From Actinomycetes bacterium (lineage in GTDB: Bacteria > Actinomycetota > Acidimicrobiia > Acidimicrobiales > RAAP-2): a stretch of 64,000 nt of DNA. Both the position numbers and the translations under genes were made by a program. The notes beneath the pieces were generated by a model. That model searched no databases. It saw only the letters and a list, made by a program, of their open reading frames with translations, and was not told the origin of the DNA. Numbering within the stretch: position 1 is the stretch's first letter; each line of letters opens with the position of its first letter. The stretch covers positions 1,849 to 65,848 of the forward strand of contig JAJZEN010000081.1 in assembly GCA_021828545.1 (NCBI GenBank), read 5' to 3'. Positions 1 to 64,000 of the stretch are shown here, piece by piece.

Positions 1-780
1 GCCGTCTATAACGTGCCACTCGGGGGCGCGATCTTCACCGCCGAGGTGCTCCTCGGGAGCTTCGCCCTGCCCACGGTCTTGACCGCTTTGGCCTGTTCGC
101 TCATCGCGACGTTCACTGGGTGGTTATTTTTGTCGGATCGCGCCACCTATAGCGATATCGTGACGTACCACTACAGCGGATCGATCATGGCCTGGTCGCT
201 GGTCGCTGGTGTCGTCATTGGTTTTCTAGCGGTGGGCTACGTACGACTCATCGGTCTGATGTCGGCGCACCGCGCGAGGGGCACCACGATCCTGTGGGCG
301 ATGCCGTCGACGTTCGCCGTCGTTGGGGTGTTGGGAATTTGGTACCCGCAGTTGTTCGGCAACGGCAAGGACATGGCGCACCAGGCGTTCATCGGGGTGA
401 CCTCGACCGGTCTCCTCTTCGCGCTCTTCGCGCTCAAGCCCCTCGTTACCGCCGCGACGCTCGGTAGTGGGGCCGCCGGCGGGGTCTTCACACCGTTCGT
501 GGCGACGGGCGCGGCGGTCGGAGGCTTTTTGGGCATGGTGTGGCTGCATTTCTGGCCCGGTTCGCCAGTCGGGGCCTTTGCGTTGATTGGTGCCGCCGCC
601 ATGATCGGCGCGACGATGCAGGCACCCCTCGCGGGTCTCGTCTTGGTGATGGAACTGACTCATAATGGCTTCGACATCATTATTCCCATGATGACGGCGA
701 CGACCATCGCCACGATCATTGGTCGTCAAGTCGATGGCTATTCCATCTATTCGGCTCGGCTTCCGCGGCAGGACGAATAG
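1..780 (+). CDS. ClC-family chloride channel / H+:Cl- antiporter (5' partial)
   Basis: Frame is open from base 1 (AVYNVPLGGAIFTAE, a ClC helix motif). Also GAAGGVFTP (GxFxP) and C-terminal YSIY (central Tyr). No CBS domains. Confidence 0.9.
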   Translation, partial: AVYNVPLGGAIFTAEVLLGSFALPTVLTALACSLIATFTGWLFLSDRATYSDIVTYHYSGSIMAWSLVAGVVIGFLAVGYVRLIGLMSAHRARGTTILWAMPSTFAVVGVLGIWYPQLFGNGKDMAHQAFIGVTSTGLLFALFALKPLVTAATLGSGAAGGVFTPFVATGAAVGGFLGMVWLHFWPGSPVGAFALIGAAAMIGATMQAPLAGLVLVMELTHNGFDIIIPMMTATTIATIIGRQVDGYSIYSARLPRQDE

Positions 781-782
781 CG

Positions 783-1742
783 GTGAATCCTCCGTTGCGC
801 GTACGACCGGGTCGCCCCAGTGATGCGTTGGCCCTACGCCAGATTCGCCTCGAGTCGCTCGCTGATTCGCCCGACGCCTACGGCGAGACGTACGAACATT
901 GCGCGTCCTGGAGCGAGGACGCGTGGGCGAAGAAGGCGAGTGAGTGGAACTTCTATTTGGCGGAACTCGATGGTCGGATCGTGGGTCTGGCGCGTGGTGA
1001 ACGACACGACGAACGGCCCGATGCTCGGTACCTCTTCGCGATGTACGTCGCGCCGTCGGCGCGAGGTGGCGAGGCGGCGACGCGCCTGGTGGACGCCGTG
1101 TGTGCCTGGGCCGCGGCCGACGGCGCCGACGCTCTCCACCTCTACGTCTCGTCCGCCGCCGCGCGAGCGCGGGCCTTCTACCTTAAGGTGGGTTTTCGCG
1201 AGAGTGGTGCTCGCGTCGCGATGGACCGCGACGAGGGATTGGTGTGTGACGAGATGCGACGCGATCTCCGCGAGTTCTCCTTCCGCACTGAACGCGTCGA
1301 GCCGAGTGCACTCCATGACTTGCGCCGTCGGGTCCTGCGCGAGAACGACCCTCGCGTGAACGTGGAGAACGCGCAGGATCGACTCGCGTCCTCGTTGCAC
1401 TACGGCGGATATCTCGGTCGACGAGTGGTGGTCAGCGCGTCGGCGTTCGTAGCGACCTCACCGGTGACGGGGCGCCACGACGCGTATCAACTTCGCTATA
1501 TGGCCACCGACTTCGACGTCCAGGGACGGGGCCTGGGTGGCGTCGTGCTCTCGTACGTGCTCGACGACCTCGCGGGTCGTGGCGTGGCCGAAATTTGGGC
1601 GAACGCTCGAGTGACGGCCTTAAATTTTTATACCTCCTCGGGATGGGATGTTGTGCCCGATTCCCTGTTCGTCAGCGCCGAAACGGGTACCGATCACGTC
1701 GTGATCCATCGTGCGGTGGTCCCAGTGGGTCTCGAAGGTTGA
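783..1742 (+). CDS. Tandem GNAT acetyltransferase (two GNAT domains)
   Basis: Two acetyl-CoA-binding motifs: MYVAPSARGGEAA and MATDFDVQGRGLG. The second domain begins LHDLRRRVLR (YitI/ElaA-like). Confidence 0.8.
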   Translation: MNPPLRVRPGRPSDALALRQIRLESLADSPDAYGETYEHCASWSEDAWAKKASEWNFYLAELDGRIVGLARGERHDERPDARYLFAMYVAPSARGGEAATRLVDAVCAWAAADGADALHLYVSSAAARARAFYLKVGFRESGARVAMDRDEGLVCDEMRRDLREFSFRTERVEPSALHDLRRRVLRENDPRVNVENAQDRLASSLHYGGYLGRRVVVSASAFVATSPVTGRHDAYQLRYMATDFDVQGRGLGGVVLSYVLDDLAGRGVAEIWANARVTALNFYTSSGWDVVPDSLFVSAETGTDHVVIHRAVVPVGLEG

Positions 1743-1755
1743 CTAAGTTAGAAGC

Positions 1756-2778
1756 GTGCGCAACCAAATTCGTTATATCGTCGCCGCCGTCGTCGTCGTC
1801 GCGGGAATTGCCATCATCGTCGCGACCCAGGGATCCGCAAAGAAGCCGAGCGCGACGCCGACCACTACGACCACCACCAAATCTTCGACTGGCCCCATCG
1901 CCCCCCTCACCGGGCTACCGGATCCGTCCGGATCGGCCCTGAAGCGACCGGCGCTGGTGATCAAGGTGGAGGACGACACTAATTCCCTGCCCCAGTGGGG
2001 CGTGGACCAGGCCGACGTGGTCTACGAGGAGATCATCAATGGAGGCATCCCTCGTCTCGCGGCGATCTTCAACCAGAATGCGCCCACACTCGTGGGCCCG
2101 ATTCGCTCGGTGCGTCCCACTGACACTCAAATCGTCGACCCGATCGGCGGAATCTTCGCATTCTCCGGCGGCGCCCCCTACGCCATTGCTTCGATTTCCA
2201 CTGCTCCGGTGAAGCAGATTCAAGAATCGAACGCGGGGTCGGCGATGTTCCGTGATAACAGTCGACAGGCGCCCTACAACCTCTTCGGTAGCGCCGCGGC
2301 CCTGTTTGCGCTCGGGGCCGGGAGCAAGCCCGTCCCGCCCGTCCCGCTCTTTCAGTACCGTCCGCTGGGGCAAGGAGCGGTCGGCACGCCCGTGAGTAAG
2401 TTCGTCGTCAACTTCCCGAGTATCTATCCCATGACGTGGACGTGGGACACTACGACACATTCCTGGGACCGTTCAACACAGTTCGCCGGACCCGACTACA
2501 CCGGTAATCACGTGCGCGAATCGCCCAAGAACGTGATTGTCACCTACGTGAATTACGTCAATGGCGTGGGTGCCTTTACCTCCTACGCCAACTTGCAAAG
2601 CGGCGGGGTGGCGGACGTCTTCACGGACGGCAAGGAAATCGTGGGCACGTGGGCGCGTCATTCGCCCACGACACCCATCGAGTACCTCAACGCGAAGGGT
2701 AAGGCCATCCGATTGACGCCGGGTCAGACCTGGGTGGAGCTTTTGAACAATGGTGCACCCGTCACTGTGACGCATTAG
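1756..2778 (+). CDS. DUF3048 (YerB-like) exported protein
   Basis: N-terminal hydrophobic segment and Thr-rich linker; LTGLP...RPALVIKVED...PQWGVDQADVVYEE, GPIRSVRP and LTPGQTWVEL motifs. TAAGTT box lies 6 nt before the GTG. Confidence 0.85.
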   Translation: MRNQIRYIVAAVVVVAGIAIIVATQGSAKKPSATPTTTTTTKSSTGPIAPLTGLPDPSGSALKRPALVIKVEDDTNSLPQWGVDQADVVYEEIINGGIPRLAAIFNQNAPTLVGPIRSVRPTDTQIVDPIGGIFAFSGGAPYAIASISTAPVKQIQESNAGSAMFRDNSRQAPYNLFGSAAALFALGAGSKPVPPVPLFQYRPLGQGAVGTPVSKFVVNFPSIYPMTWTWDTTTHSWDRSTQFAGPDYTGNHVRESPKNVIVTYVNYVNGVGAFTSYANLQSGGVADVFTDGKEIVGTWARHSPTTPIEYLNAKGKAIRLTPGQTWVELLNNGAPVTVTH

Positions 2779-2785
2779 GCCCATC

Positions 2786-3796
2786 GTGCGCCTCGGGAGC
2801 ATGTACGGCCCTGATCACACTTTCCTCGGCGTGCCGGCGGGTGACCCCGATGAGCCTGCGCAGTGGCGCCACGCGCGCGCAGCCATTGTGGGCGCTCCCT
2901 TTGACGGAGGCACGTCCTATCGTGCGGGCTGTCGTTTTGGTCCTCGGGCGATTCGCGCGGCCGACTACCTACCCCATGACGGGAGTCGACCGAGTCTGGC
3001 GTTAGGTGTCGACGCGCTCCTCGACACCGGTGTCGTGGATCTTGGCGACGTGGTGATGCCCTCGGGCGAGATGGAGAAATCGTTGCAGGCCCTTGAGGCG
3101 CGCGTCGCACTCGTCGCCGCCGCCGGGGTGGTGCCGATTATCCTCGGCGGTGATCACACCATCGCCCTCGCGGACGTGACGGGGGTCGCTCGCCACGTCG
3201 GATGGGGACGAGTCTCGGTTCTGCACTTCGACGCGCACGCCGATACCGGCGACTCACAGTGGGGCTCACTCTACGGGCACGGGACGCCGATGCGACGCCT
3301 CATCGAGTCGGGCGCGTGTCGCGGTGACCGATTCGTGCAGATCGGCTTGCGGGGCTACTGGCCCGAGCCCGAGACGTTGAGGTGGATGGCGGTTCAGGGT
3401 ATGCGATCCTTCGAAATGGCCGAAGTGGTGGCGCGCGGCTTGGGAGAAGTACTCGACGAAGCTATCGCCATCGCGACTGATGACTGCGATGCGGTGTTCC
3501 TCTCGGTGGACGTCGACGTGGTGGATCCGGGCTCCGCACCCGGGACCGGTACACCCGAGCCCGGGGGACTGACGAGCCGACAATTGCTCGATGCCGTACG
3601 TCGCATCGCTATGGAAGTGCCGCTCGCGGGTATGGACGTGGTCGAAGTCTCGCCACCCTACGACCACGCGGACATCACCGCTTACCTGGGGAATCGCGTC
3701 GTGCTCGAAACGTTGGGGGGCATGGCCTGGCGCGACCAGAGAGTCCGCGGCGTAGCGGTGCGCGATCCGCGCGATCCGCTCCTGGGGGACCGCTAG
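2786..3796 (+). CDS. speB: Agmatinase (ureohydrolase family)
   Basis: GGDH, DAHAD, HGTP and SVDVDVVDP Mn-binding motifs. Start could be GTG 2786 or ATG 2801. Confidence 0.85.
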   Translation: MRLGSMYGPDHTFLGVPAGDPDEPAQWRHARAAIVGAPFDGGTSYRAGCRFGPRAIRAADYLPHDGSRPSLALGVDALLDTGVVDLGDVVMPSGEMEKSLQALEARVALVAAAGVVPIILGGDHTIALADVTGVARHVGWGRVSVLHFDAHADTGDSQWGSLYGHGTPMRRLIESGACRGDRFVQIGLRGYWPEPETLRWMAVQGMRSFEMAEVVARGLGEVLDEAIAIATDDCDAVFLSVDVDVVDPGSAPGTGTPEPGGLTSRQLLDAVRRIAMEVPLAGMDVVEVSPPYDHADITAYLGNRVVLETLGGMAWRDQRVRGVAVRDPRDPLLGDR

Positions 3797-5157
3797 GCGA
3801 ACATCGAGTCGAGGATCTCACCGACTAATTCGTCGGTGGTGTCGGGATGCAAAAAGGCGAGGCGAGCGACCATCTCTCCCTCCCAGCGCGTGGGCGTGAC
3901 GAACGCTACCTGTTGGCGCAGTAGTTTCTCGCTCCACTCGCGATACTGTTCCTCAGACCACCCCACGCGGCGAAACAGCACGATCGAGAGGCCGGCGGGT
4001 CGCACCAGTTCGAGCCCCGGGGTGGCCGCGATCCGGTCGGCGGCGCGGGTCGCGAGATCGATGGCGATTTGTGTAGCGCTCTCGTACGCGTGGACCCCGT
4101 ACGTGACGAGGGAGAACCAGAAGGGTAGTCCGCGAGCGCGCCGCGACAACTGGATGGCGAAGTCCGACGGATTCCAGTCGTAGTGCTCATCATCGCCGCC
4201 GTGCAAGATATCGAGGTAGCCCGCCTGCTGCGCCAGGTGCGTGCGCGCAATCGTGGGGTTGCGATACACCAACGCGCAACAGTCGAGTGGCCCGAAGAGC
4301 CACTTGTGGGGATCGACGATGAAACTATCGGCGTGGCGGATCCCACTCAGGAGGTCGCGCTGGCTGGAGAACAGTGCGGCACCGCCGTAGGCGCCATCGA
4401 CGTGGAACCATAGATCGCGTTCACGGGCGAAACTGCCGAGGCCCTCGAGGTCGTCCACGATTCCCGCGTTGGTCGTCCCCGAGGTGGCGACGACGCCAAT
4501 GACTGTCTCGGGCCGCGGATCGGCCGCCAGGGCCCTCTCCAGGTTCGCTCGCGTGAATCGGTGATCGTCGGGCTCCACCAGGAGGGGATGGATTCCCAGC
4601 ACGTGCAGCGCCTTGCCGATGCTCGAGTGAGCGTCGGCGGAAATGGCGAAACGCAGTTCGTGCGGCGCGACATCGGGCCGTAACGTGCGCCCGACGTCGC
4701 GTCCGACGGTCAGGGCCGAAAGGTTGCCGATGGAGCCTCCCGACACGAACACGCCACCCGATCCGCGGGGCATGCCCGCACGTTCAGCGAGAAACTCCAG
4801 TGCCTGGTTCTCGGCCACGACCACTCCGGCCGATTCGAGCCAACTCGTACCATTGAGCCCCGAACACGCGACGACCATGTCGAAGAGCAACGAGTTCTTG
4901 GTGGGGGCGTTGGGGATGAAGGCGAGAAAGCCCGGTGAGTCAATGGAGACGACGTGTTGGGCGAGCGCGTCACGGAAGAATTCCAGGGTCTGGGACGCGT
5001 TGCGACCCGCGTCGGTGATCATCCCCTCGAGCGAGGGCAGCGGTACGGGTGAGTGCATACCAAAGTCGAGGGGAGCGTCGTGTTCGAGTCGGTCGCGGCA
5101 GTACTCGAAGATGGCGTTCGTGAAGGCCTCGTCGTAGGTAAACATAGGGTGCCTCAT
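3793..5157 (-). CDS. Group II PLP-dependent (aromatic amino acid/glutamate-type) decarboxylase
   Basis: FVSGGSIGN, HVDGAYGG and DPHKWLF (PLP lysine). Start revised to ATG 5157, which follows a GAAAGGA Shine-Dalgarno. Confidence 0.85.
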   Translation of the reverse strand: MRHPMFTYDEAFTNAIFEYCRDRLEHDAPLDFGMHSPVPLPSLEGMITDAGRNASQTLEFFRDALAQHVVSIDSPGFLAFIPNAPTKNSLLFDMVVACSGLNGTSWLESAGVVVAENQALEFLAERAGMPRGSGGVFVSGGSIGNLSALTVGRDVGRTLRPDVAPHELRFAISADAHSSIGKALHVLGIHPLLVEPDDHRFTRANLERALAADPRPETVIGVVATSGTTNAGIVDDLEGLGSFARERDLWFHVDGAYGGAALFSSQRDLLSGIRHADSFIVDPHKWLFGPLDCCALVYRNPTIARTHLAQQAGYLDILHGGDDEHYDWNPSDFAIQLSRRARGLPFWFSLVTYGVHAYESATQIAIDLATRAADRIAATPGLELVRPAGLSIVLFRRVGWSEEQYREWSEKLLRQQVAFVTPTRWEGEMVARLAFLHPDTTDELVGEILDSMFA

Positions 5158-5238
5158 TGCACGTCCTTTCGTGGGGCCAATGACCATCGTAGAAGGTCGG
5201 GCCCGGATGAAACGACGGGCGCGAAGTAGCATTCGTCC

Positions 5239-6153
5239 ATGTCTCTCGCGCGCGTCGGATATCTCGGGCCGGAGGGATCCTTCTCCCACGAAGCCGTCAC
5301 GACGTTGGAGAACGTGCAGACCGTGGCGTGCGTCTCGATCGCCGACGTTCTCGCTGGGGTCGCTGATGGGAGCCTAGATTCAGGACTCGTGCCGATCGAG
5401 AACGCCATCGAGGGCACGGTCTCGGCGACCATCGACGGACTGGTCTTCGACTACGACTTGGTGATTGAACGTGAGGTCGTTCTCCCCATCCATATGCACC
5501 TCCTGGCTCGACCGGGTGTGCGGCCCGAGGACGTCACGCACGTTTCGAGCTACGTCCACGCGCTGGCCCAGGTACGCGGGTTCCTCGCGGGAATGTCCCA
5601 CGCACAGGTCGAGCAGACCACGTCCACGTCCCAGGCGGCGCGCGAGGTCGCGACGTCGCACGAACCGCGCGCCGCGGTGGGCTCGGCGTTGGCGGGCTCG
5701 CTCTTCGGACTCGAGATCATCGTCGCCGACATCGCCGACCACCCCGGCAACGCCACGCGCTTCGTCGAGGTGGGACGGGGGTCGATTACCGCGCCCACGG
5801 GGAACGATCGCACGTCGATCGTCTGTTTCCAAGACGCCGATCGCCCCGGATCCCTCTACGGCATCTTGGGTAGTTTCGCGGCGCGTGACATCAACTTGAC
5901 GAAACTTGAGAGTCGCCCCACCAAGCGCGGGTTGGGCGAGTACTGTTTCGTCATCGAATTCGACGGACACCTCGGTGACGACATCGTCGCCGACTGCCTG
6001 GCCGACCTCCAGGCGCACCTCGCGCGAGTGAAATTCCTGGGTTCCTACCCCGTGTCGGGGGATGAGGCCACTGCTCGCCGGGCCGAGGTGGGAGAGGCAC
6101 GCAGCAAGGCGGCTGAGTGGATCGTCGAGTTACGCGCTCGCATTCGCCGTTGA
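5239..6153 (+). CDS. pheA: Prephenate dehydratase
   Basis: YLGPEGSFSH, VPIENAIEG, NATRF, INLTKLESRP and an ACT domain. Confidence 0.95.
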   Translation: MSLARVGYLGPEGSFSHEAVTTLENVQTVACVSIADVLAGVADGSLDSGLVPIENAIEGTVSATIDGLVFDYDLVIEREVVLPIHMHLLARPGVRPEDVTHVSSYVHALAQVRGFLAGMSHAQVEQTTSTSQAAREVATSHEPRAAVGSALAGSLFGLEIIVADIADHPGNATRFVEVGRGSITAPTGNDRTSIVCFQDADRPGSLYGILGSFAARDINLTKLESRPTKRGLGEYCFVIEFDGHLGDDIVADCLADLQAHLARVKFLGSYPVSGDEATARRAEVGEARSKAAEWIVELRARIRR

Positions 6154-6281
6154 GCCTCGCGCACGACTCGCTGGGGGAGGACGCGGCCCTTCGCACCTGA
6201 TAGAACGCAGAAATGTGACGTTGCGGTGACTGAAACAATTGCGCGCCGCTCAAAGAAATTGAAGAAAGTTCACAAATGCGC

Positions 6282-6352
6282 TTGACAACGAGGGATGGCC
6301 TCGTTATTTTGTAAGCGGTTACATAACGCCGTGGGCGTTTCAGAAATGTTTC
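6282..6352 (+). promoter_or_regulatory. Sigma70-type promoter with LacI-family operator(s)
   Basis: TTGACA (6282-6287), 17-nt spacer, TATTTT (6305-6310). Near-palindrome TGTAAGCGGTTACA (6310-6323) matches the LacI/cre consensus TGWAANCGNTNWCA. A weaker site GAAATGTTTC lies at 6343-6352. Confidence 0.8.
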
Positions 6353-6364
6353 GGGGGGAAATAG

Positions 6365-7477
6365 GTGGTCGATTCAACGCCGACGATTTACGACGTCGCC
6401 GAGCGAGCCGGGGTTTCCATCGCGACCGTCAGTCGGGCGCTGAACTCGCTCGATTCAGTTCGCCCCACCACTCGCGACAAAGTGTTGCGCGCCATGGAGG
6501 AACTCGACTTCGTGCCCAACGCCGTCGCGCGAGGCCTGTCCATCGGTCGCCACGGGATTCTCGGTCTTGTTTTCACGCGCGTGGCGGGAGAGAATAACGG
6601 CCTCGCGGTGGAAGAGGCGAGTCTGCTCTACACCGATATCGTCATTCGAGGCGCCGAGACCCGCGCGGCGGAGAAGGGCTACTCGCTCCTCTTGAGCAGT
6701 TTTGACGAGTCGCACCCCTCGGGTATGAGTGCGTTGCTCAGTCTCACCGGCACGGTGGATGGGCTCATCGTCATGGACCGTGTCCTCGGCGACGAGGACG
6801 TGGCGTACTTGGCGCGGCGGATTCCCGTGGTGCTCCTGGCCGGGAGTGGCGACTCGACTGCGGCCATCACCATTCGCGTCGACAACGAATTCGCCATGAG
6901 CGCATTGGCCGAGCACCTCGTGAACGTGCACCAAGTGTCGAACGTGGGGTTCGTGACGGGGGCGCTCGAAAGCCCCGACGCCACGGCCCGCGCGAACGGA
7001 TTTCGCGCCTCGGTCACGCGCCTCGGTGCCGAAATGGCCGACGCCGATTTCCTCGAGGCGGACTGGACGTCGGCGGGGGGCGAAGCGGCGATGCGCGCGC
7101 GGCTCGACCGCGACGAGCCCCTCCCAGAAGTCTTCGCCTGCGCGAACGACCAGATGGCGGTCGGGGTCATCTTCGCTCTACAGGAGCGCGGACGTCGAGT
7201 ACCCGAGGACATCCTCGTGACGGGTTTCGACGACATCACTCTGACCCGATACTTCAGTCCTCCCCTCACCACAATTCGACAATCGGGGGGCGTCTTGGGC
7301 TCCGTGGCGGTCGACGCGCTCGTGTCCACGATTGACGGCACCGACAAGATCGAACGGGTCATCGTCTTGCCCGTCGAACTCGTCGTGCGCGCGAGCTGCG
7401 GTTGCGCGAGCGACCCCGAGGAACCTCTACGGCAGTTGCACGCCTCGAGTTACACGCACCAGCGAGTCCACGCATGA
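6365..7477 (+). CDS. LacI-family transcriptional regulator
   Basis: PTIYDVAERAGVSIATVSRALN helix-turn-helix; FACANDQMAVG; GFDD...PPLTTIRQ. Confidence 0.95.
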   Translation: MVDSTPTIYDVAERAGVSIATVSRALNSLDSVRPTTRDKVLRAMEELDFVPNAVARGLSIGRHGILGLVFTRVAGENNGLAVEEASLLYTDIVIRGAETRAAEKGYSLLLSSFDESHPSGMSALLSLTGTVDGLIVMDRVLGDEDVAYLARRIPVVLLAGSGDSTAAITIRVDNEFAMSALAEHLVNVHQVSNVGFVTGALESPDATARANGFRASVTRLGAEMADADFLEADWTSAGGEAAMRARLDRDEPLPEVFACANDQMAVGVIFALQERGRRVPEDILVTGFDDITLTRYFSPPLTTIRQSGGVLGSVAVDALVSTIDGTDKIERVIVLPVELVVRASCGCASDPEEPLRQLHASSYTHQRVHA

Positions 7478-8454
7478 GGGTCCTCGGTCGACGTCTCTCG
7501 CTCTACGTCGTGACGGCGTGGGTGGCGATCACCGTGAACTTCCTCCTACCGCACCTGATGCCCGGCAACCCGGTGCAAAACCTGATCGGCAAGGTCACGG
7601 GTCAGATCACCCCCCAGCAGGTTCGCTCGATCGAACTGTTGTTCGGCGTCGGACTTCATCAGGGCCTGTGGAGCCAGTACGTCGGCTACTGGCACCAGTT
7701 GTTTCTCGGCAACCTGGGCGTCTCGATCACTTTGTCCACGCCCGTCTCGAGCGTGTTGGCGTCGGCGGTACCGTGGACCGTCGGGCTGATTGGTGTCTCG
7801 ACGATACTGAGTTTCATCCTCGGCACGTTCGCGGGCGCTTTGCTCGGTTGGTTCCGCGGTTCGCGCTTGGACTCGGTCATTCCCGTCGCCACGTTCTTCC
7901 AGGCCGCCCCGTACTTCTTCTTGGGTACCGTGGTGCTGCTCTTGTTCGGATCGGACCTGCATTGGTTCCCCGTGCTGGGCGCCTACAGCCAATCGGTCAC
8001 GCCGGGGTGGCACTGGGACTTCGTCTTCAGTCTGCTGCGCTACGGCGAGTTGCCCGTCATCACCATCGTGTTGAGTTCGGTCGCGGGATGGATGCTGGGT
8101 ATGCGCAACATGATGATCACCATGATCGCCGAGGACTTCGTGCTCATGGCCGTGGCCAAGGGATTACCGCGACGAAAGGTCATTGCGCACGCGGCGCGTA
8201 ATGCGGTCCTGCCCAGCGTGGCGAACCTCTCGTTGGCGATCGGTCTCGTGGTGTCGGGGGCGTTACTGGTGGAACTCGTCTTTAACTACCCGGGCGTGGG
8301 CAACCTCCTCCTCCAGGCCGTACTGAACGAAGATTATCCCCTGATCCAGGGGATATTCTTGGTGATCACCATGACCGTGCTGGCGGCCAATCTTTTGGCG
8401 GACGTCTTGTATTTCATCCTTGATCCCCGCACGAGAACGGAAGCCGCAGTATGA
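7474..8454 (+). CDS. Opp/Dpp-type ABC transporter permease (OppB-like)
   Basis: ATGA overlap with the LacI stop; EAA-like loop EDFVLMAVAKGL; ELVFNYPGVG; DPR C-terminal motif. Confidence 0.9.
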   Translation: MRVLGRRLSLYVVTAWVAITVNFLLPHLMPGNPVQNLIGKVTGQITPQQVRSIELLFGVGLHQGLWSQYVGYWHQLFLGNLGVSITLSTPVSSVLASAVPWTVGLIGVSTILSFILGTFAGALLGWFRGSRLDSVIPVATFFQAAPYFFLGTVVLLLFGSDLHWFPVLGAYSQSVTPGWHWDFVFSLLRYGELPVITIVLSSVAGWMLGMRNMMITMIAEDFVLMAVAKGLPRRKVIAHAARNAVLPSVANLSLAIGLVVSGALLVELVFNYPGVGNLLLQAVLNEDYPLIQGIFLVITMTVLAANLLADVLYFILDPRTRTEAAV

Positions 8455-9434
8455 GTTCGGTCCGACTACCCCGGTCACCCAAGGTCCTCGTGGGCGTAGG
8501 GATCGTCGCGTTCTTCGCAATCTTGACGGTGATTGGACCCTGGCTCGCGCCGGATAATCCGAGCGCGACGAACTTCCTACCCAACCTGGGCCCCTCGGGG
8601 AGCCATTGGTTGGGGACGACGGCGCTAGGTCAGGACATCTTTTCTCAACTGCTCGACGGCGCGCGCGCCACCATGATCGTGGCGATCGTCGCCGGGGTCG
8701 TCGCAACCGTCTTGTCCGTGATCGTGGGCGTGGCCGCGGGTTACCTCGGCGGTAAGACCGACGACGGTTTGTCGTTACTATCGAACGTCTTCTTGGCGAT
8801 CCCGGGACTCCCGCTGCTGATCGTGATCGACAGCTACCTACCGGCCAGCGGCCGGTCCAATTCCTTCGCCATCGGTCTCATCATCAGCCTGACCGGATGG
8901 GCGTGGGGCGCGCGAGTCTTGCGTGCGCAGACCATGTCGTTGCGCAACCGAGATTTCGTCGAGGCCGCGCGCATCATTGGCGAGAGCCGGCGGCGTATCA
9001 TGCTTTTTGAAATCGCCCCCAACCTTTTGCCGGTCCTGGCGTCGTCGTTCCTCTTCACCACGCTGTATTCCATCGGCGCCTACGTGACGCTCGCCTACGT
9101 GGGTCTGACCTCTACGGCGGTGTGGAACTGGGGCACCATGATGTACTGGGCTCAAGCGAACAACGCACCCCTGGCGGGCCAATGGTACTGGTTCGTTCCG
9201 CCGGGAATCTGCATCGCCCTGATCGGCACTGGTTTGGCCCTCCTCAACTTCGGTATCGACGAGTTCATTAACCCGCGGCTTCGCGCGGCGGGACTGAGCG
9301 GCAAAGTTCGCCGCGCCAGTGGCCTCCCGCGTCGACCTCGACTGGGGTACACGCCCGTGGCGCGTCGCTCGCCGGGTCGCGTCGTGGTGACACCCGCTCG
9401 GCCGACGCCATCGTCCACGAACGTCGGAGCCTGA
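8451..9434 (+). CDS. Opp/Dpp-type ABC transporter permease (OppC-like)
   Basis: HWLGTTALGQDIFSQ and RDFVEAARIIGES motifs. Confidence 0.9.
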   Translation: MSSVRLPRSPKVLVGVGIVAFFAILTVIGPWLAPDNPSATNFLPNLGPSGSHWLGTTALGQDIFSQLLDGARATMIVAIVAGVVATVLSVIVGVAAGYLGGKTDDGLSLLSNVFLAIPGLPLLIVIDSYLPASGRSNSFAIGLIISLTGWAWGARVLRAQTMSLRNRDFVEAARIIGESRRRIMLFEIAPNLLPVLASSFLFTTLYSIGAYVTLAYVGLTSTAVWNWGTMMYWAQANNAPLAGQWYWFVPPGICIALIGTGLALLNFGIDEFINPRLRAAGLSGKVRRASGLPRRPRLGYTPVARRSPGRVVVTPARPTPSSTNVGA

Positions 9435-10579
9435 TGATGGACAGCGCCACGACCAACCTCACCGTCGATGAACTGAACGACACGGTGCTCGAGATCGAGG
9501 ATTTCTGCGTCGACTACGGCTGGGGAGAAACGGCCGTGCGGGCGGTGAACAACGTGAACCTCAGCGTGCGACGATCGAGGGTGCTCGGCGTCGCCGGCGA
9601 GAGCGGTAGCGGTAAGTCGACCCTGGTCTACGCCGTCACCCGACTACTGCGGTCGCCGGGCGTGATCTCGGGTGGGAGCGCCCGACTCACCTACGACGAC
9701 CCCACGGCGAGCGACGTCAAGCGTCGCACCGTGGATCTCATGGCCGCCTCGGGGAGCGAACTGCGCGCGATCCGCTGGTCCCAGGTGTCCATCGTCCTGC
9801 AGAGTGCCCTGAATGCTCTCAATCCGGTGTTGCGCATCGGTCACGAGTTCGACGAGTTGCTCAAGACCCATCGGAAGGACTTGAAGAAGGAACAGCGTCA
9901 CGCCAGGGCCGTCGAATTACTGGGACTGGTCGGGCTCAACGAGGACCGCCTCTCGCGGTTCCCCCACGAGTTGTCTGGTGGCCAACGACAACGGATCATG
10001 ATTGCCCTGGCGCTCGCGCTCGATCCGCAACTGGTGATCATGGACGAACCAACGACGGCGCTCGACGTGGTGACCCAGCGCGAGATCGTCAATGAACTGG
10101 CCCAGCTCCGCGCCCGATTCGGCTTCTCCATGATCTTCATCACCCACGACCTCTCGTTGTTGGTTGAGTTGGCCGACGACATCGCCGTCATGTACTCGGG
10201 CAACGTGGTGGAATGGGCCCCCGCGGGAGATCTCTATTCGGCGCCGCGTCATCCCTACACGCTGGGTCTCTTGAATTCCTCGCCGCCTCTCTCGGGCGAA
10301 CGGCACGAACTCGTAGGAATCGCGGGTGCGCCGCCGGACCTGTCGCAGCCGTTGAGCGGCTGCAGCTTCCACAATCGTTGCCCCTTCGTCCTCGAACGCT
10401 GCTCCCGTGACGTTCCCCCTCTACGGATTCTTGATTCCTCGGGTCGCAAGGCGGCGTGTTGGTTGCACGACGATCCGACCACGGTACCCGTCGCGTTGCG
10501 ACGAGTGGCGCTCGCGACGTCGCCGGGTGAACCGGCGCCCGGCGCGCCAATGACCCTTGCGCGAGAGGAGATCCGATGA
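9434..10579 (+). CDS. Oligopeptide/dipeptide-type ABC ATPase (OppD-like)
   Basis: GESGSGKS, LSGGQRQR and DEPTTALD motifs; C-terminal HPYT...GCSFHNRCP...ACWL. Confidence 0.92.
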   Translation: MMDSATTNLTVDELNDTVLEIEDFCVDYGWGETAVRAVNNVNLSVRRSRVLGVAGESGSGKSTLVYAVTRLLRSPGVISGGSARLTYDDPTASDVKRRTVDLMAASGSELRAIRWSQVSIVLQSALNALNPVLRIGHEFDELLKTHRKDLKKEQRHARAVELLGLVGLNEDRLSRFPHELSGGQRQRIMIALALALDPQLVIMDEPTTALDVVTQREIVNELAQLRARFGFSMIFITHDLSLLVELADDIAVMYSGNVVEWAPAGDLYSAPRHPYTLGLLNSSPPLSGERHELVGIAGAPPDLSQPLSGCSFHNRCPFVLERCSRDVPPLRILDSSGRKAACWLHDDPTTVPVALRRVALATSPGEPAPGAPMTLAREEIR

Positions 10580-11613
10580 GTGACGTTCGTCACGAGGCCC
10601 GACTCGAGGCCCGTCACCTGTCGCGACACTTCGTGGTCCGAAGTGGTCACGGTTTCGTACGACCCAAGCGCATCGTCCGTGCGGTGGACGACGTGTCGCT
10701 CGCGCTGCGCGAGCGTCGCGTGACCGCGGTGGTGGGTGAATCGGGATCGGGCAAATCGGTCCTCGCGCGCATGCTCGCGCGCATCGTCACGCCCACGTCG
10801 GGCGAACTCGTACTCGACGGCACCACGATCGAGCTGGGGTCGCCGCGCGACCTCGCGTACGCCTCGGAAGTCCAGTTAGTGCTACAAGACCCCTTCGCCT
10901 CGATAAATCCCGTGCACCGTATCGCCAATTCTCTCGCTCGCCCCTTAGCGATTCACGGCATTCCTAAGGCGGAGTTGGGAGATCGGATGCGCGCGGCGCT
11001 GTCGCGCGTGTCGCTCGAGCCCCCCGAACGCTACTTGGACCGCTACCCCCACGAACTCTCGGGGGGGCAGTTACAGCGAGTGTCCATCGCGCGAGCGCTC
11101 TGCGTCAACCCCAAGGTCCTCTTGGCCGATGAGCCGATCTCCATGCTCGACGTGTCGGTGAGGTTGGGGGTGTTGAATCTCCTACGCGGGCTCTGTGATG
11201 ATGAGCAACTCGCCGTGCTGTACATCACGCACGACATCGCCTCGGCGCGCTACATCGCCGACGAGACCATCGTGATGTACGCCGGCAACGTCGTCGAACG
11301 TTCCGAGGGCACCGCGTTGATCGATTCTCCGGCGCATCCCTACACCCAATTGTTGATCTCCTCGGTGCCTGACCCGAGCGATCCACTACGTCGCGCACCC
11401 GAAATCGAGGACCGGGCGGGTCAAGGCATCTTTCCCGACGTGGGCTGTCGTTTCGCGCCACGATGCCCTCACGCCATGGAGGTGTGTCGTACGAGTGCGC
11501 CGCCGATGTTCGAGGTGGCCGCTGGCCACGAGGCGCGCTGCTGGTTGCACGAGTCGGCGGTCAAGGTTTCTGTCACCCGACGAGAGCAAGGGGGAAACAT
11601 TTCGACGACGTAA
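10576..11613 (+). CDS. Oligopeptide/dipeptide-type ABC ATPase (OppF-like)
   Basis: GESGSGKS, LSGGQLQR and DEPISMLD motifs; HPYT...GCRFAPRCP. Confidence 0.92.
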   Translation: MSDVRHEARLEARHLSRHFVVRSGHGFVRPKRIVRAVDDVSLALRERRVTAVVGESGSGKSVLARMLARIVTPTSGELVLDGTTIELGSPRDLAYASEVQLVLQDPFASINPVHRIANSLARPLAIHGIPKAELGDRMRAALSRVSLEPPERYLDRYPHELSGGQLQRVSIARALCVNPKVLLADEPISMLDVSVRLGVLNLLRGLCDDEQLAVLYITHDIASARYIADETIVMYAGNVVERSEGTALIDSPAHPYTQLLISSVPDPSDPLRRAPEIEDRAGQGIFPDVGCRFAPRCPHAMEVCRTSAPPMFEVAAGHEARCWLHESAVKVSVTRREQGGNISTT

Positions 11614-11756
11614 CGCACCTTCAGGTGCCGCGGGACGTCGCTACAACTGGTGACCCACACCAATGAGAGCGTCCAGTCGGCCCCGCAATACCCATACGAC
11701 TTACACGGTCAAAAGAAGAGTCGGCGTATGCCGACTGGACAATTCAAAGGATACTA

Positions 11757-13427
11757 ATGATTAGAAAGATAGCCATCATCGCTTCCGCGATGTCGTGCTT
11801 GACACTAGGTGTCATCGGCGTTAACGGCGCAACAGCGTCAGCGGCCAAGAGCCACGTGTTGACCGAGGAGGGCAATACGGGGGTCACGTTCACGAAGAAC
11901 TTCAATCCCTTCAACCCCAACTCGCTGGTCGGGCAGATGAGCATTAAGTCGCTCACCTACGAACCCCTCATCGAGTTCGACTACCTCAAGGCCAATACCC
12001 AGTACCCGTGGCTGGCCACGGGCTACACGTGGACCAATGGTGGACGTACGTTGACGTTCGCTCTGCGTCACAACGTGGAGTGGAGTGACGGCCAGCCCTT
12101 CACTTCGGCGGACGTGGCCTACACGTTCAACCTAATCGGACAGAGCCCAGCGGCCAACTACTCGGGCGTGCCCGCGATGACCAGTCCGGCGATCGCCAAG
12201 GGTGCCTATACGGTGGTGCTGAACTTCGCGTCACCGGCGTACCAGGACATCACGGGCATTGCCGGTAGCACCCTCATCGTGCCCGAGCACATTTGGTCCA
12301 AGATTGCCAACCCCGCCAAGGCTGTCATCACTTACCCCGTCGGTACGGGACCCTACGTGCTCAAGAGCTACTCACCGCAGTTGGTCTCCTACGTCGCGAA
12401 CCCGCACTACTGGGGTGGGACACCCGCAGCGACGCAGGTCAATATCCCGTCGTACTCGAGCAATGCGTCGGCTGCGACGGCTCTCGCCAATGGTCAGTTG
12501 GACTGGGCCGGAAACGATATCGCCAACATCAAATCACTTTTCATCAACAAGAATCCCAAGACGAACCACTACTTCTTCGCGGGTGGTAACACGGTCAGCC
12601 TGGAGTTCAACACCACCGGAACCGGTCCGTTGAGCGACCCCAAGGTGCGCGCGGCGATCAGTGCGGGCATCAACCGGACCGCACTTGGCGTGGAGGGTGA
12701 GAGCGGTTACGAAGTGCCGGCGACGTCGTCGAGCGGCTTGATCTTGCCCAACCAGGGTGCGTTCCAGAGCCCGGCAACGAAGAATGACCTGTCGCCCACC
12801 GCCGACGCCGCCAAAGTGGCGTCGATCCTGACGAGTGACGGCTACACGAAGGCGTCGAGCGGCATGTGGGAGAAGAACGGTCAGGAGATCACCTTCAGTA
12901 TCGAGGATCCGACCGCCTACTCCGACTACTACGCCGACGCGCAGTTGATCTCGAACTCACTGAAGTCCGAGGGTATCAACGCGACGGTGGACGGCGTGCA
13001 GGCCTCGCAGTGGTACTCCGACTTGGCGGCGGGAACGTTCCAGAGCGCCATCCACTGGGGTGCCGGCGGAGCGAATCCGTTCGTGCAGTACCAGAACTGG
13101 CTGGACTACAACACCTTCGTGGCGCCGAACCCGACCAACGCGTCGGGTGACTTTGGTCGCTACAAGAGTCCCGCGGCCGAGACGGCCCTGAAGAAGCTGG
13201 AGACGACGGCTCCGAACAACGTGGCGGCCGTCAAGAGCGCCACGCAAGCCCTGGGCAACATCTTGACCACGCAGGTCCCGGTGGCTCCGTTGCTCTACGG
13301 TGCGGACTGGAACATTTACTCCACGGCCCACTTCACCGGCTGGGTGACCGCGGCGAACCCCTACGCTGACCCGTCGCCCAGCGACCCCGAGTTGCCTCTC
13401 ATCTTGATGCACCTCAAGGCCGCGTAG
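11757..13427 (+). CDS. Family-5 ABC substrate-binding protein, probably oligosaccharide-binding
   Basis: Signal peptide; NFNPF, WSDGQPFTSADVAYTF, GTGPY and DPKVRAAIS motifs; genomic context of LacI and GH1. Confidence 0.88.
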   Translation: MIRKIAIIASAMSCLTLGVIGVNGATASAAKSHVLTEEGNTGVTFTKNFNPFNPNSLVGQMSIKSLTYEPLIEFDYLKANTQYPWLATGYTWTNGGRTLTFALRHNVEWSDGQPFTSADVAYTFNLIGQSPAANYSGVPAMTSPAIAKGAYTVVLNFASPAYQDITGIAGSTLIVPEHIWSKIANPAKAVITYPVGTGPYVLKSYSPQLVSYVANPHYWGGTPAATQVNIPSYSSNASAATALANGQLDWAGNDIANIKSLFINKNPKTNHYFFAGGNTVSLEFNTTGTGPLSDPKVRAAISAGINRTALGVEGESGYEVPATSSSGLILPNQGAFQSPATKNDLSPTADAAKVASILTSDGYTKASSGMWEKNGQEITFSIEDPTAYSDYYADAQLISNSLKSEGINATVDGVQASQWYSDLAAGTFQSAIHWGAGGANPFVQYQNWLDYNTFVAPNPTNASGDFGRYKSPAAETALKKLETTAPNNVAAVKSATQALGNILTTQVPVAPLLYGADWNIYSTAHFTGWVTAANPYADPSPSDPELPLILMHLKAA

Positions 13428-13439
13428 GCCTCCTCGCTC

Positions 13440-13474
13440 TTCTGGTGACCCCGACCCGTTCGGGGTCACCAGAA
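13440..13474 (+). terminator. Stem-loop after the substrate-binding protein gene
   Basis: Perfect 15-bp inverted repeat TTCTGGTGACCCCGA / TCGGGGTCACCAGAA with a 5-nt loop. Confidence 0.75.
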
Positions 13475-13599
13475 ACAGCGCAGTGGAAGCACCGCTTCCG
13501 TCACTTCAACGTGCGGCCTCGTTTTCCTCCAACTCAACGAGGCCGCACGACGAAGTGGTCCCGAATTATATGACTTCCCACTATCAGGAGATCCACCCC

Positions 13600-15045
13600 G
13601 TGAGCAATAGCTCGAATCACAGTGATCGCACCCGACGTTTCCCCCCCGACTTCTTATGGGGTGCGGCCACTGCGTCGTACCAGATCGAGGGAGCCACCAC
13701 GATCGACGGCCGCGGGCCATCGATCTGGGACACCTTCAGCCACACCCCCGGCGCAGTATTGAATGGTGACACCGGCGACATCGCCTGTGACCACTATCAC
13801 CGTATGGACGAGGACCTCGATCTGATGGCCGACTTGGGCGTGAGGGCGTATCGCTTCTCAGTGGCGTGGCCCCGTGTCATCCCGCGCGGCACCGGCGAAG
13901 TGAATCAGGCTGGCCTGGACTTCTATCGTCGTCTGGTCGACGGCCTACGGGAGCGCGAGATCGAGCCCACCTGCACCCTGTATCACTGGGACCTTCCCCA
14001 GCCGCTCGAGGACCGCGGTGGCTGGGTCGTGCGCGAGACGGCCGAAGCGTACGCCGCCTACGTCGAGGTCGTCGCGCGAGCACTCGGCGGCGACGTCGAG
14101 CGATGGATCACCCTCAACGAGCCCTGGTGTTCGTCGTGGCTCGGCTACGGCTCGGGGCATCACGCACCGGGTCGGCGCGACATCGGCATGGCCGCTGCCG
14201 CCACGCACCATCTCCTCTTGGCGCACGGTATGGCCGTACCGATTCTGCGCTCGCAGATCCCCGACGCGAAGGTCGGCATCACTCTTAATCTCAGCGATCA
14301 CCGGCCCGGGAGTGACGACGAACTCGACATCGCCGCAGTACGTCGGGCCGACGGTAATCTCAACCGACTCTTCCTCGATCCCATCTTCCATGGTCGTTAC
14401 CCCACGGACATGCTGGAGCACTACGCGAGCGTCGTCCCGGGCTTTCGCGTGGTGCGCGAGGGAGACCTCGATCTCATCTCCCAACCGCTCGATTTCCTTG
14501 GCGTGAACTACTACTCGCCCTCGACGGTGGTCGATGAGTCGCGCGCGACGCAGGCGCGCATGGCGGGCTATATCGTGGCGACGGGCGACCAATTTCCCGA
14601 CCTGCGCCTACGCGGACTCGAGACGCCCGGCCGCGATCGTACGGCCATGGACTGGGAGATCCACGCCGCGGGTTTGACCGCCCTACTCGTACGAATCCGC
14701 GACGAATACACCGGGGTCCCGATCTTCATCACGGAGAATGGTGCCGCCTTCAACGACTACGTTGATCCCCACGGGCGGGTCTTGGACCTCAATCGCGTGG
14801 CCTACCTCCAAGAGCACATCTCGGCGGTGCACGACGCCATCGACGCCGGCGTCAACGTGCAGGGGTATTTCGTCTGGAGTCTGCTCGATAACTTCGAATG
14901 GGCCTTCGGGTATTCGCAACGCTTCGGCATTGTGTGGGTGGACTTCCCCACGGGGGAACGGCTGCGCAAGGAGAGTTTTCGTTGGTACCGTGAGGCGATC
15001 GCGTCGAACACCGTTCAATACGCGCGGTCGCCGGGCGGCCACTAG
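13600..15045 (+). CDS. GH1 beta-glucosidase
   Basis: FLWGAATASYQIEG, YRFSVAWPR, TLNEP (acid/base) and ITENG (nucleophile). Start revised to GTG 13600, 9 nt after AGGAG; ATG 13570 is an alternative. Confidence 0.95.
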   Translation: MSNSSNHSDRTRRFPPDFLWGAATASYQIEGATTIDGRGPSIWDTFSHTPGAVLNGDTGDIACDHYHRMDEDLDLMADLGVRAYRFSVAWPRVIPRGTGEVNQAGLDFYRRLVDGLREREIEPTCTLYHWDLPQPLEDRGGWVVRETAEAYAAYVEVVARALGGDVERWITLNEPWCSSWLGYGSGHHAPGRRDIGMAAAATHHLLLAHGMAVPILRSQIPDAKVGITLNLSDHRPGSDDELDIAAVRRADGNLNRLFLDPIFHGRYPTDMLEHYASVVPGFRVVREGDLDLISQPLDFLGVNYYSPSTVVDESRATQARMAGYIVATGDQFPDLRLRGLETPGRDRTAMDWEIHAAGLTALLVRIRDEYTGVPIFITENGAAFNDYVDPHGRVLDLNRVAYLQEHISAVHDAIDAGVNVQGYFVWSLLDNFEWAFGYSQRFGIVWVDFPTGERLRKESFRWYREAIASNTVQYARSPGGH

Positions 15046-15069
15046 GTCCGTCTCCCGGGCCGACTCGAT

Positions 15070-15112
15070 GCCGCGGTGTGTCACGCCAGATGGGGTCGTG
15101 ACGCACCGCGGT
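15070..15112 (+). terminator. Stem-loop after the GH1 gene
   Basis: GCCGCGGTGTGTCACG pairs with CGTGACGCACCGCGGT (includes G-U pairs). Confidence 0.6.
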
Positions 15113-15132
15113 GCGAGCGGTGATGGGAAGAT

Positions 15133-16392
15133 GTGATGGCGAGTAGGTGGTCGCGGGGGCGACGTCGTGACCACACGCCACGGCCCAGTCTGCGCAATAC
15201 TTTCAGCGCACTGTCGATACGGCCGTATCGGCAGTGGTTCATCAGTCAGGTGCTATCGGCCTCGGGCACCATGACTCAGAGCGTGGCCCTGTCGTGGCTG
15301 GTGTTGCGACTGACGGGTAGTGGCGTCGACCTGGGACTCGTCACCACCTGTACCTTCGCCCCGATGTTGCTCGGAGGTCCGTGGGCCGGCGCACTCGTCG
15401 ATCGCGCGAATCGACGTCGCCTGCTCATCGTGACCCAGTGTCTCTACATCGTCCTCTCACTGACTCTCGCACTCGTGACCGCTACCGGAGTAACCCGCCT
15501 GTGGATGGTGCTGGTGGTGGCGCTGGCCTCGGGCTGCGTTGGTGCGCCCGACGCGGCCGCTCGTCAGGTGTACGCGATAGACCTCGTGGGACTCGAGTTC
15601 CTCACCAGTGCCGTGAGCTTGAACGAAGTGGTCCTCAACGCGTCGCGCGTCGTCGGTCCCGCCTTGGGCGGAGTACTCCTGGCGACCGCGGGCGTCACGG
15701 CGTGTTGTCTCGCCAACGCCGCTTCGTTCATTCCCCCTTTGATCGTTCTCTATCAGCACCGTCGCCTGGCACTCCCGGAGCGTCCAGTGTCGCCGCACCG
15801 TGATCACCTAATGATGGGGTTACGCTACGCGTGGCAGAACCGAACTATTCGTCTGGTGCTGTTGCTCGCGGCCGCGTCGGGCATGCTCTTTAACATGGGC
15901 GTGCCACTACCGTTGCTCGCCACCCGGACTTTCCATCTCGGTCCGGCTGGTTACGGACTGATGATGTCGGTCTTTGGGGCGGGCGGCATCGTGGGTGGCG
16001 TCTGCGCGGCGGCGGGACACCGAGCTCCGACGCGCGCCATGGTGGTGGTGTTGGCCGCGGTGACCGCCGGGACGGTCCTGGCGACCGCCCTGGCACGCAA
16101 CGTGACGGAGGTGTACCTAGGGCTGGTCGTGACGGGCTGGGCGTCGATCTGGTTCATCGCGCGCGCCAATGCTCTGGTGCAGTTCGAGTCCCCACCACAA
16201 TTGCGCGGACGAGTCATGGCCGTCTGGTCGATGGCGCTACCGGGACTGATGCCCGTGACGAGTCCTCTCGTGGGGTACGTCGCTGGCGCGCTGGGAGCGC
16301 GAGAGGGCTTCGGTCTCTCGGGCGCCGCTCTCGCCGTCCTGGCGCTGGCCGGAGTCTGGGGATCGCGTCCCCGTCGTGACGCGAGCGCGTGA
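15133..16392 (+). CDS. MFS transporter (H+ antiporter/DUF894-like)
   Basis: About 12 hydrophobic segments; GALVDRANRRRLL motif A; LRGRVMA. Start codon uncertain. Confidence 0.85.
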   Translation: MMASRWSRGRRRDHTPRPSLRNTFSALSIRPYRQWFISQVLSASGTMTQSVALSWLVLRLTGSGVDLGLVTTCTFAPMLLGGPWAGALVDRANRRRLLIVTQCLYIVLSLTLALVTATGVTRLWMVLVVALASGCVGAPDAAARQVYAIDLVGLEFLTSAVSLNEVVLNASRVVGPALGGVLLATAGVTACCLANAASFIPPLIVLYQHRRLALPERPVSPHRDHLMMGLRYAWQNRTIRLVLLLAAASGMLFNMGVPLPLLATRTFHLGPAGYGLMMSVFGAGGIVGGVCAAAGHRAPTRAMVVVLAAVTAGTVLATALARNVTEVYLGLVVTGWASIWFIARANALVQFESPPQLRGRVMAVWSMALPGLMPVTSPLVGYVAGALGAREGFGLSGAALAVLALAGVWGSRPRRDASA

Positions 16393-16953
16393 CTCGTTAA
16401 AACGCTGCGCGATCGACTCCGCCAGTGATCGGTACTGCTCGACGTCGGGAGTATCCACGAGGGAGGCCTTGGCGCGATCGTCCCACGAGCGCAGAGCCAG
16501 CGCCGCGCCGAAACCGGGGTGCGCCTCGAAGCGCGCGCGTTCGTCGGCGAGCAGGGGCCCGCCCTGGGCGACGAGCGTGGCCCGCGACGTCGCCGAGAGC
16601 TCGTCGAGGTAATCCGGATCGATGCTGGCGCGCCATCGTTTGGCCATGACGTGCAACGCCACGGGTTGGGCGACCTCGGGTCCGAGGAGTGGCGAGAGGA
16701 TTCGCGCTCCCGCGGCCGCGTGGTCGTCGTCGACGCTCCCGTCGTCGTGGGAGTGGTCGTCGTGAAGGTACCACCCCGCGTCGTGAAAGAGCGCCGCGAT
16801 CACCAATTCGCCGCTGGCGCCGTCGGCACTGGCGAGCGCGGCGCACTGGCGCGCGTGGTCGTCCGCGCTGACGCCCTCACCGTAGTGGCGGTGTCCGAGG
16901 GAGTGATGCAGTGCGAAGAGTTCCTCGAGCGACGCGGGCCCCGCGCCGTTCAT
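16237..16953 (-). CDS. PhnZ/TmpB-like HD-domain oxygenase/phosphohydrolase
   Basis: YGEGVS..DHARQCA, ALFHDAG, DHAAAGA, ALHVMAKR and WDDRAK motifs. The C-terminal ~50 codons overlap the MFS gene in antisense. Confidence 0.75.
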   Translation of the reverse strand: MNGAGPASLEELFALHHSLGHRHYGEGVSADDHARQCAALASADGASGELVIAALFHDAGWYLHDDHSHDDGSVDDDHAAAGARILSPLLGPEVAQPVALHVMAKRWRASIDPDYLDELSATSRATLVAQGGPLLADERARFEAHPGFGAALALRSWDDRAKASLVDTPDVEQYRSLAESIAQRFNESRARVTTGTRSPDSGQRQDGESGARETEALSRSQRASDVPHERTRHGHQSR

Positions 16954-17072
16954 TTCAACTCGATGCGTCGAGCGAAATAACTGTGCATCACGTCACTCTA
17001 GAAACGCAGGATTACCCCACCGTGTCGATTGGGCTACCCCAAAGTGACGAGCCGGTGGATGTCACTGGCCGC

Positions 17073-17112
17073 CTCGACCATGACACCGCACTCCCTCGGT
17101 GCCATGGTCGAG
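17073..17112. terminator. Stem-loop in the intergenic region downstream of the COG4315 gene
   Basis: CTCGACCATG/CATGGTCGAG plus CACCG/CGGTG nested stems. Confidence 0.5.
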
Positions 17113-17176
17113 CGACGCTCGCTCGGCGATGATCGGTGAAACGTCGCTGGCCCACCTCCGCTCACGCTGGGAGGAT

Positions 17177-17704
17177 CTAGTACGCGCCACCGCCCGAACT
17201 GGGCTTGGTCGGTGAGTGCGTCGAGGGCTTGGCGAGGACGACGTCGGCCCATCGACCCCACGTGTTGGTGAGGTTGCCGTGAACTTGACCGGGCGCCGTG
17301 TCGAGCACGAACCAGTACAACTTCTTGCCCGCGTAGGTCACTTGTCGTCGCCCCCCGGCGACGACGACACTCGACAGCTCGCGCGCGTTCACTCCTTTGC
17401 CGGCGACGGCCTTCATCGATCCCTTGGGTAAGAGGACGGGGGGCCAATACTTCCAACACGTCGCCGTGCAGGCGACCTTGCTCGGCGCCAGGGTGTACAG
17501 CGTCGTTCGACTGGCCAGGATTGTCCCATCCGTCTTCGTCTTGAGCGCGGATATCACGACCTTGGGCGTCGTGTGAGGGGTGCTGGCGCCCGATACCGTA
17601 GTCGTACCCACGACGCCGAGTGCCGCGCCCAGCGTGACGCCAGCGACGACACCTCGTCGCAGCCACGTCGGGCGAATGAGTGTCGTCGATGTGTGGTGTT
17701 CCAT
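17177..17704 (-). CDS. Secreted Yx(F/W/Y)xxD-repeat protein (COG4315 / Lipoprotein_15-like)
   Basis: TLYTL..CTATCWKYWPP and QVTYAGKKLYWFVLDTAPGQVHG repeats. Start revised to ATG 17704 after GAGGAAAGGA. Confidence 0.8.
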   Translation of the reverse strand: MEHHTSTTLIRPTWLRRGVVAGVTLGAALGVVGTTTVSGASTPHTTPKVVISALKTKTDGTILASRTTLYTLAPSKVACTATCWKYWPPVLLPKGSMKAVAGKGVNARELSSVVVAGGRRQVTYAGKKLYWFVLDTAPGQVHGNLTNTWGRWADVVLAKPSTHSPTKPSSGGGAY

Positions 17705-17819
17705 GTAGGTCCTTTCCTCAGTGAACGCGCGAAGGTCGATGCGTTCGGGTAGTGGCACGCGAACTCGCTCCTACTCGTTGTCGCGAGTGACGCAGCGAAC
17801 TCCACGCTCCGGCTAGGTA

Positions 17820-17845
17820 TACGCACGAACGGTCCCGAGGGATCA
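17820..17845 (-). promoter_or_regulatory. Putative ECF-sigma promoter of the COG4315 gene
   Basis: Minus strand TGATCCCTCG-N12-CGTA, with the same motif and spacing as upstream of the sigma gene. Confidence 0.7.
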
Positions 17846-17890
17846 CGAGGGCCACCCGGCGGCGTGGCACCACGGGGCAAGACGTGGGAG

Positions 17891-18556
17891 TTACGACGAC
17901 CACGTCGCGGTCGCGAGCACGTCGCCGTAGTGGTCGCTGATCGTGGCCGAGGTCACCCGCGCCGCGCCGGCCTGGATCTGCGCCGACCACGCGCCGACGC
18001 CATTGACGATGGAGAAACGTCCGAGGGGTTCGACGCGCCCATTGGTCAGGCGCACGCTGCACCATGCCGTGCCGGACCAGTGTCGGTCGTCGACGCTCAT
18101 CGAGAGCCATGAGGGGTCGCCTCGAGTGAGGAAGACCTGACCTAGGACTCGGCCCTGGGACGTGAGGCGTGCGCTGAGAGGTGGGGAGGTGCGCGCCGTA
18201 CGCTCGGAGAGATCGGACCCGAGGACCAGTCCCAGGACAACAAGCACCGATGCGACGAGTGCGGCGCCCAGACGTGGGCGCCACGCGTGGCGTCGTCGTA
18301 GCGTGCGCGGGGCGCCGAAATGACGCTCGAGGAGTCGTCCCTCGAATCCGATCGGTGGTTCGATGGCCGGGGTCAGCACCAGTAACGCGTCGCCCACGTC
18401 GCTCCACGAGGCCACCTCATCGCCGCAGGCCCCGCACGTGGCGAGGTGCTCGATCATCCGCGCCCGGTCCCGACCCGTGAGAGTGCCGAGGGCGAACTCC
18501 ACGAGCTCGGACCGATACGACGAGCACTCGTCACCCGGCGGACGTGAGTACGTCAC
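17891..18556 (-). CDS. Zinc-finger (ZAS) transmembrane anti-sigma factor, RskA-like
   Basis: HLATCGAC (HxxxCxxC), one transmembrane segment and an extracytoplasmic tail. GTG 18556 overlaps the sigma stop (GTGA). Confidence 0.85.
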   Translation of the reverse strand: MTYSRPPGDECSSYRSELVEFALGTLTGRDRARMIEHLATCGACGDEVASWSDVGDALLVLTPAIEPPIGFEGRLLERHFGAPRTLRRRHAWRPRLGAALVASVLVVLGLVLGSDLSERTARTSPPLSARLTSQGRVLGQVFLTRGDPSWLSMSVDDRHWSGTAWCSVRLTNGRVEPLGRFSIVNGVGAWSAQIQAGAARVTSATISDHYGDVLATATWSS

Positions 18557-19137
18557 CGCGGCCCCATCACCGTGACGCTGGCGCGCAGCTTGGCCAGGCC
18601 CAAGCGAATCCGACTCTTGGCGGTACCGACCGGAATAGATTCGGCGAGGGCGATCTCGGCCGCGGTGCGACCGTAAATGGTGGCGAGCACCACCGCGCGT
18701 CGCTGATCCTCGGGTAGCAGTGCTAGGGCGCGAACTACGGGTGAGTACGCGTCCGACGCCGCCACGGCGTCGGAGGGATCCATGGTGTCGCTGATCAGAT
18801 TCGTGAAGATCCAACTGTCGGGGTCCGTGGGCGTGGCGCGACGCGCGCGCAGGCTGTCAATGGCGAGGTTGCGCGTGATGGTGAGCGCCCAACTCAGCAC
18901 CGAACCTCGTCGAGGGTCAAAGACGGCGGCGTGACGAAGAATTCTCATGAACGCCTCCTGGGCGACATCCTCGGCGAGCCCTCGCTCACCGAGGATCGTC
19001 TGGGCCAGACCGAAGAGACGTCGCTGGTAGCGGCGAACGAAGACCAGAGCGGACTGTTCGTCGCCCGCGGCAATACCCGACAGGAGGGCCTCATCGGAAA
19101 CCGAGGTACCGTCATCACCGCGCGCCCTGAGCATCAC
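18553..19137 (-). CDS. ECF sigma-70 factor, SigK-like
   Basis: Region 2: RRYQRRLFGLA...AEDVAQEAFMRI. Region 4: GTAKSRIRLGLAKLR. Confidence 0.92.
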   Translation of the reverse strand: MMLRARGDDGTSVSDEALLSGIAAGDEQSALVFVRRYQRRLFGLAQTILGERGLAEDVAQEAFMRILRHAAVFDPRRGSVLSWALTITRNLAIDSLRARRATPTDPDSWIFTNLISDTMDPSDAVAASDAYSPVVRALALLPEDQRRAVVLATIYGRTAAEIALAESIPVGTAKSRIRLGLAKLRASVTVMGPR

Positions 19138-19144
19138 CAGATAG

Positions 19145-19170
19145 TACGGTGTCGCGTGCTCGAGGGATCA
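19145..19170 (-). promoter_or_regulatory. Putative autoregulatory ECF promoter of the sigma/anti-sigma operon
   Basis: Minus strand TGATCCCTCG-N12-CGTA ending 7 nt before GTG 19137 (leaderless). Confidence 0.7.
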
Positions 19171-19321
19171 ACGCCCGAGGAGTGGGGAACTCCTCACGTA
19201 TATTTCGTCCCCGGCGGAGTCGCGCTCAATCAGGCGCTCGACGCCCAAAGCGGGTTCCCCGCGCTCGAGCGGGCGCGACGACTCGCGCTGGTGGATGTCC
19301 ACGAATCTTGAGTTGCGCGAG

Positions 19322-19406
19322 CGGAGGGAGTGGGATTTGAACCCACGGTGGGCGAGCCCACGCCGGTTTTCAAGACCGGTACATTCGGCCGCTCTGTCAT
19401 CCCTCC
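19322..19406 (-). tRNA. tRNA-Ser (anticodon TGA)
   Basis: Acceptor GGAGGGA/TCCCTCC; anticodon arm CCGGT-CTTGAAA-ACCGG; long variable arm; GGTTCAAATCC T-loop; G73. CCA not encoded. Confidence 0.95.
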
Positions 19407-19432
19407 GTCCACAATTCTAGTGGACGTGACCC

Positions 19433-21253
<1,821 letters not shown>

Positions 21254-21303
21254 GACCTATCTACGCTAGTAGGCCCGGCACCCCGTCTCGGTAGGGCCCT
21301 GTC

Positions 21304-22107
21304 TCACGCGGCGAGGACGAGGGCGTGTCGGCGTTGGGCCACCGCGGTACGCAACAAGTCTCGCGCTCCGGCGCGCACGTTCTCCATGGTCCCGTCGACG
21401 CCCAGGACGAGTCCCGCGTCGGGCCACACACCGAGGTAACGGCGTGGCGCACGGCCGTGGGGGTCGGCCAGCGTCTCGACGACCAGGTCGCTTCGTAGCC
21501 CTGGACCAGTACTTTTACCGGGCTGACCGGATCGAACGCGCACGATAATCCGTCCAAAGTCGGTCGAGACGACGATGTCGCGTCGCCCGCGAAGTGTCGT
21601 ACGAGCACCCGCGAGGTCGACGTAGACGTCCGACGCCGCCACGGTCCACTCGAGGTCGTCGCCCGGCAAACATTCGAGCAATTGCGTCGCCCAATTCACC
21701 GCTTCGGCGGTGATCAGTCCCAAAATGGGGTGGTTCACGCTCGCTAGCCAGTGGCCCAGTGAGCCGGGTCGCGCGTAGCCCCGGGTCGCTCGCAGCAGTT
21801 GGTCCGCCAATTCGTCGCGTACGGCGCGCAAGATATCCTCGGGATCGCCCTGCACCCGGCGCAACGCATTGTTTCCCAGAATCCGGCGCGCGGTGGCGGG
21901 GGACCAGGCGAAGGGCGTCGAGGGTCGACCCGCGTGTTCCACCATCCACGCGTCTAGACGGCGGCGCTCGGTCGCGGGGACGGCGCGAAATCGATCGGCC
22001 AAGGACGTTCGATGCTCCTCTTCGATCCACGCGGCGTCGCGCGGCGCCCCTTCGATCACCTCGGCGAGGTTTCGGACATTCAGGCGACGCTGGATCAGGG
22101 AACTCAC
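21304..22107 (-). CDS. Hypothetical protein, degenerate PD-(D/E)XK (RecB-like) fold
   Basis: LRGRRDIVV...RIIVRVRSG aligns by eye with the GRxD...(D/E)xKxG motifs; the motif III residues are substituted. Confidence 0.55.
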   Translation of the reverse strand: MSSLIQRRLNVRNLAEVIEGAPRDAAWIEEEHRTSLADRFRAVPATERRRLDAWMVEHAGRPSTPFAWSPATARRILGNNALRRVQGDPEDILRAVRDELADQLLRATRGYARPGSLGHWLASVNHPILGLITAEAVNWATQLLECLPGDDLEWTVAASDVYVDLAGARTTLRGRRDIVVSTDFGRIIVRVRSGQPGKSTGPGLRSDLVVETLADPHGRAPRRYLGVWPDAGLVLGVDGTMENVRAGARDLLRTAVAQRRHALVLAA

Positions 22108-22901
22108 GGCGTCACCGTCGCACGGGCAACGACGTCCACCACATCCCCTACGGCGCGTACCAGCAGGGCGTGGTCCACGTCCAGGGCCCAGAACTCGCCC
22201 GTGGCGCTCGAGAACGCCACGGTGCGTAGGGGCACTACGCCGGACCTCAGAGTCTGAACCAGCGCGTGGTAGCGCATCGCTCGTTCGGCGCCCGCCCCTA
22301 GGGGTGACGTCGTGATGTCCACGAGGGCGACATTGGCTACCGTGGCGCGATTGGATCCCACCATGAGGTCGATGACGTCGCGCAGTTCAGCGTTCCCGCC
22401 CGCGAGGAGCTGACGCACCCGCAACGACGTTCGCGGTAGCCAGCTACTCGGGATGGTTCCGAGCCCGCTGAGAAGGACGCGGTAGTGCGCCTCCACGTCC
22501 GCGCGCAGGCGTGCGGACTGGTCGGGGTCAAGATGCAACACGGCGTCGAGCAATGGATCACGCGGGCGATCGCCGCGCCACGCGGTCACCGCGTCGTCGA
22601 AGGGGTCCTCGACGTGCACCTGCGCGACCAGGAGTCGAAAGATCGTGGAGACGATCATGCCGCGCGCGTGGCTCAAGGTGCCGTCACCGAGATCACGCCC
22701 GGATCCGGTGCCGCGCAGATTGGCGCTCGAGATAATCAAGGGCGTCACCCGGAGTTGGGGACCGAGCAGTTCAAAGAAGTGGTCCTCGAGGAGCGCGCGT
22801 AGGCCCGCCGCACTCGCGTCGTCACGAGGGGGGCGCCGCGAGCGATCGCCACGGACGACGTCGGCGAGAAGTGCGACTGTGGTCGGGATCAGCATGGTCA
22901 C
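22104..22901 (-). CDS. Hypothetical protein, degenerate PD-(D/E)XK (RecB-like) fold
   Basis: LRDVIDLMVG...VALVDITTS...MRYHALVQTLRSG..P; the catalytic Lys position is Thr. Confidence 0.6.
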   Translation of the reverse strand: MTMLIPTTVALLADVVRGDRSRRPPRDDASAAGLRALLEDHFFELLGPQLRVTPLIISSANLRGTGSGRDLGDGTLSHARGMIVSTIFRLLVAQVHVEDPFDDAVTAWRGDRPRDPLLDAVLHLDPDQSARLRADVEAHYRVLLSGLGTIPSSWLPRTSLRVRQLLAGGNAELRDVIDLMVGSNRATVANVALVDITTSPLGAGAERAMRYHALVQTLRSGVVPLRTVAFSSATGEFWALDVDHALLVRAVGDVVDVVARATVTP

Positions 22902-22945
22902 GGATCAACTTTGACGGCGTGCTGTGACATCGCTAGCCTGACGTC

Positions 22946-23068
22946 GTGTTCGCCACCACTTTCACCCCCGCCTTCGACATCGTCTTTGGCATCTTCGTCG
23001 TGGCCATCGTCGTCTTGTCGGTCCTGACGATTCGATTCGTGGTTCGACGGGACCGCCGCCGCCGTTAG
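22946..23068 (+). CDS. 40-aa single-pass membrane microprotein (absent from the ORF track)
   Basis: MFATTFTPAFDIVFGIFVVAIVVLSVLTIRFVVRRDRRRR*; GC-rich third codon positions; TAGCCT box 6 nt before the GTG. Confidence 0.7.
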   Translation: MFATTFTPAFDIVFGIFVVAIVVLSVLTIRFVVRRDRRRR

Positions 23069-23325
23069 TGGTCGAGCCCGCCGTCGCCGTCGAGGCGCTT
23101 TTGGACTTCTTTCAATTCCCGATCGAGGTCGGCGATCGCTCGTTCGAGGACCGACAGTCGCGAGGAGAGCGACTCATCGACCCGATCATCGACGCGCCGA
23201 TCCACTTGCTCGCGAAGTCGAGAATCAATTGAATCCACCAGCGGCTGAGCGAGATGCTTTAGTCGAGTAAGGAGGTCCTGATTCGACTCACTCGTCGCGT
23301 CCGAAGAAGTTGAGGCGTCGCTCAC
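23065..23325 (-). CDS. 86-aa coiled-coil hypothetical protein
   Basis: Heptad-like LSVLERAIADLDRELKEVQKRL; TAGGCT box 6 nt before the GTG. Confidence 0.7.
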   Translation of the reverse strand: MSDASTSSDATSESNQDLLTRLKHLAQPLVDSIDSRLREQVDRRVDDRVDESLSSRLSVLERAIADLDRELKEVQKRLDGDGGLDH

Positions 23326-23364
23326 TACCCCAGCCTAGGACTGGCGACGGCGGTCCCGTCGACA

Positions 23365-25425
23365 TTACGGCGCACAGTAGACCCCGGCGTTGAATTGCAG
23401 GGTGTTGTACTGGCCCGACCACGGCGGACTCACCAGGGTGTTCTCTTGGGCGCGTAACGCCGACGTGGGTGAGCACGTCGCGTTGAAGGCGATGTAACCC
23501 AAGATGTTGTGCCCGTTGGACCCGGGGACTCGCACTGGCCCCCCGGCCCCGAAGGCGATCGCTTCGAAGACGGGCAGGGGGGAGTTGGTGAGTCCGTAGT
23601 TGGCGTACTGTGACTGTTCGGCGTAGATTCCCGGACGCAACGCGGGGTCGACGTCACGAAGACCAGTGGACCAACCGCTGATCAGGGCCGACCAGTACGT
23701 GGCGTACTTTCGCAGCGTCGCCTTCGAGGAGCCGCCCGGCGCGTCCAGGGCCGAGTGGTTGTCGGGGTACCCCTCAGGGTCGAGAATGACCCAGTTGGGT
23801 TTGATGCCAACGCCGTGAAGGTGGTATTGGTCGATTTGTTGCGCGACCCATTGACCGGCTAGGAATCCGTGACTGTAATACGAGGACACGGTCTGGTCCG
23901 CCGAGGTCAAGGGTCCACTCACCGTCCAGAACGAGAGCCACGTCTCGCGTCTCTTCGCCGCCAAGATGCTCTTGCCCATGAGGAAGTCGGGCGATTTGGT
24001 GAGCGGCGTGGGCGGCGTGAAGCCCACCCAGGGTGCGCTCAGCGTGCCGAGACCACCGGTCTCCGAGATGATGGGCCAACCGTCGGTCACCGCTCGACTC
24101 CAGTCGTTAGGAGGAATCGCGTAGACCCCGACGCCGTGGGGCGAGACATTGCCGTTACCGGTGGCGAAGAGTTCCAGTGACGACCCGCCCTGCACGCCGC
24201 TCACGTTGGCCGTGGACGCCAGCGTGGTACCGGCGTCCTGGGAGACGTCGGTACTCGTCCACACGCTCGAAGGGGCAACGAGTGAGTAGTCGTAGAGATC
24301 GCCGAAATTCTGTGCGCGTCCCGCTACGTTGACCGACGACGCACTCGCTCCGAGAAACAAGGAACCCTCCCACAGGGGCGAGCCCGCAATGAGGGAGGTC
24401 AGATCGATGTACTTCCAGGTGGGGGCCACAGTGCTCACGCGAGGCACCAGACGCGCGGACACCCCCGTGAGCAGTGGTGACGCATGGGTCACGCTCGTGG
24501 TGCTCGCCGAAAAGAGTTGCACGTGGCCCAGGGAGTCCAGGGTCGCCAAGTAAATATTGGTTCCCGACGTGGCAATGTTCAGTGATCCCGTACTCGCGGG
24601 CGCCGAAGCCAACGCGGTTAGGTCGCTGACGGTCCACGCGCTCGCACCGGCGACGGGTTGGGTGAAGAATTCCACGTGGCCCGCGTCCGTGGTGGCCGCG
24701 AAAGCGTTGGTGATGCCGGTCATGGCGACGGGGTCATTGAGGAGGGTGGGTGAATTCGTCGCGCGCGACACGTTCAGAGCGACCCCCACTTGGGGTGGCT
24801 GGGATAATTGATTCCACCGCAGCGGGATTGCCGTGGCGTTACCCTTGTTTGATCGATCGAAAATGACGCCTGACGTGCCCGACACACTTACGCTCGGCAG
24901 ACCTGGAGTCATCGGGACGTGACTCTGCACCGTGATGTCGGTCACCACGTAGGGCGGGCTCGCTACGGTGACGTCGTTCGCGTGCCGTGGACTTCGTCCC
25001 AGGACGTTGGAGATCAAGATGAGTCGATCCTTGGCGCTGACGTAGACGACGTCGACGTTCCCCCACGGATCGAAAAAGACGTTAGGGTCGGCGGCCGGTG
25101 CGGGGGCGCCGGTGAGGGACGTGACATCGTGAAACGACGAAGTGCCACTCGCGTTCTTCACGTAGAGACCCAAGTCCCCGTCGTCGAGGCGCGCGGCCAA
25201 GGCGACTTCACCGTCGCCCGATACGCCGTGCGCGGTGCCCAGAATTGAATGACCATTCAACTCCTGCGCGAATGGTTGGGTATTCCACGTCGAGGGGGCA
25301 CTACTGGAGTACTCGTAGAGGGGAAGAGCGCCACTCGAGGGAGCCGAGGTCGGCAATCCCACCGCGGGGAGGGTCGCACCGATGATGACGACATTGGCCA
25401 TCAGCGTTGTTCGTCGAAACCTCAC
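23365..25425 (-). CDS. Secreted protein: repeat/propeller-like N-domain plus GH25/DUF1906-like C-domain
   Basis: Signal peptide; repeated W/F-x-x-x-D-[LV]-T units; C-terminal WVILDPEG and RPGIYA motifs. ORF is secure, function is inferred. Confidence 0.6.
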   Translation of the reverse strand: MRFRRTTLMANVVIIGATLPAVGLPTSAPSSGALPLYEYSSSAPSTWNTQPFAQELNGHSILGTAHGVSGDGEVALAARLDDGDLGLYVKNASGTSSFHDVTSLTGAPAPAADPNVFFDPWGNVDVVYVSAKDRLILISNVLGRSPRHANDVTVASPPYVVTDITVQSHVPMTPGLPSVSVSGTSGVIFDRSNKGNATAIPLRWNQLSQPPQVGVALNVSRATNSPTLLNDPVAMTGITNAFAATTDAGHVEFFTQPVAGASAWTVSDLTALASAPASTGSLNIATSGTNIYLATLDSLGHVQLFSASTTSVTHASPLLTGVSARLVPRVSTVAPTWKYIDLTSLIAGSPLWEGSLFLGASASSVNVAGRAQNFGDLYDYSLVAPSSVWTSTDVSQDAGTTLASTANVSGVQGGSSLELFATGNGNVSPHGVGVYAIPPNDWSRAVTDGWPIISETGGLGTLSAPWVGFTPPTPLTKSPDFLMGKSILAAKRRETWLSFWTVSGPLTSADQTVSSYYSHGFLAGQWVAQQIDQYHLHGVGIKPNWVILDPEGYPDNHSALDAPGGSSKATLRKYATYWSALISGWSTGLRDVDPALRPGIYAEQSQYANYGLTNSPLPVFEAIAFGAGGPVRVPGSNGHNILGYIAFNATCSPTSALRAQENTLVSPPWSGQYNTLQFNAGVYCAP

Positions 25426-25506
25426 TCGGATCCTTTGCTTAGGGGGAGACGTCCAGCGCCCGGAACGCGCGTACCCAGCCTACCGGCCGTGATTTTGTGA
25501 ATTTGA

Positions 25507-27852
25507 TTAGGGGAGCGTGGTGAAGCGAATCGCGGACGACACTGGGCTGTAGCCGATGCCGTTTTTCGCGCGGAGTCGAATTACGTACACCGTGGACTTC
25601 GTGAGGTTCGTGAGGAGCAAACTCGTGGCATTACCGGGATATGAGTGCCACGTGCGCTCACCATCGGAGCTGACCTGCAGGGCCTCGACAAAGGGGGCGG
25701 TTGAGCGATGCGGCGCCACCGTAATCACCGCACCGGTGGCGCGCGTCACCACGCGGGTCACCGAGGGGGTGAGTGGCGTCTGTTCGCTGAGCGGCTGGGG
25801 GTGAAAGTTGATCTTCGACGTGTAGAGGAGCGCCCCATTGAGTTTGATCGTCAGTGAGACCGGACCGGGTTCCGACGTCGTCAGGGTGAACGCGGCGGCG
25901 CCCGTCGCGTCACTCGTCACGTTGTAGGTGGCGTGTCCATTACCGTGCGTGCTCGAGGGATCCGCGTCGAGCACAATGTGCCCAGCGGATGATTTGGCAA
26001 TCACGGTGACCGACGAATCCAGAACGGGACTCCCGTTGGCGTCGCGCAGGGAGACCACCAAGTGTGAGGGGGCGTTGATGATCGACGTCTTGGTGAACGA
26101 AATGAGGGCGCTCTTGGCGACACTGACCGGACTCGGGCATAGGTCGTTGACGAACGTGGCGCTCGGGCTGCCCAGTCCCGAGGCCATGTCGTACCCGGGA
26201 CCGGCGGCGTAGACCCCGGTTCCCTTTAGGTCATTGTTGCCAGTGGTGACGTCAACAAACGCCGTCGACGACCGGGCCAGGCTGTAGAGCGTGGGATTGA
26301 TGAATCCCAGACGCGCGACGCCACAGACTTGGGCACCCACGGCTACGAGGGCCCCCACTAGGGGAGCCCCGATGGATGTTCCTCCGACCGACGTCCAGTT
26401 CGTCACGGCGGGGTCGGCCTTGGCGGTGAAGTTCTGCATGAATCCCGTCCCGGGGTCCGCCATTACCGAGAGGTCCGGGACCATGCGCATGGTGTCGGCC
26501 GCACTAATGCCCGGGCCACTCTGCCAGAGAGGGCGTGACCAGATTTGTGACATGCCGCCGCCGCTCGCGCCGCCGTTGGCGTTCCACACCGTCTCCACCA
26601 CCGGGTTGGCGATGGACGTGACCGAGAGTCCGCCAACACCGGTGACGAAGGGCTGTGACGCGGGATCGTCCACGGCGGGCGCATTACTCGTGATGCCAGT
26701 GCAGTCGGAGGATCCCTGGTCACCCGAGGCCGCGATGACCGTTTGGCCCTGTGCCGCCATTTGTTCGAACAACACGTGTTCGGCGGCCACGGCGCCGGTG
26801 GGGTCGATCTCGCAGTCACCCCAGGACGTGGTGACGATGGACGCGGTGTTGTCGTTAGCGATTCTCGCGTAGAGGTCGACCGCAGCGGTAGGGGTATTGG
26901 GGGCCTGATATACCTCGAGCGTCGCGCCCGGCGCCAGCGCGCCGGCTTCTTCGACGTCGAGCGTGGCCTCGTCGCTGAAGCCCCCGGTCGTTCCACCGTC
27001 GACGTTGACGTTACTAATCGACGGCGCTAGGCCGTAGCACGAGAAGTAGTTGGTGGCGTCGGTCGGGTCGTATTGGCCGAGTTCGTAGATCGCGATGGTT
27101 TGACCGACGCCGGTCTTGCCCGCGGCCCAGGCACTCGAAAGTCCGTAGAGTTGCGCCTGTTGCTGAACGGAGTAACCCCCGAGCGTGTTGGGGATGTTGG
27201 TGCCACTGGACTGCGCCCCTGGGCACGTGGCCGCGGTGGCCACCGTCACGTGCGGGCGTCGCCCGGCGTGCGAGATGAGTTGAGGAGTCAGTGACCGCAC
27301 GCTCGAGAGTCCGACGATCGAGGTCACGTCTCGCGCGATGCTCGCGGGCAAGGTGGCCGCGCTCGCGAATTGTGCGCGTAGGCCTCCCGTGGCGAGACGT
27401 ACGGTCTCCACGGGGGTCGCGAATGCGTGAGCGATGTTTGACGTGCGACCCGTCATTTCTAAAATCGTGTGTCCCCTCGTGAGCGAGCGCTCGTGCAGAC
27501 CGAAACGCGCCAGGTACGAACGTACCGCGTTGATGCTGGCGTCGCTGGCGCCAAATCGTGCAGCGAACTCCGCGGGCGTGAGGAAGTGTCGATAGTTCGC
27601 TGACGCGGAGTTAGTCAGTCCACTGAGGTAGCGACGTAGGCCTGTGGGGTTCGAGAGCGCGAGCGTCACGTCAAAGTTCGACTCGATGGGCGTCGATCCG
27701 ATCGTCGCGTTCACGGGCACCGCGCTGGACCCAGCGACGACGACCCGTGCTTGGGCGGCTTGAGCCACGTTGGACAGGGGCAGGGTGAGTGCCGACGTGA
27801 CGATACTGGCGAGGAAGAGTGGCGCCAGAAACCGGCGCGAGGGGGACGTCAT
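25507..27852 (-). CDS. Secreted S53 (sedolisin/kumamolisin) protease with Ig-like and FN3 domains
   Basis: Pro-domain (HFLTPAEFAARFG); EATLDVE (Glu/Asp), SGDQG, GGTSIGAP (Ser) and GYDMASGLGSP; C-terminal YVIRLRAKNGIGYS. Confidence 0.92.
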   Translation of the reverse strand: MTSPSRRFLAPLFLASIVTSALTLPLSNVAQAAQARVVVAGSSAVPVNATIGSTPIESNFDVTLALSNPTGLRRYLSGLTNSASANYRHFLTPAEFAARFGASDASINAVRSYLARFGLHERSLTRGHTILEMTGRTSNIAHAFATPVETVRLATGGLRAQFASAATLPASIARDVTSIVGLSSVRSLTPQLISHAGRRPHVTVATAATCPGAQSSGTNIPNTLGGYSVQQQAQLYGLSSAWAAGKTGVGQTIAIYELGQYDPTDATNYFSCYGLAPSISNVNVDGGTTGGFSDEATLDVEEAGALAPGATLEVYQAPNTPTAAVDLYARIANDNTASIVTTSWGDCEIDPTGAVAAEHVLFEQMAAQGQTVIAASGDQGSSDCTGITSNAPAVDDPASQPFVTGVGGLSVTSIANPVVETVWNANGGASGGGMSQIWSRPLWQSGPGISAADTMRMVPDLSVMADPGTGFMQNFTAKADPAVTNWTSVGGTSIGAPLVGALVAVGAQVCGVARLGFINPTLYSLARSSTAFVDVTTGNNDLKGTGVYAAGPGYDMASGLGSPSATFVNDLCPSPVSVAKSALISFTKTSIINAPSHLVVSLRDANGSPVLDSSVTVIAKSSAGHIVLDADPSSTHGNGHATYNVTSDATGAAAFTLTTSEPGPVSLTIKLNGALLYTSKINFHPQPLSEQTPLTPSVTRVVTRATGAVITVAPHRSTAPFVEALQVSSDGERTWHSYPGNATSLLLTNLTKSTVYVIRLRAKNGIGYSPVSSAIRFTTLP

Positions 27853-27926
27853 TCCCCCAGCCTACGAAACGTGGCTCGACGGGGCATCATCGGGTTTCGT
27901 GGAGCTCGACAAAAGTTAGACAATTC

Positions 27927-28439
27927 TTAATCGCCCGCCGGACTGAGATGTCCAGCGGCCGCGTAGCGTTTCGACAGGTCGCCGCACTCCTCACAGATCG
28001 AGGTAGGGACCACGCCCGCGCGGATGAGCCACCCAAAGACGGTGCAACCCAGACACACGCCCAGGAAGCCCTCGAGGGACGCGGCCAACACGAGTGGAAC
28101 CAAGATCCAGCGCGCCGTTGCCCACCCCGCGCTGAGCCAGGTGATCGTCGCGGCGAGCGTCAACGTCGCGCCGATGGCCTGGGCGAAGCGCTTGGGTGGC
28201 CCCGGAACGTACTTTTGCCACGCCACGAGGCGCGGTCCGCTGACGCGTGTCGCGAATTGTCCCAAGGGAGAGAGGGTGGGTCCAGTCGCAACGCGCGCGA
28301 GGAACCCGTATGTCAGGGGAAGGAGTATCCAGGCCCAGCCTGTCGCAAGCGCGAGCACGCACATACCCACGACCCCTAGGGCCACGCTGCGTGCCGCAGC
28401 GTCGTTCACGGGATTGGGGAAAGAGAACAATTTTTTCAC
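27927..28439 (-). CDS. DUF4395 membrane protein
   Basis: FSFPNPVNDAAAR, GPPKRFAQAIG and LEGFLGVCLGC motifs; TACTAT box 7 nt before the GTG. Confidence 0.85.
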   Translation of the reverse strand: MKKLFSFPNPVNDAAARSVALGVVGMCVLALATGWAWILLPLTYGFLARVATGPTLSPLGQFATRVSGPRLVAWQKYVPGPPKRFAQAIGATLTLAATITWLSAGWATARWILVPLVLAASLEGFLGVCLGCTVFGWLIRAGVVPTSICEECGDLSKRYAAAGHLSPAGD

Positions 28440-28494
28440 TCAATAAATAGTAGCGAAATAGTCGACTTTTGTGTCGCGCGGTGAGTCACGCGAG

Positions 28495-28740
28495 TCAGAT
28501 GGTCATCACCTCGCCGATAGCCGAGATGTGCCCGCCTACCGCGCCAGGGGAAAGTCGTTGGATCAGCCACATTCCGGACCACCCCTCCCATTACGGGCGA
28601 TCTTGCTGATGGGTGAGAGGACGTTGAGTACTCCGGGAGCTCGGTAAATTCGAACGCGAGGGCGATGGCCATCACGGCCAGGACCATAATACCTAGGCCG
28701 GCCCCAAAATAAACCCGTAGACGGCGGCCAGGTAGATCCC
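28495..28740 (-). pseudogene. Frameshifted remnant of a TauE/SafE (sulfite exporter family) gene
   Basis: Pieces in different frames (GIYLAAVYG / YFGAGLGIMVLAVMAIAL / VLNVLS / GAVGGHIS) match the TauE-type pattern VYGGYFGAGxGI..LAVL..KNVLS..VGG. No intact ORF. Confidence 0.65.
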
Positions 28741-28895
28741 TACGTGCAGAAATTAGCGACGACCGCGTTCGTGAATGGTCGAGGCGGGCTGACCGTGGGG
28801 TGATGACGGGGGAGAGCGAACGAGAGCGTGGCCGCAGTGATCAGTCAGGGCCCCGGCGTGCGAAAGGTGGCGGTGCAGAAGAGGAACAAATACGA

Positions 28896-28938
28896 CGCAC
28901 CCCGCCCTCGTGCCAATCAGGCACGAGGGCGGGGTGCG
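28896..28938 (-). terminator. Strong intrinsic terminator-like hairpin
   Basis: Perfect 19-bp stem with a 5-nt loop, followed on the minus strand by TCGTATTTGTTCCTCTT. Confidence 0.75.
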
Positions 28939-29174
28939 GACTTGAAAAAAGGGGGTGGTCTGGGAGGGGAAGTACCGCACGCCCCCACGTAACTCGATGC
29001 GTCGCTCACCGCGGTCGAGACATTCGCGGCGGGCGGGGTCACGTTGAGCGCCAGCGTGGTTGGTAAGTCGGGGAAAGTTCCTCCCCCCGCAATTTCGATG
29101 GCGATCTCCGCGCCGACATCCACGCTGAGCGTGAGAAGCATTCGCCCGCCCCGCGCCATGATCGACTCGAACAT
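28917..29174 (-). CDS. 85-aa leaderless hypothetical protein (alternatively a structured ncRNA)
   Basis: TAGAGT box 7 nt before ATG 29174; high third-position GC over the first ~65 codons; the stop codon falls in the hairpin loop. Confidence 0.5.
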   Translation of the reverse strand: MFESIMARGGRMLLTLSVDVGAEIAIEIAGGGTFPDLPTTLALNVTPPAANVSTAVSDASSYVGACGTSPPRPPPFFKSAPRPRA

Positions 29175-29260
29175 CCTTACTACTCTACGAAAGTGAATTC
29201 TTTGCAATATTGGCCTCCCAATACCGCGTATTGTCCGTGGGCTCATCTAGCGTCGAGGTC

Positions 29261-29722
29261 GTGTCCGTCATGACCGGAGAGTTGATCATCCCCCACGATG
29301 CGCCCAGCGATCTGATTCGCGCGGCCGGTGGCATCGTGATTCGCCCACTCGGGAGCGACTTCGAGGTGGCCTGCATTTACCGTGAGTCTCGTCGCGACTG
29401 GAGCTTCCCCAAGGGAAAACTCGACGACGGGGAAACCTTCGAACAGGCCGCACTCCGCGAAGTATGGGAAGAGACGGGAATGAAGTGCGAGGTCATTCGT
29501 TTCGTGGGGACGACGAATTACACTCATCGTAAGGGTAAACCTAAGATTGTTGCGTACTACTTGATGAGCGTGTCGACCGGGGAGTTCGCTCCCAACGACG
29601 AAGTGGACGTCCTAGTGTGGTTGCCCCTGGAGAAGGTGCGCGAACACCTCACGTGGGACCGCGACCAGGAGTTGTTCGACCTCGTAGCGACGATGTCCGA
29701 AGTCCAACCTCCTGGCGCCTAG
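29261..29722 (+). CDS. NUDIX hydrolase
   Basis: Nudix box GKLDDGETFEQAALREVWEETG. Start revised to GTG 29261 (TAGCGT box 7 nt upstream). Confidence 0.92.
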   Translation: MSVMTGELIIPHDAPSDLIRAAGGIVIRPLGSDFEVACIYRESRRDWSFPKGKLDDGETFEQAALREVWEETGMKCEVIRFVGTTNYTHRKGKPKIVAYYLMSVSTGEFAPNDEVDVLVWLPLEKVREHLTWDRDQELFDLVATMSEVQPPGA

Positions 29723-29835
29723 CGACTGACCGCGGCGTTGGTGTTGGCGCACGCTGGGCGGCGAATGAACCTGGGACCGTGGGCGCACGCGCCCAATGAC
29801 GCGGACATGGCCGACTGAGTAAGATGGAGTTGCTC

Positions 29836-29930
<95 letters not shown>

Positions 29931-29959
29931 CAACACCGAGCGCTCCGCGCTCGGTGTTG
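29931..29959 (+). terminator. Hairpin after tRNA-Ser(GCT)
   Basis: Perfect 13-bp stem CAACACCGAGCGC/GCGCTCGGTGTTG. Confidence 0.65.
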
Positions 29960-29980
29960 GCGTGTTACGAGGAGAGGCTC

Positions 29981-31285
29981 ATGCGCTACTGGATTGAAAC
30001 GCTGGGTTGTCCGAAGAATCACGTCGACTCAGAGAAGTTGGCGGGAATGCTCGTCTCCCAGGGGTACGACGTCGCAGTATCAGCGAGCGAGGCGGACCTC
30101 GTCGTGGCCAATACGTGTGCCTTTATTGAAGCGGCTCGCGAGGAATCGATCGAGACGGTGCTCGAACTCGCCGACGTCAAGCGTCCGGCGGCGCGACTCG
30201 TCGTCACCGGCTGCATGGCGGAGCGTTACGGCGCCGAACTCGCCGCCGCTCTACCCGAAGTGGACCTGGTCGCCGGCTTCGGCGAAAGTCTCACTTCGAA
30301 CGTCGCTTCGACAGCGGTGAGTCTGCGGAGACGTCCGACGACGGACTTCGACTTGCTCAACCTGCCCCGACCCGCCACCACTGCTCCCTGGGCGTACGTC
30401 AAAATCGCCGAAGGTTGTGATCGCCGTTGCGGTTTCTGCGCCATTCCGTCGTTCCGGGGAGATCAACGCTCACGTTCGACCCAGGACATCCTCGCCGAAG
30501 CGCGAGCCCTCGTGGCGGGCGGAGTCAAAGAGATCGTGCTCATCGCCCAGGACCTGGCCAGTTGGGGCCACGACCGGCGCCGGGGCGCGCTCGGCGAGGC
30601 GGTCGAGGTGCTCGACGAAGGTGGCACCCAACCACTGATTGAACTCACGCGCGCGCTCTCGAGCGAGGTCGAGCGAGTCCGACTGCTGTACTTGTACCCT
30701 TCGGGCCTTACCGTTGGGCTGATTGACACGATCCTGTCGACGGGTGTTCCCTACTTCGATTTGTCATTGCAGCACTCGTCACGGCCCCTGTTGCGCGCTA
30801 TGCGACGCTGGGGGGACGGCGAACGTTTTCTCGAGCGCATCGCTCTCATTCGCGCGGCCGACCCCGACGCGACGTTTCGTTCATCCTTCATTTTGGGCTA
30901 CCCCGGTGAGACCGAGGATGATCAACGTCATTTGCTCGAATTCCTCGAGGCGGCCCAACTCGATTGGGCCGGCTTCTTCACCTTTTCTGACGAAGACGGG
31001 ACGTTCGCGCACGAGTTGGGTGATCACGTACCCCACGAGTTGGCGCTCGAGCGTTTGCGCGAGGCCTCTGAGTTGCAAGACGCTATTACTGCGGTTCGGC
31101 GCGACGCCGTCGTGGGGACGAATCAACGAGTGCTGATCGATGCGCCGGGAGTGGCTCGTAGTGTACGAGAGTGTCCCGAAATTGACGGCATCGTGATGGT
31201 CGACCCGACGCTTCGCGTCGGGTCATTTGTGGACGTCCACATCGTGGCGAGTCACGGGACGGACGTGGAGGGGGTGGCGATATGA
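29981..31285 (+). CDS. rimO: Ribosomal protein S12 methylthiotransferase
   Basis: TLGCPKNHVDSE, radical-SAM CDRRCGFC and PEIDG (TRAM). ATG 29981 follows GAGGAG. Confidence 0.93.
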   Translation: MRYWIETLGCPKNHVDSEKLAGMLVSQGYDVAVSASEADLVVANTCAFIEAAREESIETVLELADVKRPAARLVVTGCMAERYGAELAAALPEVDLVAGFGESLTSNVASTAVSLRRRPTTDFDLLNLPRPATTAPWAYVKIAEGCDRRCGFCAIPSFRGDQRSRSTQDILAEARALVAGGVKEIVLIAQDLASWGHDRRRGALGEAVEVLDEGGTQPLIELTRALSSEVERVRLLYLYPSGLTVGLIDTILSTGVPYFDLSLQHSSRPLLRAMRRWGDGERFLERIALIRAADPDATFRSSFILGYPGETEDDQRHLLEFLEAAQLDWAGFFTFSDEDGTFAHELGDHVPHELALERLREASELQDAITAVRRDAVVGTNQRVLIDAPGVARSVRECPEIDGIVMVDPTLRVGSFVDVHIVASHGTDVEGVAI

Positions 31286-31857
31286 CGACGCGCGAACGAA
31301 TCTACGGTGAAACGGCGCTCCTCACCCCGGCGAACCTGATGACGATCTTTCGCCTCGCGGTGGCGCCCGTCTTCATCTACATGATCGTGGTGCACCGCAT
31401 TTCCTGGTGGACCACGGGGGTGGGTGCTCTCGCGGCGGCCTCGGACTATTTCGATGGAATAGTCGCGCGTCGCCACGGCACGACGACCTCGGGTGCGTTT
31501 CTCGACCCTCTGGCGGACAAGGTCGTCGTTCTCGGTGGTCTGTACGCCATTATTATTTCTCGACCGCACGGCGTCAGTAGTTTCATTATCCCTTCGGTCA
31601 TCATCACGTTGCGAGAGATTTGGATGAGCGTGCACCGATCGCGGGCGGCCAAGCTCGGCTTCTCGATTCCGGCCGTGAAGATCGCCAAGTGGAAGACCTT
31701 CGTTCAAGACTGGGCCATCGCGTTTTGCGTGATCCCGCTCACCGCACGTCACCTCAGAATCGCCGACGTCACGATCTGGGTGGCCGTGGTCATGACCGTC
31801 TACACGGGGTGGCGCTACTACGTGGACGGACGAAAGATATTTTCTCGTGCGCGTTGA
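31282..31857 (+). CDS. pgsA: CDP-diacylglycerol--glycerol-3-phosphate 3-phosphatidyltransferase
   Basis: TPANLMTIFR and DYFDGIVARR..TTSGAFLDPLADK. Confidence 0.9.
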   Translation: MTTRERIYGETALLTPANLMTIFRLAVAPVFIYMIVVHRISWWTTGVGALAAASDYFDGIVARRHGTTTSGAFLDPLADKVVVLGGLYAIIISRPHGVSSFIIPSVIITLREIWMSVHRSRAAKLGFSIPAVKIAKWKTFVQDWAIAFCVIPLTARHLRIADVTIWVAVVMTVYTGWRYYVDGRKIFSRAR

Positions 31858-33106
31858 GATTGTCGCCGTCGGTACCGAGCTTCTCCTAGGCCAGATCCCC
31901 GACACGAATTCGCAGTGGCTCGGCGAGCGACTCGCGGCGAACGGAATCGCGTCGCACTACCACCAGCACGTCGGCGATAACCACGAACGCATCGTGGCGG
32001 CCTTTCGCATCGCCCTGGGTCGCAGCGACGCCGTGATCGTCTGTGGCGGCCTTGGCCCCACGCAGGACGACATCACCCGCGCGGCTCTCGCCGAAATTAT
32101 GGGCGTCGAACTCGTACGACACGATGACATCATTAAGAAGATCCGCTCCTTCTTCGACTCTCGAGGACGCGCCATGTCCGACAACAATCTCCTCCAGGCG
32201 GATGTCCCGGCGGGGGCAAAGGTCATTGAGCAGATTCGCGGTACGGCGCCGGGACTGATCTGCCCCGTGGGTGACCAGGTCATGTACGCAGTGCCCGGAG
32301 TGCCCTACGAGATGAGCGACATGTTCGAGCGCGCTATTCTCCCCGATCTCTTGACGCGCCAACGCGCGCTCGGACAGACGTCGGTGATCGTGAGTCGCGT
32401 CTTGCGCACCTGGGGCGCGAGCGAATCGGGTCTGGCGGAAGCCGTCGCCGAACGCTTCGACGCACTCATCGACTCCGAACGGGTCACGATCGCGTTCTTG
32501 GCGTCGGGCATCGAGGGGATCAAAGTTCGGATCACGGCGCGGGGCCATGATCGCGACCACGCTCTGGCATTGCTCGACGAAGAGGAACAACTCGTACGTG
32601 CCCTTATTTCGGGAGCGTTCGGCGACATCGTGTTCGGCGTCGATGCTGAGACCATGGAATACGCGATCGCCACGCGACTCCTCAGGCGCGGGTGGACCCT
32701 GGGATTAGCCGAATCCCTCACCGGTGGTCTTATCGCGAGTCGATTGGTCAACGTGGTGGGGGCGTCGCAGTGGTTCCGTGGCGGATTGGTCAGTTACGCC
32801 TCGGACGTGAAGTACGAACTGCTCCAGGTGACGCGCGGTCCGGTGGTGCGCGCCGCGGCGGCCGAAGAGATGGCTCGAGGTGCCCAGCGTTTGCTCGAAG
32901 TTGATGTGGCGTTGGCCATCACTGGCGTGGCCGGTCCCGATGAGCAGGACGGATTTCCCCCCGGTACGGTGTTCGTGGGACTGGCGATCGGCGACGATGT
33001 CAGTCACGCGCAGTTACGAGTACCGGGCGACCGCGAGCGGGTCCGTTCCTATAGTGCTATTGGCGCCCTCGACGCACTTCGGCGTGGACTCGATCGACTC
33101 GACTGA
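31847..33106 (+). CDS. cinA: Competence/damage-inducible protein CinA (NMN deamidase fusion)
   Basis: VGTELLLG, GGLGPTQDD, GTAPG and AESLTGG motifs; pgsA-cinA-recA synteny. Confidence 0.93.
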   Translation: MRVEIVAVGTELLLGQIPDTNSQWLGERLAANGIASHYHQHVGDNHERIVAAFRIALGRSDAVIVCGGLGPTQDDITRAALAEIMGVELVRHDDIIKKIRSFFDSRGRAMSDNNLLQADVPAGAKVIEQIRGTAPGLICPVGDQVMYAVPGVPYEMSDMFERAILPDLLTRQRALGQTSVIVSRVLRTWGASESGLAEAVAERFDALIDSERVTIAFLASGIEGIKVRITARGHDRDHALALLDEEEQLVRALISGAFGDIVFGVDAETMEYAIATRLLRRGWTLGLAESLTGGLIASRLVNVVGASQWFRGGLVSYASDVKYELLQVTRGPVVRAAAAEEMARGAQRLLEVDVALAITGVAGPDEQDGFPPGTVFVGLAIGDDVSHAQLRVPGDRERVRSYSAIGALDALRRGLDRLD

Positions 33107-33123
33107 CTCACACTCGGGCACAT

Positions 33124-33159
33124 CCGTACTACGAACACTTGTTCGTAGTACGGTACATT
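33124..33159 (+). promoter_or_regulatory. LexA (SOS) box upstream of recA
   Basis: CGAAC-ACTT-GTTCG (GAAC-N4-GTTC at 33133-33144) inside a perfect 13-bp-arm palindrome; TACATT -10-like box at 33154-33159. Confidence 0.85.
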
Positions 33160-33231
33160 GCAGCGAAGAACGACCGATGTGACTGGGGGCCGATAGCGTG
33201 CCCCTCGTGACGAAGAACAAGGAGACATCCA

Positions 33232-34281
33232 ATGGCGACCGACGACCGCGCTAAGGCCCTCGAATCAGCGCTGGGCCAGATCGAGAAGCAGTTCGGCAAG
33301 GGCTCGATCATGCGAATGGGTGAGAACCTGCACATGAATATCGAGTCCATCCCGACGGGAGCACTCGCCCTGGACATGGCCCTGGGTATTGGCGGACTAC
33401 CGCGAGGGCGTATCGTGGAGCTCTACGGACCGGAGTCTTCAGGAAAATCTACGCTGGCGATGCACGTGGTGGCCGAAGCCCAGCGAAATGGTGGAGTGTG
33501 CGCCTACATCGACGCGGAGCACGCCATGGACCCCATCTACGCGCGAGCGATCGGTGTGAACGTCGACGACCTCTTGATCTCCCAGCCCGACACCGGTGAG
33601 CAGGCCCTGGAGATTTGCGACATGTTGATTCGGTCGGGCGCCCTCGATGTCATCGTCATTGACTCGGTGGCCGCCTTGACACCGCGCGCCGAGATCGAAG
33701 GGGATATGGGAGATTCGCACGTCGGCCTGCAGGCACGTCTGATGAGTCAGGCCCTGCGCAAATTGACCGGTGGACTCTCGAAGTCCAATACCGTTGCGGT
33801 GTTCATTAACCAGTTGCGTGAGAAGATTGGCGTGATGTACGGATCGCCCGAGGTCACCCCCGGTGGTCGCGCGCTCAAGTTCTACTCCTCGGTACGCCTG
33901 GACATTCGTCGAATCGAGTCCATCAAGGACGGTACCGAGGTCGTGGGCAACCGTACGCGCGTCAAGGTCGTGAAAAACAAGTGTGCGGCGCCGTTCAAGC
34001 AGGCCGAGTTCGACATAATGTACGGCCAAGGCATCAGCCGCGAGGGCTCGGTGCTTGACGTGGCGGTCGAGCTCGGCTTCGTGAAGAAGGCTGGGGCCTG
34101 GTTTACTTACGAAGGTGAACAGATGGGCCAAGGCCGCGAGAACGTGAAGACCTTCCTCCGCGAGAATCCTCAGACGATGGCCGAGATCGACGGTCGAGTC
34201 CGTGAACACCTCGCCACCGCGTTGTTGCCCGACGTCGTCGGGGCCGAGGTGGATGTGGACGCCCCGTTAACGCTGGACTGA
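33232..34281 (+). CDS. recA: Recombinase A
   Basis: [20 protein letters not shown] and GGRALKFY motifs. No intein; recX does not follow. Confidence 0.99.
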
Positions 34282-34299
34282 TGAGTTGAAGAACACTAT

Positions 34300-34767
34300 T
34301 CAGCGACCGCGGGGTCAACTTTCCTACGAAGTAGTGTGACGTCAGCGGCCTCGCGTGGGGCAATCGCCCGGTTCGATCGACAATGGGGATTCCGCTGGGT
34401 GGCTTGACGTGGACTGCAGCGTCGTGGCCGGTGGTCGGTCCCTCGGGTGACGACGTGGGAGTGTGTCCATCATTCGTGCTCGCTACGGGGCGAACGTGGT
34501 CCTCGAATGTCTCGCGTTGCATTTGAGCTACGCGCTCTTGTCGAAGGTGCACGTCACCGCCGAAAAGGATCTCAAATAGAGCAAGCAGCCCCGCAGTGGC
34601 AGAACGAAGATGAGGAGCACCCACGGTGCCTTGAGGGTTCCGGTGAGGTCGTGGCCAGGCATGACGTCGTGAAAGTCGTGAAAGACGTGAAAGATCAGGC
34701 TGATCCACGCGATGAGACGGGCGAGATATTGAGTCGAGACGAAGGCGTGGAACAGGGGGCAAGTCAA
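34300..34767 (-). pseudogene. Frameshifted PLDc_N + SHOCT-type membrane protein remnant
   Basis: AWISLIF..HDLTGTLKAPWVLLIFVLPLRGCLLYL, then in another frame GGDVHLRQERVAQMQRETFEDHVR. A 9-nt tandem triplication lies inside. Confidence 0.65.
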
Positions 34768-34899
34768 CGTAATTGTGGTGGAAGATCTCGGCGGCGTTGA
34801 CTAGCCCTCCCACGCAACGAGAGTGACCAGAGACCCAGGTCCAGCACCATTTCGTAGAGTCGTGGGTCGAGGCGAGTCCGTCACGTGGGTCGTTGCGAC

Positions 34900-35195
34900 G
34901 TGAACGGTCGCCGCGGCAACCTTCCGAGTGATCGACCAGGTCGCCGCGGAGGCGAGGAGAGGGCTGACGGGCACGTTTCGCTACGCCAGTAGGTGACCGG
35001 GCCAGCGTCGCACAACGAACTACGCGGCGACCCTGGATAACTGCTGCGGGGAGATTCGCCTGGGCGTTCGAGAGTTCTCCGTTGGTTACCCCCGCTTTTG
35101 CGTGGGGTCCGCGAACTCAAGGTGTCGGGGGCCATCGCCGGCGAGGTGAACGGTCGCCGGCGCAACCTTTCGAGTGATCGACCACGTCGCCGCGG
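34900..35195. repeat. Pair of 50-bp imperfect direct repeats, 196 nt apart
   Basis: Copies at 34900-34949 and 35146-35195 are identical at 46 of 50 positions. Confidence 0.9.
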
Positions 35196-35219
35196 CGGTG
35201 TCGAAGTAGCGTTATCTCG

Positions 35220-35861
35220 GTGAACCTGCGCCTAAGGTATCGACGTCGGTTGGGTGAGTGGATTCGCGCGGCGCGGCGGTACGCGAACGAGGTCGCGACG
35301 GTAGCTCCCCACGACGACTACGCGAAGAAATTCTTCTACTTCGGCGTCGGTGCGGGTCTCATCGGCCCCCAGGGAATTATCTACAACGAGCGGTACCTGT
35401 CCATCGGTGACCACACACTGGTGGGTCCTCAAGTGTGCCTCACGGCTGGAATTAGCGCGGAACAAGAGATGCTGCACTCACCCGTCGTGCGCATCGGTAA
35501 GAAGTGCATCATCGGTCGCGGTTCGCACATCATTGGTCATTGGTCCATCTCATTGGGGGACGAAATCCAGACGGGACCCTACGTGTACATCACTGACCAG
35601 AACCACACGTACCTCGACCCCGACGTGCCGGTGGGGTGGCAGACCCCCGAAGAGTCGGCGGTGTCGATTGGCTCGGGCAGTTGGCTGGGCACCCACGTCG
35701 TCATCCTGCCCGGCACGCACCTGGGTAGGAACACGACGGTCGCGGCGGGCGCGGTGGTGCGCGGGACGTTTCCCGATCACGTTGTCCTGGGCGGCGTGCC
35801 CGCTCGCGTGCTCCGACACTATTCGCCGGAGACGGGCTGGCAGCCGGGAGCGCCGACGTGA
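35220..35861 (+). CDS. Hexapeptide-repeat (left-handed beta-helix) acyltransferase
   Basis: VRIGKKCIIG, ITDQNH, VSIGSGSWLG, VILPG and GGVPARV motifs. Confidence 0.88.
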   Translation: MNLRLRYRRRLGEWIRAARRYANEVATVAPHDDYAKKFFYFGVGAGLIGPQGIIYNERYLSIGDHTLVGPQVCLTAGISAEQEMLHSPVVRIGKKCIIGRGSHIIGHWSISLGDEIQTGPYVYITDQNHTYLDPDVPVGWQTPEESAVSIGSGSWLGTHVVILPGTHLGRNTTVAAGAVVRGTFPDHVVLGGVPARVLRHYSPETGWQPGAPT

Positions 35862-37129
35862 AGCAACATTTCGGCGTGGACCTCACGCCGTTACGCACCT
35901 CGCCACAATATCGTCGGCTCTACGTCGCGGGTTTCATTACAGCACTGGGTTCCCAGGCCACGTACGTCACCATACCCTTTCAACTCAAGGGACTCACCCA
36001 CTCCCCCCTCGACGTTGGGGCGTTGGGGCTCGTGGAGTTGGTGCCACTGGTTCTGTGTGGCCTCTACGGCGGCGTCCTCGCCGATCGCATGAACCGTCGC
36101 CGCCTCATCATCGCGATGGAGACCGTTTTGATGGTGGCCACCGCCACGGTGCTGGTCAATGCCCTCGTGCCGCGCCCGCAAGTCTGGATCCTCTACGCGG
36201 ACGCGGTCGTGGCCGCCGCCGCGTCGAGTGTGCAACGACCCAGTATCGAGGCCCTCAATCAAACCTTCGTGCGCCACGACCAGCAACGCGCCGCGTCGAC
36301 CTTGGCCAATATTCGCTATACGACCGCCTCGATCATCGGACCGGCTCTCGGGGGACTGGTGGCCGTCGCCGTGGGACCAAGCGCCGTCTACGGTGCCAAC
36401 CTGGTGACCTTCGCGATGTCGATCTACCTCCTGTCAGGTTTGGCTCACCAACTCGCACCAGCGTCACTCGACGACAGTGATCGCGCCGCGCTTCGCGCTG
36501 GACTCTCCTTCTTGCGCGCGCGGCCCGATATCGTGGGGACCTACATCATCGACCTACTGGCCATGACGCTCGCCTTTCCCGTCGCGATGCTGCCGTTCGT
36601 GGCGGCGCGATTCCACTCGACCTACGCCCTCTCCCTGCTGTACTGCGGGCTTCCAGGCGGAGCACTACTCTTCACCGTCGTGTCGGGCTGGACCCGACGG
36701 GTGCACCACTACGGACGTGCGGTCGTCGCGTCCGCGGCGGCGTGGGGGTTGGGCATCGCCGTTTTCGGGTATTGCTCTTCGCTGTGGTTGGTCCTCGCGG
36801 GTCTGGGCGTGGCCGGCGCGGCTGATTCGCTCAGCGGGATCTTTCGCTCGACCATGTGGAACGAGTCCATTCCCCCCGAGATCCGGGGCCGCATGGCGGG
36901 CTTGGAGATGATCTCGTATTCACTCGGTCCCACCGCGGGACAGTTCCGTGCGGGAGTGATGGCCGCGTGGACCAGTCTGCGGTTCTCCTTGACCTTCGGC
37001 GGACTGGCGTGTACTGGTTCGGTGGGAGTCGTCGCCGCGGCGCTGCCGTCACTGTGGCGTTTCGACGCCCGCAGTGACGTGCACGTCGCTCGGGTGCGTG
37101 AGGCGCGCAATCGTCTCGAATCGCCGTAG
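35858..37129 (+). CDS. MFS transporter (EntS-like)
   Basis: GVLADRMNRRRL motif A; IPPEIRGRMAG; multiple transmembrane segments. Confidence 0.88.
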   Translation: MKQHFGVDLTPLRTSPQYRRLYVAGFITALGSQATYVTIPFQLKGLTHSPLDVGALGLVELVPLVLCGLYGGVLADRMNRRRLIIAMETVLMVATATVLVNALVPRPQVWILYADAVVAAAASSVQRPSIEALNQTFVRHDQQRAASTLANIRYTTASIIGPALGGLVAVAVGPSAVYGANLVTFAMSIYLLSGLAHQLAPASLDDSDRAALRAGLSFLRARPDIVGTYIIDLLAMTLAFPVAMLPFVAARFHSTYALSLLYCGLPGGALLFTVVSGWTRRVHHYGRAVVASAAAWGLGIAVFGYCSSLWLVLAGLGVAGAADSLSGIFRSTMWNESIPPEIRGRMAGLEMISYSLGPTAGQFRAGVMAAWTSLRFSLTFGGLACTGSVGVVAAALPSLWRFDARSDVHVARVREARNRLESP

Positions 37130-37157
37130 CGCTCACGAAACCTCGTAGCATTTAGCC

Positions 37158-38339
37158 GTGCCTCGCGTCTCGTACCTCGTCACCGTGTCGGGACCTGACC
37201 GCATCGGGGTCGGCGCCGAACTCTTCGCTGCGCTGGCGCGCGTGAGTGCGCACGGTGGCCAGCTCTCCGACGTGGCCCAGATCACCATTCGCGGTTCCCT
37301 GGTGCTCTGCGGAGAAGTCACCGTTGATGAGACCGTGCGCGCCGAGGACGTGCGTCGCGCACTCGCGTCATGTGATATTGAGCGCGACGGTATTTCGACC
37401 CACGTGGAGCGCGTCATACCCGATCTCGCGCTCGAGGGTGGTCGATTGCTGGTGACGCTGCTGGCGCCGCGCATCGACGCGGCCCACCTCGAGGGCATCT
37501 TTCGCGCTATTGCGGCGGTGGGGGCGACGTGCGAGCGTATCGTGCACCTAGCGAGTTATCCCGTCGATTGCTACGAATTGGTGGTGCGCGGCTCGGACCA
37601 CGCGGCCTTGCGCGAGACCGTGACGCGGGTGGCCCAGGCGAGTGGTGTGGACCTCGCCGTGCAGCGCGCGGGTCTGCACCGGCGCGCCAAGCACCTCGTC
37701 GTCATGGACGCCGATTCGACCCTGCTCCAGGACGAGGTTATTGACCTGTTGGCCGAGGAATGTGACTGCGCCGACGAGGTAACGAAGATCACGGAACTCG
37801 CGATGGCCGGTGAGTTGGATTTCGCCGAATCACTGCGCCGCCGGGTGGCTCTCCTCGAGGGTCTCGACGCGAGCGTGCTCGACCGAGTGCGCCAAAGGTT
37901 ACGACTCACCCCGGGGGCCCGGACGCTCTTGCGCACCCTGCATCGACTGGGGTACGTGCCCGCGGTGGTCTCGGGTGGCTTCGTGGAAGTGCTCGCGCCG
38001 CTCCTGGCGGAGTTGCACGTGGAGTATCTCGAAGCCAATCACCTCGAGATCATTGACGGCAAACTGACGGGACGATTGACCTCGCCCATCGTGGACCGGG
38101 CCGGGAAGGCGCGCGCGCTCGAGCGCTTCGCCGCTGAAGTCGGCGTACCCCTGGCTCAGACCGTCGCCGTGGGCGACGGGGCGAACGACATCGACATGAT
38201 CTCCGTGGCGGGACTGGGCATCGCCTTCAACGCCAAGCCCGTGGTACGCGAACACGCCGACGCGGCGCTGTCGGTCCCCTATCTCGACGCCGTCTTATAC
38301 TTCTTGGGCATCAGCCGAGAAGAGATCGAGACCCAGTAG
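37158..38339 (+). CDS. serB: Phosphoserine phosphatase (ACT domains + HAD)
   Basis: VSGPDRIGV, MDADSTLLQDEVID, VSGGF and VGDGAND motifs. Confidence 0.95.
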   Translation: MPRVSYLVTVSGPDRIGVGAELFAALARVSAHGGQLSDVAQITIRGSLVLCGEVTVDETVRAEDVRRALASCDIERDGISTHVERVIPDLALEGGRLLVTLLAPRIDAAHLEGIFRAIAAVGATCERIVHLASYPVDCYELVVRGSDHAALRETVTRVAQASGVDLAVQRAGLHRRAKHLVVMDADSTLLQDEVIDLLAEECDCADEVTKITELAMAGELDFAESLRRRVALLEGLDASVLDRVRQRLRLTPGARTLLRTLHRLGYVPAVVSGGFVEVLAPLLAELHVEYLEANHLEIIDGKLTGRLTSPIVDRAGKARALERFAAEVGVPLAQTVAVGDGANDIDMISVAGLGIAFNAKPVVREHADAALSVPYLDAVLYFLGISREEIETQ

Positions 38340-38371
38340 CCGTCTCCCGGGCCGATGAGGAGCGACGAAAC

Positions 38372-39868
38372 TTAACGAACGCCCAGATCACTCGGGCCGC
38401 TTGACCACAGTCGCGATATCCAGGCCTCGATCTCCTCAACGCTGCGTGGCAGGGCCGCCGAGAGATTCACCGAGCCCTCGGCGGTGACCAAGATATCGTC
38501 TTCGATGCGTACGCCGATCCCGCGATATTCCTCGGGGACACTCAGGTCATTGGCTTGGAAGTACAGTCCGGGTTCGACGGTCAAGACGTAGCCCTCGACG
38601 AGGTCCCCGTGGTACAACTCGTTGCGCGAGTTGGCGCAGTCGTGCACGTCGAGGCCCAGCATGTGACTCGTCCCGTGCAAGGTGTAGCGCCGATGGAGCT
38701 GGCGATCTGGACGAAGCGCCTCGTCGGGGTCCACCGTCAAAATACCGAGGTCGCAGAGGCCTTCGGTGAGGACCCGCATGGCCGCACGGTGCGGCGAGCG
38801 AAAATCGACCCCGGGACGTACTTCCTCGATTCCGGCCTGTTGGGCCGCGAGCACAAGCTCATAGACGCGACGCTGGGCGGGCGAGAAGCGCCCGTTGATG
38901 GGCATCGTGCGCGTCACGTCAGCGGTGTAGAGCTGGTGGCATTCCACACCGGCGTCGAGCAGGAGCAAATCACCGTCGTGGACCTGTCCGTCGTTGCGAG
39001 TCCAGTGCAGGATGGTGGCGTGCGATCCGCTCGCCGCGATCGTGTCGTAGCCGACGTCATTTCCTTCGACCCGCGCGCGCAGGTTAAAGACACCCTCGAT
39101 GACGCGCTCGCCACGGCCCACCGCGGCGGGCAGTGCACGGACGACGTCCTCGAAGCCGGCCACCGTGTGCGCGATGGCTTCGCGGAGTTGGGCTACCTCG
39201 TAGTCGTCCTTCACGAGTCGCATCTCGGACAGGTGCGTCGCGAGTCGATCCTCGTCCTCGTGGGCGGGGACGAGTGCGTCGACGGACGCATCGAAACCTC
39301 GTACGTTCAAGGTGGTGGTCGCGGCGAGTTCCGCGAGGTCCGGTGCCAACTTCTCGAGTGGGGCGGTGGCAATACCGTAGTAGTGCGCGCATTCTTCAAC
39401 GCCGCGGCGCGGGCCGACCCATAGTTCGCCGTATCGCGCGTCGGTGTAGAAGTCGTGAGAACGCGCATCTCGTCGAGGCGCGACGTAGAGCGTGCTCCGT
39501 GGACCGGCGGCGCTGGGGGAGATGACCACGACGGCGTCGGGCTCTTGACAACCCGTCAGGTAGAAGAAGTCGGTTCCGGCGCGGAATCGGTAGTCAGTGT
39601 CGTTGGCGCGCACCTTGGGATTGCCCGTGGACACGACGAGGGTCGCGTCGCCAAAGTGGCGAGCCAGGGCATCGCGACGCGCGGCGAAGCGTACGACACC
39701 CGGATGCACGTCACCACTCGGGTCGACCGGCGCCCACTGCGACGTCATGAAGTCCACCAGCGTCCGGGGGATGGGTGGGCGATGGTAGCCCGCCCAGACC
39801 CAGTGTTGCGAGAGGGGCTGGGCTTCGGAGACGTCGGGCTCGGGTGCGTCAGAGGTAGCGTCGTTCAT
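38372..39868 (-). CDS. pepP: Xaa-Pro aminopeptidase (M24B)
   Basis: LDAG..YTADVTRT, HMLGLDVHD, EPGLY and RIEDD. Start revised to ATG 39868 (TAAGTT box 7 nt upstream). Confidence 0.92.
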   Translation of the reverse strand: MNDATSDAPEPDVSEAQPLSQHWVWAGYHRPPIPRTLVDFMTSQWAPVDPSGDVHPGVVRFAARRDALARHFGDATLVVSTGNPKVRANDTDYRFRAGTDFFYLTGCQEPDAVVVISPSAAGPRSTLYVAPRRDARSHDFYTDARYGELWVGPRRGVEECAHYYGIATAPLEKLAPDLAELAATTTLNVRGFDASVDALVPAHEDEDRLATHLSEMRLVKDDYEVAQLREAIAHTVAGFEDVVRALPAAVGRGERVIEGVFNLRARVEGNDVGYDTIAASGSHATILHWTRNDGQVHDGDLLLLDAGVECHQLYTADVTRTMPINGRFSPAQRRVYELVLAAQQAGIEEVRPGVDFRSPHRAAMRVLTEGLCDLGILTVDPDEALRPDRQLHRRYTLHGTSHMLGLDVHDCANSRNELYHGDLVEGYVLTVEPGLYFQANDLSVPEEYRGIGVRIEDDILVTAEGSVNLSAALPRSVEEIEAWISRLWSSGPSDLGVR

Positions 39869-39901
39869 GACGTCCAACTTACCGTCGCGACGCGACGGCG
39901 C

Positions 39902-40489
39902 CTACTTCGCGGTCGTACGATCCACGAGTCGCCAGGCGCCGGGTAACAAGGTGCCCGCGACGACTACTTTGGCGAGGTCGAAGATCAAATACGGCGTCAT
40001 ACCGATGGAGACGGCCTTGAGCAGCGAGACGTGAAGGTCCAGCGCGAGCCACGGGACGCCAATTGAATAGATGGCGAGCTCGCCGATGATGAAGAGGCCC
40101 AGCGCACTCACGACGTTGCGATCGTTACCCTTGGACGCGAGCCAACTCATCAACGTCACCGAGAGGAGGAAGCCGATGAGGTAGCCGAAGAGTAGCGACG
40201 AGTAACCATGTGTGCCCCCGGCCAACCACGGCAGTCCCGCCACCCCCGCCACCGTGTAGAGCGTCATGGCCGCGACGGCGCGCCGCACGCCGAGTGTCGA
40301 ACCGACGAGTAGCACCGCGAGCGTCTGACCGGTGAAGGGGACGACGAAGGGATGCACGTAAAAGGAGATTCGCGCGAGAGCGCCCACGAACGCGGCGGCA
40401 CCCACCACGAGGAGGACGTCAGTGAGGAATGACGAGGGGACAACGTCCGCGAGGACCGCACGGCGGGTTGAGACGGCGACAGTGGACAT
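39902..40489 (-). CDS. bioY: Biotin transporter BioY
   Basis: VPFTGQTLAV, AGLPWLAGG and GYLIGF motifs. Start is ATG 40489 after AAGGAG. Confidence 0.9.
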   Translation of the reverse strand: MSTVAVSTRRAVLADVVPSSFLTDVLLVVGAAAFVGALARISFYVHPFVVPFTGQTLAVLLVGSTLGVRRAVAAMTLYTVAGVAGLPWLAGGTHGYSSLLFGYLIGFLLSVTLMSWLASKGNDRNVVSALGLFIIGELAIYSIGVPWLALDLHVSLLKAVSIGMTPYLIFDLAKVVVAGTLLPGAWRLVDRTTAK

Positions 40490-40551
40490 GAAAAACTCCT
40501 TCAGGGGTGGTCGTTGCACCACTGTAGGTCAGGGCTCGAGGCCGCTGGGCG

Positions 40552-41346
40552 TTACTCGGCGGTAGCGACCCAGCCGTGGTCACGAGCGATCTGTTCGGGG
40601 TCACCGATGCGCAGCCCCGAACGGTGTTGGAGCGTGCGAATCAAACCGCCCGCTTCGTAGAGGGACTCGTGCGTCCCGGTGTCGAGCCAGGTCGTGGCGC
40701 GCGAGAGGGTCTGCACGTGCAACTCCCCACGTTCGAGATACGCATTGTTGAGCGCGGTAATCTCGAGTTCTCCCCGTGCGCTGGGTGTGAGGGTCTGGGC
40801 GAGGGTCGACGCTTTCTCGTCGTAGAAGTACAGACCGGGAATCGCGTAGCGACTCTTGGGTTCCTTAGGTTTCTCCTCGATGGACAGGACCTTGCCGTCG
40901 TCGCCGAACTCCACCACGCCGTAGGACGTCGGGTCCGATACCTCGTAGGCGTAGATCAGGGCGCCTTCCACGTCGAGGTTCTGACTCAGGTGGGATCCCA
41001 ACCCGGGTCCGTAGAACAAATTGTCGCCGAGAATCAGTGCGCACTTATCGCCGTCGAGAAACTCCTCGCCGAGAATGAGCGCTTGAGCCAGACCATTGGG
41101 TTGTTCTTGGACCACCCAGGAGATCGACAGTCCCAGGTGCGAGCCGTCGCCGAGGAGGCGCTGGAACGCGGCCTGATCGTGGGGGGTGGTGATGAGCAGA
41201 ATGTCGCGCAGCCCACTGAGCATCAACGTACTCAGTGGGTAATAGATCATGGGTTTGTCGTAGACCGGCAACAACTGCTTGGACGTCGCGCGGGTGATGG
41301 GGTGCAGGCGCGTGCCGCTTCCGCCCGCCAGAATGATTCCCTTCAC
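40552..41346 (-). CDS. rfbA: Glucose-1-phosphate thymidylyltransferase
   Basis: KGIILAGGSGTRLHP, SKQLLPVYDKPMIYYP, SARGELEIT and WLDTGT. Start revised to GTG 41346 (TATACT box 6 nt upstream). Confidence 0.95.
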   Translation of the reverse strand: MKGIILAGGSGTRLHPITRATSKQLLPVYDKPMIYYPLSTLMLSGLRDILLITTPHDQAAFQRLLGDGSHLGLSISWVVQEQPNGLAQALILGEEFLDGDKCALILGDNLFYGPGLGSHLSQNLDVEGALIYAYEVSDPTSYGVVEFGDDGKVLSIEEKPKEPKSRYAIPGLYFYDEKASTLAQTLTPSARGELEITALNNAYLERGELHVQTLSRATTWLDTGTHESLYEAGGLIRTLQHRSGLRIGDPEQIARDHGWVATAE

Positions 41347-41396
41347 TCCATTAGTATAGGAGTCCGTCATCCCCTACCCAAGGCCGAGGTTTCGCC

Positions 41397-42368
41397 ATGC
41401 GCATTGTGATTACCGGAGCCGCCGGATTCATCGGCTCGCGCTTCGTCGAGATGCTTCTGGCGTCGCCGGAACCGCACTACGAGGACGTCGTGATCTTGGA
41501 CGCGTTGACCTACTCGGGTCGACGCGACAACATCGAGGGTGCGCTGCGCGATTCGCGGGTGAGTTTCGTCGAGGGTTCCATCACCGACCCGGAGGTGACC
41601 GACGAGACGCTACGCGGCGCCCAGGCGGTCGTGCATTTCGCCGCCGAGAGCCACGTCGACCGTTCCATCACGGGCGCACGCACGTTCTTCGAAACGAACG
41701 TCATCGGTACCCAGACCCTGCTCGAGAGTGCGCGACGTCACCAGGTGGAGCGATTCGTCCACGTGTCGACGGACGAAGTCTACGGATCGATCGCGCAGGG
41801 TTCGTGGCGCGAGGACCATCTCCTCGAGCCCAACTCGCCCTATTCCTCGTCCAAGGCGGGATCGGACTTGGCGGCGCTGGCGTATCACCGAACCTACGGT
41901 CTACACGTGAACGTGACGCGTTGCTCGAACAACTATGGTCCGCGGCAGTACCCCGAAAAGGTGATCCCGCTCTTCGTCACCAATCTCATGGACGGTCACC
42001 CGATTCCGCTGTACGGCGACGGCCTCAATGTGCGCGACTGGCTGCACGTGGACGACCATTGCCGCGGCATCCTGCTCGTTCTTGGTGGTGGTCGCGCCGG
42101 CGAAATCTACAACATTGGTGGTGGAACGGAACTCACCAACAAGGAGTTGACGTATCGTCTCTTGCAACTCTGTGACAAGACCACTGAGAGCATTGAGGTG
42201 GTCGCGGACCGTCTCGGGCACGACCGGCGCTACTCGGTCGACTGCTCCAAGATTCGCAACGAACTCGGGTATCAGCCTCAGGTGGACTTCAGCGAGGGCC
42301 TGGCCGCGGTCGTGCGGTGGTACCTCGACAATGAGACGTGGTGGCGCCCCTTGAAGGAGGCCCGATGA
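41397..42368 (+). CDS. rfbB: dTDP-glucose 4,6-dehydratase
   Basis: TGAAGFIG, HFAAESHVDRSI, STDEVYG and YSSSK motifs. Confidence 0.96.
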   Translation: MRIVITGAAGFIGSRFVEMLLASPEPHYEDVVILDALTYSGRRDNIEGALRDSRVSFVEGSITDPEVTDETLRGAQAVVHFAAESHVDRSITGARTFFETNVIGTQTLLESARRHQVERFVHVSTDEVYGSIAQGSWREDHLLEPNSPYSSSKAGSDLAALAYHRTYGLHVNVTRCSNNYGPRQYPEKVIPLFVTNLMDGHPIPLYGDGLNVRDWLHVDDHCRGILLVLGGGRAGEIYNIGGGTELTNKELTYRLLQLCDKTTESIEVVADRLGHDRRYSVDCSKIRNELGYQPQVDFSEGLAAVVRWYLDNETWWRPLKEAR

Positions 42369-42928
42369 ACGTGCGCGAACTCGACATCGTGGGACTCTTC
42401 GTCGGCGAATCACGCGTTTTCGGCGACGAACGGGGTTTCTTTCGTGAATGGTACAAGTCCAGCGACTTCGAGACGGCGGGCATCACGTTCGCGGCGGAGC
42501 AGGCCAATTTGTCAATATCCTCACGCAATGTGGTGCGCGGACTGCACTATTCATTGGCCCCTCGGGGACAAGCCAAGGTTGTCACTTGCGTCTACGGTAC
42601 CCTCGACGACGTCATCGTGGATATTCGCGTCGGCTCGCCCACCTTCGGGAGTGTGGTCACGGTGGCTCTCGGGGCCGATCAAGGCACGACCGTCTTCTTG
42701 CCGGCGGGTGTCGCGCACGGGTTTTGCGTGACCTCAGACACCGCGGCGTTGTCCTACTTGTTGTCCTCGCCCTACGACGCGCCCCACGAGTTCGAGATTA
42801 ACCCCCTCGACCCCGACGTCGACGTGCCCTGGGCACTCGGCGGAGAAGCAATCTTGAGCGAGAAGGACGCCGCCGCACCATCCCTGGCCCAACGGCGCGC
42901 GGCGGGTGAGCTCCCCCACTTTTCCTGA
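42365..42928 (+). CDS. rfbC: dTDP-4-dehydrorhamnose 3,5-epimerase
   Basis: DERGFFREW, VRGLHY and GVAHGF motifs; ATGA overlap with rfbB. Confidence 0.95.
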   Translation: MNVRELDIVGLFVGESRVFGDERGFFREWYKSSDFETAGITFAAEQANLSISSRNVVRGLHYSLAPRGQAKVVTCVYGTLDDVIVDIRVGSPTFGSVVTVALGADQGTTVFLPAGVAHGFCVTSDTAALSYLLSSPYDAPHEFEINPLDPDVDVPWALGGEAILSEKDAAAPSLAQRRAAGELPHFS

Positions 42929-42972
42929 GTCGCTCGGGACTCGACGTGTCCCACGTTGCTAGCCTGACCTAG

Positions 42973-43965
42973 GTGAGTATGGCTTCCCTTCGCCCGGCCG
43001 AGGTGCGCGCGCGCGGCGTCCTCATTCCTACGGTCGTCTCGATTCCCTCCATCGATACCGACGAGGAGCTCCGGCGCCACGTCCGATCGCTCAGCGGGGT
43101 CGACGCCGTGGGACTCGAGAGTCGCGTGGCGAAATTAGGCACGCGTTCGTTGAAGTTGTCGACCAAGATGACCGCGATTGACCTCGCGATCTCGATGGTC
43201 GACCTGACGACACTCGAAGGCGCCGACACTCCCGGGCGCGTCTCGTCACTGTGCGCCAAAGCGCGCCGACCCGATCCGACTGACGCGGTCGTTCCCCACG
43301 TGGCCGCGGTCTGCGTCTACCCGGACCTCGTCGCGCTCGCCGGGCGTGCACTGGCGGACACGTCGGTGGCGGTGGCGTCGGTGGCGACGGCGTTCCCTTC
43401 GGGTCGAGCCTCCCTCGGGGTCAAGTTGCACGACGTCGCCGAAGCGATTGACGCGGGGGCCGACGAAATCGACATGGTGATCGACCGCGGTGCTTTCCTC
43501 GCGGGTCGCTGGGGCCAGGTATTCGACGAGATCGTGGCGGTCAAGGCCGCGTGCGGTGACGCGCACCTCAAGGTGATTCTCGAGACGGGCGAACTGGTCA
43601 CCTACGACAACGTCAAACGCGCGAGTTGGATTGCGATGCTCGCCGGTGCGGACTTCATCAAGACATCCACGGGCAAGGTGGGCGTCAACGCAACGTTACC
43701 GGTCGCTCTGGTCATGCTCGAGGCGGTACGTGACTTCGCCGAACTCTCCGGTCGCGTGACCGGAGTCAAGGTGGCCGGAGGGATTCGCGGTACCAAGGAT
43801 GCCCTCAGATATCTCGTTCTGGTCAACGAGACCGTGGGCGACGCGTGGCTCTCCCCGGAGTATTTTCGTTTTGGTGCGTCGTCACTTCTCAACGACCTAT
43901 TGATGCAGCGGCGCAAGCAGCTTTCCGGCGTGTATCCGCGACCCGACGAATTCTCGGGGGACTGA
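42973..43965 (+). CDS. deoC: Deoxyribose-phosphate aldolase (long form)
   Basis: DLTTLEGADT, KVILETGEL, DFIKTSTGK and GVKVAGGIR motifs. Confidence 0.95.
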   Translation: MSMASLRPAEVRARGVLIPTVVSIPSIDTDEELRRHVRSLSGVDAVGLESRVAKLGTRSLKLSTKMTAIDLAISMVDLTTLEGADTPGRVSSLCAKARRPDPTDAVVPHVAAVCVYPDLVALAGRALADTSVAVASVATAFPSGRASLGVKLHDVAEAIDAGADEIDMVIDRGAFLAGRWGQVFDEIVAVKAACGDAHLKVILETGELVTYDNVKRASWIAMLAGADFIKTSTGKVGVNATLPVALVMLEAVRDFAELSGRVTGVKVAGGIRGTKDALRYLVLVNETVGDAWLSPEYFRFGASSLLNDLLMQRRKQLSGVYPRPDEFSGD

Positions 43966-43966
43966 C

Positions 43967-45430
43967 ATGATCGAGAACTCCGCGACGTCGCCACTGGGTG
44001 CGTTGCGCTACGACGTCGCCCCCGAGTCCGCGTCCCTGGCGCACCTACGCAAGAGTTACGGTCTATTCATCGACGGTGATTTCACGCCCCCGGAGTCCCA
44101 CGAGCAGTTCGAGACCATCAATCCAGCCACCGGAGAGACGCTGGCGACGGTGGCCCTCGCGGACACGGCCGACGTCGACCGAGCCGTCGCCTCGGCGCGC
44201 CGCGCCTACGAACGGGTCTGGAGCTCCACCCCCGGTACCGAGCGTGCGAAGTACCTGTACCGCATTGCTCGGCTCATCCAGGAGCGTTCGCGCGAATTGG
44301 CGGTCGTCGAGACCCTCGACAATGGGAAACCTATTCGAGAATCGCGTGACGTCGACGTGCCCCTGGCCGCAGCGCACTTCTTCTACTACGCGGGCTGGGC
44401 GGACAAGCTCGAGCACGCCGGTTTCGGCGCGCACCCCCGGCCTCTCGGTGTGGCCGGACAGATCATTCCGTGGAACTTCCCGTTGCTCATGGCGGCGTGG
44501 AAACTCGCGCCCGCGTTGGCCGCGGGTAACACCTGTGTCTTGAAGCCCGCGGAGACGACGCCGCTCTCGGCCCTGGTTCTCGCGGAGATCCTTCAACAGG
44601 CAGGACTTCCCGAGGGCGTGGTGAACATCATCACGGGCGACGCCACGACCGGGGCGGCGTTGGTGGAACACCCCGGGGTCGACAAGATCGCCTTCACCGG
44701 TTCTACCGAAGTCGGGCGCCTGATCCAAGAGCGCGTGGCCGCGACGTCGAAACGGTTGACCTTGGAATTAGGTGGCAAGGGTGCCAATATCGTTTTTGAG
44801 GACGCGCCCATCGACGAGGTGATCGAGGGCATCATTGATGGAATTTTCTTCAACCAGGGTCACGTGTGCTGCGCCGGATCGCGCCTGCTCGTCCAGGAGT
44901 CCGTCGCCGACGAAGTACTACGTCGCCTCCTGCGCCGCGTCGATCAATTGCGTGTCGGGGACCCCATGGATAAGAACACTGACGTGGGGGCGATCAACTC
45001 ATTGGCGCAATTGGAGCGCATTCGTGAACTTACTGACTGGGGTGAGCGAGAAGGTGCTACTCGCTACACCAGCGCCTGTGCGCTACCCGACAAGGGTTTG
45101 TGGTTCGCGCCCACGGTTTTCTCCGACGTGGCCCAGAGCCACCGCATCGCCCGTGAGGAGATCTTCGGTCCCGTACTCTCTGTCCTGACGTTTCGCACCC
45201 CCGAAGAAGCGGTGACCAAGGCGAACAATTCGAAGTACGGATTGGCGTGTGGGGTGTGGAGCGAGAAGGGGAGTCGCACGCTGTGGGTCGCCCAACGACT
45301 GCGCGCCGGCGTCATCTGGGCCAACACCTACAACAAGTTTGATCCAACCAGCCCCTTCGGGGGTGTGCGCGAGTCGGGTTTTGGCCGCGAGGGTGGGCGT
45401 CACGGTCTCGAGGCGTACCTCGATGTCTGA
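43967..45430 (+). CDS. NAD-dependent aldehyde dehydrogenase (catalytic)
   Basis: IIPWNFP, FTGSTEVG, LELGGK (Glu), GHVCCAG (Cys) and EEIFGP. Confidence 0.95.
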   Translation: MIENSATSPLGALRYDVAPESASLAHLRKSYGLFIDGDFTPPESHEQFETINPATGETLATVALADTADVDRAVASARRAYERVWSSTPGTERAKYLYRIARLIQERSRELAVVETLDNGKPIRESRDVDVPLAAAHFFYYAGWADKLEHAGFGAHPRPLGVAGQIIPWNFPLLMAAWKLAPALAAGNTCVLKPAETTPLSALVLAEILQQAGLPEGVVNIITGDATTGAALVEHPGVDKIAFTGSTEVGRLIQERVAATSKRLTLELGGKGANIVFEDAPIDEVIEGIIDGIFFNQGHVCCAGSRLLVQESVADEVLRRLLRRVDQLRVGDPMDKNTDVGAINSLAQLERIRELTDWGEREGATRYTSACALPDKGLWFAPTVFSDVAQSHRIAREEIFGPVLSVLTFRTPEEAVTKANNSKYGLACGVWSEKGSRTLWVAQRLRAGVIWANTYNKFDPTSPFGGVRESGFGREGGRHGLEAYLDV

Positions 45431-46274
45431 GCGACTCGAAGTGAACAAAACCTTCAAACTCGTGGTGAAGGGCGCCTTCGTGCGCTCGGAGTCGGGCCGG
45501 AGCTACGAAGTGCGTGACGCCGCGGGTGGGTTTCTGGCCAACGTGGCCCAGGCGTCGCGCAAGGATCTTCGCGACGCGGTCGTGGCCGCGCGCGCCGCGC
45601 AAGGGGCGTGGTGGGATGCGAGCGCGTACAACCGCGGTCAGGTTCTCTATCGCTGGGCCGAGATGGCCGAGTCGCGTCGTGACGAACTCGTCGACCTCGT
45701 GGGTGCGGTGGAGGGTCACAAGAAGAAGGACGCCCTCGGGCACGTTGGGCGGGCGATCGACCGTATCGTCTGGTACGCGGGGTGGACCGACAAAGTGGCG
45801 CAAGTGCTCGGAGGGGCGAATCCCGTCGCGGGCCCCTTCTTTAATTTCTCCCAGCCCGGGCCCTGCGGCGTGGTCGGCGTGATCGCACCTCAGGAGTCCT
45901 CCCTCGAAGGATTCGTCAATTGCGTGGCGGCGCCCCTGTGCGTGGGTAATGCGGTGGTCGCGGTCGCGAGTGAGCAGCGACCGACGCCGGCCCTGGCGTT
46001 GGCTGAGATGTCGGTCACGTCAGATTTCCCCCCGGGCGTCCTCAACGTCCTCTCGGGGTTCGGCGCCGAGCTGATGGGACAGTTGGCTTCGCACGGCGAC
46101 GTCGACGGAATCGATCTGAGTGGGAGCGGTGACGCCGCCGACGAGTTGGCGAGAGTGGCCGCCGACTCGATCAAGCGCGTCTACCGCGAGAGAAGCAACG
46201 ACGTCGAGAATCCTCTGCGCCGACTACGAACCTTTGTCGAGACCACCACGGTCTGGCACACGATAGGACAGTGA
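45423..46274 (+). CDS. Truncated ALDH-like protein lacking the catalytic domain
   Basis: Rossmann-like half (PPGVLNVLSG); no ELGGK or catalytic Cys; ends TTTVWH. ATG 45423 overlaps the upstream stop. Confidence 0.85.
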   Translation: MSERLEVNKTFKLVVKGAFVRSESGRSYEVRDAAGGFLANVAQASRKDLRDAVVAARAAQGAWWDASAYNRGQVLYRWAEMAESRRDELVDLVGAVEGHKKKDALGHVGRAIDRIVWYAGWTDKVAQVLGGANPVAGPFFNFSQPGPCGVVGVIAPQESSLEGFVNCVAAPLCVGNAVVAVASEQRPTPALALAEMSVTSDFPPGVLNVLSGFGAELMGQLASHGDVDGIDLSGSGDAADELARVAADSIKRVYRERSNDVENPLRRLRTFVETTTVWHTIGQ

Positions 46275-47092
46275 TGACCAATCCCTTCGAACTCGCGATT
46301 CAAGCCGCCGATGAGCTTCGAGTTCGAAGTGGAGTGGACGCCTACGACCTCGCCGTCGTGCTGGGCTCGGGGTGGAAGGAGGGCGCGGTCGCGCTGGGCC
46401 CGCCCTTCGCGGACGTACCCAGCGGTACGCTGCGGGGCTTCGTGACGCCGACGGTGGTGGGTCACGCGGGCCAGATTCTCTCGGTCAAGGTCGCGGGCGC
46501 GAACGTGGCACTCGTTTCGGGGCGCGTCCACCTCTACGAGGGCAATACGGCCGATCAAGTGGCTCACTCGGTGCGGACGCTGATAGCGGCCGGGGCCAAG
46601 ACCGTCATCTTGACCAACGCGTGCGGGGGGATCGACCCCACCAAGGGACCGGGCTCGGTCGTGCTCATCAAGGATCACCTCAATCTGACGGCCACCTCGC
46701 CGCTAGAAGGATTGGCGCCCCCCGAACCTTTCGGATCACGGTTCGTGGACCTCACGGATCTCTATAGTAAACGCCTGCGCGCCGCCGCACTGCTCGCGGC
46801 TCCCGAACTGACCGAGGGCGTGTACGCAGGTTTTCGCGGACCCCACTACGAGACGCCGGCCGAGATCACGATGGCGCGCACCATGGGTGCGACCCTGGTC
46901 GGTATGTCGACCGTGCTCGAAGCGATCGCCGCGCGTCACATGGGCGCTGAGGTCCTCGGGCTCAGTCTGGTTTCGAACTTCGCGGCCGGCACCACGCAGG
47001 CACCGCTCAGTCACCTCGAAGTACTCGAGGCCGGACGAACGGCGTCCGCCTCGCTCGGGGGACTTCTCGCGCGACTCATCCCGGTCCTGTGA
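46271..47092 (+). CDS. punA: Purine nucleoside phosphorylase (family 2)
   Basis: VLGSGW, GRVHLYEG, TNACGG, GPHYETPAE and GMSTVLE motifs. Confidence 0.93.
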   Translation: MMTNPFELAIQAADELRVRSGVDAYDLAVVLGSGWKEGAVALGPPFADVPSGTLRGFVTPTVVGHAGQILSVKVAGANVALVSGRVHLYEGNTADQVAHSVRTLIAAGAKTVILTNACGGIDPTKGPGSVVLIKDHLNLTATSPLEGLAPPEPFGSRFVDLTDLYSKRLRAAALLAAPELTEGVYAGFRGPHYETPAEITMARTMGATLVGMSTVLEAIAARHMGAEVLGLSLVSNFAAGTTQAPLSHLEVLEAGRTASASLGGLLARLIPVL

Positions 47093-48753
47093 GCACCGAA
47101 GTCTTCGCGCAGGCCGCCGCGTGGATTGCGGTCGATCCCGACGCCGCGGATCGGGCCACCCTGGAGGAATTGATCGAGCGAGGTGACGAGGCGGAACTCC
47201 ACCGGCGCTTTGACGAACCCCTGACCTTCGGTACGGCGGGTCTTCGTGGACCGGTGCGGGCCGGTCCCGCGGGGATGAATCGCTGTACCGTTCGCCGCGC
47301 GACCCAGGGGGTCGTCGCGTGGCTCGCGCAGTCGGGGATCGGGTCCGAGCGCGGTGTGGTCGTCGGGCGTGATGCTCGCTACGGTTCCGAGACGTTCCAC
47401 GACGAAGTCGTGCGGGTCCTGCTCGGCGCCGGCGTGCCAGTCCATGAGATGCCGCGTCCCCTACCCACGCCACTGACGGCCTTCGCTCTTCGCGCCCTGG
47501 GGGCCGCGGCGGCGATCATGATCACGGCGAGTCACAATCCGCCCGCCGACAATGGCTACAAGCTCTATGGACCTGACGGCTCACAAATCGTTGCGCCTCA
47601 CGACAGCGTGGTGGAGCGTTTCGCGACGGTGGCTGGTGACGCGCCCCTGGCTGATCGCACGTCGCCCCTACATCGTTGGGTGCAGGAGGAACTGCTCGAG
47701 GAGTATCGCGAGCACATGGTGGGTCGTTTCGCCGTTCCCTCGAGTCCGTTGCGCATCGCCTACACCCCCCTGCACGGCGTCGGGGGCGAGTTCATGGTGG
47801 ATCTCTTCCACCGGGCGGGGTTCAGCGAGGTCGCCGTCGTCACGGAGCAGTTCCATCCCAATCCCGCGTTCCCCGGTCTCGCCTTTCCTAATCCGGAGGA
47901 GCCCGGAGTTCTCGACGCCGCCGTGGCGACGGCACGAAACTTTGACGCCGCGATCGTCGTGGCCAATGATCCCGACGCGGACCGCCTCGGTGCGGCGGTG
48001 CGCGCCGCGGATGGTACGTGGCGGATCCTGCGCGGGGACGAGGTTGGATGGTTGTTGGGTTCGGTCGCGCTGGCCGACGCTCAGGAACACGACCTGGTGG
48101 CCACCACGATCGTCTCGTCGTCGCTACTCGAGAAGATGGCGTCGCGCGCCGGGGTGGCCTACGCGACCACCTTGACCGGGTTTAAGTGGATCACCAAGGC
48201 CGACCCCACTCGACGACTGATCTTTGGTTACGAAGAGGCGCTGGGCTTCGCGGTGGACCCGGTGGTCGCCGATAAGGATGGACTCTCGGCCGCGCTCGCC
48301 CTGGTGCGACTGGCGCACGACTTATCGTTGCACGGCCTTACCCTGCTCGATCGGCTCGACGAGCTCGAGTCGCGCTACGGCGTCCACGCGGGGTCGCAAA
48401 TCTCACTGCGCGTGAGTCCCCCACGGGGTCGTGAGGTTTTGCACGCCGTGATGAAACGGGTACGGGAGGCACCCCCGCGTCAATTGGGGGGTGTTGAGGT
48501 GAGTGACGTGGTCGATCTCGAAGCCGGTGCGAACGGTCTCGCGCCCACCGAAGGACTGGTGTGGCGACTTGGTGCCGTGGGCCGCGTCGTAGTGCGCCCA
48601 TCTGGTACTGAACCCAAACTAAAGGCGTACATCGAAGTGGTGGGTGAACCCCGATTCGACGATGTCAGGGCGCAGCGAGAAATTGCCAATTCGACTCTCG
48701 TTGCTATTAAGGAAGAACTAATCGAGCTTTTGTCCCTCGACGTCCCGGGGTGA
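47089..48753 (+). CDS. Alpha-D-phosphohexomutase family mutase (probable phosphopentomutase)
   Basis: FGTAGLRG, ITASHNP, DPDADR, GYEEA and RPSGTEPK motifs. Confidence 0.9.
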   Translation: MSTEVFAQAAAWIAVDPDAADRATLEELIERGDEAELHRRFDEPLTFGTAGLRGPVRAGPAGMNRCTVRRATQGVVAWLAQSGIGSERGVVVGRDARYGSETFHDEVVRVLLGAGVPVHEMPRPLPTPLTAFALRALGAAAAIMITASHNPPADNGYKLYGPDGSQIVAPHDSVVERFATVAGDAPLADRTSPLHRWVQEELLEEYREHMVGRFAVPSSPLRIAYTPLHGVGGEFMVDLFHRAGFSEVAVVTEQFHPNPAFPGLAFPNPEEPGVLDAAVATARNFDAAIVVANDPDADRLGAAVRAADGTWRILRGDEVGWLLGSVALADAQEHDLVATTIVSSSLLEKMASRAGVAYATTLTGFKWITKADPTRRLIFGYEEALGFAVDPVVADKDGLSAALALVRLAHDLSLHGLTLLDRLDELESRYGVHAGSQISLRVSPPRGREVLHAVMKRVREAPPRQLGGVEVSDVVDLEAGANGLAPTEGLVWRLGAVGRVVVRPSGTEPKLKAYIEVVGEPRFDDVRAQREIANSTLVAIKEELIELLSLDVPG

Positions 48754-48854
48754 CGAACTGGCGGACTCCACTTCGAGGGACGTCGCGCGCGTCAGATCCT
48801 GAGGGATGGGCTGATCATTATGGGCCGTGCATGGGTGGTTGTCTCGGCGCGTGT

Positions 48855-49650
48855 TCAGGGCAGGTAGAGGGTCACCTCGACCCGCCGAGTACCTACTGCA
48901 GCTGACATCGACGGGTTCGCTGCGGCGGAGGACGACTCGCCGAAGGCGAGAAAGACCAATGTTGGCATCGTCGCCGTCGCCGTCGCCGTCGTCGCGTTGA
49001 GCGACGCGCCGTCACGTACGTCCGCTCCGCATGGCTCCGCTCGACCCAATGGAGTGCGTTGAACGCAGCCGAACCATTGATGTCCGTGTAACTCGCCAGC
49101 GCGACCAGGTTGGGTTGGACGCACGATGAGGCAAAAGGGGGTATTGACTTGGTGTAGCGGAGCTCGAATCAGTGAGTACGAGTTCTCGGCCAACCGCACA
49201 ATCTCAATCGCGGCGGTCACATCATAGGTGTAACGGACTTCCGAGTTCAGACCGTCGAAGCGGCAACTCGTTTGAGGTGTAAGGCACGAGCGAGAGCTGG
49301 GAGTCAGCACCACGTCATACGTCGGATTCCCACGGTGCTATTTCATAGCGGCCGGGGCCACCTCGCTACCGGCTCTTTCTCGGGGCCAGTCGGTGCAGTT
49401 GCGTGCGCGGTCGAGCCTTGACCCACTACGCCAAACGCGAGGACGCCGGTGGAATAGGTGCTCGGAGTGCCGACGCCCGGGAAATTGTCGTCGAGGTGGG
49501 CGTGGCCGGAGTGCCGCGACGACGTCACCAGGTCATCGCGGGTCGAGTACGTGTTCACTGTGGTGAGCGTTCGATCGTCGACTCCTCCCACGGCGAAGAA
49601 CGTAACCGCCGCGAGACCACCGCACTGCGAAGTGAACCCGCGTTGCGTTG
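48855..49650 (-). pseudogene. Decayed secreted FN3 + OmpA-like protein
   Basis: SCRFDGLNSEVRYTYDVTA is FN3-like. AFGESSSAAANP...RRVEVT is OmpA C-terminal-like. Split across frames (49343-49591 and 48855-49313). Confidence 0.55.
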
Positions 49651-49672
49651 TCCGTGAGAGTTTGTTGGCGAG

Positions 49673-50767
49673 TTAGACCGATGCACGCAACGCCGCGTAC
49701 CCCGGCTTGATGACGTCGTCAATAAGGGCGAGACGCTGATCGAACTGGAAGAAGGAACTCTTGGCCGCATTGAGCGTGAGCCACTGCATGTCATCGAGCG
49801 TCCAGCCGAAGGCGTCCGCGCACGCGGCGAACTCCCCCGAGAGCGTGATACCGCTCATGAGACGATTGTCCGTATTGAGGGTGACGCGAAAACGTAGTTG
49901 ACGCAGGAGCTCGATGGGGTGCTCGCTCAGTGACGCTGCCGCGCCGGTGTGGACGTTCGACGTTGGGCAGACTTCGAGGGGGATGCGTCGATCCCGCACG
50001 AAACTCGCCAGTCGACCGAGTCGGTACTGGTCATCGACGCGCTCGATGTCGTCGACGATCCGTACGCCGTGACCGAGTCGCTCGGCGTCGCAGAATTGGA
50101 CGGCCTCCCAGATCGACGCGAGACCAAAGGCCTCGCCGGCGTGGATGGTCATGTGGAAGTTCTCGCGCTGTATGAGGTGGAACGCCGCCAAGTGCTCGGT
50201 GGGGGGAAAACCATCCTCGGGCCCCGCGATGTCGAAGCCGCACACGCCGGCGTCGCGAAAACGTACGGCGAGTTGCGCCATCTCCTCACTGCGGTGCAAT
50301 TGGCGCATCGCCGAGATCAGCGTGCGCACGATGATGGTACGACCACGCGCGCGAGCCTGCGCGGTTCCGTGGGCGAAGCCCGCCAGGACGGCTTCGACCA
50401 CTTCGTCCGGGCTCAAACCGCCGTCCTGGTGCAACTCGGGCGCGAAACGAATCTCGGCGTAGACCACACCATCCAGGGCCAGGTCGTAGGCGGTTTCGGA
50501 GGCCACTCGTTCGAGTTGGTCCTTCGTCTGCATGACGGCAATGGTGTGGGCGAATCCCTCGAGGTAGTGCACGAGGTCGCTCCCCGGCGCGTCGGCGACG
50601 AACCAGGCGGCGAGGTCGTCAGGGTCCGACGTGGGTAGCCCACGGTAGTCGATCTCCGCGGCCAGGTCGAGCATCGTGGAGGGCCGCACACCGCCGTCGA
50701 GGTGGTCGTGCAGGAGTACTTTGGGTGCGGCGATGATGCGCTCGCGGGTTAGGGGTGTCGTCGACAT
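49673..50767 (-). CDS. add: Adenosine deaminase
   Basis: LHDHLDG, TIHAGE, RLGHG, CPTSN and NTDNRLMS motifs. Confidence 0.96.
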   Translation of the reverse strand: MSTTPLTRERIIAAPKVLLHDHLDGGVRPSTMLDLAAEIDYRGLPTSDPDDLAAWFVADAPGSDLVHYLEGFAHTIAVMQTKDQLERVASETAYDLALDGVVYAEIRFAPELHQDGGLSPDEVVEAVLAGFAHGTAQARARGRTIIVRTLISAMRQLHRSEEMAQLAVRFRDAGVCGFDIAGPEDGFPPTEHLAAFHLIQRENFHMTIHAGEAFGLASIWEAVQFCDAERLGHGVRIVDDIERVDDQYRLGRLASFVRDRRIPLEVCPTSNVHTGAAASLSEHPIELLRQLRFRVTLNTDNRLMSGITLSGEFAACADAFGWTLDDMQWLTLNAAKSSFFQFDQRLALIDDVIKPGYAALRASV

Positions 50768-50798
50768 AGGCCCAGGCTAGCCACGCCCTAGGCGACCA

Positions 50799-52079
50799 CT
50801 AGGCCGTGATGCGTTCGAGCAGTATCGTCGTCGGCGCGACGGCGTGGTCCCCCAACGTGACCGCGGGGGTGATTGTGGCGATGCCGCGCTCGAGGTGGGC
50901 GTCGTCGTCGGCGTAGAGTTCGAATAACGGTTGGTGCGCCGACACGTAGTCACCCTCGCGTACCAGACACACGACGCCCGCACCGGCACTGACCGGGTCC
51001 TCCTTACGGGCGCGCCCGGCGCCAAGGCGCCAGGCGGCGACGCCCACACCCATTGCGTCGACGGAGTGAACTATGCCGTCGTGGGGGGCGGTGACCACGT
51101 GGTGATGCGTCGCGGTGGGTAGTGCCGCGTCGGGGTCGCCCCCCTGGGCACGAATCATGTGACGGTACACGTCGTAGGCCGAACCGTCGTCGAGTTTGTT
51201 CGCGGGATCCTCATGGATTCCGACGAGTTCGAGCATGGTGCGCGCCAGACTCAAGGTCAGTTCGCGCACGTCCGCGGGCCCCGCCCCACGTAGGACGTCG
51301 ACGGATTCACGGACCTCCAGGGCATTGCCCACGGCGCGACCCAGGGGCTGGTCCATGGCGGTCAGTTGAGCGACGGTGGCCACGCCGTGCGCGGTTCCGA
51401 GGCCCACCATGGTGCGGGCGAGTTCACGAGCGTGATCCAAGGATTTGATGAAGGCTCCCCGACCGACCTTGACGTCGAGGACGAGGGCTTGGGTACCCTC
51501 GGCGATCTTCTTGCTCATGATCGACGAGGAGATGAGCGCAATGGACTCGACCGTTCCCGTGACGTCACGCAGGGCGTAGAGTTTGCGGTCGATCGGCGCG
51601 AGTCCCGCGCCCGCGGCGCAGATCACCGCGCCCACGCTCTCGAGTTGATCGAATACCTCGTCGTTGTCCAGGTGGGCGCGCCAACCTGGAATGGACTCGA
51701 GTTTGTCGAGCGTCCCCCCGGTGTGACCCAGACCTCGACCCGAGAGCTGGGGCACGGCCGCGCCACAGGCGGCGACCAAGGGGGCCAGGACGAGCGAGAT
51801 CTTGTCACCCACGCCACCCGTGGAGTGTTTATCCACGGTGGGCCGCGAGAGACGCGACAAGTCCAGTCGCTCGCCCGAGGCGATCATGACCTCGGTCCAT
51901 CGATTGAGTTCCGCCGGGGTGAGTCCACGAAAGACGATGGCCATCAACAGGGCCGACATCTGTTCGTCGGCCACCGCACCACTGAGGTAGGCGTTGAGCA
52001 TCCACGTGATCGCGTCGTCCCCGAGGGCCGCTCCGTCACGTTTGGCGGTGATGATGTCGACCGCGGAATGGACCCTCAC
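50799..52079 (-). CDS. deoA: Thymidine / pyrimidine-nucleoside phosphorylase
   Basis: DKHSTGGVGDK, SGRGLGHTGGT, SSIMSKK and LGAGR motifs. Confidence 0.95.
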   Translation of the reverse strand: MRVHSAVDIITAKRDGAALGDDAITWMLNAYLSGAVADEQMSALLMAIVFRGLTPAELNRWTEVMIASGERLDLSRLSRPTVDKHSTGGVGDKISLVLAPLVAACGAAVPQLSGRGLGHTGGTLDKLESIPGWRAHLDNDEVFDQLESVGAVICAAGAGLAPIDRKLYALRDVTGTVESIALISSSIMSKKIAEGTQALVLDVKVGRGAFIKSLDHARELARTMVGLGTAHGVATVAQLTAMDQPLGRAVGNALEVRESVDVLRGAGPADVRELTLSLARTMLELVGIHEDPANKLDDGSAYDVYRHMIRAQGGDPDAALPTATHHHVVTAPHDGIVHSVDAMGVGVAAWRLGAGRARKEDPVSAGAGVVCLVREGDYVSAHQPLFELYADDDAHLERGIATITPAVTLGDHAVAPTTILLERITA

Positions 52080-52495
52080 TGGGTGGACCTCACGGCGAGG
52101 TCGTCGGGACCGAAGGCGTGCGGGAGCAGGTCGTCGAGAGTGAGGGGGTGAGCCCGCTCACCTTGATCGATGAGGAGCCTCGCTCCCGCGTGCTCGAAGA
52201 GTACCTGACGGCATCGCCCGCATGGCGCCAGGGGTTCACCGTCGCCCGCGACGACGCAGAGGGCGACCAGGCGTCCACCGCCTTGTCGAGCGAGGTCACT
52301 GACGAGCGAGCATTCGGCGCACAGGGTGAGTCCGTAGCTGGCGTTCTCGATATTGGAGCCTTCGACGAAGGACCCCGACGTCGTGAGGGCGGCGGCGCCG
52401 ACCAGAACGTGGGAATAGGGTGCGTAGGCTCTCCTCGCCGCGCTATGAGCTCGCGACCGCAACTCGGACCAGGGCACGATCGGTGGCTCGTTCAC
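52076..52495 (-). CDS. cdd: Cytidine deaminase (tetrameric type)
   Basis: AYAPYS, NIENASYGLTLCAE and PCGRCRQ. Start revised to GTG 52495 (TACGAT box 6 nt upstream). Confidence 0.93.
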   Translation of the reverse strand: MNEPPIVPWSELRSRAHSAARRAYAPYSHVLVGAAALTTSGSFVEGSNIENASYGLTLCAECSLVSDLARQGGGRLVALCVVAGDGEPLAPCGRCRQVLFEHAGARLLIDQGERAHPLTLDDLLPHAFGPDDLAVRSTQ

Positions 52496-52639
52496 CCCCA
52501 AATCGTATCGCCGAGGTGAGGCCCTTCGTCGCACAGCGCTCCCACGAGTGCCGCCGCGGCGCTCGCTCGTCTCGCGGAATCCCGAGGTTCGTTCGCCGTC
52601 ATCACGGGCGAGGGTCGCGCACCGGTACACTTCGGCCCT

Positions 52640-53569
52640 ATGACATCAGTCCCCGCCCCCTACATTGTGCTCCACGATGAAGTCGCGACCGCCCTCGCCG
52701 AGGGTCGCGCTGTCGTCGCCCTCGAGACGACCATCGTCGTGCACGGACTACCCACACCCATCAATCTTGAAGTGGGCGCGCAGTGCGAGTCCGTGGTCCG
52801 CGCCGCGGGCGCGGTGCCGGCCACGATCGGCGTGATGGGGGGGTCGTTGCGCGTGGGAATGGACCCGTCGGAACTGGCCCGTCTCGCCGAGCCGGGTCGT
52901 GGTAGTGCGAAGCTGTCGACGCGCGACCTCGGTTTCGCGGTGGCGACGCGCGGCGACGGAGCGACCACCGTCGCGGGCACGATTGCCGTCGCCCACTACG
53001 CCGGTATCGCCGTGATGGCGACGGGGGGGCTGGGAGGAGTGCACCGTGGTGCTCACGAGACGTTCGACGAGTCCGCTGACCTCACGGCCCTGTCGCGCAC
53101 GCCGGTCGTGGTGGTCGCCTCGGGAGTCAAGTCCATCCTCGACATCGGTGCGACCCTCGAGCGTCTCGACTCGCTCGGCGTACCGATCGCGGGTTACCGC
53201 ACCGGGCGCTTCCCGGGCTTCTACCTCCACGACTCGGGCTTTGATCTGGACTGGCGGGTGGAATCGCCCGAGGTGGCCGCCGCATCGTTCGCCGCCCATC
53301 GTCACTGGTCCAAGACGGGCATGCTCGTGGCCAATCCGATTGACGAGCCACGTCAGCTCGACGCGCGACTGCACGACGAGGCGCTCGCCGCGGCGCTCGC
53401 GTACGCGACGTCCTCGGGGGCGAGGGGCAAAGACGTCACCCCGGTCGTGCTCGCGGAGTTCGCGCGCTGTACCGCCGGTGCGAGTGTGCAGGTCAATCGT
53501 GATCTCGTGGTGTCAAACGCCACCGTGGCCGCGCAGATCGCCGTCGCGCTGGCCGCACTCGACGCGTGA
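52640..53569 (+). CDS. psuG: Pseudouridine-5'-phosphate glycosidase
   Basis: ALETTIVVHGLP, ATTVAGT, TGGLGGVHRG, DESADL and GKDVTP motifs. Confidence 0.93.
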   Translation: MTSVPAPYIVLHDEVATALAEGRAVVALETTIVVHGLPTPINLEVGAQCESVVRAAGAVPATIGVMGGSLRVGMDPSELARLAEPGRGSAKLSTRDLGFAVATRGDGATTVAGTIAVAHYAGIAVMATGGLGGVHRGAHETFDESADLTALSRTPVVVVASGVKSILDIGATLERLDSLGVPIAGYRTGRFPGFYLHDSGFDLDWRVESPEVAAASFAAHRHWSKTGMLVANPIDEPRQLDARLHDEALAAALAYATSSGARGKDVTPVVLAEFARCTAGASVQVNRDLVVSNATVAAQIAVALAALDA

Positions 53570-54453
53570 CCCGCCGACTCGTGGTCGTGGGCGACGTCAT
53601 GCTCGACGTCGTCGTGCGGCCGCAAGGACCGTACGCCTCCACCAGCGACACTCCGGCGCGGGTGCGGGTGGGGCGCGGTGGCTCGGCCGCGAACTTGGCG
53701 GTCGCTCTACGCGCGGCTACCGATAGTTCCTTCGACGTCGTTTTCACCGGGGTCGCGGGAGACGATGCCGCCGCCCAGATTGTGATGGCGGATCTTCACG
53801 CGAGTGGCGTCACGAACCAGATCACCACGGTGGCGGGCACCACCGGCGTGGTGGTGGCGCTCGTGGCGAGTGAGGGCGAGCGCGCGATGATGACCGATCG
53901 TGGTGTCAACTCCGCGTTGCGTTTCGCGCACGTATCTCATCTCCTGGACGCCTCGCTCACGCACGTACACGTCTCGGGATATAGCGCTCTTGACCATCGC
54001 TCGCGATCCCTGGTTCCCGAGGTACTCGCGGCGGCGAATTCGTGGGGGGCCACATCGTCCATCGACGTGTGCTCGGTGGGTCCCCTGCGTGAGGTGGGGA
54101 GTGAGACGTTTTGGCGCGTCGCGCGTGGTGCGACGATGCTCTTCGCCAACGAGGAGGAGGCCCTCACTCTGGCTCAGACGACTGACGTGATGGTCGCGTT
54201 GGCGACGCTGTCGCGTGAGTGGTCCGAGGTGGTGATCACGCGGGGACCCCTCGGTGCGCTGGCTCACGACGACGGACAGACGTTTCGGGTCAACGCGTCG
54301 CCGGGAGACGTGCTCGACACGACCGGGGCCGGTGACGCAGCGACGGGAACGTACCTGGGCCGTCGATTGGCGGGCGACGACGTCCCGGGCGCCCTCGAGT
54401 CCGCCATGGCCGCGGCTGCGCACGTGGTGCGAGGCCTAGGAAGTCGCCCCTAG
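53566..54453 (+). CDS. PfkB-family kinase, probable pseudouridine kinase
   Basis: GGSAANLA and DTTGAGDA motifs; translationally coupled to psuG. Confidence 0.85.
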   Translation: MTRRLVVVGDVMLDVVVRPQGPYASTSDTPARVRVGRGGSAANLAVALRAATDSSFDVVFTGVAGDDAAAQIVMADLHASGVTNQITTVAGTTGVVVALVASEGERAMMTDRGVNSALRFAHVSHLLDASLTHVHVSGYSALDHRSRSLVPEVLAAANSWGATSSIDVCSVGPLREVGSETFWRVARGATMLFANEEEALTLAQTTDVMVALATLSREWSEVVITRGPLGALAHDDGQTFRVNASPGDVLDTTGAGDAATGTYLGRRLAGDDVPGALESAMAAAAHVVRGLGSRP

Positions 54454-55757
54454 TCGCGTCGATAGGGGACGCCGTCGGCGGCGGGGGGTCGTACGCGGCC
54501 AATCAAACCGGCCACGACGGCGATGGTGATGATGTACGGGAACATCCCGATGATCTCGCTCGAAAGAGGAACGTTGTAACTCTGTAGCGCGTTGACCAAA
54601 TACGCGGAGAGACCAAAGATGATCGAGGCCACCACCGCACCCGAGGGCTTCCATCGTCCAAAGATGAGTGCCGCCAGGGCCACGTATCCCAGACCCGAGG
54701 TGTACCCCACCTGGAACTGTCCCTGAGTGGCCATAAAGGCCACCCCACCCACCCCAGCGATGGTCCCTCCGAGTACCACATTGCGATAGCGCGTTCTCGC
54801 AACGTTGATACCGACCGATTCGGCCGCCTGAGGATGCTCTCCCACGGCGCGCACACGTAATCCCCAGCGAGTCTTGAAGAGGGCGAAGCTCACCGCGGCA
54901 ACGAGCACGGCCATGAGATAGAAGAAGCCGCTCTCGTTGAACAGAGTGGGCCCGATGATCGGAATCTTGTCGAGCAACGGCACACCGATGTTCGAGGCGA
55001 TGTTGCCGACGTTCAAGTTGGGGTACGGCGTAAGAATTTGTAGATTCAAGTACGAAGAGAGACCGGACATCATCGTGACGATAACGACGCCCACGATGAT
55101 TTGATCCGAGAGATACCGGATTGCGAGAAACGCCAGTATCCAACCCAACGCGGCACCCGAGAGAGCGCCGACGAGTGCGGCGAGCAGGAAACTGTGGGTC
55201 GTCGAATCGATCATCGAACCGAAAAATGCCCCCGCGATGAATTGGCCCTCAATCGCGATGTTGACCACACCGGCTCGCTCGCACATCACGCCCGAGAGGG
55301 ACCCGTAGATCAAGACCATCGCAATGGCCGAAGAACCAATGAGGACGGAGGTCAGATTAACGAAAGGTACTTGGGCCGGACCGGGCGTGCGACACGCCCA
55401 GAAAAGGAGGGCGATTAAGAAGAGGGCCGCCACGATACTGAAGCGAACGAGGGGAGCGGAGGGGCGCCGAACATACACCTCGACACCTAGCCCAATCATC
55501 AAGAGGGCCAAGACAAGATTGGTTGGCCGCGTGAGGACCGTTAGTTGGCCCAGCGACCACGGTACGGCCGAGGACACGTTGACGGGTGTGAAGGTGAAGG
55601 CGGAATGCGCGTCGGCGACGGATCCGAGCCCAAAGGCCCACGCGCTGAAAACCCCCACAATGATCATGAGTACCCCGATGGCACGAGTGCGGCCGTGGGG
55701 GACGACGTCGGAGCGCGTGGACGTCGAAGTGATAGCGACGTCGGTCACTGTCCCCAT
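54450..55757 (-). CDS. Nucleoside ABC transporter permease (NupC-like)
   Basis: CERAGVVNIAIEG, TRWGLRVRAVGEHP and GLGYVALAALIFGRWKP motifs. Confidence 0.9.
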   Translation of the reverse strand: MGTVTDVAITSTSTRSDVVPHGRTRAIGVLMIIVGVFSAWAFGLGSVADAHSAFTFTPVNVSSAVPWSLGQLTVLTRPTNLVLALLMIGLGVEVYVRRPSAPLVRFSIVAALFLIALLFWACRTPGPAQVPFVNLTSVLIGSSAIAMVLIYGSLSGVMCERAGVVNIAIEGQFIAGAFFGSMIDSTTHSFLLAALVGALSGAALGWILAFLAIRYLSDQIIVGVVIVTMMSGLSSYLNLQILTPYPNLNVGNIASNIGVPLLDKIPIIGPTLFNESGFFYLMAVLVAAVSFALFKTRWGLRVRAVGEHPQAAESVGINVARTRYRNVVLGGTIAGVGGVAFMATQGQFQVGYTSGLGYVALAALIFGRWKPSGAVVASIIFGLSAYLVNALQSYNVPLSSEIIGMFPYIITIAVVAGLIGRVRPPAADGVPYRRD

Positions 55758-56995
55758 CCCTTGGTCGCCAACTGCACACCCTGGGCCTGGGTGCGCAGGT
55801 GGAAGATCTCCTTCACGAGAACCGGGGTAGCGACGAAGAGCACCACGATGGACTGAATAACGGTGGCCAGGTCCAGGGGTATTCCCGTCATCGCCTGCAT
55901 GGTGCGGCCTCCAACGCCGAGCGCGGCAAACAATAGTGAGCCCCAGACAATGCCCCCGGGCCTGTTGCGACCTAGTAGGGCTACGGTGATCGCGGTGAAG
56001 CCGATACCCGCATTGCCGATGAGGAAGCCGCCGTCGATGTAGTGGTTCGTCGAGGCCATTTGTACTTCGCCCGCTAGACCGGCGAGTCCCCCCGAGATGA
56101 CAAAAACCAAGATGATGACGGCCTTGGGATTGATGCCCGACGCGCGAGCGGCGAAGGGATTGGCGCCCGTCACGCGGAAGTCAAAGCCGAGGGTCGAACG
56201 GTTGAGAAACCACCAGGCAAAGATGACGACCGCGGCGGCCACGAAAATGCCATAACTGACGCGTAATCCCGACGACGTGCCGAAGAGGGGTTGAAGAATG
56301 GCGGAGTGGTCGATGGTGCGAGAGATGTCGTTGGATTGTCCGGGCTGTTGTAACGCTGTGGAGAGGACGACGTAGAGCAAGAAAAACGCGATGATGTAGT
56401 TCAACATGAGTGTGACAATCACCTCGTGCGCCCCCGCGTACGCTTTCAAGATACCCGGAATGAGTCCCCCGACGATTCCACCGAGAACGCCGGCGACGAG
56501 CGTGAGGGGCAAATGAATCACCGAGGTCATGTGAAGCATCGAACCGGCCCAGACGCCGACGATTCCCCCGAGGATCGCTTGACCATTGGCCCCAATATTG
56601 AAGAGACCAGTCTGGAAAGCAATACCTACGCCGACGCTGGCGATGACCAACGGAGTCGCGTAGGTCAGGGTCTCCGAGATGGGGGTCATCGTGGTGTCCC
56701 ATCCCTTCCCCGTCGTGAATGAATGCACGAACGATCGAGGGTCGCCGATCGAACCGACGAATAAGGATCGATATGCCGCGCTCACGTTGTCCCAGGTGAT
56801 TTTGAGCGCGCTAAAAATAGCGGTGGGACTGTGAAAGATGTGGCGCCAAGCGTCCAGCACGGCGGGTGTCGTGGCAATGATGACAATTGCGCCGATGAGG
56901 AATCCCAGTACGAGTGCGAAGAAGGTCAGCAGGGACGGACTCTGGCTGGTGTAGCGAGTCCACCAAGTCCGTCGAGGAGCCTCGGCGGTGGTCAC
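55745..56995 (-). CDS. Nucleoside ABC transporter permease (NupB-like)
   Basis: GLFNIGANGQ, GAHEVIVTLMLNYI and GANPFAARASG. GTG 56995 overlaps the ATPase stop. Confidence 0.9.
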   Translation of the reverse strand: MTTAEAPRRTWWTRYTSQSPSLLTFFALVLGFLIGAIVIIATTPAVLDAWRHIFHSPTAIFSALKITWDNVSAAYRSLFVGSIGDPRSFVHSFTTGKGWDTTMTPISETLTYATPLVIASVGVGIAFQTGLFNIGANGQAILGGIVGVWAGSMLHMTSVIHLPLTLVAGVLGGIVGGLIPGILKAYAGAHEVIVTLMLNYIIAFFLLYVVLSTALQQPGQSNDISRTIDHSAILQPLFGTSSGLRVSYGIFVAAAVVIFAWWFLNRSTLGFDFRVTGANPFAARASGINPKAVIILVFVISGGLAGLAGEVQMASTNHYIDGGFLIGNAGIGFTAITVALLGRNRPGGIVWGSLLFAALGVGGRTMQAMTGIPLDLATVIQSIVVLFVATPVLVKEIFHLRTQAQGVQLATKGWGQ

Positions 56996-58494
56996 GAGGG
57001 CCCAACCCCAGCCATCAACATCCCGATTTCCTCGCGAGACATCGTCGGCTCCACTACCCCCATGACCCCGCCGTCGAAGAGCACGGCGATGCGGTCTCCC
57101 AGGGCCAATACTTCGTCGAGTTCCGAACTCACGATCAATACTCCCAGTCCGCCGTTGCGCTGTTCCACTATTTGTCGGTGCACGTATTCGATGGACCCCA
57201 CGTCGAGCCCTCGGGTGGGTTGAGCCGCAATGAAGCAAGTAAGGGGACGCGACAACTCACGGGCGACGATGACCTTTTGCTGATTGCCGCCGGATAATGA
57301 ACCGGTCGGTGACTTCACGGAGGTAGTCCGCACGTCGAAACGCTGGGCCAACTCTTCTGCGTTGGCCGTGACCGCCGCCAAATTGCGAGTACCTCGACGT
57401 GCGAAGGGTGCGCGACGAGAGGTATTGAGTACCAAGTTGTCCTCGACACTCATCGACAGCACGAGGCCGTCACGCTGTCGGTCTTCGGGGACGTGCCCGA
57501 GACCCGCGTCGAGGATCTGGCGAGGAGTGCGGTTGGTCACGTCGCGTCCACCCAGAGTGATTGTCCCCGATTCGACGCGACGAAGTCCGGCAATGGCCTC
57601 GACCAGCTCAGTCTGTCCGTTCCCCTGCACTCCCGCGATCGCCAAGATCTCGCCCGAACGGACGTCCAGGGAGACGCCCTTGACGACCGTGATACCCCGG
57701 TCGTCACGAACCACCACGTCGCGCAACTCGAGCACTGGATCGCCCGCATGAACCGCCTCTTTGGTCACCTTTAAGTTGACGTCACGCCCGACCATGAGGG
57801 AGGCCAGTTCACCCTCGGATCGAGTGGGGGGGACCGAATCAATGATCTTCCCCTGGCGAATCACGGTGATGACGTCACCGACGGCCCGCACTTCCTTGAG
57901 CTTGTGGGTGATGAAGAGTATGGATTTGCCATCGTCGGCGAGTGACCGCATGATGTCCATCAGACTGTCAATCTCTTGGGGCGTGAGAACCGCGGTGGGC
58001 TCGTCGAGTATCAAGAGTTCCGCGTCATGGCTGAGAGCCTTAAGAATCTCGACGCGCTGCTGTAACCCGACGGGAAGATTCTCGACGAGTGCTTCGGGGT
58101 CCACTTCAAGGCCGAACTTTTCTGATAGAGCACGGATCTCGCTGTGGGCCCGTCGTCGGTCGAGGCGGCCGAGCGATTTTGTCGGCTCGAAGCCCAGTAC
58201 GACGTTTTCTGCGACACTAAAGACAGGAACCAGCATGAAGTGTTGGTGCACCATGCCAATCCCGCGCCGAACCGCATCGCCGGAATTGGAAAAACGAACT
58301 GGTTGGTTGTCGAGAAGAATCTCGCCCTCGTCGGCGCGCATTAAGCCGAAGACGATGTTCATCAGGGTCGATTTCCCCGCACCGTTCTCACCGAGTAGGC
58401 AGTGGATCTGGCCTGGTTCGACAATGAGGTCAATCGCGTCATTGGCGGTGAAGGAGCCAAAACGTTTCGTGATTCCTCGTAGTTCAACTCGCAT
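56992..58494 (-). CDS. CUT2-type double-domain ABC ATPase (NupA-like)
   Basis: GENGAGKST, MVHQHF, second domain GVQGNGQTEL and LSGGNQQK. Confidence 0.93.
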   Translation of the reverse strand: MRVELRGITKRFGSFTANDAIDLIVEPGQIHCLLGENGAGKSTLMNIVFGLMRADEGEILLDNQPVRFSNSGDAVRRGIGMVHQHFMLVPVFSVAENVVLGFEPTKSLGRLDRRRAHSEIRALSEKFGLEVDPEALVENLPVGLQQRVEILKALSHDAELLILDEPTAVLTPQEIDSLMDIMRSLADDGKSILFITHKLKEVRAVGDVITVIRQGKIIDSVPPTRSEGELASLMVGRDVNLKVTKEAVHAGDPVLELRDVVVRDDRGITVVKGVSLDVRSGEILAIAGVQGNGQTELVEAIAGLRRVESGTITLGGRDVTNRTPRQILDAGLGHVPEDRQRDGLVLSMSVEDNLVLNTSRRAPFARRGTRNLAAVTANAEELAQRFDVRTTSVKSPTGSLSGGNQQKVIVARELSRPLTCFIAAQPTRGLDVGSIEYVHRQIVEQRNGGLGVLIVSSELDEVLALGDRIAVLFDGGVMGVVEPTMSREEIGMLMAGVGPS

Positions 58495-58512
58495 GGCTAG
58501 GTATCGTAGCGA

Positions 58513-58551
58513 CGAACTCGACCCGGGCCTTTCGGGCCCGGGTCGAGTTCG
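58513..58551 (-). terminator. Stem-loop between the BMP gene and nupA
   Basis: Perfect 17-bp stem CGAACTCGACCCGGGCC/GGCCCGGGTCGAGTTCG. Confidence 0.7.
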
Positions 58552-58581
58552 CTTCGCGTCGGTTCGAAAACCAAGTGCTGA

Positions 58582-59685
58582 TTAGCTTGGCGTCGCCGGG
58601 TACGAGTTCGGATTCACCGAAATCTTGCCACTCTCGATACCCCGCGTCAGGCTGGCGAGGCTGGCACGCAACTTCGCCGACACCGCGACACTATTGATGT
58701 CGAGCTGGGTCCCGTTATTCTTCAATGTGCCAATGTAACTGCCACCCTTAAAGGTGCCCGCGTAGGCGCTCTCTACGGCATTTGCCACCGAGGGCTCCAC
58801 GCCCTTGGCCACGGTGGCGTTGAAGTACTTGCAATCCTGAGCGTCCGATACGCACCCGTTGGAGTCAACCCATGTCACGTACTTCCCCTTGCCCGCCTGC
58901 TGAACGGCGGCCACGGAACCCAGGCCCACTGAACCAGCGACCGGGAAGACGATGTCGGCACCTTCGGCAATGAAACTCGCCGTATCCTGGCGACCGGCGG
59001 TCTGGTCGGTGAAGTTGCCCACGAAGGTTCCCGTGCCGGGACAACTCACGAGCGTGCACGTTCCCTTGCCGGGCGTAAAGCCGAGAACCTTGACCTTGGC
59101 CTTGTTGGCCATGTCGTAGTAGCGCACACCCGCGACGAAGCCACTTTCGTACATCGTCACCGAACTGAAGTTCTCACCGCCGTATGTCGCGACCACGCCG
59201 GTCTTCGACTCCGCCGCGTCGAGGAAGCCGCCGAGGAAGGCCGCCTGGTTGGTCTGGTACTGAAGAGCCTCGAGTTCGTGTGACTTCTTGGCTTCCGACA
59301 AGGGGTTGTCGTCAACGATGGCGAACTTCTGTGTCGGGTCGGCTTCCGCGGCGGCCGCAGTGGCGGCGTCCATCAAGAAGCCGACGGTGATGATGATGTT
59401 GCAACTTTCGCCCTCGAACGTCTTGATGTTGGGAGCGTAGTCCGAGGACGAAGTGGACGACAGATAACTAATGCTGATCTTCGGGTCCTTCTTCTTTGCG
59501 TCCTGTAGACCTTTCCACGCCGAAGCATTGAATGAGTGGTCATTAATGCCGCCCGTGTCAGTGACGACGCACGCCTTAAACTTGGTGGCTGCTGTCGCGG
59601 TGACCGCGCCAACGCCGATCGTCACGGTGCCCAGGACCAGTGAACTGGCTCCCAGCACCATGGCGAGGCGACGAGTGTTCTTCAT
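58582..59685 (-). CDS. BMP/PnrA-family nucleoside-binding protein
   Basis: TDTGGINDHSFNASAWKGL, IITVGF, GADIVFPVAG and AKGV motifs. ATG 59685 follows AAGGGAG. Confidence 0.92.
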   Translation of the reverse strand: MKNTRRLAMVLGASSLVLGTVTIGVGAVTATAATKFKACVVTDTGGINDHSFNASAWKGLQDAKKKDPKISISYLSSTSSSDYAPNIKTFEGESCNIIITVGFLMDAATAAAAEADPTQKFAIVDDNPLSEAKKSHELEALQYQTNQAAFLGGFLDAAESKTGVVATYGGENFSSVTMYESGFVAGVRYYDMANKAKVKVLGFTPGKGTCTLVSCPGTGTFVGNFTDQTAGRQDTASFIAEGADIVFPVAGSVGLGSVAAVQQAGKGKYVTWVDSNGCVSDAQDCKYFNATVAKGVEPSVANAVESAYAGTFKGGSYIGTLKNNGTQLDINSVAVSAKLRASLASLTRGIESGKISVNPNSYPATPS

Positions 59686-59823
59686 TTGATTCTCCCTTGT
59701 TGTAGATGGCCATGGGGCCCCACCGCGAGAGACGCGCCTCCGACCCGGCGACGTACCCGTTGGTGTCAACTGCCGACACTAGTCCCCAGTCTGGTGCGGA
59801 GGGGGAGGGAAAAATGTTAAGAG

Positions 59824-61305
59824 TTAGTGTCCAGCGGCCGCCGCCGCGGCGGCTGGATCGCCCTGGGGGGCGTGGCTGGAATGATGTCCGACCTTGGCGG
59901 GCAGGGCCAGCGCCACGAAGAACGCCACCAGGGTGATGACGGCAGAAATCTCGAAGGCGCGCACGTACCCCCCGACTTCGGCGACCCTGAGGGGGCTGGC
60001 GCCACGACCCGCGAGGAGCGCCCGCGTTCGATCAAACGCGACGGTGCCCAGTATTGCGAGAGACAACGAGCCGCCCACCTGTCGGGCCGTATTGAGCACT
60101 CCTGACGCGAGGCCCGCGTCCGCGCGGTCCACGTTCGCGGTCGCGGCGGTGGCCAGGGGGGCGAAGAGTAACCCCATGGCGAAAGAGCACAAGAAACCTG
60201 GTGCAAAGAGGTCGGACCAGTACGCGCTGGTCGTGGAGATCAACGACAGCCAAAAGAACCCCAAGGTGGCGAAGGCCGCGCCCACGAGCAAGAGCGGTCG
60301 TACCCCAGTCTTCACGAGGAGGCGCGAACTCAACTGGGCACCAATGATGATCGCCACGGCCATCGGCAAGAAGGCGAATCCCGTGCGCACTGCGCCGTAA
60401 CCGAGCACGTTCTGGAAGTAGTACGTGAGGAAGAACCACATCGCGAAGAAGGCGCCGCCGGCGAGGACCATCACGATGTTGGCGACGGTGAGTGGACGAG
60501 ATTGAAATATCCGAAAGGCCACGAGAGGGTGCGATGCGACCCTCGCCTCCCAGAAGATGAATCCGATGAGGAGGACGGCGGCGCCGATTAACCACGACAG
60601 CGTGGACGACGAGGTCCAACTCGAGGTCGTGGTATTCACCACTCCGTAGATCAGGGCGGTAAGGCCGGCCGTCACCAGCAGTGCTCCCGTGACGTCGAGT
60701 TTGACCGTCGCTTCGCGACTGCGTCGCTCTTGGAGATAGAGCGTGGCCACCGTCGTGGCGGCGATACCGAAGGGCACGTTGACGAAGAAACACCAGCGCC
60801 AACTGGCCAGTCCCGTCAAGAGGCCGCCGGCGAGCCCCCCCACGGCGCCACCCGCGCCCGCCACGGCGCTCCACGCGCCAATGGCCTTGGGAAGTCGTGC
60901 CCCCGAGAACGTGGTGACGATGATGGTGAGCGTCGCGGGTGACAAGATTGCCCCCCCGAGTCCCTGCACGGCGCGTGCGACGATCATCTGCGTGCCCGTG
61001 TGCGCGAAACCCGCGGCCACACTGGAGAGTGTGAAGACGGCGGTGCCCAGTAAATAGACCTTGCGGCGACCGAACAGGTCCGCGGCGCGCCCGCCGAGGA
61101 GGAGGAATCCGGCGAACGTCAGCACGTAGGCATTGATGACCCACTGGGCCTTGGTCTGACTCATGCCGAGATCGTGGCCCATATGCGGAAGGGCCACATT
61201 GACGATGGAGACGTCGAGCACCACCATGAACTGTGCGACGCAGGCGATGGAGAGGATGAGCCAGTCGGGAGCGTGACGCGAGGTGGTTGGCGAGGTTGAC
61301 GTCAT
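59824..61305 (-). CDS. DHA2 (EmrB/QacA) MFS efflux transporter
   Basis: FMVVLDVSIVNVALP, GGRAADLFGRRK, SWRWCFFVNVP and ARQVGGSL motifs. Confidence 0.93.
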   Translation of the reverse strand: MTSTSPTTSRHAPDWLILSIACVAQFMVVLDVSIVNVALPHMGHDLGMSQTKAQWVINAYVLTFAGFLLLGGRAADLFGRRKVYLLGTAVFTLSSVAAGFAHTGTQMIVARAVQGLGGAILSPATLTIIVTTFSGARLPKAIGAWSAVAGAGGAVGGLAGGLLTGLASWRWCFFVNVPFGIAATTVATLYLQERRSREATVKLDVTGALLVTAGLTALIYGVVNTTTSSWTSSSTLSWLIGAAVLLIGFIFWEARVASHPLVAFRIFQSRPLTVANIVMVLAGGAFFAMWFFLTYYFQNVLGYGAVRTGFAFLPMAVAIIIGAQLSSRLLVKTGVRPLLLVGAAFATLGFFWLSLISTTSAYWSDLFAPGFLCSFAMGLLFAPLATAATANVDRADAGLASGVLNTARQVGGSLSLAILGTVAFDRTRALLAGRGASPLRVAEVGGYVRAFEISAVITLVAFFVALALPAKVGHHSSHAPQGDPAAAAAAAGH

Positions 61306-61396
61306 GGGTCTCAGTGTATGCCGGGGGTGTTACACCGCGACCGAGCGGACTTCGTTCACTCGGCGCTCGGCGCTCGAAATACGCCAGACTAGAGAG

Positions 61397-63073
61397 ATGG
61401 CCGCCCAGTACATCTTCACCATGCGCGATTTGCGTCGTTTCTATCCGCCCGACCGTGAGGTCCTGAAGGGCATTCATCTCTCCTTTTACCCGGGGGCGAA
61501 AATCGGCGTGATCGGGTCCAACGGTTCGGGGAAGTCTTCACTGTTGCGCATCATGGCCGGTCTCGACGACGGCTTCACGGGTGAAGCACGACTCACGCCG
61601 GGCTTCACGGTGGGCTATCTGCCCCAGGAGCCTCAGCTCGACCCGACGAAGGACGTGGTGGGTAACGTCGCTGACGGAGTGGCGGAACAACGAGACCTTC
61701 TGGCGCGCTTCAATGAGGTATGCGCCGCGTTCGGGGATTCCGACGCCGACTTCGACGCACTGCTGACCGAGCAGTCCACGTTGCAGTCCAAGATTGACGC
61801 CCTCGGCGCGTGGGACCTGGAACGAACGCTAGAGATTGCGATGGACGCCTTGCGTCTGCCCGCGCCCGACGCCGACGTGACCAAACTCTCGGGGGGTGAA
61901 CGCCGTCGGGTGGCGCTGTGCCGGTTGCTCTTGTCACACCCGGATCTGTTGTTGCTCGACGAGCCCACCAACCACCTAGACGCGGAATCAGTGGCGTGGT
62001 TGGAGCGAACTCTCCAGGACTACAGCGGTACCGTGGTCGCGATCACCCATGATCGGTACTTCCTCGACAATGCGGCGTCGTGGATCCTGGAACTCGATCG
62101 GGGTCACGGCATTCCCTGGGAGGGGAACTACTCCTCGTGGTTAGAACAGAAGCAGGCCCGACTGGCGGGCGAGGAGAAGGCCGATAAGGTTCGTCAAGCG
62201 GCGCTCGAACGCGAACTCGAGTGGATTCGTATGTCGCCGCGCGCTCGTCAGAGTAAGGGCAAGGCCCGCCTGAGCGCCTTCAATGAGTTAGTGGCCGAAT
62301 CAGAGGCAGCCGAACGACGCGCCGACAAACTCGAGATCGCGATTCCACCGGGACCGCGACTGGGTGACGTCGTGGTGAACGCCGCCAAGCTGACGAAGGC
62401 CTACGACGATCGTCTGCTCATTGAGGACCTCGATTTTCTCCTCCCGCCGGGGGGCATCGTGGGCGTGATCGGGGCCAACGGGGCGGGCAAGACCACGCTG
62501 TTCAAAATGATGGTGGGGCTCGAGGCGCCCACCTCCGGCACCCTCGACATTGGATCGACCGTCGCGTTCGCGTACGTGGATCAGTCGCGCGATGACCTCG
62601 ACCCCCAGGCGACGGTCTTCGACGAAATTAGTGGCGGTCAGGAACGCATGATGGTGGGCGCGAGGGAGATCCACGCTCGGGCCTACGTCGCGAGTTTCGG
62701 TTTCAAGGGGTCGGATCAGCAAAAGAAGGTGGGCGAGATCTCCGGAGGCGAACGCAACCGAGTGCAGCTGGCCAAGGTTTTGCGCACGGGGGGGAACGTG
62801 TTGCTCCTCGACGAACCCACCAATGACTTGGACGTCGATACCCTGCGCGCGTTGGAGGACGGTCTCCTCACCTTTCCGGGCTGCGTCGTCGTGATCAGCC
62901 ACGACCGGTGGTTCCTCGACCGTATCGCCACCCACGTGCTCGCCTTCGAGGGTGACACGGTGGTGCGCTGGTTCGAAGGGAACTTCTCGGACTATGAGGC
63001 GGAGCGCCATAAGCGGCTGGGTACCGACGCGGACCAGCCTCACCGCATCCGCTACAAGCCCCTCACGCGCTAG
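61397..63073 (+). CDS. ettA: Energy-dependent translational throttle protein (ABC-F)
   Basis: MAAQYIFTM, two ATPase domains (GSNGSGKS, GANGAGKT), ELEWIR linker and HRIRYKPL. Start revised to ATG 61397. Confidence 0.95.
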   Translation: MAAQYIFTMRDLRRFYPPDREVLKGIHLSFYPGAKIGVIGSNGSGKSSLLRIMAGLDDGFTGEARLTPGFTVGYLPQEPQLDPTKDVVGNVADGVAEQRDLLARFNEVCAAFGDSDADFDALLTEQSTLQSKIDALGAWDLERTLEIAMDALRLPAPDADVTKLSGGERRRVALCRLLLSHPDLLLLDEPTNHLDAESVAWLERTLQDYSGTVVAITHDRYFLDNAASWILELDRGHGIPWEGNYSSWLEQKQARLAGEEKADKVRQAALERELEWIRMSPRARQSKGKARLSAFNELVAESEAAERRADKLEIAIPPGPRLGDVVVNAAKLTKAYDDRLLIEDLDFLLPPGGIVGVIGANGAGKTTLFKMMVGLEAPTSGTLDIGSTVAFAYVDQSRDDLDPQATVFDEISGGQERMMVGAREIHARAYVASFGFKGSDQQKKVGEISGGERNRVQLAKVLRTGGNVLLLDEPTNDLDVDTLRALEDGLLTFPGCVVVISHDRWFLDRIATHVLAFEGDTVVRWFEGNFSDYEAERHKRLGTDADQPHRIRYKPLTR

Positions 63074-63125
63074 GTGCTGTAGTTACGGGTTTGTACCGCC
63101 CCGTGGCGTCGTAGAGTGGCTGAGC

Positions 63126-63881
63126 GTGACCGGTACCGATTATTCAACGTATCTCAAGATCGATGATCTCCTCACGCTGCAGGTCCCGCTGACGCCCGGC
63201 GCACCTGATGAACTCCTGTTCATCGTGGTACACCAGTCATACGAGCTGTGGTTCAAGGTAATCATTGACGAGATTCGACGGGCCCGCGACGCACTCGGGC
63301 GCAACGAGCCTTGGAATGCCACGGCGCACCTAAAGCGGTTGATCGCTATCGAAGACTTGTTATTGGAGCATCTGCGCGTTCTTGAAACGATGTCACCCGA
63401 GGGGTTCTTGTCATTTCGTGATCCCCTGGACCCGGCCTCGGGGTTTCAGTCGGTCCAGTTCCGGGCCATCGAATTCCTTAGCGGGGCGGGTGTGCCCGCC
63501 ATGCTGGAATTTCACCTCTTCGACGACGTGCAACGCGCGTGGCTACGTGAAACGAGCGAGTCTCCCTCGCTCTGGCACCACTTCGTTGCGTCGTTGCACC
63601 GGACCCTTGAGGTGGATGATGACGCCGAGACTCTCGATGTAGTGGCGACGCTCTACCGGGATCATCGTGCGCCCGCAACCTCGGCGCTGTATGCGGTCGC
63701 TGAACTCATGATGGATCACGACGAGCGCCTGGCGATGTGGCGCCATCAGCACATGCTGATGGCTGGACGGCAGATCGGTCGGCGACCGGGCACGGGTGGT
63801 TCACAGGGCATGGCGTATCTCGACACGACGTTGGGTCGGCGTCTCTACCCCGTGCTATGGGAAGTAAGGAGCATCTTGTGA
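63126..63881 (+). CDS. kynA: Tryptophan 2,3-dioxygenase
   Basis: [34 protein letters not shown] and GTGGSQG. GTG 63126 has TAGAGT 8 nt upstream. Confidence 0.93.
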
Positions 63882-64000
63882 TCACTCGCGACGAATGCCG
63901 GGCGTGCGATGCGGATGATCCGTTGGCGTCGTTGCGCCAGGAATTTCTCTTGGGGGAGGATGAAATCTACTTGGATGGCAATTCTCTCGGGCCGGTGTCG
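63878..64000 (+). CDS. kynU: Kynureninase (3' partial)
   Basis: [25 protein letters not shown]...IYLDGNSLG; coupled to kynA by a GTGA overlap. Confidence 0.85.

Follow-up and report, generated by a model that had tools for sequence, protein, structure and literature searches.

Inference of envelope architecture from genomes makes use of a rule: ABC binding proteins have to be anchored in monoderm bacteria. The same rule supports the view that ∼2–3% of a Gram-positive proteome consists of lipoproteins. Examples of lipoprotein binding proteins of the monoderm type are OppA and Med of Bacillus subtilis and PnrA of Treponema pallidum. The class to which the organism described here belongs is regarded as Gram-positive. 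The monoderm norm has been put at ∼2.3% of the proteome for lipoproteins, half of which are binding proteins (PMC13068155). In E. coli Lgt, residues Y26, R143 and R239 are absolutely required and E243 is conserved without being essential, and N146, which lies in the signature GRxGNFxNxExxG (G142–G154), is essential as well (PMC13251419). The same survey describes a divergent Lgt subgroup, present among others in Deinococci, Acidimicrobiales and Anaerolineales, from which even R143 and R239 are said to be missing, and suggests that divergent variants may act on different substrates or by a different mechanism; it also covers MSMEG_5408, a low-activity second Lgt of M. smegmatis (PMC13251419). 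A recent preprint reports that Orientia tsutsugamushi lacks Lgt, Lnt and Lol (bioRxiv 10.64898/2026.10.19.760145). The catalytic dyad of LspA is Asp124/Asp143 in P. aeruginosa numbering (PMC8048626).

Here we report on a window (the whole stretch of DNA analysed, 64,000 nucleotides) from an uncultured Acidimicrobiales genus in which four proteins from normally lipid-anchored families lack a lipobox. The source genome measures 1.96 Mb with 1,881 called genes and is a 91%-complete MAG in 167 contigs, so that the absences reported below rest on the pattern across 25 genomes of the genus. At least 25 species-level genomes are available for this genus, from bogs, lakes, soils and acid mine drainage, and the pathway and marker genes were compared across 41 Acidimicrobiales genomes, made up of these 25 and 16 from other families. 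The features of the window on which the analysis centres are as follows.

1756..2778, forward strand: DUF3048 plus DUF3048_C protein, 340 aa (Pfam DUF3048 121.5 bits, cut-off 25; DUF3048_C 63 bits)
1774..1905, forward strand: N-terminal hydrophobic segment of the DUF3048 protein (residues 7–24) followed by a Thr-rich tether (residues 25–50), sequence MRNQIRYIVAAVVVVAGIAIIVATQGSAKKPSATPTTTTTTKSSTGP
7474..11613, forward strand: genes for the two permeases and two ATPases of the ABC importer that the family-5 protein serves (gene calls g0599–g0602, ORF translations)
11757..13427, forward strand: family-5 solute-binding protein, 556 aa (Pfam SBP_bac_5 213.5 bits, cut-off 32.4)
11757..11843, forward strand: signal peptide of the family-5 protein, residues 1–29, MIRKIAIIASAMSCLTLGVIGVNGATASA↓AKSH, predicted SPase I site ASA↓AK
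17177..17704/17758, reverse strand: COG4315/Lipoprotein_15-repeat secreted protein (Pfam PF03640 25.7 bits)
17585..17704, reverse strand: signal peptide of the COG4315 protein, residues 1–40, MEHHTSTTLIRPTWLRRGVVAGVTLGAALGVVGTTTVSGA↓STPH, predicted site SGA↓S, Arg-Arg in the n-region and no Cys
54450..58494, reverse strand: genes for the two permeases and the fused double ATPase of the ABC importer that the Bmp protein serves (g0642–g0644, ORF translation)
58582..59685, reverse strand: Bmp/PnrA-like binding protein, 367 aa (Pfam Bmp 129.5 bits, cut-off 24.1)
59590..59685, reverse strand: signal peptide of the Bmp protein, residues 1–32, predicted SPase I site ATA↓AT 3–4 residues before the first strand (KFKACVVTDTGG), with no tether

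Pfam confirmed the families of these four proteins, which lie at the coordinates given in a first-pass annotation. That annotation had noted from inspection that they lack a lipobox, and this holds for every start codon that each of them could use. The DUF3048 protein contains no Cys in its whole sequence, and the COG4315 protein, whose Lipoprotein_15 score barely exceeds the gathering cut-off of 24.4 bits, has none ahead of its fold. In the Bmp protein the Bmp domain begins at residue 38, so that Cys39 corresponds approximately to position 4 of the profile. The family-5 protein has Cys14 midway along its hydrophobic core (IIASAMSC-LTLGVIGV, then ASA↓AK), and this Cys fails the lipobox rule because the residues that follow it are hydrophobic.

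Signal types were scored using published lipobox patterns (G+LPP, PROSITE PS51257) together with simple hydrophobicity rules, a lipobox being defined as [LVI][ASTVI][GAS]-C closing the hydrophobic core of a signal peptide. Gene calls were made with our own heuristic, and all in-frame ATG, GTG and TTG codons up to the preceding stop were tested. A convincing lipobox is present in ∼6 of the 1,881 genes (0.3%) of the window genome and in 2 of 396 genes from a second species of the genus. The identical pipeline, run as a control on 400 kb sampled from the genome of a sister-family member in the same order, recovered 12 among 367 genes (3.3%), a difference from the window genome that far exceeds chance (Fisher p = 2e-6). 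Not one of the 13 ABC binding proteins in the window genome has a lipobox at any candidate start; 12 are Pfam-confirmed and span seven families, and the 13th (g1879) was outside the Pfam scan. Wrong starts, gene-calling errors or MAG incompleteness could mask lipoboxes and pathway genes, and the heuristic calls, the incomplete and divided assembly and the fact that the genome's own lgt copy is cut by a contig end all speak for caution. However, such an artefact is extremely improbable, given that every in-frame start was considered, that the same pipeline finds lipoproteins readily in the control, and that up to 24 further species of the same genus, two of them with genomes in one contig, show the pattern again, as do 120 independent database proteins.

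The premise of the first-pass annotation, that these protein families are mostly lipoproteins, holds for other families of the order, in which they mostly have classic LAA↓CG lipoboxes followed by long tethers. A lipobox is found in 7/9 Bmp copies from other families versus 0/20 from the genus, and in 8/10 DUF3048 copies from other families versus none in 21 of the 22 genus copies, the remaining one being dubious. For Lipoprotein_15 the corresponding figures are 4/6 resolved copies and 0/13 scored copies, and the family-5 proteins of G031, which belongs to another family, also carry a lipobox. Among the matches listed for Bmp, none of 120 database cluster representatives (at least 64% identity) has a lipobox; these matches are close relatives only and confirm the pattern inside the clade. 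The nearest Bmp homologues outside the genus are lipoprotein versions from the same order, which points to a signal that was swapped in place rather than to a gene acquired from elsewhere. None of the four proteins in the window is an exception: the lipoproteome has collapsed across the genus, to about ten-fold below normal. A second lineage of the order, G038, lacks Lnt, has no lipobox in 9/9 family-5 proteins and has ∼0.9% lipobox genes. A sister relationship between G038 and the genus would imply that the trait arose once. In a single-gene tree of CtaC (cytochrome oxidase subunit II), however, the lipoprotein-rich G031 adjoins the genus and G038 is found on a long, poorly placed branch.

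The earlier interpretation stands in part; the loss of Lgt and LspA, one of the three causes that it offered, is wrong as stated. A gene for Lgt is present in 41/41 genomes, including 25/25 of the genus, and lspA in 39/41, including 24/25 of the genus, so that the low lipoprotein count occurs with both genes in place. The first-pass annotation had named both genes together with a normal lipoprotein count as its own refutation; with a count about ten times lower, it is not refuted. The LspA protein (PF01252, 84.4 bits) has the segments VTDFI and FNLAD aligned to D124 and D143 of 9EMZ/5DIR, and its catalytic dyad is intact. A GNEVNR motif in this protein was considered as a possible loss of a catalytic Asp and rejected, since the change falls at non-catalytic position 115. 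CtaC has kept a lipobox, L-[AS]-[LM]-[SA]-G↓C-T, in 23/23 genus genomes with a complete N-terminus, and strict conservation is the rule for the few lipoboxes left in the genus. The proposed search for lgt, lspA and lnt revealed two losses. Lnt has a membrane domain as well as a CN-hydrolase domain; none of the 25 genus genomes passes its profile (TIGR00546, cut-off 132.9 bits), compared with 14/16 genomes from other families, and the weak match in the window genome is to a CN-hydrolase that is soluble and lacks transmembrane segments. In addition, canonical Lgt is absent throughout the genus, where the sole Lgt is a divergent paralogue that passes the PF01790 threshold at full length, scoring 80–101 bits over profile positions 1–239 (94 bits in Pfam for one example), as opposed to 127–226 bits in other families.

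Like the published subgroup, the divergent Lgt is an Acidimicrobiales homologue in which the signature motif G142–G154 is strongly altered (PMC13251419). Its version of the motif, GR.LGPQFM..GGGH, is conserved within the genus but has Pro in place of Asn146 and is variable at the E151 position, whereas canonical homologues from the same order retain GRLGNWFNQELYG. Unlike the subgroup, which was compared by its published description (PMC13251419), the genus protein keeps the equivalents of Y26, R143, R239 and E243 (HTYG, GR, VR..DE), as mapped by alignment to 5AZB and to order homologues, with the C-terminal part of the pairwise alignment being weak. The divergent Lgt is probably active. The Lgt/LspA pathway is retained but trimmed to few clients. 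In having lost Lnt and in having an Lgt that deviates at Asn146, the genus resembles reduced or lost pathways such as those exemplified by O. tsutsugamushi and MSMEG_5408; it differs in being free-living and environmental, in keeping the genes for an Lgt-like protein and LspA intact, and in having a small canonical lipoproteome that persists.

It is unlikely that the divergent Lgt caused the loss of lipoproteins: G031 (92% complete) carries only this type of Lgt, yet has binding proteins with canonical lipoboxes, and the CtaC lipobox of the genus is itself canonical. A different possibility is that the divergent Lgt lipidates the proteins at non-canonical sites, for example at Cys14 in the AMSC of the family-5 protein. 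This would fit the conservation of an altered signature motif within the genus, the survey's suggestion of other substrates or mechanisms (PMC13251419), and the family-5 N-terminus, which is unchanged, Cys14 included, in the closest relative G012. We nevertheless regard it as very improbable, and it is already excluded for most of the proteins because they have no candidate Cys: DUF3048 has none, and the COG4315 protein and most binding proteins have none in or near the signal. Moreover, the true lipoproteins that remain in the genus have a fully canonical lipobox, and G031 uses canonical lipoboxes with the same type of Lgt.

At the level of sequence patterns, the signals of the binding proteins have the make-up of SPase I substrates: the n-region is positive, a hydrophobic core follows, and positions −3 and −1 are occupied by small residues. 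The genome encodes a type I signal peptidase (g0690, C52:9734–10270, Peptidase_S26 157.7 bits, with SMQPT and GDNxxxSxDSR boxes). In ∼110 of the 120 Bmp homologues, the motif [ST]A[STG]A↓A[STG] stands 2–4 residues ahead of the first strand. An Ala-x-Ala motif recurs in other binding proteins of the genome, and the predicted mature N-termini of the binding proteins lie ∼3–7 residues before the start of the Pfam domain. Lipoprotein homologues of Bmp from other families have LAA↓CG followed by an acidic, Ser/Thr-rich tether of 20–30 residues. Conservation of Ala-x-Ala directly before the fold, with no tether, suggests that the binding proteins are probably cleaved and released.

The alternative is that these signals are left uncleaved and serve as single-pass membrane anchors, one-for-one substitutes for the lipid anchor. 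Some binding proteins in Firmicutes and archaea have such uncleaved signal anchors, and the hydrophobic cores of the signals considered here, at 17–22 residues (22 in Bmp), could also be long enough to span the membrane. Such anchors would explain retention without an outer barrier, in keeping with the absence of Omp85, SLH and sortase signals described below, and another protein of the same genome plausibly uses one. In DUF3048 the N-terminal segment is probably an uncleaved signal anchor: its close orthologues have charged residues after the hydrophobic segment, lack a conserved A-x-A and all have the Thr-rich tether. The first-pass annotation had raised uncleaved anchors for the group as a whole, and it is for DUF3048 that the proposal fits. 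For the binding proteins it fits poorly and we consider it rather unlikely, as selection for A-x-A immediately before the first strand would be unexpected in an anchor, there is no link between helix and fold comparable to the 25-residue Thr-rich tether of DUF3048, and the signals of two binding proteins are of the classical Tat type, in which the core is short and an AxA site is present.

The window proteins share with the Lgt/LspA-substrate binding proteins of monoderms their families, folds and ABC-importer gene context, and are homologous to lipoprotein versions from the same order, but they differ in having A-x-A in place of a lipobox Cys and flexible tether, and in being near-neutral to basic when mature (pI 5.3–9.3). 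They are like the periplasmic binding proteins of diderms in their Sec or Tat signal, in an SPase I-type site that immediately precedes the fold and, by inference, in a soluble mature protein, and unlike them in coming from a genus whose genomes have no outer-membrane marker. As a test of electrostatic retention, pI was compared with that of lipoprotein homologues sampled in G030 (∼4.1); the mature binding proteins of the window genome are much less acidic, but only 5/13 have a pI >8, and the shift could reflect habitat.

We know of no accepted retention mechanism for a monoderm cell that releases all of its binding proteins. No C-terminal anchors were found on the binding proteins, and a regex scan of the called proteome revealed neither LPXTG-type C-termini nor a credible sortase (TLxTC). 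An outer barrier was another of the three explanations raised in the first-pass annotation. On this reading, an undescribed barrier (an Omp85-free outer lipid layer, a non-SLH S-layer, or a sheath) would create a true periplasm in which lipid anchoring became dispensable and was lost. Binding proteins with A-x-A and no tether look exactly as they do in diderms; Lnt, canonical Lgt and ∼90% of the lipoproteome have gone; and G038 repeats the combination. The two standard markers lend this explanation no support: Omp85/BamA was detected in 0/41 genomes, with seven control diderm genomes positive, and SLH domain proteins in 0/25 genus genomes and none in G038, as against 30–59 matches in each of three other families. 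Likewise, our literature search found nothing directly relevant on Acidimicrobiia lipoproteins and no ultrastructural report on their envelopes. We consider an outer barrier unlikely. Our working guess is that free binding proteins are kept in a wall-enclosed zone of a monoderm envelope, or behind an outer layer that Omp85 and SLH do not mark.

Taken together, the explanation that we favour, with somewhat better than even confidence and on the basis of the sequences, is a wholesale replacement of lipoprotein signals across the genus, which would leave binding proteins untethered and a residual Lgt/LspA pathway serving few clients. Binding proteins would be exported by Sec or Tat, and signal peptidase I would then cut them at the conserved Ala-x-Ala that immediately precedes the fold; the products would be soluble and untethered, as Gram-negative periplasmic binding proteins are. 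DUF3048 would be held on the membrane by its uncleaved N-terminal helix and Thr-rich tether, and the residual pathway would still function for a handful of clients.

An environmentally widespread actinobacterial genus breaks the anchoring rule, with no lipoprotein among its binding proteins. If a monoderm wall can retain free binding proteins, the reading of such genomes changes; alternatively, the genus has an unrecognised outer barrier. It is unlikely, in our estimate, that a periplasm-like compartment bounded by an outer layer without Omp85 or SLH exists in this abundant genus and arose independently in one or more further families within the order. If it did, such a compartment would make lipid anchoring of binding proteins needless, and tetherless A-x-A binding proteins together with the loss of Lnt and canonical Lgt would mark an unrecognised envelope type in non-mycolate Actinomycetota. 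In this genus, moreover, the clients of a divergent Lgt, one without the Asn146 that is essential in E. coli, form a minimal natural set, which is relevant to work on the mechanism of Lgt and on its inhibitors.

The absence of a lipobox, the cysteine motif of lipoproteins processed by Lgt and LspA, from four window proteins of normally lipid-anchored families is confirmed and extended here. All four are true members of the families to which the first-pass annotation had assigned them, their coordinates were borne out, and no in-frame start of any of the four yields a lipobox:

1756-2778, plus strand: DUF3048 protein with its C-terminal domain; zero cysteines in the protein
11757-13427, plus strand: SBP_bac_5 (family-5) protein; Cys14 inside the hydrophobic core
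17177-17704, minus strand: Lipoprotein_15/COG4315 repeat protein; no cysteine before the fold
58582-59685, minus strand: Bmp/PnrA-like protein; Cys39 at about position 4 of the Bmp profile

In the family-5 protein, LTLGVIGV and then ASA↓AK (arrow, predicted cleavage site) come after Cys14, and both the family-5 and Bmp genes adjoin ABC permease and ATPase genes of their own. Directly upstream of the COG4315 gene (17718-19137, minus strand) lie a sigma-factor gene of the ECF type and a gene for a putative anti-sigma factor with a zinc finger.

The window (C48:1849-65848) comes from a 1.96 Mb assembly in 167 contigs (63.5% G+C, 91% complete), which was compared with 24 further species of its uncultured genus, g1, and with other families of the same order as next relatives. 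Close relatives of the Bmp gene occur in MAGs labelled Acidimicrobiales, Acidimicrobiaceae or only at class level or above, with two labelled Acidobacteria; judged by isolate names, these appear to originate from lakes, soils and mine waters. A codon-usage model was used for gene calling and gave 1,881 genes (86% coding density), and all candidate starts of each gene were scanned against the published G+LPP and PROSITE PS51257 patterns with hydrophobicity checks, followed by an additional relaxed scan. Only about six convincing lipoproteins were found (0.3% of genes), namely cytochrome oxidase subunit II (CtaC), a GerMN-like protein and four small or unassigned proteins. One remaining lipoprotein, encoded outside the window at C122:47006-48052, has 348 aa, many cysteine pairs, the motif …LLLAG↓CASASTS and no match in Pfam.

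None of the 13 ABC binding proteins encoded next to ABC ATPases in the window genome carries a lipobox; 12 are Pfam-confirmed, in seven families (Bmp, SBP_bac_5, _8/_6/_1, _3, Peripla_BP_4 and Peripla_BP_6), and all 13 have Sec-type or twin-arginine signals with a small-x-small end. G030, whose complete genome of 2.0 Mb belongs to a different family, served as control: in 400 kb of it the identical pipeline recovered 12 lipoproteins among 367 genes (3.3%), eight of which are at least 300 aa long with acidic tethered N-termini and are candidate binding proteins by their resemblance. In 400 kb of a second g1 species (G006) there were two among 396 genes, and the difference in lipoprotein fraction between the window genome and the control is significant (p = 2e-6). 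For the lipoproteome of one monoderm, a recent study using identical patterns reported a share of ∼2.3% of the proteome, with binding proteins making up half (PMC13068155).

The same contrast runs through individual families across the order. A lipobox is present in none of 20 g1 Bmp copies as against 7/9 in other families, in one dubious case among 22 g1 DUF3048 copies as against 8/10, and in 0/13 g1 Lipoprotein_15 copies as against four of the six resolved copies elsewhere; SBP_bac_5 proteins lack it in g1 genomes G012 and G017 and carry it in G031, a genome from outside g1. The g1 Bmp N-terminus follows the pattern ...LGTLTVSVAAT..ASA↓A.KFKACVVTDTGG, while lipobox copies in other families read LAA↓CG followed by an Asp/Ser/Thr-rich tether of 20-30 residues. 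Lipoprotein versions are the nearest homologues of g1 Bmp outside the genus, and the signal was therefore altered in place. Among the 120 cluster representatives listed for Bmp in a large protein collection, all at ≥64% identity, none has a lipobox, and in ∼110 the motif [ST]A[STG]A↓A[STG] stands immediately ahead of the first strand. The Bmp homologue of G028 (L006) has a signal peptidase I-like signal (…GPVADA↓A) and no lipobox, followed by a Lys/Thr-rich repeat, KKTTKKKTTAKKKTTAKAKD, which may tether the protein to the wall through its charge.

Because the g1 binding proteins keep a conserved A-x-A site and have no tether, and the window genome encodes a type I signal peptidase, we infer that they would be cleaved by signal peptidase and freed as soluble proteins, much as happens in the periplasm of diderms. 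The g1 DUF3048 copies differ: a hydrophobic N-terminus leads into a Thr-rich tether that has been kept, and no cleavage motif is conserved in the orthologue group of the window protein, which fits an uncleaved anchor. The signals of the binding proteins might likewise act as uncleaved anchors, but the main argument stands against this, since within one genome a tethered DUF3048 without a cleavage motif can be set against tetherless binding proteins with A-x-A sites. All of these processing assignments, including the preferred one of cleavage and release, are predictions from sequence.

How soluble binding proteins would be retained finds no explanation among the anchors and barrier markers examined. 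A possible outer barrier, one of the causes proposed in the first-pass annotation, is not supported by standard markers: Omp85 was found in none of the 41 genomes, SLH domains in neither the g1 genomes nor G038, and a search for LPXTG signals, sortase and C-terminal anchors returned none. Three genomes from other families of the order (G027, G033 and G037) have 30-59 SLH-domain matches each and the other 38 have zero; in some Acidimicrobiales families, surface proteins anchored by SLH domains seem to play a major part. The mature g1 binding proteins have pI values of 5.3-9.3 and net charges of -10 to +10, compared with pI ∼4.1 and -21 to -45 for the G030 lipoprotein homologues; despite this large shift, for which habitat could be the cause, only 5/13 exceed pI 8. 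These 13 mature proteins (window 11757-13427 and 58582-59685, plus 11 elsewhere) are also Lys-rich and Arg-poor, with 310 K to 53 R (ratio ∼5.8); the ratio is 0.29 in the signal-less proteome of the window genome and ∼2.5, a milder bias, in the G030 lipoprotein binding proteins.

A second lineage, G038 (family f15, 71% G+C), has a lipobox in none of its nine family-5 proteins nor in its Bmp, and ∼3 lipobox proteins among 348 genes, although its DUF3048 remains a lipoprotein. In a single-gene CtaC tree the neighbour of g1 is the lipoprotein-rich G031 and not G038, which sits on a long branch.

Missing Lgt or LspA had also been proposed as a cause, and this was not borne out: lgt is present in 41/41 genomes and lspA in 39/41. 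In the window genome, lgt runs past the end of contig C46, an assembly truncation, and lspA adjoins a pseudouridine synthase gene. LspA keeps both catalytic aspartates (catalytic residues per PMC8048626) and on that basis looks functional. The LspA of the window genome (C159:8432-8905, outside the window) and that of its closest relative G012 (L148) carry GNEVNR at a site that reads GN..DR in every other homologue, an Asp to Asn change at P. aeruginosa position 115, outside the catalytic dyad.

Lgt of g1 scores 80-101 bits against 127-226 bits elsewhere, and alignment and tree place it as a divergent paralogue in a distinct clade with full support and a long stem, which includes the sole Lgt of G031 and, from G038, a second Lgt besides its canonical copy. 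Its signature motif is GR.LGPQFM..GGGH in place of GRLGNWFNQELYG, with Pro at the position of Asn146, a residue essential in E. coli (PMC13251419, which also mentions a divergent Lgt subgroup including Acidimicrobiales); equivalents of Y26, R143, R239 and E243 are retained. At least four motif types occur at the Asn146 position in Acidimicrobiales (canonical GNWFNQE, GDLIVGDH, GC..VGEH/GCFFGGCC and GPQFM..GGGH; loci L120-L123 and L154-L185), two or three of them together in several genomes of the order. A second Lgt-like ORF in g1 genome G004 (L176, contig C88), of the GRYGCFFGGCC type and fused to a long N-terminal extension, is of doubtful origin given the 3% estimated contamination of that genome. 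Lnt has been lost from g1: it scored above cut-off in 14/16 genomes of other families, in 0/25 of g1 and not in G038; the weak match in the window genome is a soluble CN-hydrolase.

Each of the 23 g1 genomes whose CtaC N-terminus is complete keeps the CtaC lipobox, L-[AS]-[LM]-[SA]-G↓C-T, and G031, with the divergent Lgt only, has binding proteins that carry a lipobox; on this basis the residual Lgt/LspA pathway is very probably active. The first-pass interpretation gains partial support. In g1 the pathway is not lost but trimmed to a divergent Lgt and LspA, which would serve a handful of clients, a variant of the known lipoprotein system.

Follow-up and report, generated by a model that had tools for sequence, protein, structure and literature searches.

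Eukaryotic DNA repair offers familiar examples of nuclease-derived pseudo-enzymes, among them ERCC1, Eme1 and FAAP24. XPF-ERCC1, Mus81-Eme1 and FANCM-FAAP24 are nuclease/pseudonuclease heterodimers, and in FANCM-FAAP24 both partners are inactive. In bacteria, pseudo-enzymes of nuclease origin are known chiefly from domains that form part of larger assemblies, RecC and AddB being examples. RecC contains a dead RecB-like nuclease domain and AddB/AdnA-type subunits contain inactive modules, which are kept as DNA-strand-binding or channel modules.

In this study, we analyzed a pair of adjacent genes, designated A and B, in a 64,000-nucleotide stretch of Acidimicrobiales DNA (the window). Like the Cas4/RecB-like nucleases of PF12705, the two proteins have the corresponding predicted fold, a motif II Asp, a length of about 265 aa (as in ACE1), and a descent that can be followed by profile searches. 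Unlike these nucleases, A and B have no (D/E)xK Lys, no active-site Tyr, no motif-I His/Glu and no 1+3 Cys set for an Fe4S4 cluster, and they constitute a fixed pair whose two members are diverged paralogues, in contrast to a single enzyme or a helicase-nuclease domain. The pair resembles the RecC, AddB and AdnA modules in having a predicted RecB-type fold that has probably lost catalysis beside a related partner; however, those modules are domains of large helicase-nuclease machines, whereas A and B are small, stand-alone proteins with no helicase. With XPF-ERCC1 and FANCM-FAAP24, A-B would share a duplicated nuclease fold whose dead subunit or subunits are kept as a DNA-structure-binding pair. 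Those eukaryotic complexes belong to the ERCC4 branch, and experiments have established that they heterodimerize and bind DNA; for A-B, both properties are proposed from sequence. The A-B pair is a variation on the known theme of nuclease/pseudonuclease pairs, and the pair itself has never been studied.

Gene models and predicted fold

Both genes are on the reverse strand. Gene A (22104-22901) encodes a protein of 265 aa with a predicted Cas4/RecB-like PD-(D/E)XK fold, and gene B (21304-22107) encodes its paralogue of 267 aa with the same predicted fold. The stop codon of A and the start codon of B overlap in a GTGA sequence (22104-22107). An initial annotation of this DNA had described two ORFs of about 266 aa with a GTGA overlap and no helicase partner; the ORFs and the 4-bp overlap were confirmed, and no helicase gene adjoins A-B. 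The sequence strings quoted in that annotation were all found as well: LRDVIDLMVG, VALVDITTS and MRYHALVQTLR in residues 173-219 of A, and LRGRRDIVV, IIVRVRSG and DLVVETL in residues 172-213 of B. Alignment to canonical homologues identified these segments as the former active-site cores of A (22245-22385, reverse strand) and B (21469-21594, reverse strand). Window A has an acidic pI of 6.4 and lacks Cys, and window B is very basic (pI 10.2), with 36 Arg residues and a single Cys.

The AF2 models of A and B had pLDDT values of 89.0 and 92.5, respectively. In Foldseek searches of PDB, the best match of A was ACE1 (9iac, E 1.3e-6) and the best match of B was Dna2 (5eax, E 1.2e-4). Further matches after these included AdnAB, AddAB and the Cas4 protein SSO0001 (4ic1), and 1w36 was also among the matches of the two models. 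Foldseek probabilities were 1.00, yet TM-scores were only 0.3-0.47. The models thus match Cas4-family and RecB-like nuclease domains, in agreement with the RecB/AddB/Cas4-like resemblance that had been claimed for both proteins. A PD-(D/E)XK fold is predicted for A as well as for B, with an alpha-beta-beta-beta-alpha-beta core and decorations of the Cas4/RecB type.

Neither protein scored above the curated cut-off of PF12705, and both were absent from the whole-genome search with this family. Scans of A and B against Pfam, NCBIfam and PADLOC gave no usable match, and a sequence-profile search of PDB returned only chance matches, such as Rop and HCV E1. Distant homologues of A/B score 27-45 bits against PF12705, for which the cut-off is 22. 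We identified 268 homologues of A, and the A/B family as a whole corresponds to 551 representative clusters, unannotated and without a Pfam entry.

Ancestry of the pair and remodelling of the active sites

Paralogy of A and B could not be proven by direct BLASTP or by hhalign of narrow alignments (E 0.29). It is detectable only with profiles that include distant members: broad profiles of A and B aligned in hhalign with a probability of 98.6 and an E value of 1.2e-15, and judged by these profiles A and B are paralogues. The A profile and the B profile both matched canonical single-copy homologues. Such distant homologues in Acidimicrobiia are encoded by single-copy genes and carry GxxxHxxxE, GxhD, (D/E)hK(S/T)G and RFYAL motifs together with 1+3 Cys. 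In Cas4-type Fe-S proteins, one N-terminal and three C-terminal Cys residues bind a 4Fe-4S cluster (PMC12094033).

In a phylogenetic tree, A was nested in a grade that runs from canonical through Lys-retaining to degenerate forms, and B formed a separate clade with 100% support. After the Lys-retaining A genes of loci L114, L115 and L117 comes, in each case, a B homologue that overlaps A and whose motif III reads T/F/V-V-M. In these basal pairs A is intact and B is already dead, and the active/dead architecture is therefore ancestral. The window pair shares with the pairs of L114-L117 the same A and B families, the gene order, the overlap or tight juxtaposition and the dead B, and with some of them the same PafBC-type leaderless promoter. 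It differs in that the A proteins of those pairs keep E-V-K-S-G (and, in L117, all four Cys), and in that their genomic context is patatin and the Lhr helicase, not typA. Within a wider, uncharacterized family of active-A/dead-B Cas4-like pairs in Acidimicrobiia, the window pair represents the extreme of full degeneration, and it is not an invention that stands by itself. The initial annotation had considered it the best candidate for a new system. Our literature searches found no description of a Cas4-like pair located beside Lhr or patatin or ahead of typA.

The following course of evolution would account for this distribution. A single Cas4-like iron-sulfur PD-(D/E)XK nuclease would have been duplicated to give a two-subunit unit, in which A did the cutting and B never had catalytic activity. 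In the window lineage, A has also lost the motif III Lys, the four Fe-S Cys residues, the motif-I His/Glu and the active-site Tyr. The steps can be read in living lineages, from a single Fe-S nuclease to an active/dead pair, loss of the cluster, loss of the Lys and a new invariant pocket, and the series represents a natural experiment on the conversion of a nuclease active site.

The core of A contains D178 of motif II, D175 at the position of the ancestral Gly, D195-I-T197 as motif III, and H212 at the position of the ancestral Tyr. The corresponding core of B contains motif II as G174-R-R-D177, motif III as R190-V-R192, K198, and D207 in place of the ancestral Tyr. Retention of the motif II Asp in both proteins and loss of the motif III Lys, both proposed earlier, were supported by wider comparison. 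D178 of A was conserved in 81/81 sequences, and D177 of B in 77/79, with Glu in the other two. The motif III Lys, present in 100% of canonical relatives, is replaced by Thr in A, and motif III of B has Arg at both positions. Among species-level loci, the residues of the altered cores are fixed: D195, T197, H212 and H139 of A, as well as D178, were each found in 81/81, R190 of B in 79/79 and R192 in 78/79. H139, H212, Asp175 and Glu206 of A were gained around the old site, and all four are invariant.

Other parts of the site are gone as well. The His and Glu of the motif-I GxxxHxxxE correspond to S85 (a variable position) and R89 in A, and to N79 and R83 in B. The four Fe-S cysteines, which canonical relatives carry as C...CxxCx5-6C, are missing from both proteins. 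These losses of the cysteines and of the motif-I His/Glu were absent from the initial annotation or understated there. A relocated Lys does not restore an ordinary active site: window A has no Lys at all, so none can rescue it, and the sole Lys of B, K198, is clade-specific. In the wider paired clade, motif III of A is SVR, RVR, DVR, DVC or EAE, and the Tyr is replaced by Leu. From these substitutions, we infer that A has lost catalysis, at least by the canonical mechanism. As A is degenerate too, beside a dead B, no subunit of the window clade has a canonical active site.

Pairing of A and B and a promoter-like element upstream of A

A and B were found together in 79/79 related loci with a long enough contig, and their NTGA overlap was conserved in 78/79 loci; the GTGA overlap suggests that the two genes are translationally coupled. 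Median dN/dS values were 0.147 for A and 0.12 for B, indicative of purifying selection. Natural A-B fusion proteins (P0353, P0343 and P0330) occur in at least three other lineages, and P0330 is present on 4 contigs from separate samples. The two proteins also differ in charge, with family-median pI values of 5.5 for A versus 10.6 for B. Based on purifying selection, the NTGA overlap, the fusions and the opposite charge, the most probable arrangement is an obligate heterodimer in which A is the acidic and B the arginine-rich subunit. An additional protein, P0296, at first considered an A-B fusion close to the window clade, was discarded as a frameshifted chimera.

Promoters recognized by PafBC have the consensus tGTCgg(N10)tA(N3)T, composed of a -26 element and a -10 element, with no -35 (PMC8635444). 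The sequence upstream of A contains a conserved promoter-like element, TGTCAC-N10-CAAAGT (22908-22929, reverse strand), which shares this geometry with the mycobacterial PafBC motif and likewise has no -35 element. It had been missed in the initial annotation. The element occurs in 62/78 orthologous loci in the form TGTCAC-N10-cAnAnT-N6-start, and in these 62 loci each base of TGTC is conserved at 98-100%, and A2 and T6 of the -10 element at 100%. It deviates from the PafBC consensus in the first base of the -10 element, which is mostly C, not T. Since the start codon lies 6 nt downstream of the element, the A transcript is probably leaderless.

The same promoter geometry was detected upstream of 8/22 more distant family members, canonical and Lys-type relatives included. 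In the window's genome, it precedes the genes for SSB, RmuC and another PF12705 nuclease, and this genome also contains two adjacent ORFs with WYL domains (C34:3178-4362), which may be candidates for the PafB/PafC regulator. Genome-wide, TGTC at the promoter offset was observed 26 times versus 15.5 expected; this enrichment is weak, and it is therefore conservation among orthologues, together with a few informative genes, on which the idea of a regulon is based. The strict RecA-NDp core, TGTC[AG]GTG-N8-TAN3T, had no match in the window's own genome, and recA in the window has a LexA box and no exact PafBC match. The conserved element suggests that A-B is induced in the RecA-independent, PafBC-type DNA-damage response of Actinobacteria, and the A/B family as a whole seems to belong to this response.

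Possible functions and the typA neighbourhood

We consider it probable that A and B are a paralogous, DNA-binding heterodimer that does not cut by the canonical mechanism and is induced by DNA damage. The two proteins, made together by way of the 4-bp overlap, would assemble into a heterodimer whose remodelled pockets serve as binding sites, most likely for DNA ends or single-stranded DNA, and the leaderless PafBC-type promoter would place their induction in the DNA-damage response. The initial annotation had proposed a heterodimeric pseudo-nuclease that may act as a nucleic-acid sensor, a scaffold, or an inhibitor or decoy of an active nuclease. This proposal was supported, and none of the outcomes named there as contradicting it was observed: the fold is predicted for both proteins, the pair is conserved, and no relocated Lys can rescue A.

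A second reading, which we regard as doubtful, is that A-B is still an enzyme. In this case, A would have a rebuilt metal site composed of D178, D195, H212, H139, E206 and D175, an Arg or water-mediated route would replace the Lys, and the complex would cut DNA or RNA or hydrolyze another phosphoester, with B as the substrate-binding subunit. In A, the two acidic residues of the D...DxK site show 100% conservation, and several polar residues newly acquired in or close to this site are found in 81/81 sequences, a pattern more typical of a working than of a decayed pocket; descent from pairs with an intact A and a dead B would also be consistent with a catalytic role. However, these positions vary in the wider paired clade, as the range of motif III variants and the Tyr to Leu replacement illustrate, which points to relaxed catalytic constraint before the window clade fixed its own set of residues. 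The absence of any Lys from A argues in the same direction, and no active PD-(D/E)XK enzyme known to us has Thr where the motif III Lys would stand, which also counts against this reading.

A DNA-repair role for the heterodimer leaves the invariant adjacency to typA unexplained. The gene for the translational GTPase TypA/BipA (typA, 19433-21253, reverse strand; Pfam GTP_EFTU and BipA_C) follows B in every clade locus that extends far enough. The same arrangement recurs in two lineages that are far more distant, with typA 14 bp after a fusion gene (L111) and 34 bp after B (L121). The B-typA spacer (21254-21303, reverse strand, in the window) measures 38-50 nt across loci and lacks both a Shine-Dalgarno sequence and a predicted terminator. 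Immediately ahead of the typA ATG, it carries a conserved element, CTA(C/G)TAGCGT(A/G)G(A/T)T(A/G)GGTC. As this includes a -10-like TAGCGT, typA may be transcribed separately. A simple promoter and terminator scan of the locus revealed nothing relevant.

Two readings would make use of this neighbourhood. In the first, which we judge improbable, the A-B complex, fully non-catalytic and induced by DNA damage, acts as a sensor or adaptor made of two dead Cas4-like folds. Its two pockets, lined with Arg in B and composed of Asp/His in A, would recognize a DNA end, a 5'-phosphate or a nucleotide signal related to damage, and the fixed position of the genes ahead of typA would couple this signal to TypA, a ribosome-associated GTPase. 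Such coupling, if true, would connect DNA damage with translation in a way for which no bacterial precedent is known. In the second, for which we see only a slim chance, A-B and TypA/BipA form an RNA- or ribosome-binding accessory module, the fold having been re-used for rRNA and A, B and typA being a single operon. The constant position of typA, including the distant lineages, the short spacer lacking a terminator and a Shine-Dalgarno sequence, and the extremely basic B would agree with such a module. On the other hand, the basal pairs and the L112 fusion are located away from typA and have patatin and Lhr, or AdnAB-like genes, in their vicinity, the spacer has a -10-like element of its own, and the promoter of A resembles DNA-damage promoters. 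In addition, the whole neighbourhood is syntenic in the clade, which makes typA adjacency alone weak evidence.

The view that A and B are independent or decaying, either as relics of a duplicated nuclease or as a mobile toxin-antitoxin or defence module, could draw on the lost catalytic motifs and the lack of Pfam, NCBIfam and PADLOC matches, but it is strongly disfavoured, and in our estimate very remote, given the dN/dS of 0.12-0.15, dozens of A/B positions invariant across 80 species, a single-copy pair at a fixed chromosomal position with conserved synteny, the conserved overlap and fusions, and no composition anomaly at A-B. The practical consequence of the finding is modest, the organisms being uncultured; the hosts of A-B are Acidimicrobiales of peat and soil.

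Fold and active sites of the A-B pair

Gene A (265 aa; 22104-22901, minus strand) and gene B (267 aa; 21304-22107, minus strand) are ORFs joined by a GTGA overlap, and all peptide strings that the initial annotation had quoted for them were found in these ORFs. Neither protein has a match in Pfam, NCBIfam or PADLOC, and the base composition of the locus is not unusual. In a collection of 5.8 billion proteins, 268 homologues of A and 432 of B were detected, all designated hypothetical and all from Acidimicrobiales or Acidimicrobiaceae MAGs.

AlphaFold2 models built from the homologue alignments had a pLDDT of 89.0 and a pTM of 0.87 for A, and 92.5 and 0.89 for B. In Foldseek searches of PDB, both models matched the same set of proteins, i.e., ACE1 (an Argonaute-associated Cas4-family protein), Dna2, AdnAB, AddAB, Cas4 SSO0001, RecBCD, RecE and MGME1, with top E-values of 1.3e-6 (A) and 1.2e-4 (B) and moderate TM-scores (0.3-0.47). 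These matches support, at the level of predicted structure, the PD-(D/E)XK Cas4/RecB fold proposed from the sequence for both proteins.

Residue fixation was counted over 80 species-level loci from GTDB genomes (81 for A, with the window included). D178, D195, T197, H212 and H139 of A are invariant (81/81), and in B, R190 (79/79), R192 (78/79) and D207 (79/79) are conserved; the substitutions are thus fixed features of the clade. The motif III Lys position of A is K in 100% of canonical forms versus T in 100% of the window's clade. Relative to canonical proteins, A also has His in place of Tyr and Arg in place of the motif I Glu, the motif I His has become a variable position, and all cysteines are gone. 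B has a single Lys, K198, specific to the window's clade. A lysine relocated so as to restore the site of A, the outcome named beforehand as contrary to the pseudo-nuclease proposal, is excluded, since window A is devoid of lysine. It is possible that a metal site of A was instead rebuilt from D178, D195, H212, H139 and E206; the lost motif I and motif III residues point to catalytic death of A, which is the reading we infer.

Origin from canonical nucleases

The A profile finds a single copy in the window's genome and in 36 of the 201 genomes of the class. Beyond the window's GTDB family, each copy is a lone gene whose product shows the canonical Cas4-like hallmarks: GxxxHxxxE, GxhD, (D/E)-h-K-(S/T)-G, RFYAL, and four cysteines, one of them N-terminal and three C-terminal. 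These canonical proteins exceed the PF12705 cut-off and are also matched by the B profile. Narrow A and B profiles gave no significant match to each other (hhalign E 0.29); broad profiles, with distant members included, aligned over 230 columns (probability 98.6%, E 1.2e-15), and the broad B profile recovered A in the window's genome (E 4.8e-4). In this alignment, D178 of A corresponds to D177 of B (motif II), D195-I-T197 to R190-V-R192 (motif III), and H212 to D207 (the ancestral Tyr position).

Among 1.8 billion representative proteins, the A profile matched 551 clusters; in those beyond the window's clade, motif III is highly variable (EVK, SVR, RVR, DVR, DVC, EAE). In the tree, B and the B halves of fusion proteins form one clade with 100% support and a long stem, and A sequences form a grade that runs from canonical through lysine-retaining with cysteines, lysine-retaining without cysteines and degenerate forms to the window's own DxTTS clade. 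The lysine-retaining A proteins (loci L114, L115/L116 and L117) are each followed by an overlapping B homologue, detected with the A2 profile at E 1e-16 to 1e-22, whose motif III reads T/F/V-V-M; the A protein of L117 has kept the lysine, four cysteines and a weak PF12705 match. Since a lysine-retaining A was already paired with a B that lacks the motif III lysine, these sequences argue that B was dead from the outset and that catalysis originally lay with A. Degeneracy of both proteins is the derived condition. An overlapping B also accompanies three further degenerate A representatives. Active/dead Cas4-like pairs make up a wider family that has not been described, and the pair in the window is its end state.

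Proposed association of A and B

A and B occur together in all 79 loci of sufficient contig extent, with an NTGA overlap in 78, and purifying selection acts on each gene (NG86 dN/dS, with medians of 0.147 in A and 0.12 in B), so the pair itself proved conserved. Natural single-ORF fusions include P0353 (574 aa; L110, 272-1996), P0343 (548 aa; L111, 1873-3519) and P0330 (680 aa; L112, 6001-8043, and L113, 2687-4729), the last recovered on four contigs, each of a separate sample. Median pI is 5.5 in the acidic A family and 10.6 in the strongly basic B family, and window B has 36 Arg, many of which line the former active site. The best-supported reading of these sequence data is that A and B would act as a heterodimeric pseudo-nuclease, as the initial annotation had suggested; formation of a physical A-B complex, like induction of the pair by damage, is what we infer.

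P0296, considered as a fourth fusion, was rejected as a frameshifted artefact. The L112 fusion is convergent to an MFS transporter adjoining two genes that resemble AdnAB and encode very large products (1228 and 1005 aa); the 1005-aa product matches PF12705.

Regulation and gene neighborhood

typA/bipA, a translational GTPase gene (19433-21253, minus), begins 50 bases beyond B and follows B in all loci whose contig reaches that far. It also follows the pair in two distant lineages, 14 bp past the L111 fusion and 34 bp past B in L121; basal pairs instead have patatin and Lhr, or else AdnAB-like genes, in their vicinity. The B-typA spacer (21254-21303, minus) contains no Shine-Dalgarno sequence and carries a conserved CTA(C/G)TAGCGT(A/G)G(A/T)T(A/G)GGTC element just 5' of the typA ATG. 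This element may be typA's own near-leaderless promoter, and because of it typA may be transcribed independently of A-B.

Upstream of A are genes for an 86-aa coiled-coil protein, a secreted protein of 686 aa that has no Pfam match and an S53 pro-kumamolisin peptidase (23065-27852, minus); these genes are syntenic with the pair even in relatives whose A protein is only 48-50% identical. An MFS_3/MFS_1 transporter (15133-16392, plus) lies ~5 kb downstream of the pair; elsewhere (L019, L020, L023, L112) it is convergent to the canonical nuclease or fusion, and its position in the window seems to be left over from an ancestral gene order. The L114-L117 pairs are transcribed divergently to genes for a patatin-like phospholipase and the helicase Lhr, and a Fpg/Nei glycosylase gene is close to the L115 pair.

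A is preceded by a putative leaderless promoter element, TGTCAC-N10-CAAAGT (22908-22929, minus; then N6 and the GTG start), of the type used by PafBC, an actinobacterial DNA-damage regulator. The mycobacterial PafBC promoter is tGTCgg(N10)tA(N3)T, with GTC strictly conserved and no -35 element (PMC8635444), and the predicted element has the geometry of this consensus. It is present in 62 of 78 orthologous loci, where TGTC is conserved at 98-100% per base, bases 2 and 6 of the -10 do not vary, and the distance to the start codon is 6-7 nt. The same arrangement lies upstream of 8 of the 22 family members that are more distant, including a canonical single gene (TGTCGGTG...TACGAT) and the lysine-retaining pairs L114 and L117.

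In the window's genome, the stricter pattern TGTCA[CG]-N10-TA-N3-T has seven matches, six of them just 5' of an ORF (1/6 in a reversed-genome control). The ORFs include a stand-alone 267-aa PF12705 nuclease (C41:19730, minus; leaderless), RmuC (C122:11631, minus), SSB (C2:6219, plus) and a 100-aa unknown ORF (C151:10556, plus), genes that may form the core of the organism's PafBC-like regulon, if it has one. Because genome-wide enrichment of TGTC at the promoter offset is weak, membership of the A-B pair in such a regulon is considered probable rather than firm. Two adjacent WYL-domain ORFs (C34:3178-4362, minus) are candidates for pafB and pafC.

The window also contains recA (33232-34281, plus; upstream region ~33140-33160), which is preceded by an actinobacterial LexA box (CGAACACTTGTTCG) and, ~230 nt upstream, by a near-match to the PafBC element with imperfect spacing (TGTCAGTC...TACGAGT).
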